From assembly GCA_002069785.1 (NCBI GenBank), contig MWCA01000019.1, positions 736-64,735 on the forward strand: a stretch of 64,000 bases of DNA. Reading direction: 5' to 3'. The notes under the pieces were generated by a model. It was not told the origin of the DNA. It saw nothing but the letters and a program-made list of their open reading frames with translations, and ran no database searches. The position numbers were made by a program, and so were the translations under genes. This stretch comes from Lentisphaerae bacterium ADurb.Bin242. Its GTDB lineage: Bacteria; Verrucomicrobiota; Lentisphaeria; Victivallales; UBA1829. Shown one piece after another: positions 1 through 64,000 of this stretch; position 1 is the stretch's first letter; each line of letters begins with the position of its first letter.

Positions 1-609
1 CGCAAAGCCAGTCTGGAGGAGATGCGGCGTGCGACGTTCCAGCAGGCGGTGAATCATCCCGTGTGGTCGATGGGGCAGAAGATCTCGATCGATTCGGCCA
101 CGCTGATGAACAAGGCGCTGGAGATGGTCGAGGCTCATTTCCTGTTTCATTGTCCGGAGGAGAAGATCGCGGTGCTGATCCATCCGCAATCCGTGATTCA
201 CTCCATGGTGGAGTTCTCCGACGGTGTGCTGATGGCCCAGATGAGCGTGCCGGACATGCGGTTCCCAATCCAGTACGCGTTCACCTGGCCGGAGCGGTGT
301 CCGGGCAATCTCCGGCGGCTGGACCTGGCCGCTCTCGGACATCTGGACTTCGAGGAGCCGGACACCGTCCGTTTCCGTTCCCTGCTGCTGGCCCGGACCG
401 CGATCCGGCAGGGAGGAACCATGCCTTGTGTGATGAATGCCGCCAATGAAGCGGCGTTCGAGCGTTTCAAAAAAGGAGAGATCGCTTTCACGAGGATTCT
501 CGACGTGATTGAAAAAACGATGGAGCGTCATGAATCCGTGAAGAACGCCTCTTTCGATGACATTTTCGAGGCCGACCGGTGGGCGCGGAACCTCGCGGCA
601 ACGATCTGA
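1..609 (+). CDS. dxr: 1-deoxy-D-xylulose 5-phosphate reductoisomerase, C-terminal part (5' end outside window)
   Basis: Frame is open from base 1. HPVWSMGQKISIDSATLMNKALE..IHPQSVIHSMVEF..PDMRFPIQYAFTWPER matches the conserved Dxr C-terminal half residue by residue. Confidence 0.9.
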   Translation, partial: RKASLEEMRRATFQQAVNHPVWSMGQKISIDSATLMNKALEMVEAHFLFHCPEEKIAVLIHPQSVIHSMVEFSDGVLMAQMSVPDMRFPIQYAFTWPERCPGNLRRLDLAALGHLDFEEPDTVRFRSLLLARTAIRQGGTMPCVMNAANEAAFERFKKGEIAFTRILDVIEKTMERHESVKNASFDDIFEADRWARNLAATI

Positions 610-624
610 AAAAAGGAGTACGGG

Positions 625-2283
625 ATGCTTTATGACTTACTGCTGAAACTGGGCGCGGTCGCCTTCATGGTGATTTTCTTCGGCCTGTGCATTTTCATTC
701 ATGAACTGGGGCATTTTCTGGTGGCCAAGTGGCGCGGTCTGCACATCATTGCCTTTTCGATCGGCTTCCGCAAAATCTGGTGGAAGAAGATCAACGGGGT
801 CGAATACCGGATCGGGTGGGTTCCCGTCGGCGGATATGTGGACCTCCCGCAGATCGACGCCAGCGGCGACGCCCTGGACGAAAACGGTAACGTGCTTCCG
901 AAGGCCAAGCCGTTCGACCGCATGCTCGTGGCGTTTTCCGGTCCGCTTTTCAATATGCTTTTCGGTCTGCTGCTGGGCGTCGTCATCTGGATTCACGGCA
1001 TGCCGCAGGACACCCCCAGCCTTCAGGAGATCACGGTCGAATCCATTCAGGAGAACAGTCCCGAATACCGCGCCGGACTTCGCAACAACGATGTAATCAT
1101 CGAGCTCAACGGCGAAAAATTCAACACCACCTGGCACGGCTTCATCAACAAGATTCTGTTCACGATCGGGGATGTGAAACTGAAAGTCCGGCGCGGCGAC
1201 CAGCTCCTCGACATCGTTTACAAGCCCGCCGTGAACAAGGCGGTCAGCCCGGAGGAGGAGATCGCCTATCCCTTCTTCTTCCCGCGGATTCCGGTGCAGC
1301 TCTATCCCCGGCCCGATTCGCCCGCCGCCAAAGCGGGCGTCCAGAAAGGCGACCATCTGGTGAAAGTGAACGGAAAACCCATCTTCGGGCTCGACGAGCT
1401 GGAACAGATTCTCCTGTTTTCCGACGGCAAGCCTTTGAACTTGACGGTGATCCGCGACGGCCGGACTCTGGAGTTCAAAAATGTGGTCCCCGATCCGGTT
1501 AAATCCGTGTCCGGCGAGGACGGCATGTGGCTCCTCGGCTTTACCGACAACCCCGTGGCGCGGGTCATCAAGGGACTTCCCATGGACCGTGCCGGGCTGA
1601 AAAAAGGGGACCGGATCACGGAAGTGGACGGAAAAAAGATCGATTCGGTCGAGGAAGTCCAGGAACTGGTCCGCGCCCGGAACGGCCGGCCGGTGGCCGT
1701 CCGGTTTGAACGGAACGGCCGGCCGATGGAGGTGACGGTCACCCCGCGCTATGTCCGGCATACCACGCTCGGAGTCGACTTCGCCACCGTGCTGCATCCG
1801 AATCCGATTGAACAACTGGAAAAGGTGATGGTCCTCACGTGGAACTCCCTGCGCGGCATCGGCTACAGCATCGGCAACAGCCTCCGCATGACGGAGCAGC
1901 ACACCACCATCAAGCCCAGGCACATGAGCGGCCCCATCGGAATCGGGAAATACCTGTATCTTTCCGTCTACCGCGGTTCTCTCGTGCTTGGTTTGAACGT
2001 GGTGGTCATCATCACCTTCAATCTCGGGCTCATCAACCTGCTGCCGATCCCGATCCTCGACGGCGGACACATCCTTCTGGCGCTGCTGGAAATGATTTTC
2101 CGGCGTCCGGTCTCCAGGAGCATTCTCGAGCCGATCTCCATCGTTTTCGTCACCCTGCTGATCGGCTTCATGATTTTCGTTTCCTTCTACGATGTCAAGA
2201 AGCTGGTGACCCCGGCCTTGAAATCCTTGCAAACGGAGAAGAAATCCGATGCTGTTCCGGCGAAGACGCTCCAAACCGATTAA
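625..2283 (+). CDS. rseP: RIP site-2 metalloprotease, M50 family, with PDZ domains
   Basis: HELGHFLVAKWRG zinc motif in the first TM region, internal PDZ-like segments, C-terminal LNLLPIPILDGGH motif. Sits in the classic dxr-rseP-ispG context. Confidence 0.85.
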   Translation: MLYDLLLKLGAVAFMVIFFGLCIFIHELGHFLVAKWRGLHIIAFSIGFRKIWWKKINGVEYRIGWVPVGGYVDLPQIDASGDALDENGNVLPKAKPFDRMLVAFSGPLFNMLFGLLLGVVIWIHGMPQDTPSLQEITVESIQENSPEYRAGLRNNDVIIELNGEKFNTTWHGFINKILFTIGDVKLKVRRGDQLLDIVYKPAVNKAVSPEEEIAYPFFFPRIPVQLYPRPDSPAAKAGVQKGDHLVKVNGKPIFGLDELEQILLFSDGKPLNLTVIRDGRTLEFKNVVPDPVKSVSGEDGMWLLGFTDNPVARVIKGLPMDRAGLKKGDRITEVDGKKIDSVEEVQELVRARNGRPVAVRFERNGRPMEVTVTPRYVRHTTLGVDFATVLHPNPIEQLEKVMVLTWNSLRGIGYSIGNSLRMTEQHTTIKPRHMSGPIGIGKYLYLSVYRGSLVLGLNVVVIITFNLGLINLLPIPILDGGHILLALLEMIFRRPVSRSILEPISIVFVTLLIGFMIFVSFYDVKKLVTPALKSLQTEKKSDAVPAKTLQTD

Positions 2284-3355
2284 CATCGGTTCCGTGACCG
2301 TGGGGGGCGGCGCCCCGGTGTCGATTCAGTCCATGACCAACACCGATCCCCATGATGCGCCGGCCACTCTTGCGCAGATCGCGGAACTGGTCCGCGCCGG
2401 CTGCGAAATCGTGCGGGTGACGGTTCCCGACCGGGAGACGGTCGAGGTCCTTCCCGAAATCCTCCGCGGGTCTCCGATCCCGGTGATCGCGGACATCCAT
2501 TTCGACTACAAACTGGCTCTGGGCGCGATCCGCGCCGGGGTTCACGCCATCCGCCTCAATCCGGGAAACATCGGTTCCTCGGACCGTGTCCGCGCCGTGG
2601 CCGAGGCCGCGGGCGAGGCGGGCGTGCCGATCCGGGTGGGCGCGAATTCGGGCAGTCTGCCGAAAGGGCTTCTGGCCGCCAAAAGGAACGAAGGACTTTC
2701 GCACGGCGAGGCCATGGCCGCGGCGCTGGTCGAGGCCGCGCGGAAACAGGTCGAACTGCTGGAACGGTTTTCCTTCCATCGGATCAAAGTGTCGCTGAAA
2801 GCCAGTTCGGTTCCCGTGACCGTGGCCGCTTACCGTGCCTTCGCGGAATGTTCGGACTATCCCCTCCATCTGGGCGTGACGGAGGCCGGGACTGCCTTCC
2901 GGGGCGCCATCAAGTCGGCCGTCGGGATCGGCTCCCTGCTGCTGGACGGCATCGGCGACACGATCCGCGTCAGCCTGAGCGCCCCTCCCGCGGAGGAAAT
3001 CCGCGCCGCGAAAGCCATTCTGGAGGCCGCCGGGCTCCGCGAAGCCGCGCCGGAAATCGTCTCGTGTCCGACGTGCGGGCGCACCTCCTACGACCTGATT
3101 TCCATGGTTTCGCGAGTCGAGGAAATTGTCGCGTCGGTGAAACGTTCCGGCAAAACCGTCTCCCTGCGCAAGATCGCCGTGATGGGCTGCGCCGTCAACG
3201 GTCCCGGCGAGGCGGCGGACGCCGATCTCGGGATCGCGGGCGGAAACCGCAAGGGCGAACTCCTGCTCTTCAAAAAAGGGAAGACCGTTACGCTTCTTCC
3301 CGAAAACGAGGCGCTGTCCGCGCTGGAAAAGGAAATCCTCCTCCGTTCCCGCTGA
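2249..3355 (+). CDS. ispG: 4-hydroxy-3-methylbut-2-en-1-yl diphosphate synthase
   Basis: RRRSKPINIGSVTVGGGAPVSIQSMTNTD N-terminus and CPTCGR..GCAVNGPGE Fe-S cluster motifs. Overlaps the rseP 3' end by 35 nt. Confidence 0.9.
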   Translation: MLFRRRRSKPINIGSVTVGGGAPVSIQSMTNTDPHDAPATLAQIAELVRAGCEIVRVTVPDRETVEVLPEILRGSPIPVIADIHFDYKLALGAIRAGVHAIRLNPGNIGSSDRVRAVAEAAGEAGVPIRVGANSGSLPKGLLAAKRNEGLSHGEAMAAALVEAARKQVELLERFSFHRIKVSLKASSVPVTVAAYRAFAECSDYPLHLGVTEAGTAFRGAIKSAVGIGSLLLDGIGDTIRVSLSAPPAEEIRAAKAILEAAGLREAAPEIVSCPTCGRTSYDLISMVSRVEEIVASVKRSGKTVSLRKIAVMGCAVNGPGEAADADLGIAGGNRKGELLLFKKGKTVTLLPENEALSALEKEILLRSR

Positions 3356-3356
3356 A

Positions 3357-4271
3357 TCACTTCGGAAAGGCGGAAAGGAAAAGGATGGCGCACACGCCCA
3401 GCACGACGGCCAGCGCGGTGCGGGAAGTCAGCTTCTCCTTCAGGAAAATCATGCTCAGGGCGAACGTCCCGAGGAAACTCATCTGGGCGATGGAAAGGGT
3501 CACGCTTGCCGCGCCCGCGTTGAGCATCAGCGCCATGAAGAAGACGATTCCGCAAAGGAGGGCGCCCGAAAGCATCCCGTATCCGACCGTCTTTTTCGAA
3601 AACCGGATTTTCTTTTCCCGCAGGACCGCGTAAACGAGTCCGCCGACGATCCAGCAGACGCCGTTCAGCAGCGGAACCCCGTTGGGATCGGCCCCGTGCA
3701 GAAAGCCGTATTTGTAGGTCAGCCCCATTCCGGCCCGCAGGATGCACGCCGCCAGGACAAGGTAAATTCCGAGCATGGCCCTGGAGTTTTCGTCGACCCG
3801 GAATTTCGTTCCCCGGGGCATGAACGCGAGAATGGCTCCGATCGCGCAGAGAATCCCGAGAACCTGAAAAAAGGTGACCGTCTCCCCCAGCCAGAGGATC
3901 GCGGCGATCACCACGATCACCAGATTCAGACGGAAGATCGTGGCGCAGACGCCCGCGCTCTGAAAGCCCATCGCCTCGATCAGAAGCAGGTTGGAAATCA
4001 CGGAAAACAGGCCGGACACGATTCCCCAGGTCAGGGTGGGCGCCAGGCTGTTTTCCCAGTCCACCGGACGGAGTCCCAGCAGGAACACCCAGAGAACGCC
4101 GCACAGGAAAACGAATATGCCGCGGGAACGGTCTTTCCTGGCATACAGTTTGAACACGAAATCGTTCAATGCGGAAAAACAGAGACACCCCAGCGCATAA
4201 ATTACGGCCATTTTCAGACAAATCCCATTGTTTTTTTCCGGCAGCTCATATAGATTACGTAATATACTCAT
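3357..4271 (-). CDS. EamA/DMT-family transporter (polytopic membrane protein)
   Basis: About 10 hydrophobic helices with EamA-like segments (LLIEAMGFQSAGVCATIF..LWLGETVT). The track ORF extends to 4481 but would then overlap the divergent gene at 4302, so the ATG at 4271 is chosen (4211 is an alternative). Confidence 0.6.
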   Translation of the reverse strand: MSILRNLYELPEKNNGICLKMAVIYALGCLCFSALNDFVFKLYARKDRSRGIFVFLCGVLWVFLLGLRPVDWENSLAPTLTWGIVSGLFSVISNLLLIEAMGFQSAGVCATIFRLNLVIVVIAAILWLGETVTFFQVLGILCAIGAILAFMPRGTKFRVDENSRAMLGIYLVLAACILRAGMGLTYKYGFLHGADPNGVPLLNGVCWIVGGLVYAVLREKKIRFSKKTVGYGMLSGALLCGIVFFMALMLNAGAASVTLSIAQMSFLGTFALSMIFLKEKLTSRTALAVVLGVCAILFLSAFPK

Positions 4272-4301
4272 GAAAGCCGAACAATTCAACAGGAAAAAAA
4301 C

Positions 4302-5192
4302 ATGAACTGCTATGGACGGAAATTGAAGTCTTTCAGGGCAAATCTCCACACTCATTCGACCACTTCGGACGGTTCTTTTCCGCCGGAAGAGGTCATCCGC
4401 CGCTACGCCGGAGCCGCTTACGATGTGCTGGCGTTCACGGATCACTGGAAGACCAATCCCGTATCCTCCTATGATCCGCACGGCATGACGCTTCTTTCAG
4501 GCGTGGAACTCCATCCGCCGGGACCGCGCGGAATCCGCTGGCATATTCTCGGAGTCGGTCTTCCGGAGGATTTCGCGTATCCGGAACTCCAAAGCGGACA
4601 GGCGGCGGTCGACGCCGTGAACGCCGCCGGAGGAATCGCCTTCTGCGCCCATCCCTACTGGTGCGGCTTCACCTCCGCCGATGTGATGTCCCTGAAAAAC
4701 ATTCTCGGGATCGAGGTCTACAACACCTCCACCCGCTACATCGGCAAGGAATACAACATGCAATGCTGGGACGAACTTCTCAACGCGGGGAAAAAATATA
4801 CGGCGCTGGCGGTCGACGACGTCCATTCCGAACGCGACCTTTTCCGGGGATTCACCGTGATCCTCGCTGAAAACAAAAAGCCGGAAACCCTTCTCCGGGC
4901 GCTCCGGAACGGCGATTTCTATGCTTCGCAGGGGCCGCTTTTCAAAAAGATTGCCTTTGCAAACGGTATTCTGGAGGCGGAGTTCACCCCCGTGACCAGT
5001 GCGATCGTGGTGTCCAACGGACCCTCCGGCTACTGTGAAACGGTGGCCAACTTCGGAGGAGAGAGCTACGGCGAACCGGAGAAAACGAGTCTGCGCCGGG
5101 ATTTCTCCGACAAGAAATCCGGGTATCTCCGGATTCAGTTGAAGGATGTGTCCGGAAAGATGGCCTGGAGCAATCCGATCTGGCTCGGCTGA
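4302..5192 (+). CDS. PHP-domain (CehA/McbA-like) metallohydrolase
   Basis: LHTHSTTSDGS..LAFTDHW N-terminal PHP histidine motifs. Normal amino-acid composition compared with the antisense ORF. Confidence 0.6.
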   Translation: MNCYGRKLKSFRANLHTHSTTSDGSFPPEEVIRRYAGAAYDVLAFTDHWKTNPVSSYDPHGMTLLSGVELHPPGPRGIRWHILGVGLPEDFAYPELQSGQAAVDAVNAAGGIAFCAHPYWCGFTSADVMSLKNILGIEVYNTSTRYIGKEYNMQCWDELLNAGKKYTALAVDDVHSERDLFRGFTVILAENKKPETLLRALRNGDFYASQGPLFKKIAFANGILEAEFTPVTSAIVVSNGPSGYCETVANFGGESYGEPEKTSLRRDFSDKKSGYLRIQLKDVSGKMAWSNPIWLG

Positions 5193-5218
5193 CGGTTTCC
5201 CCGGAAAATCCCCGTTTT

Positions 5219-7456
5219 TCACAGGAACGAGATTGCATCCATGTCGGCGTGGATTTCCACTTCGGCCCGTTTTCTCGCATAGATCGCCTGCTTGACCGCC
5301 CGCCGGAGCCCTGCCAGTTTGTCTCCCATGAAAAGCGCGGTAAACCGGTATTTCCCGGCGATGCGTTCGACGGTCGCCGGGGCGGGTTCCGCGACCTTGG
5401 TTCCCGGCGCGATCGCACCCCGGATTCTGTCCATCAGCGCATGGGCTTCCAGCAGGACTTTTTCCGCATCCTTTCCTTTGAAATGAACCAGCATCAGGTG
5501 TCCGAAGGGCGGATAGCCCAATTCCCGGCGCAGGGCGATTTCCTCTTCGAAAAAGCCCTCGTAATCGTGCGCGGCGGCATACTGGATCGAGGGATTGAAC
5601 GGGGCGCAGGTCTGAATCAGCACCTCGCCGTGAATGCCGCCCCGTCCGGCGCGTCCGGCCACCTGGGTCAGGAGCTGGAACGAGTGTTCCTGCGAACGGA
5701 AATCGCCGGGGATGTACAGCCCCAGGTCGGCGTTGATGACGCCCACGAACGTGACGTTCGGGAAGTCCAGCCCCTTGGCGATCATCTGGGTCCCGATGAG
5801 GATGTCGATCTCCCCTTTGCGGAAGGAGGAAAGCACTTTTTCATACAGGCTCGGCCGGGTCATGGTGTCTGAATCCATCCGGGCGATCCGGGCGCCCTTG
5901 AAGACCTCCGTGAAAACAGCCTCGACCCGCTCCGTTCCGGTCCCCTGATAACGGATTTCCGGGGAGCCGCAGACGGGGCAGACTTCCGGAGCGGGCATGG
6001 TAGCGGCGCAGAAATGACAGCTCAGCGTCTGGTTCCGCCGGTGGTAGGTGAGGGCAACGGAACATTCCGGGCACATGGCGATGTAGCCGCAGGCCGGACA
6101 GCTCAGCTGGCGGGCGAATCCGCGGCGGTTCAGGAAGAGGATGCTCTGCTCCCCCTTGCGGATGCGTTCGCGGACGGATTGGACGAGCGCCTTCGAGAAA
6201 AAGGGAATACGCCCTGTGTCGTCGGCTTCGAGACGCATGTCCACGACGGTGACGTCGGGCATCAGGATCGAGGGATCGTGCCGTTGGGTGAGTTTCGCCA
6301 GCGCGTATTTTCCGGTTTTCGCGTTGTGGAAGGATTCCACGGACGGCGTGGCGGAGCCCAGGATCACCAGCGCGTTCTCGAGTTTGCCCCGGAACACCGC
6401 CACATCCCGCGCGTTGTAGCGGGGCGCTTCGGACTGTTTGTAGGACGAGTCGTGTTCCTCGTCCACGATGATAAGCGCCAGGTTCCGGAAGGGGGCGAAC
6501 AGGGCGGAGCGGGCGCCCACCGCGATCTTGACGCGGCCGGAATAGACTTTCATCCATTCGTCGTGGCGTTCGCCGTCGCTGAGCCCGCTGTGGAGCACGC
6601 TGACCCGGTCCCCGAACCGGGCGCGGAAACGTTCCACCGTCTGGGGCGTGAGCGAGATTTCCGGGACCAGCACGATGGCCTCGCGTCCTTTCTCCAGAGC
6701 CTCGGCAATGGACTGTAGATACACCTCCGTCTTGCCGCTTCCGGTCACCCCGTGCAGAAGCACCACGTGATTTTCGCCGTCTTTGCGGTGGTGGAGCTTG
6801 TCCGAGATCAGTTTCAGGGCGGCGGCCTGTTCCTCCGTGGGTTCCTTGGCCTCGGTGCGGAGAATCTCCACCCCCGCGAACGGATCGCGTTCCACGCCGC
6901 GCTGTTCCGTGAAGACCAGCTTGTCCGCGACCAGCCGGCGCAGAATGCCGGCGGAGACGCCGGTCTCCCGCAGAAGCTGCTCGGAGTCCGCTCCGCCGGT
7001 ATGAAGCAGAAGCGCCTTGAGGAGGGCGCATTTCGATTTCGCCCGCGGATTTTGGATGATATAGTCCGTGACGCTGTCGCGGTCCGCCGGGAAATACCAG
7101 GTCTTGGTTTTCTGCTTGACCTTGCCGTTCCGGACGGCTCCCGGAAGGAGGTTCCGCACGGCGGTCTCCCGCGCGCAGCAGTAATAATCGGCCATCCACT
7201 CCCCGAGCCGGATCAGGGCGTCCGGAAGCGCCGGGTGTCCGGAACATGCGGAAAGGATATATTTCAGGTTCGGGTAGGGGGAGCTTTCCGCGAAAGCCAC
7301 GATGTAGGCCGGACGCTCCTTCCCTTTGCCGAACGGGACGATTACGCACATGCCGACCCTCAGACTGGATGCGAGTTCCGGCGGAACGGCGTAGTCGAAA
7401 CTTTTGTCGAGGGACAGGTCGAGCAGGACCCTTGCGATTTTCGGAAAACTCTTCAT
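5219..7456 (-). CDS. priA: primosomal protein N' (replication restart helicase)
   Basis: Walker A LLHGVTGSGKTEVY, DEEHD box, Cys-rich zinc-binding insert CPACG..CPEC..CHFC..CPVCG. ATG at 7456 (MKSFPKIARV) chosen over the longer ORF start at 7570. Confidence 0.9.
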   Translation of the reverse strand: MKSFPKIARVLLDLSLDKSFDYAVPPELASSLRVGMCVIVPFGKGKERPAYIVAFAESSPYPNLKYILSACSGHPALPDALIRLGEWMADYYCCARETAVRNLLPGAVRNGKVKQKTKTWYFPADRDSVTDYIIQNPRAKSKCALLKALLLHTGGADSEQLLRETGVSAGILRRLVADKLVFTEQRGVERDPFAGVEILRTEAKEPTEEQAAALKLISDKLHHRKDGENHVVLLHGVTGSGKTEVYLQSIAEALEKGREAIVLVPEISLTPQTVERFRARFGDRVSVLHSGLSDGERHDEWMKVYSGRVKIAVGARSALFAPFRNLALIIVDEEHDSSYKQSEAPRYNARDVAVFRGKLENALVILGSATPSVESFHNAKTGKYALAKLTQRHDPSILMPDVTVVDMRLEADDTGRIPFFSKALVQSVRERIRKGEQSILFLNRRGFARQLSCPACGYIAMCPECSVALTYHRRNQTLSCHFCAATMPAPEVCPVCGSPEIRYQGTGTERVEAVFTEVFKGARIARMDSDTMTRPSLYEKVLSSFRKGEIDILIGTQMIAKGLDFPNVTFVGVINADLGLYIPGDFRSQEHSFQLLTQVAGRAGRGGIHGEVLIQTCAPFNPSIQYAAAHDYEGFFEEEIALRRELGYPPFGHLMLVHFKGKDAEKVLLEAHALMDRIRGAIAPGTKVAEPAPATVERIAGKYRFTALFMGDKLAGLRRAVKQAIYARKRAEVEIHADMDAISFL

Positions 7457-7586
7457 GTGGGTCTGTTTTTTCAAAAATTCCGGGAAAAGAAGCTTTTCCC
7501 GTTTGGTTATTGTTCTTTCAAAGGGTATAATATAAAGCCTGTGCGGACAAATGAAAGTCCGGAGAGGCAAAGGATGGGAGTTTTCT

Positions 7587-8375
7587 ATGGATTTTGCATG
7601 TGCGATACGGAAAAATGAAACTTTGAAGAGCGGTTATTTCCGTGTGGTTTTCGATGCGCCCGGAATCGCGGCGAAAGCCCGGGGCGGACAGTTCGTCCAC
7701 ATCCGGATTCCCGCGATGCGCGACCGCATTCTGCGCCGTCCTTTCAGCATCGGCGACGCCGATTCCGCTTCGGGCGCCCTGACCGTGGTCTACAAAGTGG
7801 TCGGCTGCGGCACGGAGGAACTCAGCGTCCTGCGGCCCGGCGATGTCTGCAGCATCATGGGACCGCTCGGAAACGCCTACACCCCGCCCGGTGTGGACAC
7901 TTTCCCGATCCTTGTCGCGGGCGGCTACGGCTCCGCCGCGCTCTATCTGGTGGCGAAGAATTCCCCGAAAAAGGGCCTCCTCCTGATGGGCGCGCGTTCC
8001 CGCGAAGACCTCATTCTGGCGGACGCCTTCGAACAGCTCGGTTTCGAGGTCCGGATCTCCACCGACGACGGCTCCGCCGGACACAGGGGATTCGTCACGG
8101 AACTCCTGAAAGATGCGGTGTCCGGGCATTCCCCGGAAAAATGTATGGTCTACGGCTGCGGCCCGACTCCGATGCTGCTGGCGCTGGGAAAACAGACGCT
8201 CGAGCTGGGCGTGGAAGCCGAACTCAGCCTGGACCAGCACATGTGCTGCGGCGTGGGCGCGTGCTTCGCCTGCGTCGTGAAAATCAAAGACCCCTCTTCC
8301 CCGGACGGCTGGCGCTACTCCCGCAGCTGCAAGGAAGGGCCCGTCTACAACGCCCGGGAGGTGTATTATGGCTGA
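7587..8375 (+). CDS. pyrK: dihydroorotate dehydrogenase B, electron-transfer subunit
   Basis: FAD/NAD-binding fold motifs (RRPFSI, GGYGSAA) and C-terminal 2Fe-2S motif CGVGACFACV. GGGAG Shine-Dalgarno 6 nt before the ATG at 7587. Overlaps pyrD by 8 nt. Confidence 0.85.
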   Translation: MDFACAIRKNETLKSGYFRVVFDAPGIAAKARGGQFVHIRIPAMRDRILRRPFSIGDADSASGALTVVYKVVGCGTEELSVLRPGDVCSIMGPLGNAYTPPGVDTFPILVAGGYGSAALYLVAKNSPKKGLLLMGARSREDLILADAFEQLGFEVRISTDDGSAGHRGFVTELLKDAVSGHSPEKCMVYGCGPTPMLLALGKQTLELGVEAELSLDQHMCCGVGACFACVVKIKDPSSPDGWRYSRSCKEGPVYNAREVYYG

Positions 8376-9294
8376 TCTTCGGATCGATCTGGGCAAGCTT
8401 TCACTGAAAAATCCGGTGATGACCGCCTCCGGCACGTTCGGATACGGCGCCGAATACGAAGAATTCTTTCCGCTGGAAAAACTGGGCGCGGTGGTGGTCA
8501 AAGGCGTTGCCCCGTGGCCTTCGCACGGCAACCCGACTCCGCGCGTGGCCGAGGTCACATCCGGCATGCTCAACGCGATCGGCCTTCAGGGGCCGGGCGT
8601 GGACAATTTCCTTCACGATGAACATTATCTGCCGTATCTCCGCAAAAGCCGCGCCGTGATCATCGTCAACATCTGGGGCAGAAAAGTCGAGGATTACTGC
8701 GAGGTGGCGCGCCGCCTGGATGCCGATTCCGAGGGCATCGCCGCGCTGGAAATCAACGTCTCCTGTCCGAACATCAAGGAAGGCGGCATCGCTTTCGGCA
8801 CGGACCCCGTGATGCTGGAGAAAGTGGTGTCCGCGGTCCGCGGCGTCACGGCTCTTCCGCTGATCACCAAGCTCAGCCCGAACGTGACGAAAGTGGCCGA
8901 TTTCGCCCGGGCCGCCGAAGCCGCCGGAAGCGACATGGTTTCCCTCATCAACACGATTCCCGGCATGGCCATCGACATCGAAACGTTCCGTCCGAAGATC
9001 GCCAATGTGACCGGCGGGCTCTCGGGCCCGGCCATCAAGCCGGTTGCCGTACGGATGGTCTACGAGGTCTCGAAGGCGGTGAAAGTCCCGGTGATCGGCA
9101 TGGGCGGAATCACGACCGGCGAAGACGCCGTCGAATTCTTCCTGGCGGGCGCGAGCGCGGTCGCGGTGGGGACGGCGATCTTTTCCGATCCCATGGCTCC
9201 GATAAAGGTGATCGAAGGCCTGAACGCCTATCTCGACCGCAAGGGTTTCCGTTCGATCCGCGACATCATCGGCGCAATTGACCTTGGAAAGTAA
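8368..9294 (+). CDS. pyrD: dihydroorotate dehydrogenase B, catalytic subunit
   Basis: LKNPVMTASGTFGYG, EINVSCPN and GGITTGEDAVEF motifs typical of class 1B PyrD. Confidence 0.9.
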   Translation: MADLRIDLGKLSLKNPVMTASGTFGYGAEYEEFFPLEKLGAVVVKGVAPWPSHGNPTPRVAEVTSGMLNAIGLQGPGVDNFLHDEHYLPYLRKSRAVIIVNIWGRKVEDYCEVARRLDADSEGIAALEINVSCPNIKEGGIAFGTDPVMLEKVVSAVRGVTALPLITKLSPNVTKVADFARAAEAAGSDMVSLINTIPGMAIDIETFRPKIANVTGGLSGPAIKPVAVRMVYEVSKAVKVPVIGMGGITTGEDAVEFFLAGASAVAVGTAIFSDPMAPIKVIEGLNAYLDRKGFRSIRDIIGAIDLGK

Positions 9295-9295
9295 G

Positions 9296-9325
9296 CAGGC
9301 GGGCTTCGGCCATTTGGCCTGTTTT
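9296..9325. terminator. possible bidirectional terminator hairpin in the 30-nt gap between convergent genes
   Basis: CAGGC (9296-9300) pairs with GCCTG (9317-9321), followed by TTTT. The stem is short. Confidence 0.3.
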
Positions 9326-11337
9326 CACGGAGTCTTCTTTTCCGTTGCAGCGGAAGGTTTGACCACCGAGAAAACGGTGTCCCGGCGGGGATCTCCTTTA
9401 TCGTTCATCCCGTCGTATCCGACGGAATAAAGGCGGTACCCCTCCTGCTCGATGACGGCCTCCGGAGAGTTATTTCCCGAGCGGAGAGGTACATCCTGTT
9501 TGATTTTGCCGTGCTGATAAAAGAACGGTTTTCCGGTAAAGGGATCGACCGGCATTTTTTCGAGGTTGAGTTCGGAGAGACTTTCCGGCGGTCTGCCGCC
9601 GTGCGCCCGTTTGTATTTTTCGATTTCCAGCGCCAGCAGACACATCCGCAACTGCGCGGCAATGCCGTTGGTTTTCTTATAGGAGCCGGCAATGGCGGGA
9701 AACAGCATTCCGGTCAACCAGGCGAACGGGGGCATGTTCCCCTTATTAATTTCGAATCGTGGATTATCGAGCTCTTTTTGAATCTGGTAATAATCCCGTC
9801 CGGTCTGAATGATCCGGATCAGTTCCAGCCAGTTGTTCCCCATGATAAGACCGTCGTTCATGAGAATATAATACACCAGAAAGTTTGCATATCGCTGTAT
9901 CCGGTTTTCATAGATCAACTGTTTGGATGAATAGGGAGTACCCCTCTGAAGAAGAGTAACCCACACATCCAGCGTCAGCGCCGATTCGCCCCGGAATGCG
10001 CTGTCGGCGGATTCGAAGAAATGCTTTTCTCGTCCACGGTACATTTCGGCAAGACGGTCCAGATCGGCGTCCGTGAGGATTCCGGAGCCCAGCATATATT
10101 CGACGGCTTCCAGATGGAGGGCTTCGCTGGCGATTTCCACCAGCATGGAAATAATCCAATCCGGATATTTCTGGGTGTTGTTCTGGAAATCCATGGAGAG
10201 CCGGAGCAGGCGCATGGCTTCCGCACGATCGTTCCGGTTGACCGCGTCAACGATCCGCAGACAATAGATTTGGGCGGCCGTCCGCAGACAGCTCTGTTCC
10301 GGCAATAAAATGCCGCAAAGCATTTCGTCATACTTCCTCGGATAGCGGAGCAGTTTGTTTTTCCGGGCCAGGGAATCGGTTTCGTCGATGTACTTCCGGA
10401 TGGAGGGTTCCCGAAGAGCTTTGGAAAGAGCATTCCGTTTTTCAGACCACTCGTATGGCTTGCGTCCGAAGAAGTCCTCTCCCAGCTTCTCCGGAGGCGT
10501 TTTACCATTTTTAAGCGCTTGGGTCTGGGCATCCACCCATGCCGTGAAATCCTTGTCCGGTTCGGTCCCTCGATAATAGAGCGCTTTGGAATCGGCGCGG
10601 GTCACGGGCGCCTTGACTGACCGCAGTTCCGCGATGAGTTTCGCTTCCCGCTTTTCCACATTTCGAATCGTCAGAAAAGCGGTTGTCAGGTAAATCAGAA
10701 ATATGACGCCGACGGTAACCCCCATCGCCTTCGCGGTTCTGGAAAAGGCAATGCCGGTCAGTGTCCGGGATAAAATCACGATCAATATGAAATAGAGCAG
10801 ATACCCCAGCGCAATCCAGTCGGAATATTTTGCATACAGGGGAAAATACGGCAGGGTGAAAATGATGCTGCCGGGAAAACAGAAAAATATAACTCCATCC
10901 AGAATCAGTCCCAGCGCGGAGGTTCCCGCGGCCAGCGTCATCAGAAACGGAACGGGCGGCGCATCCGGAAGCTTTTTGCGTCTCCACGCCAGAATCAGGT
11001 AGACCGCCGGAAGAAGAAAAGTTCGGAGTCCCGGAACCAGCAGAAGCCAGAGTGTGTTCGGCATCCGTGTGAATTTTTCCGGGAAAAACTTCAGGTAGAG
11101 TTCTTGAAGCATCCGAATCTGTTTTTCCGCATACAGAAATAGCGGAATCAGGAGGAGGAGCGCCAGCACCAGAAGATTGCCGTATAACAGAAACGGGGCG
11201 TTTTTCATGGCGGTTGGACTGAAAAACCAGTCCCACTGCTGCTGGAACGTCAGGATGAAATAGACCGGCAGGAGAAGGTCGAGAAACACCATGAGCGCCA
11301 GCGCGGAAACGAACGGGTTGAAACGGTCCTTCATCAC
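9325..11337 (-). CDS. hypothetical polytopic membrane protein with a large C-terminal soluble domain
   Basis: The N-terminal ~230 aa contain multiple hydrophobic helices. The C-terminus ends GYRLYSVGYDGMNDKGDPRRD, resembling the C-terminal motif of GspG-type pseudopilins. No family recognised. Confidence 0.55.
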   Translation of the reverse strand: MMKDRFNPFVSALALMVFLDLLLPVYFILTFQQQWDWFFSPTAMKNAPFLLYGNLLVLALLLLIPLFLYAEKQIRMLQELYLKFFPEKFTRMPNTLWLLLVPGLRTFLLPAVYLILAWRRKKLPDAPPVPFLMTLAAGTSALGLILDGVIFFCFPGSIIFTLPYFPLYAKYSDWIALGYLLYFILIVILSRTLTGIAFSRTAKAMGVTVGVIFLIYLTTAFLTIRNVEKREAKLIAELRSVKAPVTRADSKALYYRGTEPDKDFTAWVDAQTQALKNGKTPPEKLGEDFFGRKPYEWSEKRNALSKALREPSIRKYIDETDSLARKNKLLRYPRKYDEMLCGILLPEQSCLRTAAQIYCLRIVDAVNRNDRAEAMRLLRLSMDFQNNTQKYPDWIISMLVEIASEALHLEAVEYMLGSGILTDADLDRLAEMYRGREKHFFESADSAFRGESALTLDVWVTLLQRGTPYSSKQLIYENRIQRYANFLVYYILMNDGLIMGNNWLELIRIIQTGRDYYQIQKELDNPRFEINKGNMPPFAWLTGMLFPAIAGSYKKTNGIAAQLRMCLLALEIEKYKRAHGGRPPESLSELNLEKMPVDPFTGKPFFYQHGKIKQDVPLRSGNNSPEAVIEQEGYRLYSVGYDGMNDKGDPRRDTVFSVVKPSAATEKKTP

Positions 11338-11533
11338 AGCCCCCTTTGTTGAAAATCCGGTTCCGGTTCAATATAGACCGCTGTTTCCGCGAAGTCAATT
11401 CCGCGCCGGAAAAAATCTGGACATCCGTCCCGGAAATCCATTGTGCGGAGGGGTGGAAATGAAAAAGATGAACTCCGGGAAGAAGGAACCATTCCGGGAA
11501 ACGAGTTTCATCCGTGCCGGGGAAGGAAACGGA

Positions 11534-12436
11534 TTATTTCTTGACCTGCGGGAAGGTATCGACGGCTTTCTGCGCACATTCCCGGAGAAATTTCGCATCC
11601 TCCGGAGCGATTTCCTTCGGAACATACCGGATCTCGGAGGTTTTTCTGCCGTAAAGCATTGCAAACCAGACACATCCCTGCATATAGGCCCCGCGCCGGT
11701 TCATATGGGTGGTGTCCGTGTTCAGTTTCTGTTCGCCGCTTTTCTTGTCTTTGCTCCAGCGGCTCTGTCCGACGACATCCCCGGAAGAATCAGGAAGGGC
11801 CGGAGGCTTCAGTTCCTTGAGCTTTTCCGGGGAAAGCGGCTGGAAGGGTTTCTTTTCCCCTTCGCGGCTGATCTGAACGGCAAGGCCGGACGGAATCACG
11901 CGGAATTGATATTTTGCCGCAAGGTCCGTATAGTTCTTCGTGAGACGGTTGTACATTTCTTTCTGATCGATCTTCCAACCGGTCAGGCGGGACGAATCAC
12001 TGCGGTAGGACCAGGTCTGCTGAATCACGATTTCCGCCTGCGGCGCATGTTTCCGGATCAGCTGGATCAGGTTTTCCGCATACGGCTGGTAGCTTTCGGG
12101 CTTCCAGCTTTCCGGGCTGGCCTGCTGGATGGTGACGACGTCCCATTTCTCTTTGGTGAGCATGTCGACCAGATTGGCCTTTTTTCCGCTGTAGGGCTTG
12201 TGGGCCGGGTCCTTCATGGATTGTTCATACTCTTTCCAGTGTTTCTCGAGGGAACATCCCCCGATGTTCGCCCGGTCGATCTTGAGGGAACAGTCCGGCA
12301 CGGATTGGACGATCTGTGTCAGCGGCTGGACCACGCTGTCGGCAAAACTGTTGCCGATGGTCAGGATTTTGATTTCCTTCGCCCCGAGGGAGAAGGCGGC
12401 GGCAAGCCCCAGAAAAGCGGCTGCGGTTCGTTTCAT
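11534..12436 (-). CDS. secreted SGNH/GDSL-like hydrolase (DUF4886-type)
   Basis: Signal peptide MKRTAAAFLGLAAAFSLGA, then IKILTIGNSFADS (GDS(L)-type block I). AAAGGA Shine-Dalgarno 7 nt upstream. Confidence 0.6.
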   Translation of the reverse strand: MKRTAAAFLGLAAAFSLGAKEIKILTIGNSFADSVVQPLTQIVQSVPDCSLKIDRANIGGCSLEKHWKEYEQSMKDPAHKPYSGKKANLVDMLTKEKWDVVTIQQASPESWKPESYQPYAENLIQLIRKHAPQAEIVIQQTWSYRSDSSRLTGWKIDQKEMYNRLTKNYTDLAAKYQFRVIPSGLAVQISREGEKKPFQPLSPEKLKELKPPALPDSSGDVVGQSRWSKDKKSGEQKLNTDTTHMNRRGAYMQGCVWFAMLYGRKTSEIRYVPKEIAPEDAKFLRECAQKAVDTFPQVKK

Positions 12437-12629
12437 TGAAAAATCCTTTCGTTCACGGGAGAGCGGGACTCCCCAAGTTAAAAAATAATTGCCCGGTCAT
12501 GCATATCGCCCCTCCCTGAAACGGTTTTGAATCAAGCACGAGGGCAATACGGCTGCCATACTATATGCGTCCGGACGGGGAATTGCAATCCCCGGAACAA
12601 CCTCTCCGGACGGTTCGTTCGGGAAAGAA

Positions 12630-12648
12630 GGAAAGAAAAAGCCTTTCC
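12630..12648 (-). terminator. weak candidate terminator after the 12666-13460 gene
   Basis: Minus strand reads GGAAAG-GCTTTTT-CTTTCC followed by TTCTTTCC, beginning 18 nt after the stop codon. The stem is A/U-rich. Confidence 0.3.
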
Positions 12649-12665
12649 CTGGGCGGTCTTTTCCA

Positions 12666-13460
12666 TCATTCTGAAATCCTGGTGACGGAGACATCCTTGA
12701 AATCCAGTGCGGCGTTGCCGGGAACCTGGATGAACACCTTGGCCTGTGCCGTGCCGGGCCACCACTGGTTGTTGATATTTCCCATCAGACCGACGCCCTT
12801 GATCCGGGCGGAAAAGCGGGTCCACTCATACGGCGCTTTGCCGAGACGGCTTCCGATGGACAGACGCTGGTTGTTGTGGTTCCGGACCGCGGTTCCGGCG
12901 GGATAGGCCCGGCTCATGGGATTCCGCAGGGAAAGAGTCATGACCTCTCCGGTGCCGCCATAATTGAAATAGGCCGCCGTGTTCCGGTTCGGCAAGTCGG
13001 AAAAGCTGGGGTTCGTCTGGAATGCAATATGGCCGTTTTTATGCCATGTCCCGTTTCCCCGGATGCGTATGGCCGTGTCGCCGATGTTCACCGGAGCCGC
13101 CAGAATGGAGTCCGTGCCGGTGACACAGGACACGCTTTCCGGCGGGATCGGATTGCCGTTCGCGTCGATGGGATCGAACCCGAATTCGAAACGGGTCAGG
13201 TCCGGCTGACCGCCCGGCGTGCGGAACAATCCGGAAAGCTCGTATTCCGCATCGGGGTATACCTTGAAGGAGTTGTTGGTGCAAAGATTGACCGCGCCTC
13301 TGGCCGACAGATAACCGGATGTCCAGTCGAATTGCCATCCCGACGGGATCGCCCATGACGCTGCGGACTGTGCGGAGAGCACTTTTTCCTTGTCTGCGAA
13401 CAGGCTCACGGCGGAAAAAACAGCCGCGATCGCCAGAATCCATGTGAATCTTTTTTTCAT
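12666..13460 (-). CDS. hypothetical secreted protein
   Basis: Signal peptide MKKRFTWILAIAAVFSAVSLFA, GGAGG Shine-Dalgarno, beta-rich composition (jelly-roll/CBM-like guess only). Confidence 0.5.
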   Translation of the reverse strand: MKKRFTWILAIAAVFSAVSLFADKEKVLSAQSAASWAIPSGWQFDWTSGYLSARGAVNLCTNNSFKVYPDAEYELSGLFRTPGGQPDLTRFEFGFDPIDANGNPIPPESVSCVTGTDSILAAPVNIGDTAIRIRGNGTWHKNGHIAFQTNPSFSDLPNRNTAAYFNYGGTGEVMTLSLRNPMSRAYPAGTAVRNHNNQRLSIGSRLGKAPYEWTRFSARIKGVGLMGNINNQWWPGTAQAKVFIQVPGNAALDFKDVSVTRISE

Positions 13461-13718
13461 TTTTCTCCTCCCCTTTGTTTTCTACGGATTTCCGTGCCGG
13501 CGGACAGTTCCGGAATCGTCTCGCAGACGGTGATCCGCCCTATTCCTCCCGTCTCCGGCAGTGCGACGGAATGCTATACTGTATCCTGTTTCCGCGAAGA
13601 ATGCAATCCGGATCGCCTTCCTTCTCCGCATCCATGCCGTTCCGCCCGGATTCCGGAAACCGGAAAACGGAGGAATGCGGAATTCAATTTTTTTTCAACA
13701 TTTTTTCATGTCCTCATC

Positions 13719-13746
13719 TTGACAAAACAAAAAACCTTTGTATAAT
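13719..13746 (+). promoter_or_regulatory. near-consensus sigma70 promoter (TTGACA-16 nt-TATAAT) for the LacI/pseudopilin-like operon
   Basis: TTGACA at 13719-13724, 16-nt spacer, TATAAT at 13741-13746, 45 nt upstream of the LacI ATG. Confidence 0.65.
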
Positions 13747-13749
13747 AAT

Positions 13750-13767
13750 GCTGTAAACGATTACAGC
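13750..13767. promoter_or_regulatory. LacI-family-type palindromic operator
   Basis: GCTGTAAACGATTACAGC has 7-nt arms GCTGTAA/TTACAGC around a central CG and fits the TGnAAnCGnTTnCA pattern. It starts 3 nt after the -10 element. Confidence 0.6.
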
Positions 13768-13790
13768 AATTTTTTGAAACGGGCGTGAAG

Positions 13791-14801
13791 ATGAACCATG
13801 TGACTTTGAAAGACATTGCGGCCGCGGCGGGAGTCCGGCCCGCGGTCGTGTCGGTGGCGCTGAACAACAAGCGCTACACACGCGTCTCCCCCGTGCGCCG
13901 GGAAGAAATCCGCCGGATCGCCGAAAACATGGGATACCGCCCGAACATCGAAGCGGCCAGTCTCCGGCGGGGGAAGAAGGCCACGGTCGGAGTTTTTCTC
14001 CCTTCATGGGAGGATGTCCTGCTCCTCGAACTGATCCGGGGGCTTTCCGACGCCGCCAGCGAATTTTCCATTCCCCTGACTTTCTCCTTCGGAATGACGG
14101 CGGAATCCTATTTCCGTTTCATCGATTCCATGGATTCCTACCGGCATACCGGCATGATCAGTTATGTTCCCTTCTGGGACCGGAACTATGAACGGATCCT
14201 GGCGCGGCTGGAGGAATATATCGGCAATGGCGGAAAAGTCATTTCGCTCAACACCGCCGGATGGCCGATGAAGCAGACCATTTCCCTGGATATCGACGAA
14301 AAATGCGGCGGAACGCTCGCGGCAAAGCATCTGCTCCGCTTCAAAGGCCTGCGCTCGTATGCGCTTGTCAGCGTCGAAAGCCAGATCTATTATCTGCGGG
14401 ACGACGCCTTCTGCAAGGTTCTCGGAGTAGCCGGAAAAAAAGTCGGGAAATACCGGTTTGAATCCCTCCGGACGGCTTCCCCGGAGAAGATAACCGGATT
14501 TCTGGAACCCATGCTGGCGGAAGCGAAGCCGCCGGTCGGCATCTTCTCGACCAGTCCGGATTTCTGCCCCTGGATTTTCCTGCTGGCTGCCCGGCGCGGC
14601 TGGGTTTACGGAAAAGATTTTGAACTGGTCTGTTATGACCGGCCCTTCGGATTCGGCGATTTTCAGCCGGTCATGCGCATCATCCAGCCGTTCTATCGGA
14701 TCGGGTATATGGCCGTCGGAAAATTAAGCGACATGCTTATGAATAAAACAGTGTCATCGGAAATATTGAAGCCGGAATTAATTAAAGGAGGTCTTGCATG
14801 A
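13791..14801 (+). CDS. LacI-family transcriptional regulator
   Basis: N-terminal [27 protein letters not shown] followed by a periplasmic-binding-protein-like domain. ATG at 13791 preferred over the GTG at 13785. Confidence 0.8.
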
Positions 14802-15454
14802 ACCCGTATCGGAACAGATTCACATTGATCGAGCTCCTGGTCGTGATTGCGATCATCGCCATCCTGGCCGGAATGCTTCTGCCCGCGTTGAACCAGGCGA
14901 AGGAAACGGCCCGGAGCGTTCAATGCATCAACAATCTCAAGCAGCTTTCCCAGGGCGTGATCATGTATACGGACGACTACGCCGGGTGGATGCCGCCGCT
15001 CCAGAAGCCCGGCGGCGGATCGCCTTTCTGGGGAGAAACCATTTCCAAGGCCGGTTTCATCAATCCGAAAATCGCCAACTGCTCGAACTTGAAAAAGAGC
15101 AACTTCTACAGTTGGGGATACGCGTGGGAAAACACCTATGGCGTCTTCTACAATTCCCTTTTCGTCGACGGCGGGATCAACTATCCCCGGGCGTGCAAGA
15201 CGAACAAGCCTTCGGCCACCGGTTTCTTCGGGGATTCCGGCATCAAGGGGAGCTGGGCCATGAAGTATGTCATCTATGCATGGGAGTCGACCGGCACGGC
15301 CAACATCATGCTCCGGCACCGGAAGCTGGCGAACGTGGTGATGCTGGACGGCCATGCCGAATCGGTTCCCCGGCAGAAGATCTCAAAGCTCTCGGCCACC
15401 CAGGGACCCTATTATCTGCTGCTGAATGAAAACACCGTGGTCTATGTGCCCTGA
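14798..15454 (+). CDS. prepilin-type N-terminal domain protein, DUF1559 / H-X9-DG family (pseudopilin-like)
   Basis: [36 protein letters not shown] and C-terminal [13 protein letters not shown] (H-X9-DG). ATGA overlap with the LacI stop; AAAGGAGG Shine-Dalgarno 6 nt upstream. Confidence 0.85.
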
Positions 15455-15472
15455 TTGGAAAGGATGTGCAAT

Positions 15473-18400
15473 ATGAAACTGTCTCTGTCTCTCGGGTTGT
15501 TTTTGTGTATGTGCGGTGCTTTCTGCGGAGAAAATCTTGTCGGGAACGGCGATTTTTCCGCCGTCAGGGAGAACGGTATTCCCGAAAAATGGGGCGTGCA
15601 ATCGTGGGGGCCGCCGCTGGGAGAAGTGTCGGTGGACCGTTCGGATTTTATAAACGCGCCCGCCTCGCTGTGCATCCGCAACAAGGATGACGTCCAGCAG
15701 ACCTTTCTGTCGCAGGGAATCCGGCTGGAGCCGAATACTTCCTACTGCCTGAGCTATTACATCAAGGCGGAGAACATCACGGGAACCAAGCCGTTCTGCG
15801 GTGCGATGATCTACATCATGGACAGCGGGAACCCGCTTTTCAGCATCGGGAGCAGTTTGTACCGTCACGCGACCGGCTCCTTCGACTGGAAAAAAGTCGA
15901 GCATAAGTTCAAAACCAAAACGTTGCAGGGAAAATCCCTTTCGATTATTCTGGCGCTCCGCCAGGCGAGCGGATGCGTCCGTTTCGACGCCGTCCGGCTG
16001 GAGAAGGTGGAAGCCCCGGAAAAGACCGCAACGCTGAAGACCGAACTGTACCCGGTCGAGTTCCAGAACCGGACTTATTCCCTCTGCCGCAACTTTCCCG
16101 CCGCGCTTCTTCTCCGCATGACGCTGGACCGCAAGCGGATCGCGGACGGTTCCCTCCGGATGATTCTGGAGCTTCCCGAAGGAATCCGTTATATCGGTTC
16201 CGGGGCGCTCCTTCCCGCCCGGAATACAAAGAACGAGCTGGTTTTCGAGCGAGATGCATTTACCTCGGCTCCGGTTCTGCGCGACGGGAAGAAATACACC
16301 CGTTACGAGATCACTTTTGCGCCCGGTTTCGTCGGCAAGCTCGGACCGTCGCACGCCTGGGAAAATTATGACCGGATTTACCTGAAGGCGGAAGGCGCGC
16401 CCGGGGATGCCGGAAAAGTTTTCTGGCGTCTCCGCTCTTCTTCGAAAGAGTTTCCGGAAGAGTTTTTCCATGTCACGATCCTGCCGGAACTCGTGATGCC
16501 TCCGAAGCCCTGTTCCGTGTTCCAGCTTTGCATCCCGCGTCTGTGGAACATGAATTCGCCGGAGAACGTCAGCGAACTGTATACGAAGCTCTGGACATCG
16601 CTTCAGAAGCGGCCGTGGACTTCCAATCCATATTACATCCACGCTTTTCCGGAAGCGGAAAAGAAGCGGGTTTTCGATTCCTATAACTACACTCAGCATG
16701 TGGCCTCTTCCCGAAGCATGCCGTGGTTCGGCCCGCTCTACAATGCCGCGGCGCAGAACCGCTTCAAAGGGAAGCTTCCGCCTTCGGTCGGCGCGGACGG
16801 CAAGGCGATTCCCAACACGGTCAGCCCGTGGTATCTGATCGAGGACCCGGAGAACCTGATCTGGGGAGTCCTGGCCGATGAATATGCGAAAACGGTCCGT
16901 GCCAACCCGCACACCAAGGCGATCGCCCTGAACTACGAGCCGGGAACCATGTCGCATTGTTTCAGCACGGAAAGCCGGACCCGTTTCCGCGACTTTGCCA
17001 AACTTCCGGCCGTTCCTTCTGTGGCGGACATTCTTTCCAAATACAAGCCGGAGTGGCTCCGTTTCCGCATCCGCCAGCATCAGCAGATATTGGAACGGAT
17101 TTCCGCGATGATCCGCACCAGGCTGCCCGGCGTCGAATTCTGGCTGATCAGCGATCCGCTCCAGACGGGACGCCAGCGCGTTTCCGAGTGGTGCGGCGTG
17201 GATGTCCAGGCCGCCGATCCGATCGTCGACATTCATCAGGACATGCCCTACATCACAGGCGTACCTTTCTTCGAGATGATGAAGCTGAATATTTCCGAAC
17301 TGAAGAAGCCCTGTTTCCCCCTCATTGACCCGTCGGAGAACATGGCGATGTATTACAACCGTTACACGCCCGAAAAAGTGATGCAGAACATCGTTGCGAC
17401 GGCCGCGCTCGGCGGATACGGGATCGGTTTCTGGCCGGCCGATGTGTTCGACGGGCGTTACCTTCACTCCATCCGGGACGCCTATGCCGCCATTGCGGAA
17501 GTGGAACCGTTTTATACCGGAAAAGGGGTGACGAAGCCGGAGGTCCGCTTTGAAAGTAAAAATGTCGTCAAACTGGATGCGTCCGACGGCGGCGGAAACA
17601 GCACGAAGATTTCTTTCCCTCCGCTTGACCGGAACATCCGCGTGCTCGGCCACTGGAAAGGAAATGATTTTCTGGTCACTATCCTCAATTATAACGAAAA
17701 TTCGCCCGCGTTTCTCGAACTGGCCGTACCCGAGGTCCGGTCGCCTTATTATCAAGTCGAAGATGTGCTCGGAGGCCGCTTCTTCCTCTCCGACGGGAAA
17801 GCGCCCGGCGGAAAGGAAGTGAGGGACGGCTTCCTGGCGGAGGTTCCCTCGAACGGAACCCTGATTTTGAGGCTGACCGCCGGGAATTCGCCCTCGGTTC
17901 CCGCCGGGAACGCCGTCGATCAGAAGCAAATCCGTGAAAAGCTCGGAACGCTTCTGTCCCAATACAAAACCCGCAGCCGGATGCAGCCGTTCCGCGAGGG
18001 AAATTCCGCCGCATACTGGGAGATCCTGAAAGACTGCGGCCGGGCGGTCCTGTATCTGGAACAGGACGGCGGTCGTCTCGGGATCGCCGCTTTGGAGGGC
18101 AGCGAGGTGATTTCGTGGGAGTCTGCCGGGCGCGGACGTCCGGATTCCCTTTTCCATAAAGGGCGCGGCTTCCTGGGACGGTTCAACCTGAATTCCCCGG
18201 AACAGTCGCCCGATCCGTGCGTCTTTGAAATCGCCGAAATCACCCGCAGGGACGGAAATCCGTGCGTCGTTTTTCAGTACCGGGTGCCCGATTTCCAGAA
18301 CGCGTCCGCGATACAGAATCCGCTGAAAGACCTGACGATCCGGCAGAGCATCACCTTGTACGGCAACGGGAAAAAGTTCACGCTCGCGTATGAATTCACC

Positions 18401-18832
18401 AATCCGACCGGCAAGGAAATGACGTTTTCGTTCAAGGTCAATAATTTCCCGAAAATCGGGTCGGCCTTTGCCGGAGAGAAGACGATCAACTCCATCACGA
18501 ATATACGGTGCGGTTCCATCGCCTTTACTCCCGGCCGTCCGAAAACGCAGCGTCTGTTTCTGGTATCGAAAGATGTCGCGCCCGAACTGAGAAAACATCT
18601 GCTCTTCGGGCGTCTGGAGGCGGAAATTATTCAGCCCGGCGTCATCCGGGTGGAGGGCGGCGAAGAGCTCAAGGAAGTATTGACACTCGAACCGAAGCAG
18701 GACTATGACGGTCTTTACTCCTGGTCGAATCTGGAGGAAGGGTATACCGTCGAACCGGTTTCGTCGATGATCACGCTTGCCCCCGGCAAAAGCGTATCCT
18801 GGAGCTGCGACTACACTCTTTCCCGGGAATAG
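15473..18832 (+). CDS. large secreted protein, glycan-enzyme-like (N-terminal CBM-like module), function unknown
   Basis: Signal peptide MKLSLSLGLFLCMCGAFCGENLVGNGDFS. Distant paralog of the 39765-42647 protein (alignable block around MSHCFSTESRTRFRDFAKLP). Start at 15473 has a GGAAAGG Shine-Dalgarno 9 nt upstream. Confidence 0.6.
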   Translation: MKLSLSLGLFLCMCGAFCGENLVGNGDFSAVRENGIPEKWGVQSWGPPLGEVSVDRSDFINAPASLCIRNKDDVQQTFLSQGIRLEPNTSYCLSYYIKAENITGTKPFCGAMIYIMDSGNPLFSIGSSLYRHATGSFDWKKVEHKFKTKTLQGKSLSIILALRQASGCVRFDAVRLEKVEAPEKTATLKTELYPVEFQNRTYSLCRNFPAALLLRMTLDRKRIADGSLRMILELPEGIRYIGSGALLPARNTKNELVFERDAFTSAPVLRDGKKYTRYEITFAPGFVGKLGPSHAWENYDRIYLKAEGAPGDAGKVFWRLRSSSKEFPEEFFHVTILPELVMPPKPCSVFQLCIPRLWNMNSPENVSELYTKLWTSLQKRPWTSNPYYIHAFPEAEKKRVFDSYNYTQHVASSRSMPWFGPLYNAAAQNRFKGKLPPSVGADGKAIPNTVSPWYLIEDPENLIWGVLADEYAKTVRANPHTKAIALNYEPGTMSHCFSTESRTRFRDFAKLPAVPSVADILSKYKPEWLRFRIRQHQQILERISAMIRTRLPGVEFWLISDPLQTGRQRVSEWCGVDVQAADPIVDIHQDMPYITGVPFFEMMKLNISELKKPCFPLIDPSENMAMYYNRYTPEKVMQNIVATAALGGYGIGFWPADVFDGRYLHSIRDAYAAIAEVEPFYTGKGVTKPEVRFESKNVVKLDASDGGGNSTKISFPPLDRNIRVLGHWKGNDFLVTILNYNENSPAFLELAVPEVRSPYYQVEDVLGGRFFLSDGKAPGGKEVRDGFLAEVPSNGTLILRLTAGNSPSVPAGNAVDQKQIREKLGTLLSQYKTRSRMQPFREGNSAAYWEILKDCGRAVLYLEQDGGRLGIAALEGSEVISWESAGRGRPDSLFHKGRGFLGRFNLNSPEQSPDPCVFEIAEITRRDGNPCVVFQYRVPDFQNASAIQNPLKDLTIRQSITLYGNGKKFTLAYEFTNPTGKEMTFSFKVNNFPKIGSAFAGEKTINSITNIRCGSIAFTPGRPKTQRLFLVSKDVAPELRKHLLFGRLEAEIIQPGVIRVEGGEELKEVLTLEPKQDYDGLYSWSNLEEGYTVEPVSSMITLAPGKSVSWSCDYTLSRE

Positions 18833-18839
18833 TTTTTCC

Positions 18840-18906
18840 TTCCGTTCCGGAGTTGCCCGGATTGCTTGAAAAAATGGAAAAAGGGAGTAGAGTATCCGGA
18901 ACGGAA
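18840..18906. promoter_or_regulatory. 12-bp perfect inverted repeat with 43-nt spacer upstream of hpt
   Basis: TTCCGTTCCGGA (18840-18851) and TCCGGAACGGAA (18895-18906). Confidence 0.4.
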
Positions 18907-18919
18907 CCGGGAGACGCGA

Positions 18920-19423
18920 ATGAAGATTCTGATGACGGAAGAGGAAATTACCCAAAGGGTGGCGGCGCTGGGCGAATCCATTACGGAGGCTTACAGGGGA
19001 AAAGACCTGACGGTCGTCGTCATCATGAACGGAGCGCTGCTCTTCGGGGCGGACTTGGTGCGCCGGATCCAATTGCCGATCCGGATCGATCTGTTTGCCG
19101 CCTCCAGCTATGAGAACGACCGTTCCAGCGGGAAATTGAAAGTCCGTTCCGAACTCAAGAACTCTCCGGCCGGGCGTCATCTTCTTCTGGTGGATGACAT
19201 TCTCGACACCGGTTTCAGCATGAAGTGCATCCGGGAGCATCTGGCCGGAAGCGGGGCGCTGAGCATCCGAACGTGCGTGCTTCTGAACAAGCATGTCGGG
19301 GGAAAACAGTTCCTTGCGCCGGACTGGGTCGGTTTTGACATTCCGGACCGGTATGTGGTCGGCTATGGACTCGATTCCGAAGAAGAATACCGCAACCTCC
19401 CGTATATCGGAATCCTCGAATAA
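18920..19423 (+). CDS. hpt: hypoxanthine phosphoribosyltransferase
   Basis: LLVDDILDTGFSMK PRPP-binding motif, DWVGFDIPDRYVVGYGLD. GGGAG Shine-Dalgarno 6 nt before the ATG at 18920. Confidence 0.85.
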   Translation: MKILMTEEEITQRVAALGESITEAYRGKDLTVVVIMNGALLFGADLVRRIQLPIRIDLFAASSYENDRSSGKLKVRSELKNSPAGRHLLLVDDILDTGFSMKCIREHLAGSGALSIRTCVLLNKHVGGKQFLAPDWVGFDIPDRYVVGYGLDSEEEYRNLPYIGILE

Positions 19424-19496
19424 AGCCAATTTGCTATCGTAAGGATAGTAAACAATCGCATTGAGATCAACGCATTTTCTGTATTGCGAGGTTCCG

Positions 19497-19560
19497 GGTA
19501 GGTTCGGCAGTCCCTGCCGAACTGCGGCAATTCAGTTCGCGACGGAGTCACGAACCTACC
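19497..19560. repeat. composite REP-like palindromic element (two similar hairpins nested in a 10-bp outer inverted repeat)
   Basis: Hairpin 1: GTTCGGCAG-TCC-CTGCCGAAC (19502-19522). Hairpin 2: GTTCGCGAC-GGA-GTCACGAAC (19535-19555, one mismatch). Outer arms: GGTAGGTTCG (19497-19506) and CGAACCTACC (19551-19560). Confidence 0.6.
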
Positions 19561-19718
19561 TCGGCTTGTGTCAAAACAAAGGCCTTTCGTGAAGTAAAGG
19601 GGTTCGTCATAAGAAAAAGAAACCGATTTTTTGAGCTGCGCCCTTCCTGACCGGATCGTTTATAATAGGAATCTCTACCTATTGGTAATGTTACTAATCG
19701 TAAGGTTGCAAATCAGTC

Positions 19719-22700
19719 TTACTTTCGGATTACGTACTCAACCCAGTCGGCGGGAACTTCCGCATGGAAGAGAAGTTTGCCGCCTTCCGCCCGGCTGGCA
19801 ACGGGTTTGAGGTTCCAGTCGGTTCCTGCCGAGAAGACCCTGGCTTTTCCCGGATCGATTCCGAGAGCGGCCGCATTTACGGAAATTTCCCCCCGGAACG
19901 GAATGCAGGAACGCTGGTAGCCGGTCGGCTGATGGACCATGAGGTTTTCGAGGGCGAATTCCTGTAGGTGCAGCGTATATTCGAGCTTCGGATTCGAATG
20001 GTCTCGCAGGAGACGTATTTCGAGCGCGGAGACACGGTTCCAGTCGAATCCCTTTTCCGATTGGATATGCCCGACTTTGGAACGGTTGAAATACTGCGGG
20101 GTCGTATAGCGGGTGAACCATCCTTGCTGATCGAGCTTGCCGACCCGTATCTGGCCGTACGGCCAGGCGGCGGACTTTCCGGTATTGTCGAAGAATGCAA
20201 CGTTGAAGGAACCGCCCGGCTTCGGGCCGTCGGCGCGGAGCCGCATCACGAATTCGTCAAATTTCTTGAAATCGATCGTCTTTCCGAAGTCGATCCGGAT
20301 TTTCTTTTCCTTGTCATCGTCCAGCACGATGTGGAAGGATTTGCCGGCGGTGCCCGGAATCGGTTCGGAGACACGGGTGAACGTCTTGCGGTAATGCGGA
20401 AGGTCGGTATGGCCGTTCTGATTGTTGAAGACGGCGACCGTCGCGCCGGAGCCGTCCTGAAGCCGGTTGACGAAGAGCTCGATTTTCCGGGAGGGGTCGG
20501 ACACCGCGGCGGCCTGCGGCTGGGCGTCCGCAATCTTCCCGATCAGGGCGAGGGTGAAATCCTTCGGGAGACGCCAGTGCCATTGGGAGGCTGTCAGGTA
20601 GACTTGTCCCCTGCCGTAGTTCCGGACCGTGCAAACGGGGATGGAATCATCCATCACCGCAAGCGGTGTTGCGGAAACGAGCTTGAGTTCGCGCAAGGAG
20701 AGGGAGGCCGCCCGGTAGCGCGCTTCGAGGGGGAATCCGAACTTCTGGGCGGAAATGAACCGGACCGTTCCGTTGCGTTCCGGCTGAAGCGGACCGGGGA
20801 GCACGCCGCAGACTTCGCGCAGGAAGTCTGCGCCGGTTCCGGAAAAGGTTCCGTCGCGCCCGAGACACTGTTCGGTATTGAGAAGGAGGGTCCCGCCGCC
20901 GGCGACGAATTTCTTGAGTCTTTCGGCCTGTTCCGTGTTCATGATGTTGACGGAAATCATCAGGATCATGGTATAGTCTTCCGGGCGGAACGGAGCGCGC
21001 CCGTAGAGCATGTCGATCGGGCCGTAGGGAGCTCCGGTAAACTGGCGGGCCGTATAAAAGGCGTTTCCGAAGTCCGGATAGAAAACATTGAGCAGCTCGA
21101 AATCGCGGATGTGCGAATGCGGGCCCCATTCGCTGACATGCTGTCCGGCTGCAAGCCCGTACGGGTCCTGGTTCCAGGTGAGGTTGGTGCCGTAGGCGCG
21201 GGCGTCGTCGCCGGTGACCGTGAGCGCACAGGAATCGCCGATGCCGCGAAGGATGGCGATCTTGTTCTCCGGGAACCCGATGCGGGGATGTTTCTTCAGG
21301 AATTCCGCAAATTGCTTGAGCGGGGGACGCGGCCATGCCTCGTGCCCGACCGCGGTGGCCCCGCTGAAAAATGAATATTGATAGAGACGTGTGTAGTCTT
21401 CCTCGGCGTAACGGGGCAGCTTGTCCCGCCAGGCGCTTGTAATCCGGGCAAATTCACCGGCGGTGCCCTGGTTGTCCGAGAGGACGCCCCAGTCGAGCGC
21501 GGAGGGAAGCCATGACCATTCCGTGACGGAAACGGCGAATTTTTTTCGGTACGCCTTGGTATCGCCGCGCAGGTTTGCCAGGGCGGAGTCAATATGCTGT
21601 CCCCGGAAGAGCTGCGTCAGGAAGAGATCGCAGCCGCCTTCGAACTGCGGTCCCGGAACTCCGAAGTTGTCCCATGCGAAAACGCCGATTCCCGCCGGCG
21701 ACCAGTAATCGAGAAATTCACGGACGGCGTCGATGAACAGCTGGTCGGCGTCGAGCCTGTCGCCGACTTTCCGGGGAGGCCGGTTGACGACCCAGTTGCG
21801 GCTCATGCCCCACTCATCGATCTGCGTCAGCATGGTTTCCGGATATTTCCATGCGAGCCAGCGGTATTCGTCGCGGGTGAAATTGCCGTGTCCGGGAGAC
21901 CGGACGGTTGGAAACCGGTCCCGGTCCCGGCTGTCCGGAATCCGGGAAAGGAAGACCGTGGCGAACTGGCTGCGCGGCGCGGCGTACCGCAGTATTTCCT
22001 CGGCGTTCAGAAATTCCTGCGGATAGGGAGTGAAAAAGTTTGCGCCATAGTCTTTGTACGGACCGGATTCAATGGCGTTGACGCCCTTGACGGTGGTATA
22101 GATGACATACCGGCCGTTGTATCCTTTCGCATCCAGAAAGTCGGCGCTGTTCCTGCCCTTGTATTTGCTTCGCGGAGTGTTTTCCGCAGCGGAGATTTCT
22201 TTTGCATGCCCCTTGCGCAGAGCGGCGATTTGCTCTTTCAGTTTTCCTGTTCCGGCCTCCAGGGAGCCGAGAAGACTCCGCAGGTTTTCCAGGCTTTTCA
22301 GCGGAATATCCCGCAGCAGGAGAACGGGCGGAATCCTCTCCCGCTGTTTGAGAAGGACGGACAGCCCTTCGTATTCGATCCGGGTGATCCGGTATCGGTT
22401 TTCGGCTTCGAGGATGCGGTCGGCCAGCCGGTAGAGTTCTCCCTGATCCTTCATTCCGGAGGCGGCGTCGAGATATTCCGGTTTCTGCGGTCCGGTGACG
22501 AAGGGGATCGCCGCGCCGTGAACGGAGCCGTCCTTGAGTTGGAATTTTCCGATGGCGAGATGCATTCCCGGCGCATACCTTTTGCTGTCGGCGAAATTGT
22601 TCTTGTACGGCGGGCTGCGCTGCGTCTGAATCAGTTCGGAATCGACATAACAGCGGAACACTTCCACTTCGGAATGCATGACTCCGCGAAGCTCGGCATG

Positions 22701-22853
22701 AATGGACGTGCCGGTCGCCGCAGCCGTGCCGGGGGCCGGATACGTGATGACCGCTTTGACTTCGGGAGTTTCCGCAAGCAGTCCCGGAGCGGAAAGGGCC
22801 ACCGCCGCAAGAACCGTCCGCATCCATCCCGCGCCGTTGAATTCGTGTTTCAT
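19719..22853 (-). CDS. large secreted protein, glycan-enzyme-like, function unknown
   Basis: Signal peptide (MRTVLAAVALSAPGLLAE). Internal segment resembling the GH42-type trimerisation/GATase-like module (RLKKFVAGGGTLLLN) and a C-terminal CBM-like module. GAGGTG Shine-Dalgarno before the start. Confidence 0.55.
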   Translation of the reverse strand: MKHEFNGAGWMRTVLAAVALSAPGLLAETPEVKAVITYPAPGTAAATGTSIHAELRGVMHSEVEVFRCYVDSELIQTQRSPPYKNNFADSKRYAPGMHLAIGKFQLKDGSVHGAAIPFVTGPQKPEYLDAASGMKDQGELYRLADRILEAENRYRITRIEYEGLSVLLKQRERIPPVLLLRDIPLKSLENLRSLLGSLEAGTGKLKEQIAALRKGHAKEISAAENTPRSKYKGRNSADFLDAKGYNGRYVIYTTVKGVNAIESGPYKDYGANFFTPYPQEFLNAEEILRYAAPRSQFATVFLSRIPDSRDRDRFPTVRSPGHGNFTRDEYRWLAWKYPETMLTQIDEWGMSRNWVVNRPPRKVGDRLDADQLFIDAVREFLDYWSPAGIGVFAWDNFGVPGPQFEGGCDLFLTQLFRGQHIDSALANLRGDTKAYRKKFAVSVTEWSWLPSALDWGVLSDNQGTAGEFARITSAWRDKLPRYAEEDYTRLYQYSFFSGATAVGHEAWPRPPLKQFAEFLKKHPRIGFPENKIAILRGIGDSCALTVTGDDARAYGTNLTWNQDPYGLAAGQHVSEWGPHSHIRDFELLNVFYPDFGNAFYTARQFTGAPYGPIDMLYGRAPFRPEDYTMILMISVNIMNTEQAERLKKFVAGGGTLLLNTEQCLGRDGTFSGTGADFLREVCGVLPGPLQPERNGTVRFISAQKFGFPLEARYRAASLSLRELKLVSATPLAVMDDSIPVCTVRNYGRGQVYLTASQWHWRLPKDFTLALIGKIADAQPQAAAVSDPSRKIELFVNRLQDGSGATVAVFNNQNGHTDLPHYRKTFTRVSEPIPGTAGKSFHIVLDDDKEKKIRIDFGKTIDFKKFDEFVMRLRADGPKPGGSFNVAFFDNTGKSAAWPYGQIRVGKLDQQGWFTRYTTPQYFNRSKVGHIQSEKGFDWNRVSALEIRLLRDHSNPKLEYTLHLQEFALENLMVHQPTGYQRSCIPFRGEISVNAAALGIDPGKARVFSAGTDWNLKPVASRAEGGKLLFHAEVPADWVEYVIRK

Positions 22854-22912
22854 AAATCACCTCGCATTTTATACAGAATCACAGTCAATGGATTGAAAAT
22901 CGCCGCAGTCCT

Positions 22913-23752
22913 TCACTCAAAGTAGTCGCCGGCGCCGCTGTCGGTATTGAACCCCAGGGAAAAAGCGGAGTAAATGCTGCCCCCGACCACGACATCCCGG
23001 ATGAACCGCGGTTGAACGTGCCCATCCATATAGGAAACATTGGCTTTTCCCTTGAGCCACATGGGATACGGCGTGCCTGTCGACCCGTTGAGGCGCTCAT
23101 CCGGAGCGCCATGCCGGAAACTCATTCTTGTCACCGCGCCAAAGCCGTTGACGTCTCCGGTCCAGTTGTGGTCGGCCGAAAATATCGCCTGCGACGCCTG
23201 GGTGAATGTGGAGAGCTTGTGTCCCCGTTTGCCGCCGGCGGCGGACGTGCCCCGATATCCGCAGAGATATGAATTGGCTCCATAGTGGGTTCTGGTGAAG
23301 GAGACGGCCGAACTGAGGCTCGCATTGGCCGGAAGTCTTTCAGCGGGACAGTTGAAGGAGCCGTTTTCAAATTTGTACGTGCCCGTGGACGAATTCAGTA
23401 TCACCAGACCGAGTTTCGCGCCGTACGTCGGAGCGTTCCAGTATCCGCCCAGCTTGCCGTACCAGAAAGTGAGGAGGCTGTAGTCCGTACAGCGGACCGG
23501 CGGGAGCCATTCCCGGTTCGAGTCGCAATACAGGAGGCACGCCGTGACTTGCGCCTTGAGATTATTGACGCACGAAATGCTCTTCGCCGTTTCTCTCGCC
23601 CGGTTCAGCACCGGCAGGAGCATTCCCGCGAGAATCGCGATGATCGAAATCACGACCAGGAGTTCAATTAATGTGAAACCGCTTTTTTCCCCGGATTCGG
23701 TACAGGCTCCGGAAAGGCGCCTCGAATTTCGAATTTCCCACGTCCGTTTCAT
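22913..23752 (-). CDS. prepilin-type N-terminal domain protein, DUF1559-like (pseudopilin-like)
   Basis: ..[34 protein letters not shown]; C-terminal [13 protein letters not shown] at 23752 (the track ORF starts at the GTG at 23758). Confidence 0.8.
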
Positions 23753-23804
23753 TTTCACGTCCTTTCTCCTGATCCCTGTAAAAGAGATTTTTTTCTGTTC
23801 ATGT

Positions 23805-23832
23805 ATTATAAAGGTATTAGCTTATTTGTCAA
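23805..23832 (-). promoter_or_regulatory. near-consensus sigma70 promoter (TTGACA-16 nt-TATAAT) for the pseudopilin-like/giant-protein operon
   Basis: Minus strand reads TTGACA (23832-23827), 16-nt spacer, TATAAT (23810-23805), within an AT-rich intergenic region. Confidence 0.6.
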
Positions 23833-24143
23833 TCCGCTTTTTATAAAAAAGTTGGAATTTTCATCTTCACGGGGACGGCTGTTTCCATCCGATCCTTCTG
23901 AAAAACTGTACTTTTTCATACTCATAAACAGCTCCGGAGTACTTTCTATAAATATATTGTCGTTCCAGTGTTTTTGCAATAGCGGTTTTTGGTGATTTGT
24001 TGCACTATTTGGTTTTTTTGATGGTTCTTCCCGGAACGGTTCCGGTTTTTCCGGGAATAGAGGGACCGCGGATGTTCCCGAGGTTTTTCACCGGCCGTCA
24101 TTTTCTTCCGGTTCCGGCATTCCTTCCACTGGAAGCGGCGGGT

Positions 24144-24902
24144 TCAGACATTTGCGGTTCGCTGCCGGGAGGGATTTCCTGCGTCTCCCCGGTAAACAGG
24201 CGGGGAAGCGGCGGGGAGCTTTTCAGGCACCTGCGGTCCGCTGCCGGAAGGAATTTCCTGCGTCTCCCCGGCGAACAGGCGGGTGTATTCCGCATGCGCC
24301 AGGGCATAGCGTTCGCTGTCGCTCTTGGAAAACTGTTTGCGGCGCTGAATCTGGAATTGGGCCAGCTGCTGGCTTGCGGCGGCCAGCGCTTCCTTGATGG
24401 CGGAATACAGGGAAACCTCGACGGTGAAGAGCGTTTTTTCCAGGGGGAGCAATGCGGCCGCGGAGGGGTTGCCGAGCATTTCTTCGAACGTGGAACTGTT
24501 CTGCCGGATAATGCTCTGGGAAGTCGCGATCTCTTCCAGCGCGACAAGGTTTCGCTGGATCAGGCGGAGATAGAGGAGCATTTCCCCGCTTCCCAGGTGG
24601 CATTTTGCCGAAGTGGAGGCGTTGTGGATGAACTCCGTTTTTTCCAGGGCGATTTCGAGAAGCTCATTGATCCGGGCGTACAGTTTTTCACGGTTTTCGC
24701 TGGAGGCATCAAAACGGCTGTTGTTGAAAAGGGCCTCGATTTGTTCGCATGCGGCATCCCGGTGCGCCATTTCGGGAGGGATGTTCATGACGCTCAGGGA
24801 GTTGAAGCGGTGGAAGCCGCCGAACTCAAGCGGGGACTTCATCCGCAGAAATTTGCGTTTGACTTTTTGCAGCAGCCCTGAATTTTCTTTCATGCTTTTC
24901 AT
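24144..24902 (-). CDS. hypothetical helical protein
   Basis: GAGGGA Shine-Dalgarno 6 nt upstream, plausible composition, no recognisable domain. The 3' end contains a frame-shifted direct repeat (next feature). Confidence 0.5.
   Translation of the reverse strand: MKSMKENSGLLQKVKRKFLRMKSPLEFGGFHRFNSLSVMNIPPEMAHRDAACEQIEALFNNSRFDASSENREKLYARINELLEIALEKTEFIHNASTSAKCHLGSGEMLLYLRLIQRNLVALEEIATSQSIIRQNSSTFEEMLGNPSAAALLPLEKTLFTVEVSLYSAIKEALAAASQQLAQFQIQRRKQFSKSDSERYALAHAEYTRLFAGETQEIPSGSGPQVPEKLPAASPPVYRGDAGNPSRQRTANV
24153..24284. repeat. two ~53-nt direct repeat copies with a 79-nt period
   Basis: Copy 1 is 24153-24205 and copy 2 is 24232-24284. About 47 of 53 positions are identical by hand alignment. 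Confidence 0.75.
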
Positions 24903-24977
24903 ATCGCGTCCCTCATGCTCCCGCTACAATGTAACGCCGTTTTCCGAAAAAGCAAAAGGATTTTCTTAAGAATTTTC

Positions 24978-25535
24978 TTATAAAGCGAGAAGATATTCCA
25001 CCGCTTCCGGAAGACTGGATTTGACAATCCGGTTTTCGGCGCGCGCTTTTTCGAGGTTCCGGAAACCCTGTCCGGTGGTGACCATTACCACGGCTTTGCA
25101 TCCGGCTTCCTCGCCCGCCCGGAGATCGGAAAGCTGGTCCCCGATGAGGAACGAGGCGGAGGGATCGATCCCGAGGTCGCGGATCGCATTCAGGAGAAGG
25201 CCCGGCTTCGGTTTCCGGCAGGCGCACTCCACGGCGAATTCCGGGACGCTTCCGTCCTTGTAGTGCGGACAATAGTAAAAGGCGTCCAGACGGGCGTTTT
25301 CGGGTTCGAGCAGCTCCCGGATTTTCCGTTCCACGGCCTTGACTTCCCGGAGGGTGTACATGCCGCGCGCGATTCCGGACTGGTTGGACACGACGACCGC
25401 CAGATACCCGGCCTCATTGATTTTCCGGACCGCTTTCCCCACACCCGGACACAGGACCACGTCTTCCGGCTTGTGCAAGTAGTCCACATCCATATTGATG
25501 ACGCCGTCCCGGTCCAGAAAAAAAGCCTTCTTCAT
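24978..25535 (-). CDS. gmhB: D-glycero-beta-D-manno-heptose-1,7-bisphosphate 7-phosphatase (HAD-IIIA)
   Basis: KAFFLDRDGVIN..VVSNQSGIARG..IGDQLSD motifs. ATG at 25535 preceded by GGAGG. Confidence 0.75.
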   Translation of the reverse strand: MKKAFFLDRDGVINMDVDYLHKPEDVVLCPGVGKAVRKINEAGYLAVVVSNQSGIARGMYTLREVKAVERKIRELLEPENARLDAFYYCPHYKDGSVPEFAVECACRKPKPGLLLNAIRDLGIDPSASFLIGDQLSDLRAGEEAGCKAVVMVTTGQGFRNLEKARAENRIVKSSLPEAVEYLLAL

Positions 25536-25670
25536 CCTTCCTCCATTGTTGTTTTCACGAACGGGAATATACACCCTTTTTCGGGAAATGATATTTTTCT
25601 TTTCGTTGAAATTATGCTTTTCCGGGATAAATTATGGAAGGAAAGAGAACCTCAACCCCGGAAACGCCTC

Positions 25671-26345
25671 ATGAAAAACAAACCGCTCGAAGAATACGCC
25701 GAACTGGACCTGGACAGGGAGGCCCGCTGCGGGTTTCCCGAATTCATCTACGGAGAAGGAAAGACCACCGAACAGCTGCTGGGGATCATGCGCAGGCTCC
25801 ATGAATCGGGAAAGACGGTGCTGGTCACCCGTGTGAACCCGGAGGCGGTCCCGGCCCTTCTTTCGGCGTTTCCGGAGGCGGAACACGACGCGCTTGCCTC
25901 CACGGTCCGGATCATCCGTCCCATGCCGAAAAAACGGGGACGGGTCTGCGTGATCTGCGCGGGGACCTCCGATCTTCCCGTGGCCCGGGAAGCCTTCCTG
26001 ACGGTGGAATCCTGCGGCTATGAGTGCGACCTGATCCCCGATTGCGGCATCGCCGGGCTTCACCGTCTGATCTCCAAACTGGAGCGGCTGCGTTCGGCGG
26101 ACGTCGTAATCGCCGCGGCCGGGATGGAGGGGGCCTTGCCGAGCGTCACGGCGGGATTGTTGTCCTGTCCGGTGATCGCGGTTCCGACCCGCGTCGGCTA
26201 CGGCGCGTCGCTGGGGGGGATTACCGCATTGCTGGCCATGCTGAACAGTTGCGCCTCCGGGGTGACGGTGGTCAACATCGACAACGGCTTCGGGGCCGCC
26301 TGCGCCGCGATCCGCATCCTCTCCCGCCTTCCGGAAAAGGAGTGA
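25671..26345 (+). CDS. larB: nickel-pincer cofactor biosynthesis protein LarB (PurE-like NaAD carboxylase/hydrolase)
   Basis: DLDREARCGFPEFIYGEGKT.. N-terminal region and PurE-like CVICAGTSDLPVAREA..AAAGMEGALPSV. The track ORF start at 25263 is an antisense extension over gmhB. Confidence 0.75.
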   Translation: MKNKPLEEYAELDLDREARCGFPEFIYGEGKTTEQLLGIMRRLHESGKTVLVTRVNPEAVPALLSAFPEAEHDALASTVRIIRPMPKKRGRVCVICAGTSDLPVAREAFLTVESCGYECDLIPDCGIAGLHRLISKLERLRSADVVIAAAGMEGALPSVTAGLLSCPVIAVPTRVGYGASLGGITALLAMLNSCASGVTVVNIDNGFGAACAAIRILSRLPEKE

Positions 26346-26405
26346 CTTTTTTCACTCTGCCGCGCGGCGGAACCGGAAAAGAACTCCCATTGTTTCCGCC
26401 ATTTC

Positions 26406-27317
26406 TCAACGGTGTTTTTTCAGGGGCGGGTCAGCGGCCACTTTCCTGCATCTGAACTCTCTCGGCGTGAGGCCGGAATGTTTCTTGAAAACGCGGGAAA
26501 AGAAGGAAAAAGTCCTGTAGCCGCAGGTCTCGGCAATGTCGCGGATCGGCATGAAGTCGGTGGAGAGAAGCTGTTCGGCGTATTTCAGGCGCATGTTGAT
26601 GAGGTATTGGATCGGCGTGCACCGGAGATGCTCTAGGAACAACCGGTTGAGGGTGCGCGTCCCGATGCCGTACTGACGGGACAGGGATTTCAGCGTGTGG
26701 GGTTCGCCCAAGTGGAGTTCAAGATCTTTCACGATGCTTTCGAAGTCATTGGGGATGTTTTCGGAACCGGCCTGGTCGATCAGTTCCAGGATGAGGGCAT
26801 AGGCGAGAATGGAGAGTTTCTTGGAAAGTTCCGGGTCTCCTTCGGTGGCGATCTTTTTGATCTGCTCGAAGAAGGAATTGATTTTGGCCGGGTCCTTCAG
26901 GTGAAGGAGATTGTGTCCGTTGAGAATTCCCTGGTTGAATAAAAACGAGACCAGCTGTCCGTTATTGATCAGAAGGATTTTCCGGAAGACGGTCGTGTCT
27001 TTTGGAACGCGGTATAGGTAATGGATTCCGGGACCGAAGATCAGGATGTCGCCGGGCTTCATCCGCTGTTTTGAACTGCCCTCGGAAAGAAGGTAGGCGG
27101 AACCTTCCACGACGTACGTCACCGCCCAGTAGGGATGGTAGATGGGAATTTCCGCCCCCGGCTTGAAGAAGGATTCTCCATACCCGCAAAGCGTAATGGC
27201 ATTGGAATTGAAGAACGGCATCCGGTTCTGGTCCAGGTAGAAGTCCTCTTCGTAATATTGCCCGGAGGTATGGCGCAGATAAAAAGAAATATTTCTCGAC
27301 ATGGGAAAAAATTCCAT
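26406..27317 (-). CDS. AraC-family transcriptional regulator
   Basis: C-terminal double HTH (LKSLSRQYGIGTRTLNRLF..IRDIAETCGYRTFSFFSRVFKKHSGLTPREFR) and N-terminal cupin-like domain. Alternative start at 27302. Confidence 0.85.
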   Translation of the reverse strand: MEFFPMSRNISFYLRHTSGQYYEEDFYLDQNRMPFFNSNAITLCGYGESFFKPGAEIPIYHPYWAVTYVVEGSAYLLSEGSSKQRMKPGDILIFGPGIHYLYRVPKDTTVFRKILLINNGQLVSFLFNQGILNGHNLLHLKDPAKINSFFEQIKKIATEGDPELSKKLSILAYALILELIDQAGSENIPNDFESIVKDLELHLGEPHTLKSLSRQYGIGTRTLNRLFLEHLRCTPIQYLINMRLKYAEQLLSTDFMPIRDIAETCGYRTFSFFSRVFKKHSGLTPREFRCRKVAADPPLKKHR

Positions 27318-27357
27318 TTAATCATATTTTTTGTCAATATAGTGCTAATTCAATCTA

Positions 27358-27386
27358 TTGCGAAAAGCGTTTTTTTCAAGTATAAT
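27358..27386 (+). promoter_or_regulatory. sigma70-type promoter (TTGCGA-17 nt-TATAAT) for the pseudopilin-like/DUF4838 operon
   Basis: TTGCGA at 27358-27363, 17-nt spacer, TATAAT at 27381-27386. The 5' leader contains a GTTTGC-N10-GCAAAC inverted repeat (27422-27443). Confidence 0.5.
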
Positions 27387-27490
27387 TAAATGGTATCGGG
27401 AAAAATATTCTGAAAAATGCGGTTTGCTTCGATTCTTGCAAACGGATGGAACGGCGGAAAAAAAACGGAAAGCGCCGGAAAGGAAGAAAT

Positions 27491-28255
27491 ATGAAAAACA
27501 CATCCTTGAAGAAGCATGAAACGGGAAGGAAAATCCCGTTCGGGCGGAACTTTACATTGATCGAACTCCTGATCGTGATTGCGATCATCGCCATTCTGGC
27601 GGGAATGCTGCTGCCCGCCCTGAACGCGGCGAGGGAAATGGGGAAATCCGCCTCCTGCATCAGCAATCTCAAAAGCCACCATCTCGCATCGGAACTGTAT
27701 TCATCCGATTTCAGCGATTACCTTATCTGTCTCGATTACCCCAATACGGACGGCACTTACGGCAAGGTGTTCTGGATGACTCAGTTCAATAATATGGGAT
27801 ATCTTCGTTATTCAAAGGCTTATTCCTGCCCCTCCGAAACCATAATTCTGAATGGAAGCGACAAGGGCAAGGTCTTCTACGGGCTTGTCGCCGGAACTTT
27901 TGGCGATCAGCTCACCGCAGTCAACGGCGGAATCAAACGAGGTGTCCTTTCAAGGTCGGTGAAATCCCCGAATACAGTCATATTTGCCGATACAGCCAAT
28001 CCAAAGGGAAGCATCCCGGAAAGGACAAAGAATGGATATGCGATAAACAATCATGGGAGCAGCATGCCTGTTCTCCAGAATCTCAATCAGGATTCCTATG
28101 GGGCGTATCTCAGACATTCCGGAGGAAAATCCGCCAATGCCGTGACATTTTCAGGCTCGGCGACCTCCTACAAAAACAGGAACAGGCAGCTGCGTTACAC
28201 TGAACCGTTCATGCCATGGCGCACGGCTTCCACCGGTGAGTGGAACAGCTTTTAA
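27491..28255 (+). CDS. prepilin-type N-terminal domain protein, DUF1559-like (pseudopilin-like)
   Basis: ..[34 protein letters not shown]. The H-X9-DG motif is degenerate ([14 protein letters not shown]). ATG at 27491 has an AAGGAAG Shine-Dalgarno. Confidence 0.8.
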
Positions 28256-28276
28256 AGTTCAAGAAAGGACAGGAGA

Positions 28277-30553
28277 ATGATGATGAAACCCGGTTTGCTA
28301 TGTTTTTTTCCGGCGCTTGCTTTTCTGCTTGCGCTTTCGGCCGCTGAAATTGTCATAAAACCTGAAAATTCAGTGATTTCTTATTACAATTCCAGGGACA
28401 GGATCGTTGCATTTGATCTGAAGAAACATCTCGATCTGATCTTTTCCTCGAATATCCCTGTCACAAGCGACGGGAAGCCTCCGGAAGGAAAATTCGTTTT
28501 CCATGTCGGAAAGCTTCCCCCGGATGCGAAGGCGGAGTTCAAACCCGAGGAGGCAAGATGGCTTGCGACGCCTGAAGGCATATATTTTTACGGGGACAGG
28601 AATTCCGGTTCCCGGCACGCTGTGTATAATTTTCTTGAGGACGAACTCGGGGTCCGTTGGCCGGAGCCGGGGGAAATCATGTTTATCAGGCCTTCTCCAA
28701 TTGTTCTCGGGAAGGTTTCCGGAGCATGGACTCCGCCTTTCAGAGTACGAGGTATCCGCGGACGCGACCCGGAATACCGCCTCTGGTGCATGCGCATGTG
28801 CTTTGGAGGGCACGACCAGCCGCAGGTCGGACATGCTTTCACGGACTACTGGGAAAAATTCGGAAAAACCAATCCTGAATTTTTTGCTCTCAACTCTTCA
28901 GGCAAGCGTGCTCCGGCGCTTAAAAGCGGGAATGATACGGATAACCCGGCCGCGTTTCATGGGAAGAATTCACAAGCGGTAAAGATGTGCGTTTCTTCCG
29001 AGGCGCTCCACCGGAAGATTGTGGAGAAATGGAATTTCAAGGAAAAGCGCTACATCAATATATGCGAGAACGATTCCCCGCCGATTGAGTTCTGTTCCTG
29101 CGAAAATTGCAGAAAACTCGATCCGGTGAGAGCAACGCTTGGAAATTACTACCCGGATTTCCTTACAGATCGCTATGTATATTTTGCAAACGCCGTGGCA
29201 AAACTTGCTGTTGCAAAACGTCCTGATGCAAGAGTGTGCTACTATGCATACAATGAAACCGAACGTCCGCCCGTGCGGGAAAGGATATCCGCCAACCATA
29301 CAATAGGGATCGTTCCGACAGTATTTACCGTGGAAGGAACAGAAAAACTTCTTTCGGGCTGGAAGAAGGCCGGAGCAACGGAATTTTTCTGGAGACCGAA
29401 CCAGCATACATACTTCAATTCAGGCTGCATGCCTTTCGGATTCGAAAAGCATTTTTTCAACATACTCTGCCTGACGGTAAAACATGGAACGATTGGCTTC
29501 GACTACAGCAGCTTCCGTTCTCATCCGACGCTCAGTCTCAGCGATTATGTCCTTGCAAAAGGCATGAAGGACCCGTCCAGAAATTATGAATACTGGCTTG
29601 ATCATTACTGCTCCGCTTTCGGAGAGAGTGCGCCGTATGTAAAGGAGTATCACGAGTATTGGCGCAGAAACTGGGAAAAGAGGATCGCCCCGCATCTGGA
29701 CGAAATATTGAAAAAAGGAAGATATTACAATTTTGTTCGCGGAATGATGTGGGGCGAGCTGGCGAAATCCTTCGAGGAATCTGATTTCGACGCAACGGAT
29801 AAGATCCTTGAAACCGCTCTTTCCGGGAAGCTTTCCGATTCTGCCCGCGGACATATTGCAAAGATGCTCCTTGCCAACAAACATGCCAGACTTGTATACA
29901 GATCGATCGCCCTCAAAAGCGACGAGAATTCTCTCGCTCTGCTGAAGTTCAGGGAGAAAAACAATATCCCGATCCTGTTCGGGAGGGAAGAGAAATGGGG
30001 GGATCCCTGCGAGATCAAGACCATTTTGGCGCTGAGGGAATATGATCCGCCTTTCATCCGGACGAATCTTTTCTGGTACTTTAAACTCGACCCCTCCGAT
30101 ACGGGGGTGAAGGAAAAATGGTTTGAAGCCAGCGTCAAAACCTTCTCGAAGAACTGGGACGGAATGCTTCCGACCGACAGTTTCTGGGAGAATCCTCCCC
30201 CGCGCTGGAAACAGGTTTCCCCGGAACTGCGTGGAAAACTCAAGAATTATGACGGAACAGGTTGGTATGCAACCGGGCTCAAAGTTCCTGCGGAGTGGAA
30301 AAACCGCGACGTCTATCTTTATTTCGGAGCCGTTGATGAGTCCTGCTGGATTTACGTCAATGGGAAAGAGGTCGGGAAACATATTTTCAAAAACTCCTAT
30401 GACTGGACTGTTCCTTTCGGCATCCGGATCAATGACGGGATTACGAACTGGGATTCATCCGTTTACCAGAACATAATTGTCCGCGTGGAAGACAAAGCCG
30501 GAATGGGCGGCATCTGGAAACGGGTCTGGCTGGTTTCCAAAGCGGGCAAGTGA
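28277..30553 (+). CDS. secreted DUF4838-family protein with C-terminal GH2-N-like sugar-binding module
   Basis: Signal peptide; HAVYNFLEDELGVRW (DUF4838 hallmark); CSCENC (CxCxxC) motif; C-terminal GTGWYATGLKVPAEWKNRDVYLYFGAVDESCWIYVNGKEVGKH. Confidence 0.7.
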   Translation: MMMKPGLLCFFPALAFLLALSAAEIVIKPENSVISYYNSRDRIVAFDLKKHLDLIFSSNIPVTSDGKPPEGKFVFHVGKLPPDAKAEFKPEEARWLATPEGIYFYGDRNSGSRHAVYNFLEDELGVRWPEPGEIMFIRPSPIVLGKVSGAWTPPFRVRGIRGRDPEYRLWCMRMCFGGHDQPQVGHAFTDYWEKFGKTNPEFFALNSSGKRAPALKSGNDTDNPAAFHGKNSQAVKMCVSSEALHRKIVEKWNFKEKRYINICENDSPPIEFCSCENCRKLDPVRATLGNYYPDFLTDRYVYFANAVAKLAVAKRPDARVCYYAYNETERPPVRERISANHTIGIVPTVFTVEGTEKLLSGWKKAGATEFFWRPNQHTYFNSGCMPFGFEKHFFNILCLTVKHGTIGFDYSSFRSHPTLSLSDYVLAKGMKDPSRNYEYWLDHYCSAFGESAPYVKEYHEYWRRNWEKRIAPHLDEILKKGRYYNFVRGMMWGELAKSFEESDFDATDKILETALSGKLSDSARGHIAKMLLANKHARLVYRSIALKSDENSLALLKFREKNNIPILFGREEKWGDPCEIKTILALREYDPPFIRTNLFWYFKLDPSDTGVKEKWFEASVKTFSKNWDGMLPTDSFWENPPPRWKQVSPELRGKLKNYDGTGWYATGLKVPAEWKNRDVYLYFGAVDESCWIYVNGKEVGKHIFKNSYDWTVPFGIRINDGITNWDSSVYQNIIVRVEDKAGMGGIWKRVWLVSKAGK

Positions 30554-30637
30554 GAAACGGCGAACGGCAGGAAAGCATGGACCGGGGACGGGCGGAATTC
30601 GTCTTTCCCCGTTCTTCCATCCGTGGACAAAAGAAAT

Positions 30638-32284
30638 CTACTCGGTCAGGAATTTGTCCAGATTCCGGAGTCCCCGTTTGACGGCTTTTTCCACAGTTGT
30701 GTCCGAGGGGATGATTTTGGAGGCTTCCTCTTTGAGCGTTTTCAGGATGGACGCGTTGAGGGTAAGAAAATCCCGCGCCGCCGAAAGAAGGTTGACGGAC
30801 GGCTGGTTGAGGGTGCCCTCGAAGTTCAACGGCACTTTGATTCCGCAGATGATGAGCAGGGTTTTGATGTTCAGATTCCCGGTGGGCATGTCCAGCGTTC
30901 CCTGAATGGATTCCAGTTCGATGTCTTTCCCGCTCAATGAAATGTTCCGGATGTTCAGGACGCCATGGTCCGCTGCGAGATCCGCGGTCACTTTGTCGAA
31001 GTCCAGGTTCTTCCGGCCCGTGACGGCCTCGTTGATGGAGGCAAGACCGGCGTTTACCTCTTTTTTGAAATCCAGTTTCAGCCTTGCCATATTGATGAAG
31101 GAGGGCAGGGCTTCCAGCGGGATCATGACCAGCTTGAAGAGACGGCTCCTGCTGTCCAGGTCGACCGGGAACGACATGGCCTCCGCTTGAAGCTTGAGTT
31201 CCCCGGTGAGTTCGGACTGGAGGGATTCCGCGGTGAAGTTGCGTCCTTCGAAATGGAAATCGGCCAGCCGGACGGTCAATTCCGCTTTTTTATCCTGAAA
31301 CAGGAAAGAGAGCAGCGGGCCCGCATTGAAGTCCTGAATCTTTCCCTTGCATTGGAATTTTTTGCCCAGTTCGCCGGACAGCGTGAGCTTGCCGAGGGTT
31401 TGTTTGTCCTTGAGGAGGAACAGTTCCGAATTCTGGAGCCGGAAGGTGCCGTCTTCCAGGAATTTCCCGTCCGTGGAAAGATTCAGGCGGAGTCCCATTT
31501 TGGCGGGGAAAGTATAGTCGTTCAGCAGGACCAGGTCCATGACCCCGGTGTCCAGCTTGACATGAAACGCATCCAGGCCGTAATCGTCATCCAGCACGAA
31601 AACGGCGTTCATCCGGAAGGGAAGCGAATGGATGTGCAGGGGGGCGTTCGGGGTCGGGAACGTCTTGATTTCCGCATCCGCTTCCAGCGTGCATTTTTCC
31701 CGGGGGAGGAGGCGGTCGCCCTGAAGACGGCGGATGGTCCACTGCTGCCGGACCGCGTTCAGGGGATCGGTCAGCACAAATATGACATTTTCCGCCTTGA
31801 AAAAATGCATGACCAGCACCGGCTCCGTCGCGGGAGATGCGGAAGATTCCGGCGACGGGGCGGAGGAGGATGCGGAAGGCGTTTCGGCTGGCTGGCTGCG
31901 GATAACCAGTTTCATGTTTGAAACATGGGTGTCCTTCAGGTCGATCGTGCCCTTGAACAGTTTCCCGAGACGGACTCCGGTCGTGGCGGTCCCCACGTCG
32001 ATGACCGTTCCGCTTCCGTCGGAATAATGAAAGTTCTTCACCCCGACCCGGAACGGGACAAAGCTTTCGATGCGCAGATCGGAGGCTTCCATCTTCGCGT
32101 CGGTCAGGCTCGCCGCGAGCGGCAGCCAGAACGAACGCAGTGCATAGGGCGTCAGAGCGGAAACGGCCGCCAGGCAGACGGAGAGGATCCCGATGCAGAA
32201 AATCCAGAGAAAAAGCTTCCACTTCCTGTTTCGTTTCGAAACGGGTGCGGAAGCCGGAACGGAGCCTTCCCCGCCGTTTTTCAT
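30638..32284 (-). CDS. AsmA-family-like membrane-anchored protein
   Basis: One N-terminal TM helix, a long beta-rich repetitive body, and a C-terminal PLNFEGTLNQPSV motif like the AsmA C-terminus. ATGA overlap with the upstream ftsQ-like gene. Confidence 0.5.
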   Translation of the reverse strand: MKNGGEGSVPASAPVSKRNRKWKLFLWIFCIGILSVCLAAVSALTPYALRSFWLPLAASLTDAKMEASDLRIESFVPFRVGVKNFHYSDGSGTVIDVGTATTGVRLGKLFKGTIDLKDTHVSNMKLVIRSQPAETPSASSSAPSPESSASPATEPVLVMHFFKAENVIFVLTDPLNAVRQQWTIRRLQGDRLLPREKCTLEADAEIKTFPTPNAPLHIHSLPFRMNAVFVLDDDYGLDAFHVKLDTGVMDLVLLNDYTFPAKMGLRLNLSTDGKFLEDGTFRLQNSELFLLKDKQTLGKLTLSGELGKKFQCKGKIQDFNAGPLLSFLFQDKKAELTVRLADFHFEGRNFTAESLQSELTGELKLQAEAMSFPVDLDSRSRLFKLVMIPLEALPSFINMARLKLDFKKEVNAGLASINEAVTGRKNLDFDKVTADLAADHGVLNIRNISLSGKDIELESIQGTLDMPTGNLNIKTLLIICGIKVPLNFEGTLNQPSVNLLSAARDFLTLNASILKTLKEEASKIIPSDTTVEKAVKRGLRNLDKFLTE

Positions 32285-33108
32285 GGAAGCACCGGCTGTT
32301 GCGGAGAAGCCATCGTGATGACCGACATGTTCTTGAACAGAAGATTGATGTTTCTTCTCGGACTGTTGGTTTTGCGGATCTCTTCCAGCGCGGAAAGCAG
32401 TTTGCAGAGATTCCCGGAAATGTCTTTTTCCGGCATGACGACCCGGAAAAGCTCGCCCTCGCTGAAATTGTTCTTATAGTAGATCGCACAGGAGAGCTGA
32501 CCGGGGACAAGGATGGAGATGCTGGCGATCTTGATGTCCGGATAGGTTGTCTTGGTCAGCATGATGAGCTCGACGGCGCTTTCCAGCTTCCGGATACAGG
32601 TGCCGGGCGCATACTGGGTGATGTTCTGGAGCCCGACGATGACCGGAAGACTGTAGGAGATATCCATGCAGCGGTTCTTGTTCATCAGGATGGATTCGGC
32701 ATCCACGACGAACGGCAACTTCGGACTGTTGACCAGGGCGATGGGAATCCGTTCCAGAATGGAGATCGTCAGGGTGTCCGGAAGGATTCGCGTGATCTTC
32801 ACCTGCTGGATGGAGGGTTCCCTTTGCAGCAGACGCCCGCGGAGTTCCCCCGGGTCCAGGCTGAACAGATTCGTGAGGCCCGGCTGGATGCGGAGGATTT
32901 CGCAGAGGAGGTCCTTCTTGTCCTGCCAGAATCCCTTGCTTTCCACACGGACGTCGGTGATGGTGAAGCGCTGGTTTCCGGAAAACATGCTGGAAGACGT
33001 CTGCCAGACCAGCCCGACCGACCCGCCGGTCAGCAGAAAGATCAGGAGGACGGCCAGCCAGATTTTCACAGACCTTTTTTTAAGAAACTCGAATTCCGGT
33101 AATTTCAT
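32281..33108 (-). CDS. ftsQ: FtsQ/DivIB-type cell division protein (POTRA domain)
   Basis: One TM helix followed by a POTRA-like segment FTITDVRVES..LFSLDPGELRGRLLQREPSIQQVKITRILPDTLTISILERIPIALV. Confidence 0.65.
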   Translation of the reverse strand: MKLPEFEFLKKRSVKIWLAVLLIFLLTGGSVGLVWQTSSSMFSGNQRFTITDVRVESKGFWQDKKDLLCEILRIQPGLTNLFSLDPGELRGRLLQREPSIQQVKITRILPDTLTISILERIPIALVNSPKLPFVVDAESILMNKNRCMDISYSLPVIVGLQNITQYAPGTCIRKLESAVELIMLTKTTYPDIKIASISILVPGQLSCAIYYKNNFSEGELFRVVMPEKDISGNLCKLLSALEEIRKTNSPRRNINLLFKNMSVITMASPQQPVLP

Positions 33109-33131
33109 CGAAGCCTCGTTTCAGTGACGGA

Positions 33132-36392
<3,261 letters not shown>

Positions 36393-36859
36393 GGGGCACA
36401 TTCCAATTCTGGGGTATTTTTACAGCTTCCGGGAATTCCGGCATGCTTCCGGAGTGATAATATATCACCGGATTTGTTTTTTTTCCACAGGGAATTTTTG
36501 AAAATGGTAATTTTCCGGAAGGAAAGGCGGTTTTGCGCCTGATCCGGACGGGTTCCGGAATGCAACCCGGAATCCGTTTCTCCCTTTTCCGGATCGGAAT
36601 GCGTGCGGAAACCTGTCCCCGCGGAGGAACTTCCTGTCATCCGGTTGAACCCGTCGTATGTCCGTATCAATGTCATTTTCGTTGTTCCGCCCTCCGCGAA
36701 TGTTACCGTATACAATTTTTTTCAAATTCCATAAATTTCACGGACCACGTACATTGCATAAAAAGAAAAGCAAGGTGGATACCGTAAAAACTTGAAAAAT
36801 TTGAATAGCCAGAATATATTGGCTGAATATTCTTCGACAATCATAGATGGAAAGCAATC

Positions 36860-36973
36860 ATGAATTACTTCTATATATTGTGGGCAATCGTCAATCTTCT
36901 TCTGTTACTTTTGTTTCTGCTTTCGGCTGACGGCTTGTTCCGGAAACCAGAAAGAAATTACTCTTTCACGTAA
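36860..36973 (+). CDS. possible 37-aa hydrophobic mini-protein
   Basis: MNYFYILWAIVNLLLLLLFLLSADGLFRKPERNYSFT has a single TM-like helix. No clear Shine-Dalgarno. Confidence 0.2.
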   Translation: MNYFYILWAIVNLLLLLLFLLSADGLFRKPERNYSFT

Positions 36974-37016
36974 ACCGCCTCTAAAAGTCAAACAATCATG
37001 AACCAGGATTTGTAAA

Positions 37017-37163
37017 ATGCAAAAACCATATCGGTATTTTCCAATTTTTCTGATCTGCATATTTTTATTTGCCGGGATTTCCTGCGGAGAGGAAAACCAA
37101 ACGACTTCAGACCGGCATCAACTCGACTCGATGGGGATATCTCTTTATTCTTTGTATGCATAA
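37017..37163 (+). CDS. possible 48-aa signal-peptide/lipoprotein-like mini-protein
   Basis: MQKPYRYFPIFLICIFLFAGISCGEENQ.. has a hydrophobic N-terminus ending in Cys. The lipobox is non-canonical. Confidence 0.2.
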   Translation: MQKPYRYFPIFLICIFLFAGISCGEENQTTSDRHQLDSMGISLYSLYA

Positions 37164-37217
37164 AAAAGATATCCCCCAAAAAAGGTGTTATTATGGCGTA
37201 ACAGATGGAGAAGAACG

Positions 37218-38240
37218 ATGAAATTTTTATTGTTTTTTTTGGTTTTATCGGTAGCAGGATTCTGCATTTTCCTGACTATACATGTCCTGCCTGAAAATAA
37301 TAATGAACTAAATCTATTAATCCAGGAATATCAGAAAGCTGATTCAAATAAGAATATAGAAAAGCTAAAAAAAATTTCCATTCAATTTTCGGAGCTTGCT
37401 TCAAAAGCCAAAGGATACCGTCAGAAACTTTATATTGGTATGCAATTTTACCTTGATGGACAGATTGCTGAATATGCTAATGATGTCGAAAAAGAAAAAT
37501 CCTTTTATACGAAGGCATACCCTTATTTGTATTCGAAGAATACTGCAATTTGGGATATAAAGTTGTATATCGCTAGAAAATTATCTGAAATATATATGAA
37601 AGAAAAAAAATATGAATTGATGGATCGCTGGCTTGCGAGAATCGATTCCGTATTGAAAGAAATGGATTCTTTAAAGGTGGATGGGCGCAACGAAATCACA
37701 GCAGTTTATCATAAAGAAAAAGCATTTATTCTTTTAGATTCCAATGACATATCACGAGCTACACGAGAAGCTGAAATTTCATGGGAAATTTATCAGAAGC
37801 ATCCTCAAGATATTTCTCGAACCACTTTACGACATCTTTTTTACTTGAAAGCAAAAATTGCAATGGCGCGGAAAGAATACCTTGCCGCCATCAACTATAT
37901 CTCTTTTGCCTTAAAAAACTGGATCGATGAAGACGGACTTTTTCCATCTGGTTTTTACAAGATATTTGTTGATGCTCATCTGAAAAATGGAACTTCTGAG
38001 GAAGCAGTTCAAACGCTGAACCACATCCTTACCCACCCTCTGTTATATAAGCATGACAGAGCCAGAGCTGAATATATGAGTTTGTATTATTTAGCACAAA
38101 TTTACCAAAAGAACGAAAAAAATGCTCTTTCAAGAAAATATGCTGAACAAGCCATGCAATATTCTTTGCCTGTCGAAATCCGTGAAAACTTAAAATCTAT
38201 TTTTACTCCCCAAGAAGAATCTTATCACGCTCGGCATTGA
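37218..38240 (+). CDS. hypothetical membrane-anchored helical-repeat (TPR-like) protein
   Basis: Very AT-rich codon usage. N-terminal TM/signal anchor MKFLLFFLVLSVAGFCIFL, then repeated amphipathic helical pairs. GGAG Shine-Dalgarno 7 nt before the ATG at 37218. Confidence 0.55.
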   Translation: MKFLLFFLVLSVAGFCIFLTIHVLPENNNELNLLIQEYQKADSNKNIEKLKKISIQFSELASKAKGYRQKLYIGMQFYLDGQIAEYANDVEKEKSFYTKAYPYLYSKNTAIWDIKLYIARKLSEIYMKEKKYELMDRWLARIDSVLKEMDSLKVDGRNEITAVYHKEKAFILLDSNDISRATREAEISWEIYQKHPQDISRTTLRHLFYLKAKIAMARKEYLAAINYISFALKNWIDEDGLFPSGFYKIFVDAHLKNGTSEEAVQTLNHILTHPLLYKHDRARAEYMSLYYLAQIYQKNEKNALSRKYAEQAMQYSLPVEIRENLKSIFTPQEESYHARH

Positions 38241-38913
38241 CTTTAAAAATTTTCCACCATGCCCCATTTGTGCCCAGTGCTTTTTCCGCTTCATCGATGA
38301 TCCGGAGGGCATAATTCCGGACTTTTTCCATGATGCCGGTCGTCATTTTGAAAAATTCAAAATACACGCCGATGATTTTTCCGGCGATCGGCAACTCTTT
38401 GTGAAATCCGATGTCCTCAAGAAGCGTGATGAGTTCATCCATCGAAGCCTTTGCCTGGAACATCGCTTCCACTTCCTGCCGGGGAGTGATGTCGTTTCTG
38501 GAAAGCCGGCGTTTTTCCGCCTCCGCCCTGCGTAAAAGGTTGGCTGTTCCCATAACGATTTCCATTCCCCGGGTGAGTTTCGCTGTCTCCTGCTGGACTT
38601 TCTGGACAACGTCCATGATTCCCCAAAGTTTCCTGCTGACGTCCAGAAGGACATCGTTCTTATCAAGAAACCGTTTGATTTCCAGTTCCGACAAAGCGCG
38701 CTTATAGGCGCTCCGTGAATTGACCGGAATATAGCAGGCTTTAAAAATTTTCTCCGCGGTGAGAGCATTTTTGTCCGAACGGTGCACCTGAATATATTCA
38801 CAGATTTTTTTGTATGTATTCAAATCGGTAAACATCCGGGCCGCTTCTTTCTCGATGAGTTTACAGAATGGAACAATGTTTTTGTCATTCAGGGGGACGT
38901 TATCGTTTCCCAT
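38203..38913 (-). CDS. hypothetical all-helical protein (236 aa)
   Basis: GGAGG Shine-Dalgarno 6 nt before the ATG at 38913, 29 nt downstream of the preceding gene. No recognisable domain. Confidence 0.5.
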   Translation of the reverse strand: MGNDNVPLNDKNIVPFCKLIEKEAARMFTDLNTYKKICEYIQVHRSDKNALTAEKIFKACYIPVNSRSAYKRALSELEIKRFLDKNDVLLDVSRKLWGIMDVVQKVQQETAKLTRGMEIVMGTANLLRRAEAEKRRLSRNDITPRQEVEAMFQAKASMDELITLLEDIGFHKELPIAGKIIGVYFEFFKMTTGIMEKVRNYALRIIDEAEKALGTNGAWWKIFKVNAERDKILLGE

Positions 38914-38942
38914 TTCCAACCTCCATGGATTCCAGGTTCATT

Positions 38943-39404
38943 TCAAAAAGTCGCCGACATTTTTGCATTCAGGAGCAGTTTCCATCCCCGCAACTCAGGC
39001 CGCAGGGGAAGTTTTTCCGACGAGATTAATTGAACAGGGATATGATTCAGTTTCAACGGCATGCCCGGAACCGATCCTTTCAGGGCTGTCATGACTTTTT
39101 CATGCGTGTCCACGGCGGCGGTCTCGCAAGCTGGCACACCGTTCGTCTCCGCCAGAAGGAAAACATGATATTCGACGTCCTGAATGAGACCGCCGAATTG
39201 CGGATCGGCAAAAACATCTCCGGAAGAGACCACCGCCGCGGGAAACCTTGCAAGATCGTCCATGACATTGAAAAGCTCCGAGAAGATGGGAACTCCATAC
39301 AATGTCCGGACCTCGCTCAACAGAGGATTCCCCTGTGAATCCGTCAGAGCGGAGAGTTGCGCCTTGATGTCGTTGAGCGTTTCTTCCATTTTCGGAAAAT
39401 TCAT
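38943..39404 (-). CDS. hypothetical protein resembling phage Mu gp37/DUF1834-type tail-associated proteins
   Basis: AAAGGAG Shine-Dalgarno 7 nt before the ATG at 39404. The pattern MEETLNDIKAQLSAL..LLSEVRTLYG..ARFPAAVVSSGD resembles the N-terminal layout of that family, judged from memory only. Confidence 0.45.
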   Translation of the reverse strand: MNFPKMEETLNDIKAQLSALTDSQGNPLLSEVRTLYGVPIFSELFNVMDDLARFPAAVVSSGDVFADPQFGGLIQDVEYHVFLLAETNGVPACETAAVDTHEKVMTALKGSVPGMPLKLNHIPVQLISSEKLPLRPELRGWKLLLNAKMSATF

Positions 39405-39764
39405 TTTCAGACTCCTTTCAAACCATAAAATGATGTCGATATGCGACCGGAATGATCGCATTTCCATATTATATGCAGAGCGTCAAATAAAAAAATGCGG
39501 ATTTTCCGGAAAAGAAGATGTGGAAGCCGCAAGTGAAAAGAAGAAAAGCAGCGGATTGTGTGCTGAATGAGGCAAAACGGAAATTATGAGAAAAAATGAA
39601 AAAAGCTTTTATTCGTAAAAGAACGGATGAATCAAATTCCTCCGGGATAACCGACATTACCGGTACGGGAGAGAAGGCCGCGCAGTTCTTCCGCGCGGCT
39701 TTCGGCGGGACAGTCTGCCGGATCGACGCCGGTGCCGTCGAGCGGAATTTTTGTCGCGCCGGAA

Positions 39765-42647
39765 TTACAACCCGTCGGATGAAAATTGAAAAATGGTCGT
39801 CTCCAGCTGATCTTCGATCCTTCCTTTTCCGAGAGGCCGCGTTTCCCATTTGCGTCCGGGACCTTCCACTTTTTCTTCAGGAAGGAAATTTCCGAACCGG
39901 AGATTTTCCCGGGACGGTGCCACGATCCGGAGGGCGCTGCCGACCGGCTGGGCGGAAACGACAATCCCCCGCTTCAGTTCATCGCCCGACCACAGGAGCT
40001 TGCCGGAAGGCGAACGCTGGCAGGCCATGGAAACCGGCTCGTAAACAACCGTACCGTCGCGGCAGAGGGAAGGCGGCAGTTCGATCCGGAGAGTCCGTTT
40101 TTGAGCAAGGTCGAAGTTGAAATAGCTGACCAGCAGTCCGTCATGGAGCCGGTGGACCCGGCAACGCCAGAACGTTTCCGGAGGATTGCCGAAATAGACC
40201 CAGGGAGCCGCGAGGGAATCATCCCGGGGACGCTGTTTTTCCGGAATGAAATAATCATGGAAAGAGCATTCGCCGCTGATGTCCTTCCCGTCAAGGTAAT
40301 AGGCTTCCGTCCGGGCAAGTTCATGGGCCAGACGCATGTATTCCAGTTGGGTCAGCGCATCGACGGGCGCCCCTTCGAGAAGGATCCCTTTGGCTCCGGA
40401 CGAAGCATGTGCCAGCGCGCTGATCCGTGCGAGGCGCGGCCAGTCGTCGAGCCCGAGGGGACGGCGCTGGAAGTCTGCCAGAAGACGGCGCGACACCCAA
40501 GACCCCGCGTAGAAGGCAAGTCCTCCCACCGAACCCGTTTTCGGAATCACCGGGATTTTCAGTTCTTTTACGGAAACGGCCACCTGTTCATAGGCTTTGA
40601 GCCCGGAAAACAATGCATCGGGCAGGACAAAGTCAAACTCCGCTTCCTTCATCAGACGCGGATCTTCACAGAAAAGGGTTCGCCCGCGTCCCAGTCCCGG
40701 AAACACAAAATCGGTCTCGATATATTCAAAATCCATCCCGCTTACTATCTTTGGATTTCCGGCGCGCGCCATTTCCTTGAACATTTTGAACATCAGCGCC
40801 GACTGGTAATGACGGAAATAAATCCATTCCTTCGTATATTTCCGCGCCAGTTGAAGGGGCGTCAGCCCGGAAAGGGCCTCCGGATCAAGGCGGGCGAACG
40901 CGGCGAAATTTTTCCGGCAGTCCGCACAGTAACAACCATGGAACGTCTTACCTTCCCAGTCATGCCACATATAGTCGATTTCCTTGAAACGCGCAAAAGC
41001 CTCTTTGAGCCGCCGGTGGAGCGCGGTGTCCGTCCGTAAAAGATAACTGGGGCAAAAGCTGTGCTGCGGATTGTTGCCCTCGTACCTCACCTTGCCGTTG
41101 AGGAGGGTCCAGACCGAACCGGGCACGGGATTTTTCAGGTTTTCCATGGCTTCCTTGCGCAGGAAGTCATAGGGCGCGTGAAGCCTGAATCCGAGGCCGC
41201 GGAGGTGTTTTTTGAGTTCCGGCATTTCCGGCTTCATGTAGGGAGCCGTCTCCGGGCCGGAAAGCACTGTGATTCCCTGCGCCTTGAACATCGCAAGATA
41301 GGCTTCGCGCTGGGCCGCATCCGCCCAGACCAGATGCCGGAGCGGAGTGTGGGAATACCAGAGTCCGATTCGTTTTGGAACGTCCCGGTTGGGCGTCCAC
41401 GGCAGGATTTCACCGTGTCCGGTAAAGAGTTCGCCCGGTTCCGTTCCCGGTTTCTGAAGCTGCCAGCGGTAGATGAACGGCGTGGCGGCGGACACTTCGG
41501 GGGTCTTCAGATACAAATACAGCTGATGATGTTTGATGCTGTCGAAGAGATTCTTGTCGCAGACGAAGGTGATCGGATCGGGCGCCTGGAGAAGGTAGCG
41601 GCGTCCGGGACGGCCTTCCAGCGAAATGGGTTCCGTCTGGAAGGAGGTCTGGACGGAGCGCGGAATCCAATAGTTGAAAACGACGGCCTTCTGAAGCTCG
41701 ATCCCTGCCGGAAGGTCCAGCCGGAACCGGAGTTCTTTCATCGGCGGGGCGCCGTCTTTCCGCTGATAAAAGAGAACCGCCATCGGATTGGGAAAATTGC
41801 CGAGCAGGAACATTTTCCGGTCGTCGCGGTACAGCGTGGGGTCCCAGAAGACCTGAATGGCTCCGTCCAGCCCGGTTTTCCGTTTGGGCTTCACCGATGC
41901 GTCCGGATACAACGCATTCAGGGATTTTTCCGGGTCCGCGCCGACAAACAGAAGTTTGAAACGGAAATCGAGGGTGTCTCCGGGCTTGACCTCCTGAATT
42001 TCTCCGAACGGTCCCTTGTTGAGTTCGTATCCGAAACGGCAGCGTCCGGGCATCTTCCGGTAATTGCGGAAAATTCCGGCGCCCGTCTTGCGGTTGTTTT
42101 CCACGATCACCAGGAGGCCGCGTCCCGAGGAGCGGTCGAAAATCCCGTGAAAGAAATCGTAACTTTTATCGAGGTTGGCGAGAAGCCCGGCGGTGTCGGC
42201 AACATTCAATTCCCATTCTTCGCTGTGAAGCACGGCATCGGCGGAAGGCGCGCCGGAAACGACCGGCATGCGGAGAATGCCGATCCGCAGCGGCTGTTTG
42301 ATGGTGAGGCGGAGCCGGACGTCCGCCGTGTCGGAATTTTTTTCCAGCCTCAAGGTCTGGACGCAGGAATAGGCGGTTCCTTCCCGATGGATCGTAATTT
42401 CTTCGCCTCCGGCGGTTGCCTTTTTCCGGGTCGAAATAACCACGGATTTTTCTTCGATGGCGGTCGGGTGGAGAAATTCGAGCAGTTTGATTTCCCGGAT
42501 CAGATTGGAGGCGCCCGCGGGCGTCACTTCAACGAGGGTTCCATCTTCGACGGCCAGCCGGACACGGCCGTTGTCAAGCGTGAATTTTTCCGCCGCCGGG
42601 AGCGATCCCAGCGCGAGGAGGAGAGCAACGGCGGAAAAAAAATTCAT
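39765..42647 (-). CDS. large secreted protein, glycan-enzyme-like with CxCxxC motif, function unknown
   Basis: Signal peptide MNFFSAVALLLALGSLPAAE; GCYCADCRKNF motif. ATGA overlap with the upstream LamG-like gene. The track ORF extension to 42926 is out-of-context read-through. Confidence 0.6.
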   Translation of the reverse strand: MNFFSAVALLLALGSLPAAEKFTLDNGRVRLAVEDGTLVEVTPAGASNLIREIKLLEFLHPTAIEEKSVVISTRKKATAGGEEITIHREGTAYSCVQTLRLEKNSDTADVRLRLTIKQPLRIGILRMPVVSGAPSADAVLHSEEWELNVADTAGLLANLDKSYDFFHGIFDRSSGRGLLVIVENNRKTGAGIFRNYRKMPGRCRFGYELNKGPFGEIQEVKPGDTLDFRFKLLFVGADPEKSLNALYPDASVKPKRKTGLDGAIQVFWDPTLYRDDRKMFLLGNFPNPMAVLFYQRKDGAPPMKELRFRLDLPAGIELQKAVVFNYWIPRSVQTSFQTEPISLEGRPGRRYLLQAPDPITFVCDKNLFDSIKHHQLYLYLKTPEVSAATPFIYRWQLQKPGTEPGELFTGHGEILPWTPNRDVPKRIGLWYSHTPLRHLVWADAAQREAYLAMFKAQGITVLSGPETAPYMKPEMPELKKHLRGLGFRLHAPYDFLRKEAMENLKNPVPGSVWTLLNGKVRYEGNNPQHSFCPSYLLRTDTALHRRLKEAFARFKEIDYMWHDWEGKTFHGCYCADCRKNFAAFARLDPEALSGLTPLQLARKYTKEWIYFRHYQSALMFKMFKEMARAGNPKIVSGMDFEYIETDFVFPGLGRGRTLFCEDPRLMKEAEFDFVLPDALFSGLKAYEQVAVSVKELKIPVIPKTGSVGGLAFYAGSWVSRRLLADFQRRPLGLDDWPRLARISALAHASSGAKGILLEGAPVDALTQLEYMRLAHELARTEAYYLDGKDISGECSFHDYFIPEKQRPRDDSLAAPWVYFGNPPETFWRCRVHRLHDGLLVSYFNFDLAQKRTLRIELPPSLCRDGTVVYEPVSMACQRSPSGKLLWSGDELKRGIVVSAQPVGSALRIVAPSRENLRFGNFLPEEKVEGPGRKWETRPLGKGRIEDQLETTIFQFSSDGL

Positions 42648-43258
42648 TTCCCGGAATCCTTCATGTTGACTTTTTGAATACAGAACGCCGTGTTGTTGTA
42701 TCCGCAGACGCTGACAATGATCGGTTCGGCAAGAGGAGCGGGTTTCGGGACTTCCAGAAGGAGTTTGCCGTCGATTGCGGCCGTGACTTTGCCGTCCGCC
42801 CAGCGGATGGCGAGCGTGTGCGCTTCGCCTTTTTTCCATTTCCCGATGTTCAGATTGACCGTTTTCCCGGCGACGGATGCGCTGAGTATCTGATAGGTCG
42901 GCGCTATGACCGAGTTGAAAGCCCACTGCGTTTTGTCCTGCCAGACAATTTCCAGAAGGGTCATGCTTTCCGTCTTTTGCGCATCCTTGTAGAATCCCAT
43001 GTCCGCAATCGGGGCGACGGTTACTTCAATACTTCCCGTTTCCGCGGCGAATTTCGGAGGATTCTGTATTTGGAAACCGGCATATTTCCCGGGTTCCGCG
43101 GCGATGATGCCGCCGTTCTTTCCGGCGGGAAGAATCTCGATGTTTCGCATCCTTTTCCGGAAGGAATCCAGTTTTTCAGCGCCGGCCGTGAAGTCGATTT
43201 CGGTTCCCCGGACACCGAGGGCAGCCGCGAACAAAAGGATCGGGAGCAGTTTTTTCAT
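42644..43258 (-). CDS. secreted concanavalin/LamG-like lectin-fold protein
   Basis: Signal peptide MKKLLPILLFAAALGVRG; GEAHTLAIRWADGKVTAAIDGKLL, typical of a LamG jelly-roll. Confidence 0.5.
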   Translation of the reverse strand: MKKLLPILLFAAALGVRGTEIDFTAGAEKLDSFRKRMRNIEILPAGKNGGIIAAEPGKYAGFQIQNPPKFAAETGSIEVTVAPIADMGFYKDAQKTESMTLLEIVWQDKTQWAFNSVIAPTYQILSASVAGKTVNLNIGKWKKGEAHTLAIRWADGKVTAAIDGKLLLEVPKPAPLAEPIIVSVCGYNNTAFCIQKVNMKDSGK

Positions 43259-43308
43259 GGGATCACCTTTTCTCTTTGGATAATTTCATGTTTCCATGAC
43301 ATGGATTT

Positions 43309-43932
43309 TCAATCTTTGCCGGGCGTCAGCATCGAGGTTTTGACGCTGTTTTTTCTCACGGCGCGCGCACTGCCGTCCGCAAACAGGGCGTTGGTCTGCT
43401 TGCTGTGGCGGAACGCCAGATAATTGGCCGCGGTCCACTCGTTCAGGAGATAGGAGACCGGTGAAACCGCCCCCGTTCCGTGATCGCCCGTGATCAGCGT
43501 ATCCGAGTGGACTTTGGTCGCTTTCAGGCTGTTCGATGCATCGATGATGACATTGTAGTTGAACGCATAGTCGGTTCCGATCTCGCCCTGGTTGTGTTTT
43601 GTCTCCGACGGACAGTACTGGGTATCCCGGTTGTAAAAGGTATATCCGACCGGAAGCTTGAAGTAGTGATGCCGGAGGTATCTGGTGAAGTAAATCGACG
43701 GGGCTCCGTAAGGCCACGGAGGATAGTAGCACATGGTGGTCGGATAAAATTCGCGATTGTCGTCGATATACTGGAAAAAAACAAGGCCGTTCTGCTTGAG
43801 CTGTCCCAGGCATTTGATGGCCTGCGCGGAATTTCTAGCTCGGTTGAGGGCGGGCAGAAGCATTCCCGCCAGGATGGCGATGATCGAAATTACAATGAGA
43901 AGTTCTATCAATGTGAACCGTTTCCACTTCAT
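43309..43932 (-). CDS. prepilin-type N-terminal domain protein, DUF1559 / H-X9-DG family (pseudopilin-like)
   Basis: [34 protein letters not shown]; HSKQTNALFADGS (H-X9-DG). ATGA overlap with the LacI stop; GGAG Shine-Dalgarno 8 nt upstream. Confidence 0.85.
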   Translation of the reverse strand: MKWKRFTLIELLIVISIIAILAGMLLPALNRARNSAQAIKCLGQLKQNGLVFFQYIDDNREFYPTTMCYYPPWPYGAPSIYFTRYLRHHYFKLPVGYTFYNRDTQYCPSETKHNQGEIGTDYAFNYNVIIDASNSLKATKVHSDTLITGDHGTGAVSPVSYLLNEWTAANYLAFRHSKQTNALFADGSARAVRKNSVKTSMLTPGKD

Positions 43933-45023
43933 TTTTGTGTCTCCGTTATTTTTGTGTTTTTGGTGGATTTGGATGAATGATTCCGTTCGGAGGAATTTTC
44001 CGGGACTTTTTTCCGGTGGATGAACCATGTGGGAACCCGGGTGTCGGACACCTCCCCGATGCGGCATTTTCCGGTGAGATGGCCGATCAGAAGTTCCACG
44101 GTGCGCCGGGCCATTTCCGCGCGGGGGACGGCGATGGTGGAACAAGTGTTGTAAACGGGATTGTTGTCGTAGCCGATGACGGCGGGCCGGTTCGGAATGC
44201 GGCGGTATTCGAATTCGCGTTCCAGCATGTTGGCCATGGTGTCGTTGCTGCAGAAGACCGCGTCCAGCGACTCGTAAAACTTGTCGTCCACCAGTTTGCG
44301 GATGGAAAAAACATCCTGCACGTGAAAGAAATTGTCCTCCCGGCAGAGGCCGCGTTCCCGGAGCACTTTCCGCAGAACATTCAGGATTGCTTCGGAGTGC
44401 ATCCGCTCCGGCTCGAACAGGAGTCCGATACGGCGGCGACGGGACTTGAGCAGAAAATCGACCGCCTGCCGGTATCCGGTCTCCGGGTTCGGGTAAAACA
44501 TGGCAGGGGTTGCGGAACTGGTGAAGTTCATCGTGACATACGGAAAACGGGCGGCGGACAGGGCGGGAAAAAGCGGCCCGAAAAATTCGGGCGTAAGAAA
44601 AACCGCACCGTCCGTATGGGCGAAATCCAGTTTTCCGGTAAGGAAGGAGACATTTTCATCCTGGACCGGCTCGAGCTTGACGTCATATCCGTGTTCACGT
44701 GCTTTCCGGATGACGCTGAAAATCACTTCCCATTGTGTCAGGCGCACGTGGGAATCGAAGTCCAGCGAACGCGGCGTCTGTGTGAAGAACGGCGGAAGGA
44801 CCAGCGAGATCGTCTCATGACGGCGGATCCGGAGGCTCCGGGCGACCGGGTTCCCGCGGTATCCGCAGCTTTCGGCACATCGGCGGATCTGTTCCCGGAC
44901 CTTCGGGCTGATCCGTCCGCGCGGCGGAACGGAAAGCGCGCGGGAGACCGTCGAGACCGAAACTCCGCATTTTTCCGCAAGGATTTTCAGGGAAACCAGA
45001 TTGTCGGGCTGTCGGGACGGCAT
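43929..45023 (-). CDS. LacI-family transcriptional regulator
   Basis: HTH LKILAEKCGVSVSTVSRALS plus a sugar-binding-type domain. Confidence 0.8.
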   Translation of the reverse strand: MPSRQPDNLVSLKILAEKCGVSVSTVSRALSVPPRGRISPKVREQIRRCAESCGYRGNPVARSLRIRRHETISLVLPPFFTQTPRSLDFDSHVRLTQWEVIFSVIRKAREHGYDVKLEPVQDENVSFLTGKLDFAHTDGAVFLTPEFFGPLFPALSAARFPYVTMNFTSSATPAMFYPNPETGYRQAVDFLLKSRRRRIGLLFEPERMHSEAILNVLRKVLRERGLCREDNFFHVQDVFSIRKLVDDKFYESLDAVFCSNDTMANMLEREFEYRRIPNRPAVIGYDNNPVYNTCSTIAVPRAEMARRTVELLIGHLTGKCRIGEVSDTRVPTWFIHRKKVPENSSERNHSSKSTKNTKITETQK

Positions 45024-45051
45024 GAATAAAAATTCCTCCGATTTTTATTAT

Positions 45052-45067
45052 GAGCAATCGATTGCTC
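45052..45067. promoter_or_regulatory. perfect 16-bp palindromic LacI-type operator
   Basis: GAGCAATCGATTGCTC is a perfect palindrome with a central CG, lying between the -10 element and the LacI start codon. Confidence 0.65.
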
Positions 45068-45073
45068 TTTTTC

Positions 45074-45101
45074 ATTATACAGCATTTCCCGGAAATGTCA
45101 A
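45074..45101 (-). promoter_or_regulatory. near-consensus sigma70 promoter (TTGACA-16 nt-TATAAT) for the LacI/pseudopilin-like operon
   Basis: Minus strand reads TTGACA (45101-45096), 16-nt spacer, TATAAT (45079-45074), then 6 nt and the operator. Confidence 0.65.
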
Positions 45102-45251
45102 TCCCCGTTTCAAAAAAAAACGTTTTTTTGTGAAATGCGTTATTGACGAAACTCACTCCCGCGTGTATTGTTCCGGATAGATTTTCCTGGCATGACGGCC
45201 GCGAGCATGCGTTCACTGGAAGTGCATTTTTTTCGGAAAGAGACTGTTTGG

Positions 45252-45824
45252 ATGAATGTGATCAAAACTGAAATCGAAGGAATCCGGATTCTCGAACCGC
45301 GGGTTTTCGGGGATGCCCGCGGATATTTTTTTGAAGTCTGGAATGAGGAGAGTTTCAAGGAGGCGGGAATCGATGTCCGCTTTATCCAGGACAATGAATC
45401 CAAGTCCCGTTTCGGGGTTCTCCGCGGACTCCATTATCAGCTTCCGCCGTATGCCCAGGCCAAACTGGTGCGGGTGATCCAGGGCGCGGTGCTGGATGTC
45501 TCCCTGGACATCCGCAAAGGGTCGCCGACCTTCGGGCAGCATTTTTCAATCGAGCTTTCCGGCAACAACAAGCGTCAGGTGTTCATCCCCCGCGGATTCG
45601 CGCACGGATTCGTGGTTCTCTCCCCGGAAGTGATTTTCGCCTACAAGTGCGACAACCGTTACATGCCTTCCCATGAGCGCGGAATCGCGTTCGACGATCC
45701 CGACCTGAAGATCAACTGGGGGATCAAGCCCGCCTCCATGCTCCTTTCCGAAAAGGATATGCGCAATCCGCTGCTGAAGGACGCCGAACTGCCGGACGAT
45801 GAGGGGCCGGAGGCTTCGTCATGA
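45252..45824 (+). CDS. rfbC: dTDP-4-dehydrorhamnose 3,5-epimerase
   Basis: GIRILEPRVFGDARGYFFEVWN, RGLHYQ, FIPRGFAHGF motifs. ATG at 45252. Confidence 0.9.
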   Translation: MNVIKTEIEGIRILEPRVFGDARGYFFEVWNEESFKEAGIDVRFIQDNESKSRFGVLRGLHYQLPPYAQAKLVRVIQGAVLDVSLDIRKGSPTFGQHFSIELSGNNKRQVFIPRGFAHGFVVLSPEVIFAYKCDNRYMPSHERGIAFDDPDLKINWGIKPASMLLSEKDMRNPLLKDAELPDDEGPEASS

Positions 45825-46666
45825 AGGTCCTGCTGACCGGAGGACGGGGCATGCTCGGCCGGACCCTGACGGCCGAGTTTTCCGACTTCGAGGTGATTCC
45901 GACCGATCTGCCCGAGGCGGATATCACCGATCCCGCCGCCATGGACCGGCTTCTGAAAGAGTTCCGTCCGGACGCGGTGATCCATTGCGCGGCCATGACC
46001 GCGGTGGACAAGTGCGAGACCGAAAAGGAACAGGCTTTCCGCCTGAACGCATTCGGCTCGGCGAATGTGGCGTCCGCGTGTCACCGCAATCGCGTCCGCC
46101 TGATCGCGATCTCCACGGATTATGTGTTTGACGGCGCCCTCGACCGCCCCTACAACGAATTCGACATCCCGAACGGGGGCAATACGGTCTACGGACAAAG
46201 CAAGTTCGCGGGAGAGCAGCAGGTCCGGTGCCTCTGCCCGGATCATGTGATTGCGCGCATCTCCTGGCTTTACGGAGCGGGCGGCCCCAGTTTTGTGCAC
46301 GCGATGGTCAAGCTGGCCGACGGCTCCCGCCCGGAACTGAAGGTGGTCAACGACCAGATCGGCAATCCCACCAGCACGCCGGCCGTGGCGCGCAAGCTCC
46401 GCGAAATCCTGCGATGCCCCGGACTGGCGGGCACGTTTCACCTGACGTGCGAAGGGGAGGCCACCTGGTATGAGTTCGCATGCGAGATTTTCCGTCAGCG
46501 GGGAATTCCGCAGAAGGTGGCGCCGTGCAGCACTTCGGAGTTTCCGCGTCCGGCGCCGCGTCCGGCGAATTCCCGCCTGGACAAAATGATGCTGCGCTTG
46601 GCCGGGTTTTCGCCCATGCCCGACTGGAAGGATGCCCTGCGGGAGTTCCTCGCTTCCGAATTCTGA
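45821..46666 (+). CDS. rfbD: dTDP-4-dehydrorhamnose reductase
   Basis: MKVLLTGGRGMLG Rossmann motif, STDYVFDG, YGQSK. ATGA overlap with rfbC. Confidence 0.85.
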   Translation: MKVLLTGGRGMLGRTLTAEFSDFEVIPTDLPEADITDPAAMDRLLKEFRPDAVIHCAAMTAVDKCETEKEQAFRLNAFGSANVASACHRNRVRLIAISTDYVFDGALDRPYNEFDIPNGGNTVYGQSKFAGEQQVRCLCPDHVIARISWLYGAGGPSFVHAMVKLADGSRPELKVVNDQIGNPTSTPAVARKLREILRCPGLAGTFHLTCEGEATWYEFACEIFRQRGIPQKVAPCSTSEFPRPAPRPANSRLDKMMLRLAGFSPMPDWKDALREFLASEF

Positions 46667-46821
46667 TGCTGCCGGGCGTATTTTCCCGCCGTTTTACCGT
46701 GAGGGGGCCGATGGCCGCCGGAAGGGACGGGCCTGTTTTTTCCCCACTTGAAAAAAATACGCGGACGTGTATTGTAACTCCTTTCACGGCTTTATCGTCA
46801 AATTAACTTCAGGACAGAAAC

Positions 46822-47721
46822 ATGAGACTCGAAATGACTTCAAGCGCCTTTTTGTCGGGCAACTGGCAGGAACGCTTGAACGCATGCCGTACTTTTACGG
46901 ATTCCGCCGGCTTCGAATTCGGAATCCAGCTCCACAATACCGCTTCCTCCGAACAGATCGACACCCTGGGGAAAACCGGGATCGTCCTCAGTGCGCACGG
47001 ACCGCTGAACCAGCGCAAGAACTGGAACCTCGCCACCCGGAAAACTGCGGAGACCTTCCGGGCGATCGACGAGAACATCCGTCTGTTCGAACGCCTGAAA
47101 ATCGACCGGATCGTATTTCACGGCGCCATGATGTCCGACGAGTGCCCGGACGCGTTCGGACACGGGAAATCGTATCATGAGGCCATGGCTCCGGTCTTTC
47201 GTCCGGAGCTGGCTCTTTTCGAGGGGCAGATGTACAATTCGGACTTCACGAATCTTCCGGAATTCGCGGGCCGGATGGCGCTTCTCAAGGAGAATCTCGA
47301 GGTTCTGCGGGTCCGGTATCCGGGGTTCCTGCTCTGCCTCGAAAACGACTTCCCGGCCTACGGCAGCGCCGGAATGTTTTTCCATGACATCGGGCGGCTC
47401 GGACATCCGCTTTGCCTGGACACCGGGCACCTCTGGATCGCCGCCCACCTGATGGACCGGGACTTCCATGCGGAAATCGGCACGGCCCTCCGCTCCGGCA
47501 ATGTCCGGATGTGCCATTTCCACGCCTCGGTCTACGATAATTCCATTCCCAAGAACAAATGGTCCGACGGACATAAAAAGCTTTCCACCCCGAACCCGAA
47601 AATGAATCTGCCCCGCGTTGCAAAAAAAATTCTCCGGGGCGGCGTGGATAATTTCGTGCTGGAAATCCCGGAAGGCTCCGTGGAAGACCTGAAGACCCTT
47701 CATCAATGGCTGACGGAATAA
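46822..47721 (+). CDS. sugar phosphate isomerase/epimerase (xylose isomerase-like TIM barrel)
   Basis: IVFHG.., LCLENDF, LDTGHLW metal-ligand pattern typical of this superfamily. Confidence 0.55.
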   Translation: MRLEMTSSAFLSGNWQERLNACRTFTDSAGFEFGIQLHNTASSEQIDTLGKTGIVLSAHGPLNQRKNWNLATRKTAETFRAIDENIRLFERLKIDRIVFHGAMMSDECPDAFGHGKSYHEAMAPVFRPELALFEGQMYNSDFTNLPEFAGRMALLKENLEVLRVRYPGFLLCLENDFPAYGSAGMFFHDIGRLGHPLCLDTGHLWIAAHLMDRDFHAEIGTALRSGNVRMCHFHASVYDNSIPKNKWSDGHKKLSTPNPKMNLPRVAKKILRGGVDNFVLEIPEGSVEDLKTLHQWLTE

Positions 47722-47769
47722 AATGGAAACAATTCCATTGCGATACAACCCATAAAAAAAGGAAGAATC

Positions 47770-50001
47770 ATGAACAGGGAAATACACAAGATTCTGAACC
47801 TCCTGAATTGCGGGACGCTTTCCTTCGAACCGTATGTCGTGGTCAAGGGAAAAGCGGAAAAAGCGTTGAAAGCCTCCTGCCGCATCCGGACGGAAAACGG
47901 GAAAGCGCGGCTTTCCTATGAATACGACGGCGGATTCAAGGATGATCTGTATCTGTGTTTTTCCGGGAAGGAAATCCTTTGCCGGCGCGTGTTCCGGAAT
48001 GTCTCCGGAGAGTACCGGGATGTTACGGAACTGGGACTTGCCATCGGAGGGATCACCTTCGGAAAACCGCCCCGCGAGGACTTCTTCTACCACAACGAGA
48101 ATCCGCGGATCTACGAGGTCATGACGTTTCCCGTGGACTACAGAAGGACCGCGGAGGATGCGAAGGATACATCCTTCGACGTTCAGGCGGGCAACCGCTG
48201 GGCGGACCCCGGCGTGGTCTGCGAACGGATCGGGCGCAGCCCCTACCAGCCGTTCCCGGCGATCCTGCTGAGCAATTACGGGACCTGCCGCGGACTGGTC
48301 CACGGCACGCTGAGCCAGCGGGTATTCTACCATAATTATCTCGTATCCCACGAGAACAATGCCGTCCAGCTCGAAATCTTTTCCGGGTTCAAGGACGTCG
48401 ACGCCCTTCGTCTCGCGCCCGGCCGGACGCTGGTCGACGAGTGGTATCTGGGGACGACCGAACACTCGGACGATGTGGAGCGGATTTTCGAAGAATATGC
48501 GAATGTGCTCCGGAAGAAACTGCCGCCGATGTACGGCGCCACGAAGATCAACCGGACGAACATGGTCTGGGGCTCCTGGAACGACGGCATTTTCCGCAAC
48601 ATTCACGAGGAGATGCTGCTGGAGGAGGCCGAGTTCCTCCGGAAGAATTTCCCGACGGTCCACTGGATGCAAATCGACGACGGCTACGCGGTCAACACGC
48701 CTCCCGCCCACGGACTGGGGATGCCTTACGAGGGGCCGGACGGCGTGGACAAGAACAAGTTCCCCGAGGGAATGCGTCATTTTACCGACAAGCTCCGGGA
48801 AATCGGATTGCGCCCGGCGCTCTGGATCGGGGGCTTCTGCCCGATCCATACGCCCATTTTCAAGGAGCATCCCGAATGGTTTATCGATTATTCCTACCGC
48901 GTCAAGGAGTCCCAGCCGCTCGATGTAAGCGTTCCCGAAGTCCGCGAATACATGAAGAAGGCGCTGGACACGCTTTGTCTGGAATACGGTTTCGAAGGCG
49001 TCAAGCACGACTTCTGGAGCTATGCGTTCGAGGACAGCCACGATCTCTACCGCAACAAGGAAGCCTCCGGATACGAGTGGCGCGACTGGTGGCTGAAGGA
49101 AGTCCGCAAACGCATCGCCTCCGACGGCTATTTCCAGACGGGGTGCGACATCGTGATGGGCAATCCCTTCCTCGGCGAGTTCTTCACCAACTACCGCTAC
49201 GGGATCGACATCGGCTCCGGCAACTGGGATTACGTCAAGACCAACTTCCTGTGGGGAATCGCCTGTTTCGCCACGCACACGGGCGACCTCTTCGTCCCGA
49301 ACAGCGATTCCGTCGGCCTCTTCCCCGGCCTGAACGACACCGAAGCTATGTTCTGTCTGAACTACTGCATCGCGACCCACTCCATGGTGGAGATCGCCGG
49401 ACGCCTGAGCAAACACGCTGATTCGCCCCGGTTTGAGACCTTGAAGAAAGCCGTGTGCAACCCGAACAACGGGCAGGACGTGTTTCTGGCCCGCTACGAC
49501 TACCGCAACCAGAAAAAGAAAACGCCCGACATCCTGTATTTCAAGACGCCGCACTTCTGTCCGGCGGAAGGGCAGGCGGCGCTGCCGGTACGGACGGTCG
49601 GACTGTTCAACCTCGAGGACGCCCCGAAGATGGTTTCGTTTGCGCCGAAGGACCTCGCGCTGACGCCCGGAGAATATATTCTCACGGATGTCTGGAGCGG
49701 CGAACAGTTCCGTTTCGGCGGGGAGTTCTCGGTGGAGCTGCCGCCGCACGGGAGCCGTCTTTTCGCGGTCAGCCACGGACGCGGCATCCAGCTTCTGGAC
49801 GCCAATGTCCGGATCAACCGGAGCGTGCTGGCCGGCAACCGTCTGAGCCTGGAACTGGATTACGGCGCGGACGCGGAACTGCGGTTCAACCAGAATCCGG
49901 CCTCGGTCTCCTTCAACGGTGCCGTCCTGGATGTCCGCTTTGCGGACGGAACCCTTTGCGTGAAAGCGCCCTCCGCGGGAATGCTGGAAGTTCACTGGTG
50001 A
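47770..50001 (+). CDS. putative glycoside hydrolase, GH36/alpha-galactosidase-like, cytoplasmic
   Basis: WMQIDDGYA and FEGVKHDFWSY resemble the GH27/36 (beta/alpha)8 catalytic motifs. No signal peptide. Confidence 0.5.
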   Translation: MNREIHKILNLLNCGTLSFEPYVVVKGKAEKALKASCRIRTENGKARLSYEYDGGFKDDLYLCFSGKEILCRRVFRNVSGEYRDVTELGLAIGGITFGKPPREDFFYHNENPRIYEVMTFPVDYRRTAEDAKDTSFDVQAGNRWADPGVVCERIGRSPYQPFPAILLSNYGTCRGLVHGTLSQRVFYHNYLVSHENNAVQLEIFSGFKDVDALRLAPGRTLVDEWYLGTTEHSDDVERIFEEYANVLRKKLPPMYGATKINRTNMVWGSWNDGIFRNIHEEMLLEEAEFLRKNFPTVHWMQIDDGYAVNTPPAHGLGMPYEGPDGVDKNKFPEGMRHFTDKLREIGLRPALWIGGFCPIHTPIFKEHPEWFIDYSYRVKESQPLDVSVPEVREYMKKALDTLCLEYGFEGVKHDFWSYAFEDSHDLYRNKEASGYEWRDWWLKEVRKRIASDGYFQTGCDIVMGNPFLGEFFTNYRYGIDIGSGNWDYVKTNFLWGIACFATHTGDLFVPNSDSVGLFPGLNDTEAMFCLNYCIATHSMVEIAGRLSKHADSPRFETLKKAVCNPNNGQDVFLARYDYRNQKKKTPDILYFKTPHFCPAEGQAALPVRTVGLFNLEDAPKMVSFAPKDLALTPGEYILTDVWSGEQFRFGGEFSVELPPHGSRLFAVSHGRGIQLLDANVRINRSVLAGNRLSLELDYGADAELRFNQNPASVSFNGAVLDVRFADGTLCVKAPSAGMLEVHW

Positions 50002-50065
50002 TTCAGGGGCCGTCCAAGTCATTCGCGGAAGGTCCGGACTCTCTCCCGCTTACAAACTTACAAAC

Positions 50066-51259
50066 TCAGAACTTCTGTTCGTAAGGATTTGCCGAGAAAG
50101 GATCAGTGTCCGCCCGGAGGATAAAGGACGCCCCGTAGTGGAAACGGCCTCCGTCCTTGAGGAATTTCACCAGCGTATGTTGGAGGCTGGTCCGGAGGGG
50201 AACGGTTCCGATTCCGTCACGGGCGGCCTTGACGCCGAAGCAGCGGAAAATGGTGTCGGCTTCCCCGGGGAAGGGGATCAGGTAAGCCCCGCGCTGGAAC
50301 GCGAGGATATTGGAGTCCGGCGGGAGGATTTTCTGGAGCTGCGGGTCCAGAAGCCAGGAATCGCAGAAAAACGCTTTCCAGGGATACTCCGGCAGATATT
50401 TTGCGAAAAATTCCCGGGCCCGCCGCATGGAGTCCCGGCAGGCCTCCGGGTTCAGCGGCCCGCATTCCGGGATGTGGATGTTGATGACCGGATCGTTTGG
50501 CGACAGGACCGGGTCCCACTCCGTCTTGAGAAGTTCGGAGGGATACTTCTCCGCCCGGCCGTCCGGCGTGACCTTGTTTCCCGCCCACGACTGCGGATGA
50601 TCCGCAAAGAAACTCATCCAGCTTCCGGGGGAGGGTACTTCCTGAAGGTCATCCGGAAGGCCGTCCGCGGTGAAACGGCAGGCGTCCGAAGTCAGGGCGA
50701 CGGTCTCGCCGGTGGGGCGGTTGCGGAAGACCCGGACCTTGCCGGGAAAGCGGAGGCTCGTGTTGAACTGGAGGCGTCCGAAGCTGAGCAGCGTCAGGTT
50801 GATGTGGGTCTGGAACCAGCCGACCGCCATCCAGGCGAATCCGGGCGAACCGAAATTGCGTTTGTGGTGGGCGACCCAGACCGCCAGATCGCTGAAAACT
50901 TCATCGCGCATTTCCTCCGGCCAGCCGCGTTTTTTGTAGCGCTCGAAGGCCAGCGGCATGCCGGAAAGAATCAGCAGATAGTAGAAAATGCCGCGCAGGT
51001 CGTCGCCGAGAAGACGTCCGAGCTTCGGGTTCTCGGGCAGGACCTCCTGAAAAGGAAGCTCCCGGACGTAAAGGAGGTCGTGGAGTTCCCACAGCAGCCG
51101 GACGAAGGAATCCTTGTGGAGAAGGACTTCCTTCAGACGGAGGATTTCCTCGACGTCCTGCTCTTCGATACAGGCCATGGCGGAATATTTCCGGATGAAA
51201 TCGTCACGCAGAAACGGGATGTTTTCCACACCCGGGAATTCGGCGGCCGGTCTCGTCAT
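50066..51259 (-). CDS. acyltransferase-domain protein (NAT_N / GNAT-like C-terminal type)
   Basis: INIHIPECGPLNPEACRDSMRRAREFFAKYLPEY..FFCDSWLLDPQL..SNILAFQ matches my memory of this family. Starts 1 nt after the thrC stop. Confidence 0.5.
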   Translation of the reverse strand: MTRPAAEFPGVENIPFLRDDFIRKYSAMACIEEQDVEEILRLKEVLLHKDSFVRLLWELHDLLYVRELPFQEVLPENPKLGRLLGDDLRGIFYYLLILSGMPLAFERYKKRGWPEEMRDEVFSDLAVWVAHHKRNFGSPGFAWMAVGWFQTHINLTLLSFGRLQFNTSLRFPGKVRVFRNRPTGETVALTSDACRFTADGLPDDLQEVPSPGSWMSFFADHPQSWAGNKVTPDGRAEKYPSELLKTEWDPVLSPNDPVINIHIPECGPLNPEACRDSMRRAREFFAKYLPEYPWKAFFCDSWLLDPQLQKILPPDSNILAFQRGAYLIPFPGEADTIFRCFGVKAARDGIGTVPLRTSLQHTLVKFLKDGGRFHYGASFILRADTDPFSANPYEQKF

Positions 51260-51260
51260 G

Positions 51261-52553
51261 TCAGGAAACTCCCAGCGCTTTTTTCACGGCGTCCAGCGTG
51301 GGGGGAATCTGGACGGGCTTGTTGGCGAAGGTTCCCTTGATTCCGTGACTGCCGAGGGTGTCCTTGTGATAGCCGATGACGGCGTCGGGGTCCTTGAGAA
51401 TATTGCCGGTGAGGATGCCGATCACGGTTTCCCCGGAAGCGATCACGCCCTTGTCCGCCAGTTTTTTCGCTCCGGCAAGGGAGCAGCAGGAAGCCGGTTC
51501 GGCGCCGATCCCGGCCGCGTCGAGCTTGGCCTTGGCGTCCATGATCTCCTGTTCGGTGACCTGTTCCACGGTCCCCTTGCTCCACGTGACCGCGCGGAGG
51601 GACTTTTCCCACGAGACCGGGTTGCCGATCTTGATGGCGGTGGCGATCGTTTCAGGTTTTTTCACCGCCTTGAACGGCGTGTGCTGCGTCCACATCGTAT
51701 AGAGCGGATTCGCTCCGGCGGCCTGGATGACGGCGATCTTCGGAATTCTGGAGAGGATGCCGAGTTCATGGAGTTCCAGGAGGGCTTTGCCGAGAGCGCT
51801 GCTGTTGCCGAGGTTGCCGCCGGGGATGACGAACCAGTCCGGCACCTGCCAGTCCAGCTGCTGGAGGGTCTCGAAAGCGATGGCCTTCTGTCCTTCGATG
51901 CGGAACGGATTGATGGAGTTCAACAGATAAATTCCCAGTTCCCGGCAGACCTCCTGGACCAGCGTCATGGCGTCGTCGAAATTTCCTTCGATCTGAAGGG
52001 TTTTCCCGCCGTAGGCGAGGGCCTGCGCGAGTTTTCCGTAGGCGATTTTCCCTTCCGGAATGAAGATCACGGACTTCATTCCGCTGACCGCCGCGTAGGA
52101 GGCCATGCTGGCGCTGGTATTGCCCGTGGAGGCGCAGGCGACGGTTTTCGCGTTGAAAAGTCTGGCCGCGCTGGCGCCGCAGGTCATGCCGCGGTCCTTG
52201 AAACTGCCGGTCGGATTTTCCCCTTCGTGCTTGAAGTAAAGCCGGGAAAGTCCGGCCCAGACTCCCGCCGAACCGGCCGGATACAGACGGGTATTGCCTT
52301 CCTGGCGGGTGACGATCTTGTCGTCGGGCGCATCGAGGATCAGCTCGCGGTAGCGCCAGACGCCGGAGGCCTCGATGCCGCGCTTCATGCCCCAGCGTTC
52401 TTCCCAGAGGGCCTTGAGGCGGATGCCGTCGATCCTGGACAGGTCGCGCTTCACATCCAGGATGCCGCCGCAGTCACAGGTATAGCGGAGTTCTCCGATG
52501 TCGTAGGTTCGGGCGCATCGGACACATTGCAGGCAGGAGTCGGTCTTGATCAT
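51261..52553 (-). CDS. thrC: threonine synthase
   Basis: N-terminal Cys-rich zinc ribbon; PLP lysine motif TGSFKDRGMT; GNTSASMA. Confidence 0.9.
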   Translation of the reverse strand: MIKTDSCLQCVRCARTYDIGELRYTCDCGGILDVKRDLSRIDGIRLKALWEERWGMKRGIEASGVWRYRELILDAPDDKIVTRQEGNTRLYPAGSAGVWAGLSRLYFKHEGENPTGSFKDRGMTCGASAARLFNAKTVACASTGNTSASMASYAAVSGMKSVIFIPEGKIAYGKLAQALAYGGKTLQIEGNFDDAMTLVQEVCRELGIYLLNSINPFRIEGQKAIAFETLQQLDWQVPDWFVIPGGNLGNSSALGKALLELHELGILSRIPKIAVIQAAGANPLYTMWTQHTPFKAVKKPETIATAIKIGNPVSWEKSLRAVTWSKGTVEQVTEQEIMDAKAKLDAAGIGAEPASCCSLAGAKKLADKGVIASGETVIGILTGNILKDPDAVIGYHKDTLGSHGIKGTFANKPVQIPPTLDAVKKALGVS

Positions 52554-52581
52554 GTTTCGTTTCCGCAGTTGTTTGGAGGTT

Positions 52582-53676
52582 TTATCTTCTTGCTATCTTG
52601 AAAATGTAAATCGCGCCGAAAATCTGATACAGGGCGGGCGGTATCCAGACCAGATACTGGGGAAATACCTTCGGCGTATCCGCCAGGGCGTCGGAGATCA
52701 GCACGCCGCCGAAGTAGGCGCCTGCCAGAAGCACGCTCAGGAACAGTCCGACGGAGGTCTCGCGGCGGCTGGTCCGGACCGCCAGCGGCATGCCGAGCAG
52801 GAGAAACGCGATGGGAGCCAATGCCAGCGCCACCCGCTGGTTGAGCTCGACTTCCAGTTCCGTCGTGGGAATGCCCCGTTTCTTGTCCAGGCTCAAGCGG
52901 GCGAGGATCTCCATGAACATCAGGAACTTGCCGCGCCGGGTCACGTCTTCCGAGTTGAAATTTTTTCCGTAGTCGATGGTGAAGGTCAGTTCCTTGGAAA
53001 AGGTGTGGCGCATCACTTTGCTGTCGCTCTCGCCTTCATACGCGGCGATGGTGGCATTCTGGAGGACCACGTTCAGCTGCTGTTTTTCTTTGTCGGCTTC
53101 CACCACCCCGCTGGCGGCGGTGATGTCCTGTTCCCAGGTTCCCTTGCTTCCCATCCGGTAGACTTGCACTTCCCGGATGATTTTGCCTTCCTTGCTGCCG
53201 ATGTAGATCAAAAGGTCGTTGAACTTCACCGGGATTCCGGGTTCGAAAATGGCGGTCGGCTGGTCCACGAACACGTTTTTGACCAGCTGCCGGGCCTTGC
53301 CCAGGTAATGCGGACCGACCTGGAGTTGGAGATAAAGACAGATACAGGTCAGCAGGAACGCGATCACGATGATCGGCGAAACGATCTGGAGGATGGATAC
53401 CCCGGAAGCCCGCATGGCGGTGATCTCGTTGTCCGCGGAAAGGCGTCCGAACACCAGCATGACCGAGACCAGCGCGGCCCAGGGGATGGTGAACGCCAAG
53501 ACGATGGGCATGACGTAGAGAAGGAACATGAAGGCGTTTTGGGCGGGGACGCCGCTGGAAATGTATTCAAAAACCTTCATCAGTCGGGCGCCCGTCATTC
53601 CGAAGGTCAGAATTCCCATGGCCATCAGAAAGGTCGCAAGAAACGCTTTTGTCACATAGATGTTCAAGGTTTTCAT
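52582..53676 (-). CDS. LptF/LptG-family LPS export permease (YjgP/YjgQ)
   Basis: MKTLNIYVTKAFLATFL..; GRLSADNEITAMRASGVS motif; six TM segments with a periplasmic insert. Confidence 0.75.
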   Translation of the reverse strand: MKTLNIYVTKAFLATFLMAMGILTFGMTGARLMKVFEYISSGVPAQNAFMFLLYVMPIVLAFTIPWAALVSVMLVFGRLSADNEITAMRASGVSILQIVSPIIVIAFLLTCICLYLQLQVGPHYLGKARQLVKNVFVDQPTAIFEPGIPVKFNDLLIYIGSKEGKIIREVQVYRMGSKGTWEQDITAASGVVEADKEKQQLNVVLQNATIAAYEGESDSKVMRHTFSKELTFTIDYGKNFNSEDVTRRGKFLMFMEILARLSLDKKRGIPTTELEVELNQRVALALAPIAFLLLGMPLAVRTSRRETSVGLFLSVLLAGAYFGGVLISDALADTPKVFPQYLVWIPPALYQIFGAIYIFKIARR

Positions 53677-53819
53677 TGCATGCCGCCCGGTTGTTCTCCC
53701 CTGTTCCATTTGAGTAAAGACCCGTACAATGTAGCATAAAAAACTCAAATGGAAAGGAATGAAAGCCGCCTTTTTTGAAGAAAAGACGAAAATAGTTTCG
53801 GGATTTTTCGCTTTTCAAT

Positions 53820-53848
53820 TTGGAAAAATCGGGAATTCGTGGTATTGT
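53820..53848 (+). promoter_or_regulatory. candidate sigma70 promoter of serC (TTGGAA-17 nt-TATTGT with a TG extension)
   Basis: TTGGAA at 53820-53825, TGgTATTGT ending at 53848; AGGAGGA Shine-Dalgarno before the ATG at 53890. Confidence 0.4.
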
Positions 53849-53889
53849 AAGGGTTCAGTAAAACGTCTACAACAGGAGGAGTTTTCTTC

Positions 53890-54960
53890 ATGAAGATTTT
53901 CAACTTCAACGCAGGGCCCGCGATGATGCCGGCCGCCGTCATGGAAAGGGCGCAGAAGGAGTTCTGCAACTTCAACAATACGGGGTGCGGCATCCTCGAA
54001 CACTCCCATCGCGGAAGCGCGTTCCAGGGCGTTCTGGACAAGACCAACCAGAACATCCGCGACCTGTTCGGCGTTTCCGATGCGTATGACATCGTCTACA
54101 TCCAGGGCGGCGCAAGCATGCAGTTCGCCATGATCCCGATGAACCTTCTCCAGGGCGCCGCGGATTATGTCGATACCGGCACGTGGTCCTCCAAGGCCAT
54201 CAAGGAAGCCAAAGGCTTCGGCGAAGTCCGCATCGCCGCCCAGAGCAAGGACACCCAGTACGACCACATCCCCGCGTTCTCCGAATGGAAACTTTCCGAC
54301 GACGCCTCCTATGTTCACATCACCAGCAACAACACCATCTACGGAACCCAGTATCCGTCGTTCCCGAAGACCAGGGCTCCGCTGATCGCCGACATGTCCA
54401 GCGACATCATGTCCCGCCGCGTGGACGTTTCCAGCTTCGGCCTGATTTATGCCGGCGCCCAGAAGAACCTCGGGCCCAGCGGCCTGGCCCTGGTCATCAT
54501 CCGCAAGGACCTTGTCGGACGCACTCCCGCGAACGTCCCGACCATGCTCCGCTACGAAACCTACACCAGGGAGAACTCCCTTTACAACACCCCGCCCACC
54601 TTCGCCATCTACATGATCGGCCTGGTGACCGACTGGATGAAAGAGATCGGCGGCCTTGGAGCAATCGAAAAGAGGAACGACGAGAAGGCGGCCCTTCTCT
54701 ACAAGGCCATCGATGATTCCGACGGATATTTCAGCACGCCGGTCAGGAAGGACAGCCGTTCCAAAATGAACGTGGTTTTCCGTCTGCCTTCCGAAGAGCT
54801 GGAAACGAAGTTCCTCAAACGGACGTCCGAGGCCGGCATGATCGGTCTCAAGGGACACCGCTCCGTCGGAGGCGTCCGCGCCAGCATCTACAACGCGATG
54901 CCGCTCGAGGGAGTTCAGAAACTGGTGGAACTGATGGAGAACTTCCGGAAAAACAACTGA
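53890..54960 (+). CDS. serC: phosphoserine aminotransferase
   Basis: MKIFNFNAGPAMMP N-terminus; YAGAQKNLGPSG (PLP lysine region). Confidence 0.9.
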   Translation: MKIFNFNAGPAMMPAAVMERAQKEFCNFNNTGCGILEHSHRGSAFQGVLDKTNQNIRDLFGVSDAYDIVYIQGGASMQFAMIPMNLLQGAADYVDTGTWSSKAIKEAKGFGEVRIAAQSKDTQYDHIPAFSEWKLSDDASYVHITSNNTIYGTQYPSFPKTRAPLIADMSSDIMSRRVDVSSFGLIYAGAQKNLGPSGLALVIIRKDLVGRTPANVPTMLRYETYTRENSLYNTPPTFAIYMIGLVTDWMKEIGGLGAIEKRNDEKAALLYKAIDDSDGYFSTPVRKDSRSKMNVVFRLPSEELETKFLKRTSEAGMIGLKGHRSVGGVRASIYNAMPLEGVQKLVELMENFRKNN

Positions 54961-54974
54961 ACCGCAATTCGCAA

Positions 54975-55002
54975 GGCGGATGGCGTTTGCGCGCCCTCCG
55001 CC
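54975..55002 (+). promoter_or_regulatory. GC-rich stem-loop between serC and corA
   Basis: GGCGGA-t-GGCG-tttgcg-CGCC-c-TCCGCC gives 10 bp of stem with one 1x1 mismatch. No U-tract follows. Confidence 0.45.
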
Positions 55003-55036
55003 GCTCGTTCAATCCGGGAAAGGGAGGAATGCAATC

Positions 55037-55972
55037 GTGCTTCAAAGCCTGTCCGTCGTCAATGGCAAAATCAAGCAGGACCCCGCCGGATTCCCGCATC
55101 TCGACATCTATGTCAGTCCGGATGAAGCGGAACGCCGCCACCTGATCGACGTCTGCGGCGTGGACGAACATACGCTGCTTTCCTCCACCGACCCCGACGA
55201 GACTCCGCGTGTCGAGTTCGAGGACACCCATACCGCGGTCATTCTCAAGTATCCGAAGAACTATTCGGCCGAGGACAATTTCTTCTTCCGGGTCAAGTCC
55301 ATGGGAATTTTCCTGTTCCCTCCCGACCGGATCGTGATCGTGGTGGACGACCAGGTCCCGCTTTTCACGGGGCGCATCGCCGGAAGCCTCCGCTCTCCCC
55401 AGGACGTCCTTCTCCGGACCTTTTACCAGACCATCCGCCATTTCGAGACTCATCTGCGGATCATCAACATGTGCAGCGACGAACTGGAGCACGAAATCAG
55501 CAAGTCCTCCGGCAACAAGAACCTCCTGGATATGTTCACCCTGGAAAAAGGGCTGGTCTATTATGTCAATGCGCTGAACGGCAACGGACGGGTCATCGAG
55601 CGCATGAAGGCCGCCGCCTCCAAGATCGGTTTCACCGAGGACAACCTGGAGCTGCTGGACGACCTGGCCATTGAAAACCAGCAGTTCCTGGATCAGGCGC
55701 AGGTCTATTCGCAGGTGCTTTCGGGACTGATGGACGCCCGGGCTTCCATCATCAACAACAACCTCAACATCATGATGAAGAACATGAACGCCATCGTGAT
55801 CGCGGTTTCCGTTCCCACGTTCGTCACGGGGGTCGGGGGCATGTCCGAGTTTTCCGCCATGATCGGGCCGACGATGAAGTGGTATGTCGCCTATCCCCTC
55901 TTTTTCGGCGGCATGCTTTTTCTTGGATTTTTCATCTACTGGGTGATCCAGCGTTATTACAACAACCGCTGA
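55037..55972 (+). CDS. corA: CorA-family divalent cation transporter
   Basis: Two C-terminal TM helices preceded by a GVGGMSEF variant of the GMN motif. The GTG at 55037 has a GGGAGG Shine-Dalgarno 9 nt upstream. The track start at 54980 lies inside the upstream hairpin. Confidence 0.65.
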   Translation: MLQSLSVVNGKIKQDPAGFPHLDIYVSPDEAERRHLIDVCGVDEHTLLSSTDPDETPRVEFEDTHTAVILKYPKNYSAEDNFFFRVKSMGIFLFPPDRIVIVVDDQVPLFTGRIAGSLRSPQDVLLRTFYQTIRHFETHLRIINMCSDELEHEISKSSGNKNLLDMFTLEKGLVYYVNALNGNGRVIERMKAAASKIGFTEDNLELLDDLAIENQQFLDQAQVYSQVLSGLMDARASIINNNLNIMMKNMNAIVIAVSVPTFVTGVGGMSEFSAMIGPTMKWYVAYPLFFGGMLFLGFFIYWVIQRYYNNR

Positions 55973-55999
55973 AACGAAAAATGGAAAGGAGCTTTTTCC

Positions 56000-56242
56000 A
56001 TGCCGATCTATGAATATCTCTGTTCCGACTGCAACCATTCGTTCGAAGCGCTGGTCCGCAATTCCAAAGAGACTCCGGCCGCATGTCCGGAATGCAAGTC
56101 TTCCCGCCTGAAGCGGAAAATTTCCACCTTCGCTCCCTCCGTCCCTGCCGGGCGCGGAGGCGGCTGTGCGCACGAGGCGGTCTGCCCCTCCGCTTCTCCC
56201 TCGTGCGGCTGCGGTGGCGGCTGCGGACACAAGCATGGATGA
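56000..56242 (+). CDS. FmdB-family zinc-ribbon protein with Cys/Gly-rich tail
   Basis: MPIYEYLCSDCNHSFE..CPECKS; tail CPSASPSCGCGGGCGHKHG; GGAAAGGAG Shine-Dalgarno. Confidence 0.7.
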   Translation: MPIYEYLCSDCNHSFEALVRNSKETPAACPECKSSRLKRKISTFAPSVPAGRGGGCAHEAVCPSASPSCGCGGGCGHKHG

Positions 56243-56244
56243 CC

Positions 56245-57069
56245 ATGAATAAAAAAGAGCTGACGGCGCTCATGAAGCAGCTCGGAGTCGTGCCGAGCAA
56301 AAGAATGGGACAGAATTTTCTGGTGGATTCCCATTTCATTGAAAGCATTGTCCGGGCCGCCCGCATCTCCGGAAAAGATCATGTCCTCGAAGTCGGTCCC
56401 GGATTCGGCGCGCTGACGGAATCCCTTCTCCGGACGGGGGCCGCGGTCGCCGCCATTGAGTTCGACCGCAAGATCGCCGCCTGGCTGCGGGAACGTTTCA
56501 AGGATACCCCGCTCCGTCTGATCGAGGACGACGCATGCAAAACGGACATTCCCGCGATCTTCGGCCCGGACACTCCGTTCCGGCTGGTTTCCAATCTTCC
56601 CTATTCCGCCGGGACGGTGATCGTGGCGAACATGCTGACGCTCAAAACCCCGCCCTCGGACATGCTGGTCATGCTCCAGAAGGAAGTCGGAATGCGTCTT
56701 TCGTCCGCAGCGGGCGAGTCCGAATACGGTTCCCTTTCGGTCCGGGTTCAGGTCCTGTATGAAGTGGAGAATGTCCGCACGGCGCCGCCGGATCTCTTCT
56801 TTCCGAAACCCGAGGTCGATTCAAGCATTCTCCGCCTGACGCTCCGGGAGGACCGCCCCGGTCCCGAACTCTTCCGGACGCTTTCCACGCTGGTGAAAGT
56901 CGCATTCGCGCACCGGCGGAAAAAAATGTTCAAACAGATTGCGTCGGTGTTCGGCGAAGAGGCTGTGACCTGTGCCATGAATTCGCTCGGGATCAGCCTC
57001 GATATCCGGGCGGAAAAAATATCGCCCTCCCTCTTCCTTCAACTGGCCGGCCTGCTGAAAAACGCCTGA
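56245..57069 (+). CDS. rsmA: 16S rRNA (adenine1518/1519-N6)-dimethyltransferase
   Basis: MGQNFLVD, VLEVGPGFGALT, NLPYS motifs. Alternative ATG at 56239 overlaps the fmdB stop (ATGA). Confidence 0.85.
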   Translation: MNKKELTALMKQLGVVPSKRMGQNFLVDSHFIESIVRAARISGKDHVLEVGPGFGALTESLLRTGAAVAAIEFDRKIAAWLRERFKDTPLRLIEDDACKTDIPAIFGPDTPFRLVSNLPYSAGTVIVANMLTLKTPPSDMLVMLQKEVGMRLSSAAGESEYGSLSVRVQVLYEVENVRTAPPDLFFPKPEVDSSILRLTLREDRPGPELFRTLSTLVKVAFAHRRKKMFKQIASVFGEEAVTCAMNSLGISLDIRAEKISPSLFLQLAGLLKNA

Positions 57070-57072
57070 TTC

Positions 57073-57095
57073 CGACGGGTCCCTGTCGTTTTTTT
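57073..57095 (+). terminator. intrinsic terminator after rsmA
   Basis: CGACGGG-TC-CCTGTCG stem (one G-U pair) immediately followed by seven T, 4 nt after the stop codon. Confidence 0.6.
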
Positions 57096-57135
57096 GTAAT
57101 GCAAGGGTGCCCGTGCATGCTTATCCTCTTTTTTT

Positions 57136-57206
57136 GATTTGCCGTCTTGCAAATCGGAAAAACGGTGTTATGGTAAAGTGTTATCAAAAAAAACAAGTGT
57201 TATTAT
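57136..57206. promoter_or_regulatory. palindrome plus three GTGTTAT direct repeats upstream of the GntR-type regulator
   Basis: GATTTGC-CGTCTT-GCAAATC (57136-57155). GTGTTAT at 57165, 57178 and 57197. The last copy forms TGtTATTAT, an extended -10-like element. Confidence 0.4.
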
Positions 57207-57222
57207 ATTGTTCCGGTGATCC

Positions 57223-58224
57223 ATGAAAGCTCCCGTGTATGGAAAAGTATTTACTCCGCAATGCCGGATGGTGGCCCGCGACCTGATCCGGCGAATCCGG
57301 AACGGAGAATTCCGTTCCGGAAAACGGATGGACAGCATCCGCGAGATTGTCGGACGGTATCGCGTCGGGTATCAGGTGGCGGTGTCCGCCCTCCGGATTC
57401 TGAGCAATGAGAACTACGTGTTCAAGGTGCACGGCAGCGGCACGTACGTCAATCCGGACTTGCGGCCGGGCCTGTTTCACCGGCTGAGCATCTTTTTCAA
57501 TGTAACCAATCCTCTTCCCCTCGGACGGGAATTGAACGACGCGTTCATCTATGCGAAAAACAACGGATTTCATCTGCTGCTGGCGTCCAATTTTGAAGAA
57601 GAGTTCACCTTGGAAGACTATCTGAAGCGCAAGGAGGACATCGACGGCATTGCGATTTACGGGGAAGTGGACGAGAAACTGCTGAAGTATCCGAAGTCCC
57701 GTCATGTCGAATATGTGGTTTGCGGAAATTACGACATCGATCCGGCTCATCCGCAAGTGACGCTGGATGTCCGGAAGCTGTACCGGAAAATGTTTTCGGA
57801 GGCGCTGCGGAAGCATTCCTTCCGGCGCATGGCCGTCCTGATGGATCTGCCCCTGTTCCGGGCCAACAGCGAGGCTCTGGAAGGAATCCGGACGGCCTTC
57901 CGGGAAAACGGCTGCGAACTGCGGGAGAACCGGATCGTCGAGGCGGCCGGGGACGGGTATGACGGAATCGTGAAGATCATGAAGATGTCGCCCGACGCCA
58001 TCATCCTGCGGGGGGAGAACCATGTCCACGGTTTTTTGCGCTATTTTCAGAATCATTCTGTTTCCGGCCGTCCCGTGATTCTGGCGATGGAATCCGCGGC
58101 GGGGAAGCTCCATTCGGGCGGTTATCCGGAGGTGCTCGAACTCAAGCCCGGCCGCTACAGGAACATCTTTCTGAAATCGGTCGAATATCTGATCCGCGAG
58201 ATCCGCCGGAAAAAGAAGGAATGA
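57223..58224 (+). CDS. GntR-type winged-helix regulator fused to a sugar-binding (PBP/LacI-like) domain
   Basis: N-terminal RDLIRRIRNGEFRSGKRMDSIREIVGRYRVGYQVAVSALRILSNENYVFKVHGSGTYV. Confidence 0.7.
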   Translation: MKAPVYGKVFTPQCRMVARDLIRRIRNGEFRSGKRMDSIREIVGRYRVGYQVAVSALRILSNENYVFKVHGSGTYVNPDLRPGLFHRLSIFFNVTNPLPLGRELNDAFIYAKNNGFHLLLASNFEEEFTLEDYLKRKEDIDGIAIYGEVDEKLLKYPKSRHVEYVVCGNYDIDPAHPQVTLDVRKLYRKMFSEALRKHSFRRMAVLMDLPLFRANSEALEGIRTAFRENGCELRENRIVEAAGDGYDGIVKIMKMSPDAIILRGENHVHGFLRYFQNHSVSGRPVILAMESAAGKLHSGGYPEVLELKPGRYRNIFLKSVEYLIREIRRKKKE

Positions 58225-58297
58225 AAAATAAGTTCCGCGGTTGGGGCGCGGAGTATGAATTCGGGTCTGTAAAAAAGAGAGAAAGGGGTTGTTTTCG

Positions 58298-60985
58298 ATG
58301 AAAGAGCTTTACCGTGATTTCCTGAAAGCGGTGGACGGGAACCGTCTGATGCGGCACACCGGAGAACTTTGGAAATGCGAATTCGGTCAAACCTTCCAGG
58401 ACTATCACAAGGCGGCGGAATATACGTACGACCTGATGAAAAAAGAAGGCATCCCGAATGCCGAACTGCTGTATTATCCCGCCGACGGAAAGACGACATA
58501 CAACGATATCCGGATGCCCATTGCATGGGATGCGACCGTCGGACGCCTGACCTTCCTGTCCCCGATCGATCTGCCGCCTCCGCCCGCCTTCGAAAAAGAT
58601 GCGGACAGCCTGACGCGGATCGATTTCCAGCTTCATCCGTTCCATCTGATCAAAGGCTCCGTGGCGACTCCTCCAGGCGGGCTCGTCGTCAGAATCATCA
58701 CGGAAACGCAGTTCCTCGCCGGAGAAGATCCGGCCGGCGCCCTGGTGATGCTGGACCCCTTTACCATGCCGCGCGCCGAGGCGCTCGTTCCGATCCTGGA
58801 TTGCGGCGGCCTGGGCGTGATCACCGATAAAAACGGAAACCGCTACGAACACCCGGACTGTATGTCCTGGGTCAACGCCGGAACCGAGGACGGTTCATGG
58901 CATGTACTGGCCGGTCACCGCGACTTCATTTCTTTCAGCGTCTCTCTCTCCGCGGGCGACCGGATCCGGAACATTGCCACGCACCGGGAACTGAAAGCGC
59001 TCGTGGAATGCGACGGCCGCCGCTACGAAGGAAAACTTCCGGCCGTCACGGCTTTGATTCCGGGCCGCCGCAAGGAGGAAGTCTGGATTTACGCCCACAT
59101 GTATGAGCCGCTGAGCGGCGATGACCCCAACGGGGTCGTTGGCGGGATCGAGGCGGCCCGTCTGATGATGCAAAGAGGCGTGCCGGAGTTTTCGATCCGC
59201 CTGCTGTTCGCCATGGAACTGTACGGCTACATGGCCTACATCGCGGAACGGGGCAGCTTTTTGAGAAACGAGGTCATCGGCGGCTGCAATTTCGACGCCC
59301 TCGCGTCGGTGAAGAATGCGAAAACGTCGAATGTTTATACGGCCGGTCGCGGCTCCCCCTTTTACGGCAACTGGCTGGCTGGCCAGCTGGTCGGGGAATT
59401 GGAGAACGAACCCGGCGCCCTTCGCTGGATCATGAAGGGCCCGGCCTATTTCGATGACGATTCTTTCAGCGATTCGACCATCGGGATTCCGGCGGTGTGG
59501 GCGATCGGGGAATTCGGCGACAATCACCATTCCTCGATTCAGACGATGGACTTTCTGGACGAATCCGTGTTCGTCCGGGGGACCGCCTTCAATACCGCTT
59601 TCGTGCATGCCGTCGCCAACCCGAAGGAGGCGTATCTCGCCCCCGCGCTGGAACAGGCTCTCCGGTCTCTCCGCGCGACGCTTGCGGAGCTGAAAACAAA
59701 CCCGCTCGGGTCGGACGCGGAGCGTTTCGCCCATCTTTACGAGGTGGAAAGACGGCATCTCGCCGACTTCAAACGCGGACTGGCGGCGGGTCCCGTGGAG
59801 GAAATCCTTTCCCGTTTCGAGGCGGAATACCGGAAACTTTCCGCCGGGCTTTCCGCCGATCCGGAACCGCCTTCCAAATGGCGGAAACATGCCGCCGGAA
59901 TCGTGATGAAACGGGCCGTTCCCGGGTTCCCGCACAATCTGGTCAAAGTTCCTCCGGACAAAAAGATTCTTCTGCCGGACGGCGTGATCTACGGTCCCTT
60001 CTCCAACGTCCTGGCCAATATGGATGGAAAAAAGGATGTCGCCGTCCTGATCCGCGAGGCGGAATACGAACGGAATTCCCGGCTTTCGGAAGGGAATGTG
60101 AAAAAGTATGTCGATGCCTTGAATTTCCTGTCGGATTACGGATACCTGGCGGTGGAAAAGCGTCCGGACCTCACGGAAGAGGAAATCGTTGCCGCCCTGC
60201 GGAAACTCGGGATCGGGGAGGGGGACCTGCTTCTGGTTCATGCGGCGACCTCCCGCTGCGGCTATGTGCGGGGCGGCGCGGAAACCGTCCTTTCCGCGAT
60301 CCGGAAGGCGGTCGGGAAAACGGGTACCGCCCTCTTCCCGACTTTCACCCGGCCGTACATTTATCTGGGCGGCCTCAACAAAGGCTGGAATTACCGTCCG
60401 TTCGATCCGTCTTCCGTCTCCCAGATCTGGACGGGGAACATCCCGAAAATCCTTCTGGAAAAGTGTTCGGACGCGCTTCGGAGCCGTCATATCACCCACT
60501 CCTGGGCGGGATTCGGCCCGGCCGCCGAAGAATGCCTGAAACACCATGGAGCATACGCTCCTCCGGCTTCCCCGGCTTCCCCGATGGGAAAAGCGCTGGA
60601 ATGCAAGGGAAAAATCCTCCATTTCGGCTCCGGCATCGGCAGCACGACTTTTCTGCATTATCTGGAAGACCATTGCAATGCTCCGTTCCTCGATACCGCC
60701 GTCTGCCGGGTGAAGAATCCGGACGGCACGCTGAAAACCGTGGCGATCGAAAAGCATCTGCCGGGGCATCGTGATTTCTACCGGGAAGACGCCGAAAAGT
60801 GCAAGTTCTTTCGGCGGGCCGTCGAACGCGGACTCGAAATCCGGTCGGAACCGCTGGGCGTGGGCGAACTCAAAGTCATGGAAATGGAATCGGTTTTCTC
60901 GCTGGGAATTCATCTGATGAAGGACGATCCGCGCGTGCTGCTCTGCGACGATCCGGGATGTCTTTTCTGCCGGCGTTATCAATGA
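58298..60985 (+). CDS. fusion protein: aminopeptidase-like (DUF4910/M28-like, tentative) N-terminal region plus C-terminal AAC(3)-family N-acetyltransferase domain
   Basis: C-terminal GDLLLVHAATSRCGYVRGGAETVLSAIRKAVGKTGTALFPTFT .. RSRHITHSWAGFG .. ILHFGSGIGSTTFLHYLE matches the aminoglycoside 3-N-acetyltransferase fold. ATG at 58298 has a GAAAGGGG Shine-Dalgarno 9 nt upstream. Confidence 0.65.
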   Translation: MKELYRDFLKAVDGNRLMRHTGELWKCEFGQTFQDYHKAAEYTYDLMKKEGIPNAELLYYPADGKTTYNDIRMPIAWDATVGRLTFLSPIDLPPPPAFEKDADSLTRIDFQLHPFHLIKGSVATPPGGLVVRIITETQFLAGEDPAGALVMLDPFTMPRAEALVPILDCGGLGVITDKNGNRYEHPDCMSWVNAGTEDGSWHVLAGHRDFISFSVSLSAGDRIRNIATHRELKALVECDGRRYEGKLPAVTALIPGRRKEEVWIYAHMYEPLSGDDPNGVVGGIEAARLMMQRGVPEFSIRLLFAMELYGYMAYIAERGSFLRNEVIGGCNFDALASVKNAKTSNVYTAGRGSPFYGNWLAGQLVGELENEPGALRWIMKGPAYFDDDSFSDSTIGIPAVWAIGEFGDNHHSSIQTMDFLDESVFVRGTAFNTAFVHAVANPKEAYLAPALEQALRSLRATLAELKTNPLGSDAERFAHLYEVERRHLADFKRGLAAGPVEEILSRFEAEYRKLSAGLSADPEPPSKWRKHAAGIVMKRAVPGFPHNLVKVPPDKKILLPDGVIYGPFSNVLANMDGKKDVAVLIREAEYERNSRLSEGNVKKYVDALNFLSDYGYLAVEKRPDLTEEEIVAALRKLGIGEGDLLLVHAATSRCGYVRGGAETVLSAIRKAVGKTGTALFPTFTRPYIYLGGLNKGWNYRPFDPSSVSQIWTGNIPKILLEKCSDALRSRHITHSWAGFGPAAEECLKHHGAYAPPASPASPMGKALECKGKILHFGSGIGSTTFLHYLEDHCNAPFLDTAVCRVKNPDGTLKTVAIEKHLPGHRDFYREDAEKCKFFRRAVERGLEIRSEPLGVGELKVMEMESVFSLGIHLMKDDPRVLLCDDPGCLFCRRYQ

Positions 60986-61044
60986 AACTGGTCTGCGATG
61001 CAAACACATTGAAAATTGAATCCGAACAAGGGAGAAAAAAACAA

Positions 61045-61746
61045 ATGGGGAAAGTCACGCTGGAAGCGGCTTGCGCTTCCGAAGTCAGAATGGATGCGAA
61101 AATGGATGGAAACGAATGGAAGGACGCCGTTGTCTATCCGCTGGAGCTGGTCAGTCTCCGGAATGATTGCTGGACGGAGGAAAAGGTCCGGAATGTCGGC
61201 GAAACGCTTCACGAGAAAGGAAACGTCCGGCTGCTTTGGAACCGGGAGGCCCTGTATGTGGGTGTCGACATGGAGGATTCCGATGTGTTCAACGACGGCA
61301 CGCAGGACCAGACGCATCTTTACAACATGGGCGACACGATCGAAATTTTCATCAAGCCCGAAAACGAAAATTACTACTGGGAACTTTACGGCACGCCCAA
61401 CCGTCTGCGTTCGGTTTTCTTTTATCCGAGCCGGGGATATCTGTTCGTGCCGAGCGTGATGCGGTGTTCCGTCGATATTTCGATCGACGTCTGGGTCGAC
61501 GGCACGCTGAACGACTGGCGGAAACGCGACCGCGGCTGGAATCTGCTGATGAAAATTCCCGTGTCAATGCTGGAACAGTACGGATGTCCTTTCACGAACG
61601 AAGGCCGCTGGACGATCTTTGTGGCGCGGCAGAACTATTCGGCTTATCTGCCGCTGAAGGAGCTTTCCTCGTGTCCGGCCCTGCCGAAACCGGATTTTCA
61701 TTTATATGAGAATTACGCGCGTCTTCATCTGAACGGCCCGAAGTAA
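61045..61746 (+). CDS. stand-alone CBM9/DOMON-like carbohydrate-binding-fold protein
   Basis: MDGNEWKDAVVYPLE .. EALYVGVDMEDSDV .. GDTIEIFI .. YYWELY .. WNLLMKIPVSML. GGAG upstream of 61045. Alternative ATG at 60982 overlaps the preceding stop. Confidence 0.5.
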   Translation: MGKVTLEAACASEVRMDAKMDGNEWKDAVVYPLELVSLRNDCWTEEKVRNVGETLHEKGNVRLLWNREALYVGVDMEDSDVFNDGTQDQTHLYNMGDTIEIFIKPENENYYWELYGTPNRLRSVFFYPSRGYLFVPSVMRCSVDISIDVWVDGTLNDWRKRDRGWNLLMKIPVSMLEQYGCPFTNEGRWTIFVARQNYSAYLPLKELSSCPALPKPDFHLYENYARLHLNGPK

Positions 61747-61752
61747 TCCGGC

Positions 61753-64000
61753 TCATTCCAGATGCATGATTCCGTATTTCCCGACGTCGTGGAATGAACC
61801 GAACGTCGGCATCCAGCAGGACTGTTCCCACCGGACCTGATTCCCTTCCTTGGGATAATGGTTCCGGAAGAAATTGACGCGAAACGTCCCGTTTCCGGCG
61901 GGATTTTTGAACTTCAGGTCGGCAAGGGGAATTGCGATTTCTCCCGTCCAGCCGTTGGCAATCCGTTTCGTAGCCGCCCGGGTCTGCGGGGAATTCCACT
62001 GGATGCCGGGCGTTTTCGGGTCTTTCTCAAGCCAGTGGAAGTCCGCCATTTTGCTGTCGGGAGAAAGAATGAACTGGTAGCGCTCGGAATCGCCGCCGGC
62101 AAAGAACAGTTCGACCCCTTCATAATTCCACAGGAGGGCGTCCCGCGGATGGGCGTTGTCCGCAAAGAGGATCTCCTTGCGTTCCGGCGGCCATTCGGCC
62201 TTCACGCTGACATAAAGATTGTTTTTGTCGTGAAGGAAGCGCATTTCCGTCCGGGCCTTCTGTTCGTAGGAATTATAGCTGTCCACGAAATCGGCGATCC
62301 GGGCGGCCTTTTTCCAGACCTCCTCGTCCGGGTTTCCGTCCGCGACCGGCGGAGCGGATACGGACGGGACACGGATGGTTTGGGGAGCCGGAGCCTTCTG
62401 ACCCCGGAACATCCGGCTGTTGGCCTCGAACGGGAGAAATCCTTCCAGTGTTTTGAGGGCGCGGCTGTGATACGGTTCCTTTCCCTGGCTCACGGCGACC
62501 GCCGACCGCAGCAATCCCATCATTTTGTCCACGAATTCCGGGGGATAGGTTTTCTTCCAGCAGGCTTCCCAATCCCACTCGGCGGGCTTGTCGGAAGCCG
62601 GGGAGCAACTCCAGGCTCTCTCCATTTCAGTGTAGAATTGCCGGACCGGTTCCGCGGCGGGACCGTAAAACGCGGGATAGAACTCGTTCAGTATTTTTTC
62701 GACGTCCTCGTTCCTGTTCCACATCAGACGGTTGACGACATAGACATTCTGGACGTCGTAGAGCCAGTCCCCCCACGCGTCGACTTTTTTGCCGTTGGAA
62801 TCGATGCCTGACAGTTCAATAACACGTCCCTTTATGACGCCTCCGTCCAATGTCAGCCACTCCTTGATTTCGCGCGGGAAAAAAGAGGGTGCGCCATAGA
62901 CGCCGCGGGAATAGCGCGGCTTATCCCAGTAGTCCCACAGATACAATTCCGCCGCCCCGGAGGAGTGCCATTCCTTCACATGCCGCAGATAATGTTTCCG
63001 GTTGTATATCCTGGAATGAGGGGTTGTCGGATAGCATAATGTCACGGCGACGTTCGACAGGATGGGGAAGTCCGGCCTTGCCTGGTAGTCCGCGTAGGAG
63101 GCGCATTTGATCCGTTTGCCGGGAACCTCTTTGGCGACCTCTGCCGCAACCTGGTTGACAAAGCTCCAGACGGCATTGGAATGAACCCCGGACGAGTCCT
63201 TTTCAGGAGAAGCTGATTTTTGGCATCGTTCGCACCGGCAATAATACAAATTATTGGAATCTCCCGGCATGATGGCATAGAATTTTGCGGACGGGTTGGC
63301 CTTGAACCAGGCAACGGCATCTCTGACGGCTTGCGCGACCACTCCGGGATGGCTCAGACAGAGGTGAACTCCGTGTGCATTCCGGTAATTCTTCCGGCTG
63401 CCGTCGGACAAGAGGGCAAAATATTCGGGGTGGTTTTTGCCGAACCTTTCCGGCCAGTCCATGAAAGTGTGGTTGGCAATCGGGTCCCCGACCGATCCCC
63501 CGCTCCGGATACGCCGGAACCAGAGGCGCATTTCCCGGTTTGAAATCGACGGATCGCTCGACGTGTCATAAAAAAACATACGGGTATTATAGGAAGGAGT
63601 TCCTGTTTCATACAGATGCCCGATGCGGATTGTTTTCTGCCTTGGAACGACCGTACCCAGCTTGCCCGGCCAGTACCAGCGCACCCCCGCGACCCGTTCC
63701 AGGAATTCATAGGCGGCGGAAAGGGTCCCGAGGGGAATGTTCGCCCGGCTCAGAATTTCGCTTTCCGCGGCGTCCGGCTTTTCCCCTCCGGAAATCATCA
63801 CCGCGCTGCCGACCCGCGCAATGACCCAGTTTTCCGGAGCCATTTGTTCCGGGTCGATTCCGTAGCTGCGCGTCAGTTTTGTATTTCCGACATGAATGGC
63901 CGGACCGTTTCCCGTATCGTCGGTGGTGATCTCCAGAACCTCGCCGGTGGCCGCCTGTATGTGATCCACGATTTCCTTTGCGGCAAACCGTGCGACCGCA
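61753..64000 (-). CDS. DUF4838-family protein with C-terminal CBM9-like module (5' end outside window)
   Basis: AAYEFLERVAGVRWYWPG hallmark; CRCERC (CxCxxC) motif; C-terminal DGNPDEEVWKKAARIADF..NLYVSVKA..GVELFFA module. The ORF is open to the window edge. Confidence 0.7.
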   Translation of the reverse strand, partial: AVARFAAKEIVDHIQAATGEVLEITTDDTGNGPAIHVGNTKLTRSYGIDPEQMAPENWVIARVGSAVMISGGEKPDAAESEILSRANIPLGTLSAAYEFLERVAGVRWYWPGKLGTVVPRQKTIRIGHLYETGTPSYNTRMFFYDTSSDPSISNREMRLWFRRIRSGGSVGDPIANHTFMDWPERFGKNHPEYFALLSDGSRKNYRNAHGVHLCLSHPGVVAQAVRDAVAWFKANPSAKFYAIMPGDSNNLYYCRCERCQKSASPEKDSSGVHSNAVWSFVNQVAAEVAKEVPGKRIKCASYADYQARPDFPILSNVAVTLCYPTTPHSRIYNRKHYLRHVKEWHSSGAAELYLWDYWDKPRYSRGVYGAPSFFPREIKEWLTLDGGVIKGRVIELSGIDSNGKKVDAWGDWLYDVQNVYVVNRLMWNRNEDVEKILNEFYPAFYGPAAEPVRQFYTEMERAWSCSPASDKPAEWDWEACWKKTYPPEFVDKMMGLLRSAVAVSQGKEPYHSRALKTLEGFLPFEANSRMFRGQKAPAPQTIRVPSVSAPPVADGNPDEEVWKKAARIADFVDSYNSYEQKARTEMRFLHDKNNLYVSVKAEWPPERKEILFADNAHPRDALLWNYEGVELFFAGGDSERYQFILSPDSKMADFHWLEKDPKTPGIQWNSPQTRAATKRIANGWTGEIAIPLADLKFKNPAGNGTFRVNFFRNHYPKEGNQVRWEQSCWMPTFGSFHDVGKYGIMHLE

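Follow-up and report, generated by a model that had tools for sequence, protein, structure and literature searches.

Pilin-like genes between sugar-type regulators and large secreted proteins in Lentisphaerota

In a 64-kb stretch of contig MWCA01000019.1 of Lentisphaerae bacterium ADurb.Bin242 (hereafter the window), a pilin-like gene is the first structural gene of each of four small operons. It precedes one or two genes for signal-peptide proteins, the large ones of 758–1119 residues, and LacI or AraC genes lie immediately upstream in three of the four cassettes. We infer that the pilins are substrate-induced modules of a shared machine, which would either export the neighbouring enzymes or capture their glycan. 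No published description of this regulator-pilin-enzyme arrangement was found in the searchable literature, nor was an established function for the H-X9-DG/DUF1559 family, as an earlier note on this DNA had stated. The repeated placing of a pilin between a sugar regulator and a secreted enzyme-like gene provides a first testable clue to the role of this hugely expanded family.

Four operons with a pilin-like gene

A six-frame motif scan of the window retrieved exactly four ORFs with the FTLIELL motif, all within positions 13719–45101. ORF, domain and promoter checks bore out all four cassettes where the earlier note had placed them. Rather than the possible PUL-like architecture that it had proposed, they are small dispersed operons, separated by the housekeeping genes for HPRT, AIR carboxylase, FtsQ and CarB. 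As also claimed there, the loci lack pilus assembly genes: no pilus ATPase, platform, secretin or prepilin peptidase domain was detected among the ~46 window proteins scanned. Domain scans revealed no transporter genes in the four cassettes. The source genome is a gut-type Lentisphaerota.

Cassette i, on the forward strand, starts with a perfect TTGACA-N16-TATAAT promoter (13719–13746), followed 2 nt past the -10 box by a perfect 20-bp operator-like palindrome, TGCTGTAAACGATTACAGCA (13749–13768). The LacI-family regulator gene (13785–14801; Pfam LacI, E 8.6e-10) is annotated in public databases from an ATG at 13791, yielding 336 residues. It shares an ATGA overlap (14798–14801) with pilin-like gene 1 (14798–15454), whose 218-residue product harbours FTLIELL, E+5 and H-X9-DG, and 18 nt separate the latter from the gene of a 1119-residue signal-peptide protein (15473–18832). 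On the reverse strand, cassette ii consists of a perfect TTGACA-N16-TATAAT promoter (23805–23832), pilin-like gene 2 (22913–23752; 279 residues, with Gly at -1 and a degenerate H-X9-DG) and the gene of a 1044-residue signal-peptide protein with a weak match to the GH42 middle (trimerisation) domain (19719–22853).

In cassette iii, an AraC-family gene on the reverse strand (26406–27317; Pfam HTH_18, E 2.5e-20, and AraC_binding) diverges from a promoter-like TTGCGA-N17-TATAAT element on the forward strand (27358–27386; match at 10 of 12 positions). Pilin-like gene 3 (27446–28255, forward; 254 residues from position 27491 in the public annotation) is followed on the same strand by the gene of a 758-residue signal-peptide protein (28277–30553) with Pfam matches to DUF4838 (E 2.3e-19) and the GH2 N-terminal sugar-binding domain (E 9.1e-11) and weak profile links to GH115/GH67/GH42. 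Cassette iv, on the reverse strand, combines a perfect TTGACA-N16-TATAAT promoter (45074–45101), a perfect 16-bp operator-like palindrome directly after the -10 box, GAGCAATCGATTGCTC (45052–45067), a gene for a 364-residue LacI-family regulator (43929–45023; Pfam LacI and Peripla_BP_3) and, through an ATGA overlap at 43929–43932, pilin-like gene 4 (43309–43932; 207 residues, H-X9-DG present). It continues with the genes of two signal-peptide proteins of 204 (42644–43258) and 960 residues (39765–42647), which share an ATGA overlap at 42644–42647. The former, kept in a sister strain, had been called LamG-like; its signal peptide stands, but the likeness comes down to a weak lectin/ConA-type match (TS_C, E 0.009).

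The perfect TTGACA-N16-TATAAT sequence occurs only three times in the window, at cassettes i, ii and iv, and in none of 100 shuffles (0 expected). Four of the seven perfect consensus promoters in 1.02 Mb of related loci precede regulator-then-pilin pairs. Three related loci (L084, L085 and L086) repeat the promoter-plus-palindrome layout, and at the equivalent position in L085 the palindrome TGCAGTAATCGATTACTGCA is near-identical to TGCTGTAAACGATTACAGCA. Each cassette is a predicted sugar-inducible operon with a very strong sigma-70-type promoter under the control of a LacI- or AraC-type regulator. Where the regulator is a LacI protein, its own gene opens the operon, and the putative operator comes straight after the -10 box.

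All large window proteins carry signal peptides, and these Sec-exported multi-domain proteins look carbohydrate-active. The 1119-residue protein is predicted to comprise an N-terminal carbohydrate-binding module (similar to that of hyaluronate lyase, E 1e-5), a beta-sandwich, a central alpha/beta domain and a C-terminal mutarotase-like domain. Foldseek matches of its model are multi-domain glycoside hydrolases, and in remote relatives its central domain co-occurs with CBM4_9, CBM9, Laminin_G_3 and F5/8-C. The central region of the 960-residue protein, for which Pfam gives no match, is weakly similar to it. The 'giant secreted enzymes' of the earlier note are large signal-peptide proteins indeed, but three of the four are putative enzymes only.

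The pilin-like proteins

All four window pilins match the Pfam N_methyl or TIGR02532 prepilin domains, and their scores are far under the cut-offs of the GspG and GspH equivalog models. The pilin profile aligns with bona fide pilins and GspG over the whole alpha1 helix. F+1 and E+5 are invariant across 107 pilin homologues, and a highly variable head is set on this invariant helix. The AlphaFold2 model of pilin 1 (pLDDT 79) is a lollipop of an alpha1 helix plus a beta-sheet, whose predicted head of ~150 residues resembles neither any solved structure nor the known cargo-binding minor pilins.

The assignment to the DUF1559/H-X9-DG family made in the earlier note holds in part. Most homologues of pilin 1 have a precomputed PF07596 match and the JGI name 'prepilin-type processing-associated H-X9-DG protein', and the exact motif is present in pilins 1 and 4 only. 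Pilin 1 alone passes the Pfam DUF1559 model, over the first 45 profile positions only, and curated models give weak support for the other three genes: pilin 4 reaches 17.8 bits with TIGR04294, under its 19-bit cut-off, and this signature is absent in the other three window pilins.

Known prepilin peptidases need Gly at -1. This canonical residue is missing from all window pilins but pilin 2 and from most of their Lentisphaerota relatives; it is present in 4 of 48 Lentisphaerota pilins and in 13 of 107 close homologues, as against Gly or Ala in 56 of the 62 pilins from other PVC loci.

Genetic environment of related pilins

Our comparison set comprised 77 loci of other PVC genomes. Sugar-type regulators are found at position -1 of 21/86 pilins versus 5/443 elsewhere (p ~1e-13) and never downstream of pilins (0/259), so that an absence of association beyond gene density is rejected. 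The 90 upstream neighbours include 13 Peripla_BP_3, 10 GntR and 7 AraC proteins according to a Pfam census; among 126 other genes of the same loci, 3 are of AraC type and Peripla_BP_3 is outside the 25 commonest families (at least two members each). Upstream sugar regulators accompany 19 of 41 pilins in Lentisphaerota-labelled loci versus 3 of 59 in other PVC phyla. The complete cassette, regulator included, is in essence peculiar to Lentisphaerota and is not typical of PVC bacteria or DUF1559 genes at large.

Genes of at least 600 codons are also enriched downstream of pilins (24/50 versus 76/439, p 3e-6). The partners are diverse, including DUF4838 proteins, sulfatases, GH5 enzymes, rhamnosidases, carbohydrate-binding modules, esterases and a large, unannotated protein family that is found in combination with carbohydrate-binding modules. 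Sugar-type regulators and large, carbohydrate-enzyme-like proteins with signal peptides are recurrent companions of the pilin, but it is not the constant enzyme partner that the earlier note described: there are 0–4 large proteins per pilin, and about half of the pilins in related loci lack a large downstream gene (17 of 35 Lentisphaerota pilin operons). Operons contain one or two pilins, and many pilins are solitary; one pilin per substrate, as the earlier note suggested, or per operon agrees better with these numbers than one per enzyme.

The LacI-pilin-enzyme trio is conserved, with 64% identity between the pilins, where the flanking genes are entirely different, and the most similar pilin heads adjoin related enzymes. 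One 16.7-kb locus of another genome (L085) harbours three cassettes. Bigger pilin-containing operons are found in L087 and in contigs of Victivallis vadensis type; in the latter, an SSF transporter and a secreted tandem CBM-like protein accompany the pilin.

Possible roles and known systems

We tentatively prefer the reading that pilins of the H-X9-DG/DUF1559 kind are interchangeable, substrate-specific subunits, which would be fitted into a single common type II secretion/type IV filament machine with its genes at another place in the genome. An induced pilin would serve as specificity adaptor of the pseudopilus and link the machine to the enzymes that its operon encodes. These may pass through the outer-membrane secretin or be exposed on the cell, in reach of the polymeric substrate for their carbohydrate-binding modules. 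Each enzyme operon has one pilin gene and no assembly genes; the machine would have to be a common one that acts in trans. Evidence of a glycan-responsive machine in trans comes from the Lentisphaerae strain WC36, in which laminarin raises the secretin, T2SS-E and T2SS-F genes, as well as a protein known by its 'GspH family' label alone (15123 vs 3729; PMC11361711, supplementary file 1). On the opposite side, the pilin:enzyme ratio departs from 1:1, no pilin lies near two of the three remote homologues of the 1119-residue enzyme, the lack of Gly at -1 in most Lentisphaerota pilins bears on processing and filament assembly, and the head is unlike any known cargo-binding minor pilin.

Closest to the view of the earlier note is glycan capture and import, a possible but more doubtful role, in which a SusD-like head would bind the polysaccharide of its operon, a retractile filament or its tip would pull the polymer through the secretin, and periplasmic enzymes would degrade it. 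That pilins number one or two to an operon and not one to an enzyme, that many stand alone and that a very variable head sits on an invariant helix all fit this role, and the very strong promoters and very high laminarin transcript of the GspH-family protein suit an abundant structural subunit. Further points in favour are the dextran-binding fibres of Planctomycetes and the 'pilin-like fishing rod' hypothesis explicitly put forward for them (PMC5394234, PMC12078418), and the joining of pilin, CBM-like protein and SSF transporter in the V. vadensis-type operon. However, the head resembles no carbohydrate-binding module or lectin, the residues conserved in it look structural, the window cassettes are devoid of transporters, neither a retraction ATPase nor a secretin was found among the window proteins scanned, and the enzymes' own carbohydrate-binding modules suggest direct contact with the polymer. 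It is unlikely that the pilins are instead uncleaved, signal-anchored membrane proteins whose periplasmic heads act as enzyme scaffolds, chaperones or tethers independently of any pilus. The rarity of Gly at -1 in Lentisphaerota, the absence of assembly genes in cis and the translational coupling with enzymes would agree with such an anchor, but the absolute conservation of F+1/E+5 is hard to explain without a mature F1 N-terminus and filament-type packing, and the entire alpha1 helix is homologous to those of assembling pilins.

Strong, predicted inducible promoters, the high WC36 transcript on laminarin and a surface-exposed variable head might also denote major subunits of adhesive pili that attach the cell to particles of the inducing polysaccharide, in the manner of the chitin-regulated pilus of Vibrio, with no direct role in enzyme export or polymer import. 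We regard this as improbable, as it leaves unexplained the fixed place of the pilin directly ahead of, and coupled to, secreted proteins, and there is no known precedent for a genome with hundreds of alternative major pilins. Finally, pilin-like genes are dense (four in 64 kb here, three in 16.7 kb in L085), but that their adjacency is devoid of functional meaning is hardly credible given the strong positional and directional bias (p ~1e-13), the trio kept despite different flanks, the 4-bp gene overlaps and the shared consensus promoters.

The window pilins have the prepilin-type N-terminus and C-terminal H-x9-DG region in common with H-X9-DG/DUF1559 proteins (PF07596 SBP_bac_10; TIGR04294), a massively expanded family with 68 paralogues in Planctopirus (PMC10632474). 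Their heads are very divergent, most Lentisphaerota members lack Gly at -1, and the fixed operon context is not part of the family description. The maltose-regulated pullulanase secreton of Klebsiella likewise has E+5 pilin-like subunits and a sugar-responsive regulator that co-induces pseudopilins with a large secreted glycan-degrading enzyme, but there a machine of ~14 genes with five pseudopilins is induced for one enzyme, whereas here a single pilin gene accompanies each enzyme operon. The TcpB-TcpF and CofB-CofJ pairs of type IVb pili, in which a specific minor pilin is required to export a soluble protein of the same operon, are a precedent for a cargo-specific pilin. They are found in pathogens within complete pilus operons, one pair per system, and the window pilin heads have no sequence or fold similarity to TcpB/CofB-type minor pilins.

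Like Bacteroidota PULs, the cassettes provide each substrate-regulated glycan-enzyme operon with a dedicated non-enzymatic partner that has many paralogues per genome. The partner is a pilin, however, and the regulators are of LacI, GntR-PBP or AraC type, where PULs have hybrid two-component or ECF/anti-sigma systems. As the window cassettes harbour neither a TonB-dependent transporter nor SusC/SusD homologues, the SusC/D analogy drawn in the earlier note is purely formal. ComP, the DNA-uptake-sequence receptor of Neisseria, and the chitin-regulated pilus of Vibrio illustrate that a pilin can give a shared machine its substrate specificity or that a polysaccharide can induce a pilus, but each of these exists as one system per genome and is not paired with secreted enzymes. 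The 'fishing-rod' hypothesis of how Planctomycetes take up polysaccharides (Boedeker et al. 2017, PMC5394234; taken up again in PMC12078418) is based on microscopy of dextran-binding fibres, with no genes named, whereas the operon linkage reported here is mainly found in Lentisphaerota. It postulates dedicated pilin-like proteins with affinity for polysaccharides, for which the expanded family of this same superphylum offers plausible candidates.

Organization and regulation of the four cassettes

A six-frame motif search revealed exactly four ORFs with a prepilin motif in the 64-kb window, all of them inside the four-cassette region. The FTLIELL motif scan located them at 14798-15454 (+ strand), 22913-23752 (- strand), 27446-28255 (+ strand) and 43309-43932 (- strand), and the pilin-like proteins that they encode in cassettes i to iv are hereafter called pilins 1 to 4. 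Three of the four pilin genes are immediately preceded by a regulator gene. The stop codon of the cassette i LacI gene (13785-14801, +) overlaps the start of pilin 1 (ATGA), the LacI gene of cassette iv (43929-45023, -) overlaps the start of pilin 4 in the same manner, and the AraC gene of cassette iii (26406-27317, -) is divergent from, and directly upstream of, pilin 3. We considered a 252-aa ORF upstream of cassette ii (24144-24902) as its regulator, but it has no Pfam match and its translation shows nothing resembling a DNA-binding protein, and cassette ii was therefore treated as devoid of an adjacent regulator. Downstream of every pilin gene, on the same strand, is a gene whose large product begins with a clear Sec signal peptide. 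The intervals are 18 nt between pilin 1 and the 1119-aa protein, 59 nt between pilin 2 and the 1044-aa protein and 21 nt between pilin 3 and the 758-aa protein; pilin 4 is followed by genes for a 204-aa and a 960-aa protein, which overlap by 4 nt. Essentially the same gene calls are found in a public annotation (GCA_022703945.1, JAKJHI010000030.1). Because housekeeping genes (phosphoribosyltransferase, AIR carboxylase, FtsQ and CarB) lie between them, with rmlC/rmlD just outside, the four cassettes are separate units. Pfam scanning of the ~46 window proteins detected no pilus ATPase, platform protein, secretin or prepilin peptidase domain, which bears out the earlier reading that the pilin genes stand alone at these loci.

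Three perfect TTGACA-N16-TATAAT sites are present in the window, precisely those preceding cassettes i, ii and iv, and none was found in 100 shuffles of the window; the promoter-like site of cassette iii matches the consensus at 10 of 12 positions. In both LacI cassettes, the -10 box is followed by a perfect palindrome with a central CG, TGCTGTAAACGATTACAGCA at 13749-13768 and GAGCAATCGATTGCTC at 45052-45067. The same layout of promoter and palindrome recurs in related loci of other genomes, with TTGACA...TATAAT followed by ATAAACGTTTAT in L084, and the palindromes TGCAGTAATCGATTACTGCA in L085 and TTGTCTATACAA in L086, the latter with a GntR-type regulator. Over 1.02 Mb of related loci, we found seven perfect consensus promoters, four of which precede a regulator-then-pilin gene pair. 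Pfam identified the LacI helix-turn-helix in both LacI regulators and a Peripla_BP_3 effector domain in that of cassette iv. As in LacI-family repressor operons, the helix-turn-helix and effector domains are thus accompanied by central-CG palindromes near the promoters, which are candidate operators. By analogy with the classical logic of such operons, those of the cassettes look like strong, repressor-gated and autoregulated transcription units.

Cassette iii (27446-30553) has a GC content of 0.49-0.53, below that of its surroundings, and its genes have by far the lowest codon-usage scores (14 and 19, vs 33-350 for all other called genes), which suggests a more recent acquisition. A low-GC island (36400-39760; 0.41-0.48 vs ~0.57 for the window) is located between carB and cassette iv. 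Its ORFs (37185-38240, +; 38203-38919, -; 38943-39467, -) have no Pfam match and no meaningful PADLOC match, and the island is possibly of foreign origin. A run of minus-strand genes (9325-13460) is divergent from the promoter region of cassette i and encodes a signal-peptide protein of 264 aa, a DUF4886 protein and a protein of 670 aa without Pfam match. The sister strain GCA_018435045.1 has the last of these genes in two pieces, of 524 and 51 aa. At 57223-61746, a gene for a GntR-type regulator (333 aa) is followed, with no pilin gene, by one for an 898-aa protein with DUF4910 and aminoglycoside-N-acetyltransferase-like domains and by a 315-aa ORF. The latter encodes a CBM9-like domain and, as called, shares 187 nt with the gene for the 898-aa protein. 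Finally, a xylose-isomerase-like TIM-barrel gene and a melibiase-like 743-aa gene (46822-50001) have neither a pilin gene nor an adjacent regulator gene, showing that not all glycan genes of this genome follow the cassette rule.

Pilin-like proteins and their secreted partners

All four pilins contain FTLIELL and match N_methyl or TIGR02532 in the Pfam and NCBIfam collections. In an alignment of 107 homologues, F8 and E12 (F+1 and E+5 in mature prepilin numbering) are invariant, and a 22-letter N-terminal segment is invariant or nearly so. Other near-invariant positions include one Cys pair, Y57, W78, Y114 and D146, and conservation reaches 90% or more at H174, N179, D184 and G185. The family profile aligned with the alpha1 helix of assembling pilins and GspG along its entire length (E 3.5e-15 for Thermus PilA), and with nothing beyond it. 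An AlphaFold2 model of pilin 1 (pLDDT 79.4, pTM 0.78) consists of a ~50-residue N-terminal helix (residues 10-60) and a small antiparallel beta-sheet of six to seven strands, and the predicted fold is that of a type IV pilin lollipop. The periplasmic-binding-protein fold implied by the name SBP_bac_10 was found neither in this model nor by Foldseek, which matched pilin 1ay2 through the N-terminal helix only and found no solved structure resembling the head.

The earlier note had assigned these proteins to the DUF1559/H-X9-DG family, an assignment to which the curated models give weak support. Pilin 1 passes the PF07596 (DUF1559) threshold (32.5 vs 23.3 bits) over profile positions 2-45 of 268 only, many homologues carry PF07596, and pilins 1 and 4 have an exact H-x9-DG motif. 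Conversely, pilins 2-4 have no PF07596 match at E <= 0.01, the motif is degenerate in pilins 2 and 3, and pilin 4 is the only one to match TIGR04294 (H-X9-DG), at 17.8 bits, below the cut-off of 19. The best scores against GspG (TIGR01710; 30.7 vs a cut-off of 88.85) and GspH (TIGR01708; 28.3 vs 80) come from matches confined to the N-terminal helix.

The residue at position -1, canonically the Gly of the prepilin peptidase site, is R, G, N and R in pilins 1-4, respectively (14798-14818, 23677-23700, 27545-27551 and 43917-43932). Gly is found at this position in 4 of 48 Lentisphaerota pilins and 13 of the 107 homologues, while Gly or Ala is present in 56 of 62 pilins from other PVC loci. Non-Gly residues at -1 together with invariant F+1 and E+5 suggest a peptidase of relaxed specificity or unprocessed proteins in the Lentisphaerota lineage.

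Among the large secreted proteins, the 758-aa protein harbours DUF4838 and a GH2 N-terminal sugar-binding domain (Pfam), and a profile of ten DUF4838 relatives showed weak links to GH115, GH67 and GH42 structures. A second DUF4838 protein (61753-63969, -; 738 aa), with a CBM9 domain and 27% identity to the 758-aa protein, is encoded near the end of the window; its upstream region lies outside, where a fifth pilin cassette might begin. For the 1119-aa protein, a word-index search yielded nine other full-length entries at 51-85% identity, and a full profile search collected 1309 cluster representatives (below 1e-30 for 128); the family has no Pfam or NCBIfam model. Its conserved central domain (~430-750) is joined to CBM4_9, CBM9, Laminin_G_3 or F5/8-C domains in remote members, and a profile search related its N-terminus to a hyaluronate-lyase carbohydrate-binding module (E 1e-5). 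The AlphaFold2 model, of modest quality (pLDDT 66), predicts a carbohydrate-binding module, a beta-sandwich, an alpha/beta domain and a mutarotase-like supersandwich, and Foldseek related it, with low TM-scores, to multi-domain glycoside hydrolases (GH2, GH13, GH66, GH39 and GH36). Its family is a candidate for a new group of carbohydrate-active enzymes. The 960-aa protein, without match in Pfam, NCBIfam or the PDB, resembles the 1119-aa protein weakly in its central region; its single homologue in a word-index search of 5.8 billion proteins is 98% identical and comes from the sister strain. The 1044-aa protein gave a single sub-threshold match, to a GH42 middle domain. Used as single sequences against the PDB, the large proteins returned nothing useful. 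Profile-profile comparison of the 1119-aa family with DUF4838 showed no relationship, leaving a common catalytic fold for all four large proteins unsupported. Judging from domain matches and models, a carbohydrate-active function appears well supported for one large protein and plausible for two others, the fourth being left open.

Conservation of the gene association in other genomes

From GTDB species representatives of Victivallales, other Lentisphaerota, Verrucomicrobiota, Planctomycetota and Kiritimatiellia, we retrieved 80 loci with genes for relatives of the four pilins, a sample biased towards pilin 1 relatives, and called genes in the 77 loci of at least 3 kb. A Pfam census of 90 upstream neighbours identified 13 Peripla_BP_3, 10 GntR and 7 AraC-type proteins. 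In a control set of 126 genes taken from these loci, three encoded AraC-type proteins, and Peripla_BP_3 was outside the 25 commonest families listed, each with at least two members. Using HMMs built for this purpose, we found LacI/PBP-type regulators at 14 of 86 and AraC regulators at 7 of 86 positions -1, the corresponding counts being 7/72 and 2/72 at -2, and 0/259 and 1/259 at +1 to +6. Regulators at -1 (21/86) are thus strongly enriched relative to positions other than -1 and -2 (5/443; p ~1e-13, Fisher). Proteins of at least 600 residues are similarly enriched downstream on the same strand (24/50 vs 76/439, p 3e-6), as are large proteins with a signal-peptide-like N-terminus (17/50 vs 35/439). 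The association of pilins with regulators and large proteins proposed in the earlier note is therefore real, since these counts contradict a chance distribution.

The downstream proteins are not mutual orthologues, and they form only two similarity groups with several members, eight DUF4838-like proteins and four of the 1119-aa/960-aa family. Their Pfam domains include DUF4838, Laminin_G_3, CBM_4_9, sulfatase, GH5, rhamnosidase and F5/8-C, and many have no match. In Lentisphaerota-labelled loci, the first non-pilin upstream gene encodes a regulator in 19 of 41 cases, vs 3 of 59 in other PVC loci, indicating that the full cassette is mainly a Lentisphaerota feature; a protein of at least 600 residues is encoded within two genes downstream in 19/36 and 13/52 cases, respectively.

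A pilin 1 orthologue with 64% identity belongs to the same trio of LacI, pilin and 1099-aa protein genes, with wholly different flanks (MlaD, ribonucleotide reductase and GidA). On a second contig of that genome, L085 (GCA_040391785.1, JBEBXH010000043.1), three cassettes are gathered in 16.7 kb, namely AraC/pilin-DUF4838, LacI-pilin-1247-aa protein and LacI-pilin-beta-helix protein. Beside these three, positions 1-1521 of the contig encode the end of a 7538-residue gene product. A 5.6-Mb contig shows the order GntR/PBP regulator, pilin and 768-aa protein. Larger operons include that of L087, with genes for a GDSL lipase, a pilin, HAD, DUF4838, Laminin_G_3 and GH63-like proteins and others, the LacI gene being last, and a widespread locus of the Victivallis vadensis type. 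The latter encodes LacI, a secreted tandem CBM-like protein, a pilin and an acetyl-xylan-esterase-like protein, followed by DUF4434, an SSF transporter, DUF4434 and a 647-aa protein. Of three remote homologues of the 1119-aa protein, one is found in a GntR/PBP-pilin-enzyme cassette and two are in loci without a nearby pilin gene.

The closest pilin heads adjoin related enzymes: pilin 3 groups with the pilins of L023 and L006, which are beside DUF4838 proteins, and pilin 1 groups with its L084 and L085 counterparts. Given this pairing and the conservation of the trios, the cassettes seem to duplicate and diverge as units. For DUF4838-adjacent pilins as a whole, clustering by head similarity was not significant (p 0.13), and only close relatives co-vary.

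Possible roles of the pilins and comparison with known systems

The cassettes combine coupled, co-oriented genes, putatively strong and operator-gated promoters and pilin-type N-termini with an absence of assembly genes in cis and a statistically robust, conserved linkage. We infer that the pilins would rely on one type II secretion/type IV filament machine, common to them all and encoded outside the cassettes. In strain WC36, laminarin was reported to increase the expression of secretin, T2SS-E and T2SS-F genes, with a 'GspH family' gene expressed at a very high level (PMC11361711, supplementary file 1). Such a machine is thus present and polysaccharide-responsive in at least one cultured Lentisphaerae strain, and the WC36 'GspH family' protein is a candidate relative of the pilins described here.

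We tentatively favour a role as export adaptor, in which the pilin would couple a pseudopilus to the export or surface display of the enzymes of its operon. The pilin might instead capture and import glycans, in the manner of the 'fishing-rod' proposed for Planctomycetes from dextran-binding fibres (PMC5394234; PMC12078418), a possible but more doubtful role. Operons contain one pilin gene with zero to four large-protein genes, and many pilins are solitary. These counts argue against the strict pairing of one pilin with one enzyme and keep glycan capture close to the export adaptor; they do not discriminate between these two mechanisms. The residues at -1, which suggest unprocessed proteins as one of two options, would fit with pilins acting as uncleaved, membrane-anchored periplasmic partners, although we regard this as unlikely. 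That the operons produce adhesive pili upon induction appears less probable still, and a chance neighbourhood, at odds with the enrichment of regulators and large proteins, is very improbable.

The DUF1559/H-X9-DG family is among the largest paralogous families of PVC genomes, and PVC bacteria are major polysaccharide degraders. The operon link makes the question of how their enzymes are exported or polymers imported experimentally addressable. The cassette context gives a long-standing orphan family a concrete, testable role, and the large unannotated protein families found alongside the pilins are candidates for new carbohydrate-active enzymes. In Planctopirus, 68 DUF1559/H-X9-DG copies were reported, two of them essential (PMC10632474). 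The searchable literature characterizes the family only as of 'unknown function' or 'solute-binding-like' and, including a 2026 catalogue of marine CAZyme clusters, does not report the cassette context. The components are of known kinds, i.e., LacI/AraC regulators, H-X9-DG/DUF1559 pilin-like proteins and secreted CAZyme-like proteins. As far as that literature shows, what is new is that they form a fixed regulator-pilin-enzyme operon, in which each sugar-regulated unit has one pilin module and the machine would be supplied in trans.

Bacteroidota PULs are built around adjacent genes for a SusC-like TonB-dependent transporter and a SusD-like lipoprotein. Pfam detected neither in any window protein, and none of the four cassettes encodes a transporter. 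The PUL-like architecture suggested in the earlier note thus does not apply, and the cassettes are not Bacteroidota-type PULs. Nor are they Pul-type secretons, as the latter include the genes of their machine and the window cassettes do not. To our knowledge, PVC bacteria lack SusC/D. In a broader and rather speculative scenario, hundreds of substrate-specific pilins, each with its own sugar-sensing regulator, would share one filament machine to capture polysaccharides and reel them into the periplasm or to export the matching enzymes, an arrangement without counterpart in Bacteroidota or Proteobacteria. If true for Lentisphaerota, and perhaps for PVC bacteria more widely, it would account for the enormous DUF1559/H-X9-DG expansion as well as for the 'selfish' uptake of polysaccharides by PVC bacteria, and the pilin family would be the functional equivalent of SusC/D.

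Follow-up and report, generated by a model that had tools for sequence, protein, structure and literature searches.

The protein encoded at 38943–39404 on the minus strand of the window (the whole stretch of DNA analysed, 64,000 nucleotides from Lentisphaerae bacterium ADurb.Bin242) has a phage tail-terminator fold and phage ancestry, and its gene is under purifying selection. The gene stands alone. Within 10 kb on each side there is no virion, tailocin or gene transfer agent (GTA) structural cluster, and no portal, capsid, tube, tape-measure or sheath gene. It forms an operon with the gene of an all-helical protein, and a convergent gene for a predicted exported repeat protein overlaps the 3' end of this operon. 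Judged from sequence, the module is a plausible candidate for an anti-phage device that belongs to no described system. The features of the islet are as follows.

38943..39404, minus strand: stand-alone tail-terminator-like protein, 153 aa, operon gene 1; AAAGGAG ribosome-binding site; assigned from fold and homologues
38203..38913, minus strand: all-helical partner, 236 aa, operon gene 2; GGAGG site, 29 nt after gene 1
37218..38240, plus strand: predicted exported or membrane-anchored helical-repeat (TPR-like) protein, 340 aa; convergent, overlaps the operon 3' end by 38 nt
39480..39497, minus strand: conserved T-tract and TTTGACGC box, candidate promoter or operator, 83 nt upstream of the terminator-like gene
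36860..36973, plus strand: hydrophobic mini-ORF, 37 aa, with a gene call in the sister assembly
37017..37163, plus strand: mini-ORF, 48 aa, with a signal-peptide-like start (...FLFAGISCGEE)
36700..38278, no strand: strongly AT-rich segment with the TPR-like gene and the two mini-ORFs; G+C 0.31–0.40; left edge from composition only

The three proteins and the upstream box

The phage tail terminator is a ring that caps the finished tail tube and enables head joining. The gene of the 153-aa protein starts at the ATG at 39404, not at 39401. The AF2 model of the protein has a pLDDT of 88 and a pTM of 0.84, and its best PDB match in Foldseek is the phage Mu terminator (9khy_1, E 5.7e-8, TM 0.71), with T5 p142, lambda gpU, the pyocin R2 collar and a GTA protein among the further best matches. 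At E ≤ 1e-3, each of the best 45 PDB matches is to a terminator, collar or neck protein, and the 413 matches to viral models at the same threshold are named tail terminator or tail completion. Two remote homologues (P0018 and P0013) are encoded after a Phage_Mu_Gp36 gene and before a TMP_3 tape-measure gene, on L012 and L013, which are Mu-like phage contigs with structural modules. The preliminary description had called the protein phage-tail-like, and the fold, the structural matches and the homologues in Mu-like modules all bear this out.

The 153-aa protein has a patchily distributed family. Twelve representatives were found at E ≤ 1e-3 among 1.84 billion, and one of these (P0011) is a spurious repeat match. 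Identity among the terminator-like proteins is 23–31%, reflecting extremely fast divergence. The chromosomal proteins are long-branched, and the phage-type terminators form a separate cluster. Measured against the homologous locus L004, the dN/dS of the gene is 0.15. The window holds no paralogue, tblastn found no match to the protein in the PLSDB plasmids, and neither it nor the 236-aa protein matched GenBank phages by tblastn. Nor did scans of IMG/VR, run with the operon proteins and with alignments of them, give a match.

The terminator-like gene is preceded by a conserved box. The exact 8-mer TTTGACGC occurs 61–187 nt upstream of the homologous gene in all six independent chromosomal loci and in neither of the two phage loci. 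The background rate of this 8-mer is 0.0014 per 200 nt, and two or more occurrences in six were reached in 1 of 20000 shuffles. In the window the box falls within 39444–39501, a stretch conserved with L004. Promoter and terminator consensus scans gave nothing reliable, and an Rfam scan of 36000–40000 found no RNA family.

The second gene of the operon is also under purifying selection (dN/dS 0.14–0.16). Only three proteins, including the 236-aa protein itself, were matched at E ≤ 0.01 among 5.8 billion non-redundant proteins. Homologues are encoded at the same position in the related loci L014 (28% identity, E 7e-14) and L015 (phmmer, 1e-10), whereas the phage loci L012 and L013 have none. AF2 gave a poor model (pLDDT 43) whose predicted secondary structure is all-helical, which agrees at this low confidence with the earlier reading of the sequence. 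A profile search of PDB sequences returned no match, and no enzymatic or pore-forming domain was found in the family and PDB searches. The protein carries a conserved amphipathic segment, LPI..II..YF.FF. The strong Shine-Dalgarno sites noted at the outset are indeed present in front of both genes of this minus-strand operon (AAAGGAG for the 153-aa protein and GGAGG for the 236-aa protein). The spacing of 29–30 nt between the two genes is kept in the window, L004 and L015.

The 340-aa protein has a hydrophobic N-terminus, MKFLLFFLVLSVAGFCIFLTIHV, which reads as a signal or anchor, in agreement with the membrane anchor originally proposed for this plus-strand protein. Among 5.8 billion proteins it matched only itself, there is no Pfam match at E ≤ 1 and no PDB sequence match, and its likeness to TPR proteins is limited to a weak, motif-level hhalign match. 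The convergent counterparts in L014 (343 aa, with a lipobox) and L015 (298 aa, with a TM anchor) are true TPR proteins above thresholds (TPR_12 6e-10 and TPR_14 6e-9). These three third-gene proteins show no significant mutual sequence similarity. The start of the 48-aa mini-ORF resembles, by eye, the lipoprotein start of the L014 TPR protein.

Scans of the three islet proteins against Pfam, PHROGs, PADLOC and NCBIfam gave nothing above noise, in line with the earlier view that no described system fits the islet. PADLOC-DB 2.0 gave noise only (ZorC, E 0.0035 over 98 residues) and, for the L014 protein, only a generic TPR model. The initial label of orphan genes holds for the family libraries, where there are no matches, but not for the operon pair, which has relatives.

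Composition and recurrence of the module

The islet stands out sharply from its surroundings. In 300-nt windows, G+C is 0.31–0.40 across 36600–38400, intermediate (0.43–0.53) across 38400–39600, and 0.55–0.65 in the flanks. The lowest 1-kb value, 0.34 at 36.7–38.3 kb, is about 6 SD below the 0.57 ± 0.036 found elsewhere in the window, and outside the islet the 1-kb value never falls below 0.468 anywhere in the window. The genes follow the same trend: G+C and GC3 are 0.342 and 0.30 in the 37218–38240 gene, 0.468 and 0.565 in the 236-aa gene, and 0.517 and 0.584 in the 153-aa gene, compared with 0.599 and 0.82 in carB. The abrupt drop in G+C estimated by eye and the foreign composition read from it are therefore real.

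The preliminary description had treated the islet as a single 2.9-kb insertion, and this part of it is not supported. The islet consists of two compositionally distinct parts, a conserved and moderately atypical operon (~38260–39500) and the strongly AT-rich segment (~36700–38278), and does not resemble a single clean insertion. Between 39936 and 38278 the contig L008 is 98.7% identical to the window; to the left of 38278 it runs on into unrelated AT-rich DNA, which takes the place of the AT-rich part. This divergence suggests that the AT-rich part is strain-variable, as read from one metagenomic contig of 1818 bp that is possibly chimeric. Homology to the window is lost at 38259 in L004, L009 and L010, and the C-terminal tail of the 236-aa protein changes correspondingly. 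A genome scan with the FtsQ-like neighbour returned only 3-kb contigs, which end before the islet.

Both hydrophobic mini-ORFs of the preliminary description are present in the AT-rich segment. The 37-aa one has no family match, and the 48-aa one is possibly, from its sequence, the 5' remnant of an earlier exported-protein cassette.

No tRNA gene was found in the window, and no integrase or transposase family was found among the called neighbour genes, as had been noted at the outset. The 10-mer AAGAAAAGCA, put forward earlier as an att or target-site remnant because it occurs at both edges, has exact copies at 36763 and 39541 and no others. Its expected count is 0.17, and at least two copies were reached in 3 of 100 shuffles, which is near chance. 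The same 3.6 kb holds 48 direct-repeat families, exact 14-mers included, so this post-hoc 10-mer carries little weight. Its right-hand copy also lies outside the stretch common to the window and the diverged locus L004, and the att interpretation was dropped. A 20-nt repeat (36501 and 39492) was likewise rejected as an att site because its core, TTTTCCGGAA, is over-represented genome-wide (12 copies for 0.75 expected). With no recombinase, no tRNA gene and a direct repeat near chance, the islet is not recognisable as an integrative island or a prophage remnant. The islet adjoins carB in a gut Victivallales genome.

The terminator-like gene is found without other virion genes in the window and in at least five other Lentisphaeria chromosomal contexts. 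Intact copies were found in at least six chromosomal contexts, and none of these has a further phage gene inside 10 kb. The L014 module lies between gatB and a LacI gene, the L015 module adjoins a GATase_5 gene, and the L011 and L004 genes follow a Peptidase_M24 gene and a lipoprotein-like gene, respectively; L016/L017 provide a further stand-alone chromosomal setting. The complete layout (terminator-like gene, ~235-aa helical gene and convergent gene for an exported TPR or TPR-like protein) occurs in the window, L014 and L015, at unrelated sites, which supports the first impression of a discrete accessory module. In L011 and L016/L017 the terminator-like gene has neither a helical nor a TPR partner. 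No known defence gene lies beside the module in the loci examined, where the neighbours are housekeeping or glycan-use genes. An IS3-type transposase remnant (OrfA) was seen beside the L014 module only.

The gradient of G+C from the terminator gene through the helical gene to the TPR gene recurs with the layout. The values are 0.52, 0.47 and 0.34 in the window (host 0.56), 0.535, 0.41 and 0.37 in L014 (host ~0.52), and 0.585, 0.44 and 0.47 in L015 (host 0.59). Because it is conserved in distant modules, the low G+C is not simply a sign of recent transfer. More generally, a low-G+C islet need not mean recent transfer, since here the gradient is kept at only ~28% protein identity. Syntenic genes of host-like composition had been named in advance as the finding that would speak against an accessory module; what is found is a conserved layout that occupies different loci and differs from the host in composition.

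Possible functions

We tentatively favour the reading, drawn from sequence comparisons, that the host has domesticated a phage protein and turns it against Mu-like phages, either by interfering with tail assembly or by exclusion. Its core would be a domesticated tail terminator, expressed alone from the TTTGACGC-box candidate promoter together with the ~235-aa helical partner, and the convergent, fast-evolving, exported TPR or TPR-like protein would round off the usual layout. The module may guard the cell population against Mu-like siphophages carrying the ancestral gene. The resident look-alike would sit on growing phage tails or connectors, capping or occupying them, and leave the particles non-infectious. 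The helical partner perhaps holds or targets the look-alike, and the periplasmic TPR protein may add an envelope-level function such as entry exclusion. The full version, immunity by virion-part mimicry instead of sensing or cleavage of that part, in which the terminator copy and helical partner act as a poison subunit that would cap or block Mu-like phage tails and an exported, quickly replaced TPR protein forms a second layer at the envelope, is doubtful in this specific form. The three genes may not act as one unit, given L011 and L016/L017, where the partners are missing. A direct interaction of the TPR protein with the operon proteins is not obvious either, since the former is extracytoplasmic and the other two look cytoplasmic.

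Four other readings bear on the same observations. The operon could work as a bait and an effector, in the manner of abortive infection or a toxin-antitoxin pair, with the look-alike binding a phage tail or neck protein and so freeing or activating a harmful helical partner. The two-gene arrangement with its tight 29–30 nt spacing in three loci, the amphipathic segment of the helical protein and the many defence systems that sense virion proteins (PMC11364771, PMC10884400, PMC12803255) would suit such a pair. This reading is nevertheless unlikely, as the 236-aa protein has no detected enzymatic or pore-forming domain, its model is unreliable, and the terminator-like gene also occurs without it. 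Less probable is that a Mu-like prophage or satellite decayed and left an inert remnant behind, the terminator gene and its neighbours having simply escaped deletion without serving the cell. Phage ancestry, atypical composition and the transposase remnant beside the L014 module are what such a leftover might show. On the other hand, the gene remains intact in at least six contexts free of phage genes within 10 kb, has a dN/dS of ~0.15 and keeps its own upstream box, absent from the phage loci. Those loci also contain nothing that corresponds to the helical and TPR partners, and random decay is not expected to yield the same three genes three times.

A cellular, non-phage function that re-uses the terminator fold, for instance in envelope or surface assembly with the exported TPR protein as periplasmic partner, ranks lower again. 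The L014-type helical and TPR proteins form clusters of 283 and 167 members at ≥90% identity within species, and with this abundance and conservation a non-defence role fits too, as do the housekeeping or glycan-use neighbours and the export signal on every third-gene product. The patchy distribution of the family (a dozen representatives, one of them spurious), its extremely fast divergence, the non-host codon usage and the apparent replacement of the third gene at strain level point the other way. Least probable of all is the abutment of two unrelated acquisitions, the terminator-helical operon and an AT-rich gene for an exported repeat protein, with no functional link. The two parts do differ in composition, the strain contigs break exactly between them, the three third proteins lack significant sequence similarity, and convergence means that operon and TPR-like gene are transcribed separately. 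However, the convergent arrangement recurs beside the homologous operon in the different contexts of L014 and L015, and the third proteins are alike in size, in carrying an export signal and in abutting or overlapping the operon 3' end.

Comparison with known systems

The 153-aa protein shares its alpha/beta fold (TM 0.5–0.7, probability 1.0) with the phage tail terminators of Mu (9khy), lambda (gpU) and T5 (p142), and also with collar or terminator proteins found in R-type pyocins, diffocin, monocin and gene transfer agents. It differs from the phage terminators in that its gene lies outside any virion or tailocin set, has its own upstream box, has a non-phage helical protein as its partner and occupies a long, separate branch. 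Most known cases of domesticated phage structural genes are whole machines, for example tailocins, gene transfer agents and contractile injection systems. A lone terminator gene that keeps its fold, with purifying selection, its own control box and two non-phage partners, would be a different kind of exaptation. To our knowledge, almost nothing is known of phage biology in the Lentisphaeria, a gut phylum.

Tail-assembly interference is an established defence strategy, represented by Tab from the Pseudomonas prophage JBD26 (PMC10884400) and Tai from PICIs, phi80 and P4-like satellites (PMC11364771). Their target in tail assembly is the tape measure or the central fibre, and the particles released are tailless (PMC10884400, PMC11364771). 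By analogy, the window module would resemble them in its small proteins without enzymatic domains, presumably constitutive, and in the mechanism proposed for it. Tab and Tai, compared here with the module by description only, are not described as virion-protein homologues (PMC10884400, PMC11364771). They also lie on prophages or satellites with a counter-defence gene, whereas the window module is chromosomal and has no prophage or satellite genes. If the module does block tail assembly, a host-encoded virion-subunit look-alike would be a new mechanism of bacterial immunity.

Tail terminators are also targets of immune sensing, being bound by the TPR-like sensors of Avs15-type STAND NTPases (PMC12803255). 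The window module would likewise bring a terminator fold and a predicted TPR-type repeat protein into one functional context. It has no NTPase or effector domain, however, and its terminator is host-encoded, unlike the phage trigger of Avs15. The TPR protein is also unlikely to meet a cytoplasmic terminator, as it carries an export signal.

Prophage superinfection-exclusion proteins are exported, for example as lipoproteins that block DNA entry. Likened by description only, the third gene resembles them in encoding a small, exported or lipid-anchored, fast-evolving and AT-rich protein beside phage-derived genes, but no prophage surrounds the window module.

Neither the helical protein nor the neighbouring 960-aa protein of the window gave a match in JGI metagenome scans. 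The large orphan neighbour of the terminator-like gene in L016 was considered as a linked gene and rejected, as this 1150-aa protein is unrelated to the 960-aa protein. A homologue of the latter, P0099, is encoded on a 26-kb contig.

The terminator-like protein and its relatives

The AT-rich islet beside carB holds three genes, which, together with their ribosome-binding sites and two hydrophobic mini-ORFs, lie where the preliminary description placed them, with the start of the 153-aa gene corrected to 39404:

38943..39404, minus strand, 153-aa terminator-like protein
38203..38913, minus strand, 236-aa helical protein
37218..38240, plus strand, 340-aa TPR-like protein

None of the three proteins has a match above noise in Pfam, PHROGs, PADLOC, or NCBIfam. 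The window is 99.98% identical to JAKJHI010000030.1 (MAG GCA_022703945.1); after this, the closest genome is a MAG from an uncultured Victivallales. A word-seeded search of 5.8 billion non-redundant proteins returned only the protein itself for the 340-aa protein, the protein itself, one 78%-identical protein and a fragment for the 236-aa protein, and relatives at 99% and 89% for the 153-aa protein. The module proteins searched against GenBank phages, PLSDB plasmids, IMG/VR, and JGI metagenomes gave no match. With a profile of three close sequences, an exhaustive HMMER search of 1.84 billion representatives yielded eleven further matches, ten of which are remote homologues of the 153-aa protein (141–154 aa, E 4e-13 to 9e-4); the eleventh, an 855-aa repeat protein, is spurious.

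The 153-aa protein had been called phage-tail-like, and this guess was right and can be made precise because of structure matches and of homologues in Mu-like structural modules. An AlphaFold2 model obtained with the homologues as alignment (pLDDT 88, pTM 0.84) has as its best PDB matches only tail terminators or collars: the phage Mu terminator 9khy_1 (E 5.7e-8, TM 0.71), T5 p142, Lambda gpU, and terminator/collar proteins of pyocin R2, diffocin, monocin, and a gene transfer agent. The model also matches 413 predicted viral structures (E ≤ 1e-3), and those that are named are tail terminator or tail completion proteins. Two remote homologues sit inside Mu-like structural modules in the order terminase, Portal_Mu, Phage_Mu_F, protease, capsid, Phage_Mu_Gp36, one gene, homologue; in both, the tape measure lies two or three small genes further on. 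By modelled fold and by ancestry, the 153-aa protein is a predicted tail terminator.

It differs from tail terminators in lying outside any virion or tailocin cluster. No other virion gene is found within 10 kb of it, the window holds no paralogue, and its closer homologues are chromosomal too. In a simple distance tree, the phage-type terminator proteins form a cluster (34–60% identity), and the chromosomal proteins sit on long separate branches (23–31% identity).

Chromosomal layout, upstream box and composition

The chromosomal homologues have the following neighbourhoods:

L014 (51-kb contig): gatB, 146-aa homologue, 231-aa protein, convergent 343-aa TPR protein, LacI-type regulator
L015 (Lentisphaeria MAG GCA_017613255.1): GATase_5 gene, 154-aa homologue, 245-aa protein, convergent 298-aa TPR protein
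L004 (contig related to the window): lipoprotein-like gene, then the operon
L011: methionine-aminopeptidase-type gene, then the homologue; the downstream gene is different
L016/L017: lone homologue adjoining a convergent 1150-aa orphan

The second proteins of L014 (28% identity, E 7e-14) and L015 (phmmer 1e-10) are homologous to the 236-aa protein, a family with no member in either Mu-like phage locus. The third genes of the window, L014, and L015 share no significant sequence similarity; all three products begin with a predicted signal peptide, lipobox, or membrane anchor, and those of L014 and L015 pass Pfam TPR thresholds. The layout of terminator-like, helical, and convergent exported TPR(-like) genes thus recurs at three chromosomal sites that are unrelated to one another. 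Clustered at 90% identity, the L014-type proteins belong to groups of 283 and 167 members, whose contigs reach 157 kb; in one gut species at least, then, the module is both common and stable. Between the TPR and LacI genes of L014, a 66-aa IS3-type transposase OrfA remnant (12339–12539, minus strand; HTH_Tnp_1, E 1.4e-5) is the sole trace of mobile-element machinery adjoining any module copy. In L016, the terminator-like gene (8083–8520) faces the convergent 1150-aa gene (8604–12056), and L017 is arranged likewise. The 1150-aa protein of L016 has no family match; kinship with the window's 960-aa neighbour was discarded, the two being unrelated, and this pairing could be a different partner architecture.

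The stretch 39444–39501, upstream of the terminator-like gene, is common to the window and L004 and carries a T-tract followed by TTTGACGC. This exact 8-mer follows a T-rich run 61–187 nt upstream of the homologous gene in six of six independent chromosomal loci, twice in L014 and also before the lone gene of L016 and L017, and is absent from both phage loci. Its background is 0.0014 per 200 nt (elsewhere, in about 295 kb of strand sequence), and one of 20,000 shuffles had it in at least two of the six regions. As a post hoc find with no convincing -10 element beside it, the motif is called only a candidate promoter or operator box. At the second L014 box (9934–9981), an inverted near-copy, CCGTCAAA, lies about 33 nt further downstream, a possible sign of an operator-like palindrome confined to that lineage. 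A comparison of the window with L004 puts dN/dS at 0.15 for the terminator-like gene and at 0.14–0.16 for the helical gene, indicating that selection maintains both. The "orphan genes" label must therefore give way to that of a three-gene module of phage origin, which recurs, is under selection, and has a conserved control box.

The reported abrupt drop in G+C is real: the islet falls to 0.34, against a mean of 0.57 (SD 0.036, minimum 0.468) in the 64-kb window outside it (1-kb windows). In 300-nt windows, G+C is 0.55–0.65 throughout carB, only 0.31–0.40 at 36600–38400, 0.43–0.53 from 38400 to ~39600, and 0.52–0.62 again thereafter. Third-codon-position G+C is 0.30, 0.565, and 0.584 in the 340-, 236-, and 153-aa genes, and 0.66–0.82 in flanking genes. 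From terminator-like through helical to TPR gene, G+C is 0.52, 0.47, and 0.34 in the window (host 0.56), 0.535, 0.41, and 0.37 in L014 (host about 0.52), and 0.585, 0.44, and 0.47 in L015 (host 0.59). This gradient is conserved, so the distal module genes have low G+C as a standing property, and not simply as a mark of recent insertion.

Apparent strain variation is seen in L008, a single 1.8-kb metagenomic contig of the window's own species, which matches at 98.7% from 39936 down to 38278 and then passes into unrelated AT-rich DNA. In the diverged L004/L009/L010 lineage, homology with the window ends at 38259, and the final 25–40 residues of the helical protein vary with the downstream DNA. 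Because of these breaks, the islet appears to be a composite of a conserved operon (about 38260–39500) and a replaceable AT-rich part (about 36700–38278). Att remnants had been suspected in the 10-mer AAGAAAAGCA, which occurs at 36763 and 39541 alone (expected count 0.17; at least two copies in 3 of 100 shuffles). The pair is given no weight: the choice was made after the fact, in 3.6 kb of AT-rich DNA with 48 direct-repeat families, exact 14-mers among them. The window has no tRNA and the called neighbours in the sister assembly include no recombinase family, as anticipated; with direct repeats also checked, the module bears no integrative-island marks.

Possible function and alternatives

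A phage tail-terminator gene has been removed from its virion operon and has gained its own conserved upstream element. It has been coupled to a non-phage helical protein, is kept under purifying selection in several Lentisphaeria, and usually has as its neighbour the gene of an exported TPR protein that diverges fast. Terminators attach to the final ring of the tail tube and provide the surface to which the head is joined. We tentatively favour the possibility that the module acts on phages of its own origin. A resident diverged copy, produced before infection, could cap tails prematurely or take up the surfaces of tube or connector, giving non-infectious particles, although this poison-cap mechanism specifically is doubtful. 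The exported TPR protein might add an envelope-level exclusion function, and the replaceability of its gene is consistent with an arms race.

Defence by the blocking of tail assembly is proven (Tab, PMC10884400; Tai, PMC11364771), and terminators are known immune-recognition targets of TPR-like sensors (Avs15, PMC12803255). The module is set beside Tab and Tai by their descriptions rather than by sequence; by analogy, it may be akin to known domesticated phage genes or assembly-directed anti-phage modules, its function being predicted. The earlier statement that no described system fits holds: the module corresponds to no PADLOC system, and the literature searched yielded no report of a terminator homologue standing alone in a chromosome with partners of this kind, which is not proof of novelty.

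A bait-and-effector system with the helical protein as the harmful part is unlikely. We rate an inert phage remnant lower still, since the layout recurs without virion genes, with its own upstream box and under purifying selection. A cellular, non-phage role comes after these in probability, and the least probable reading, that of two unrelated neighbours, is opposed by the recurrence of the three-gene layout.

Other features of the window

The word TTTTCCGGAA occurs 12 times in the window (0.75 expected; 12 never reached in shuffles), at sites including 16645, 26329, 36511, 39502, and 40237, and may reflect either a regulator site or a word bias of the whole genome. Copies of the TTCCGGAA type are concentrated upstream of carB at 36427–36604 (repeat families D3, D4, and D7). 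In the carB leader, a 13-pair hairpin, GGACGGGTTCCGGAATGCAACCCGGAATCCGTTT (36546–36579), has no Rfam match and may be an attenuator-like element of the transcript. Four stretches of 75–130 nt, 79–87% alike (14810–14940, 23556–23677, 27551–27625, and 43843–43917), were discarded as a mobile repeat because they encode the prepilin-type N-terminal methylation motif (N_methyl; DUF1559 in one) of paralogous proteins, which are typical of the PVC group.

The glycan locus begins, downstream of a LacI-type regulator, with genes for secreted 960-aa and 204-aa proteins (39765–43258 and 43309–45023). Neither matches a Pfam or NCBIfam family, save for a weak trans-sialidase C-terminal hint in the 204-aa protein, and a scan of JGI metagenomes gave no relatives of the 960-aa protein. 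On the other side of the islet, an FtsQ-like POTRA_1 gene lies directly downstream of carB on the same strand (32281–36401). The carB neighbourhood is unusual for a division gene, and the arrangement is retained in L006, an 85%-identical Victivallales MAG contig.
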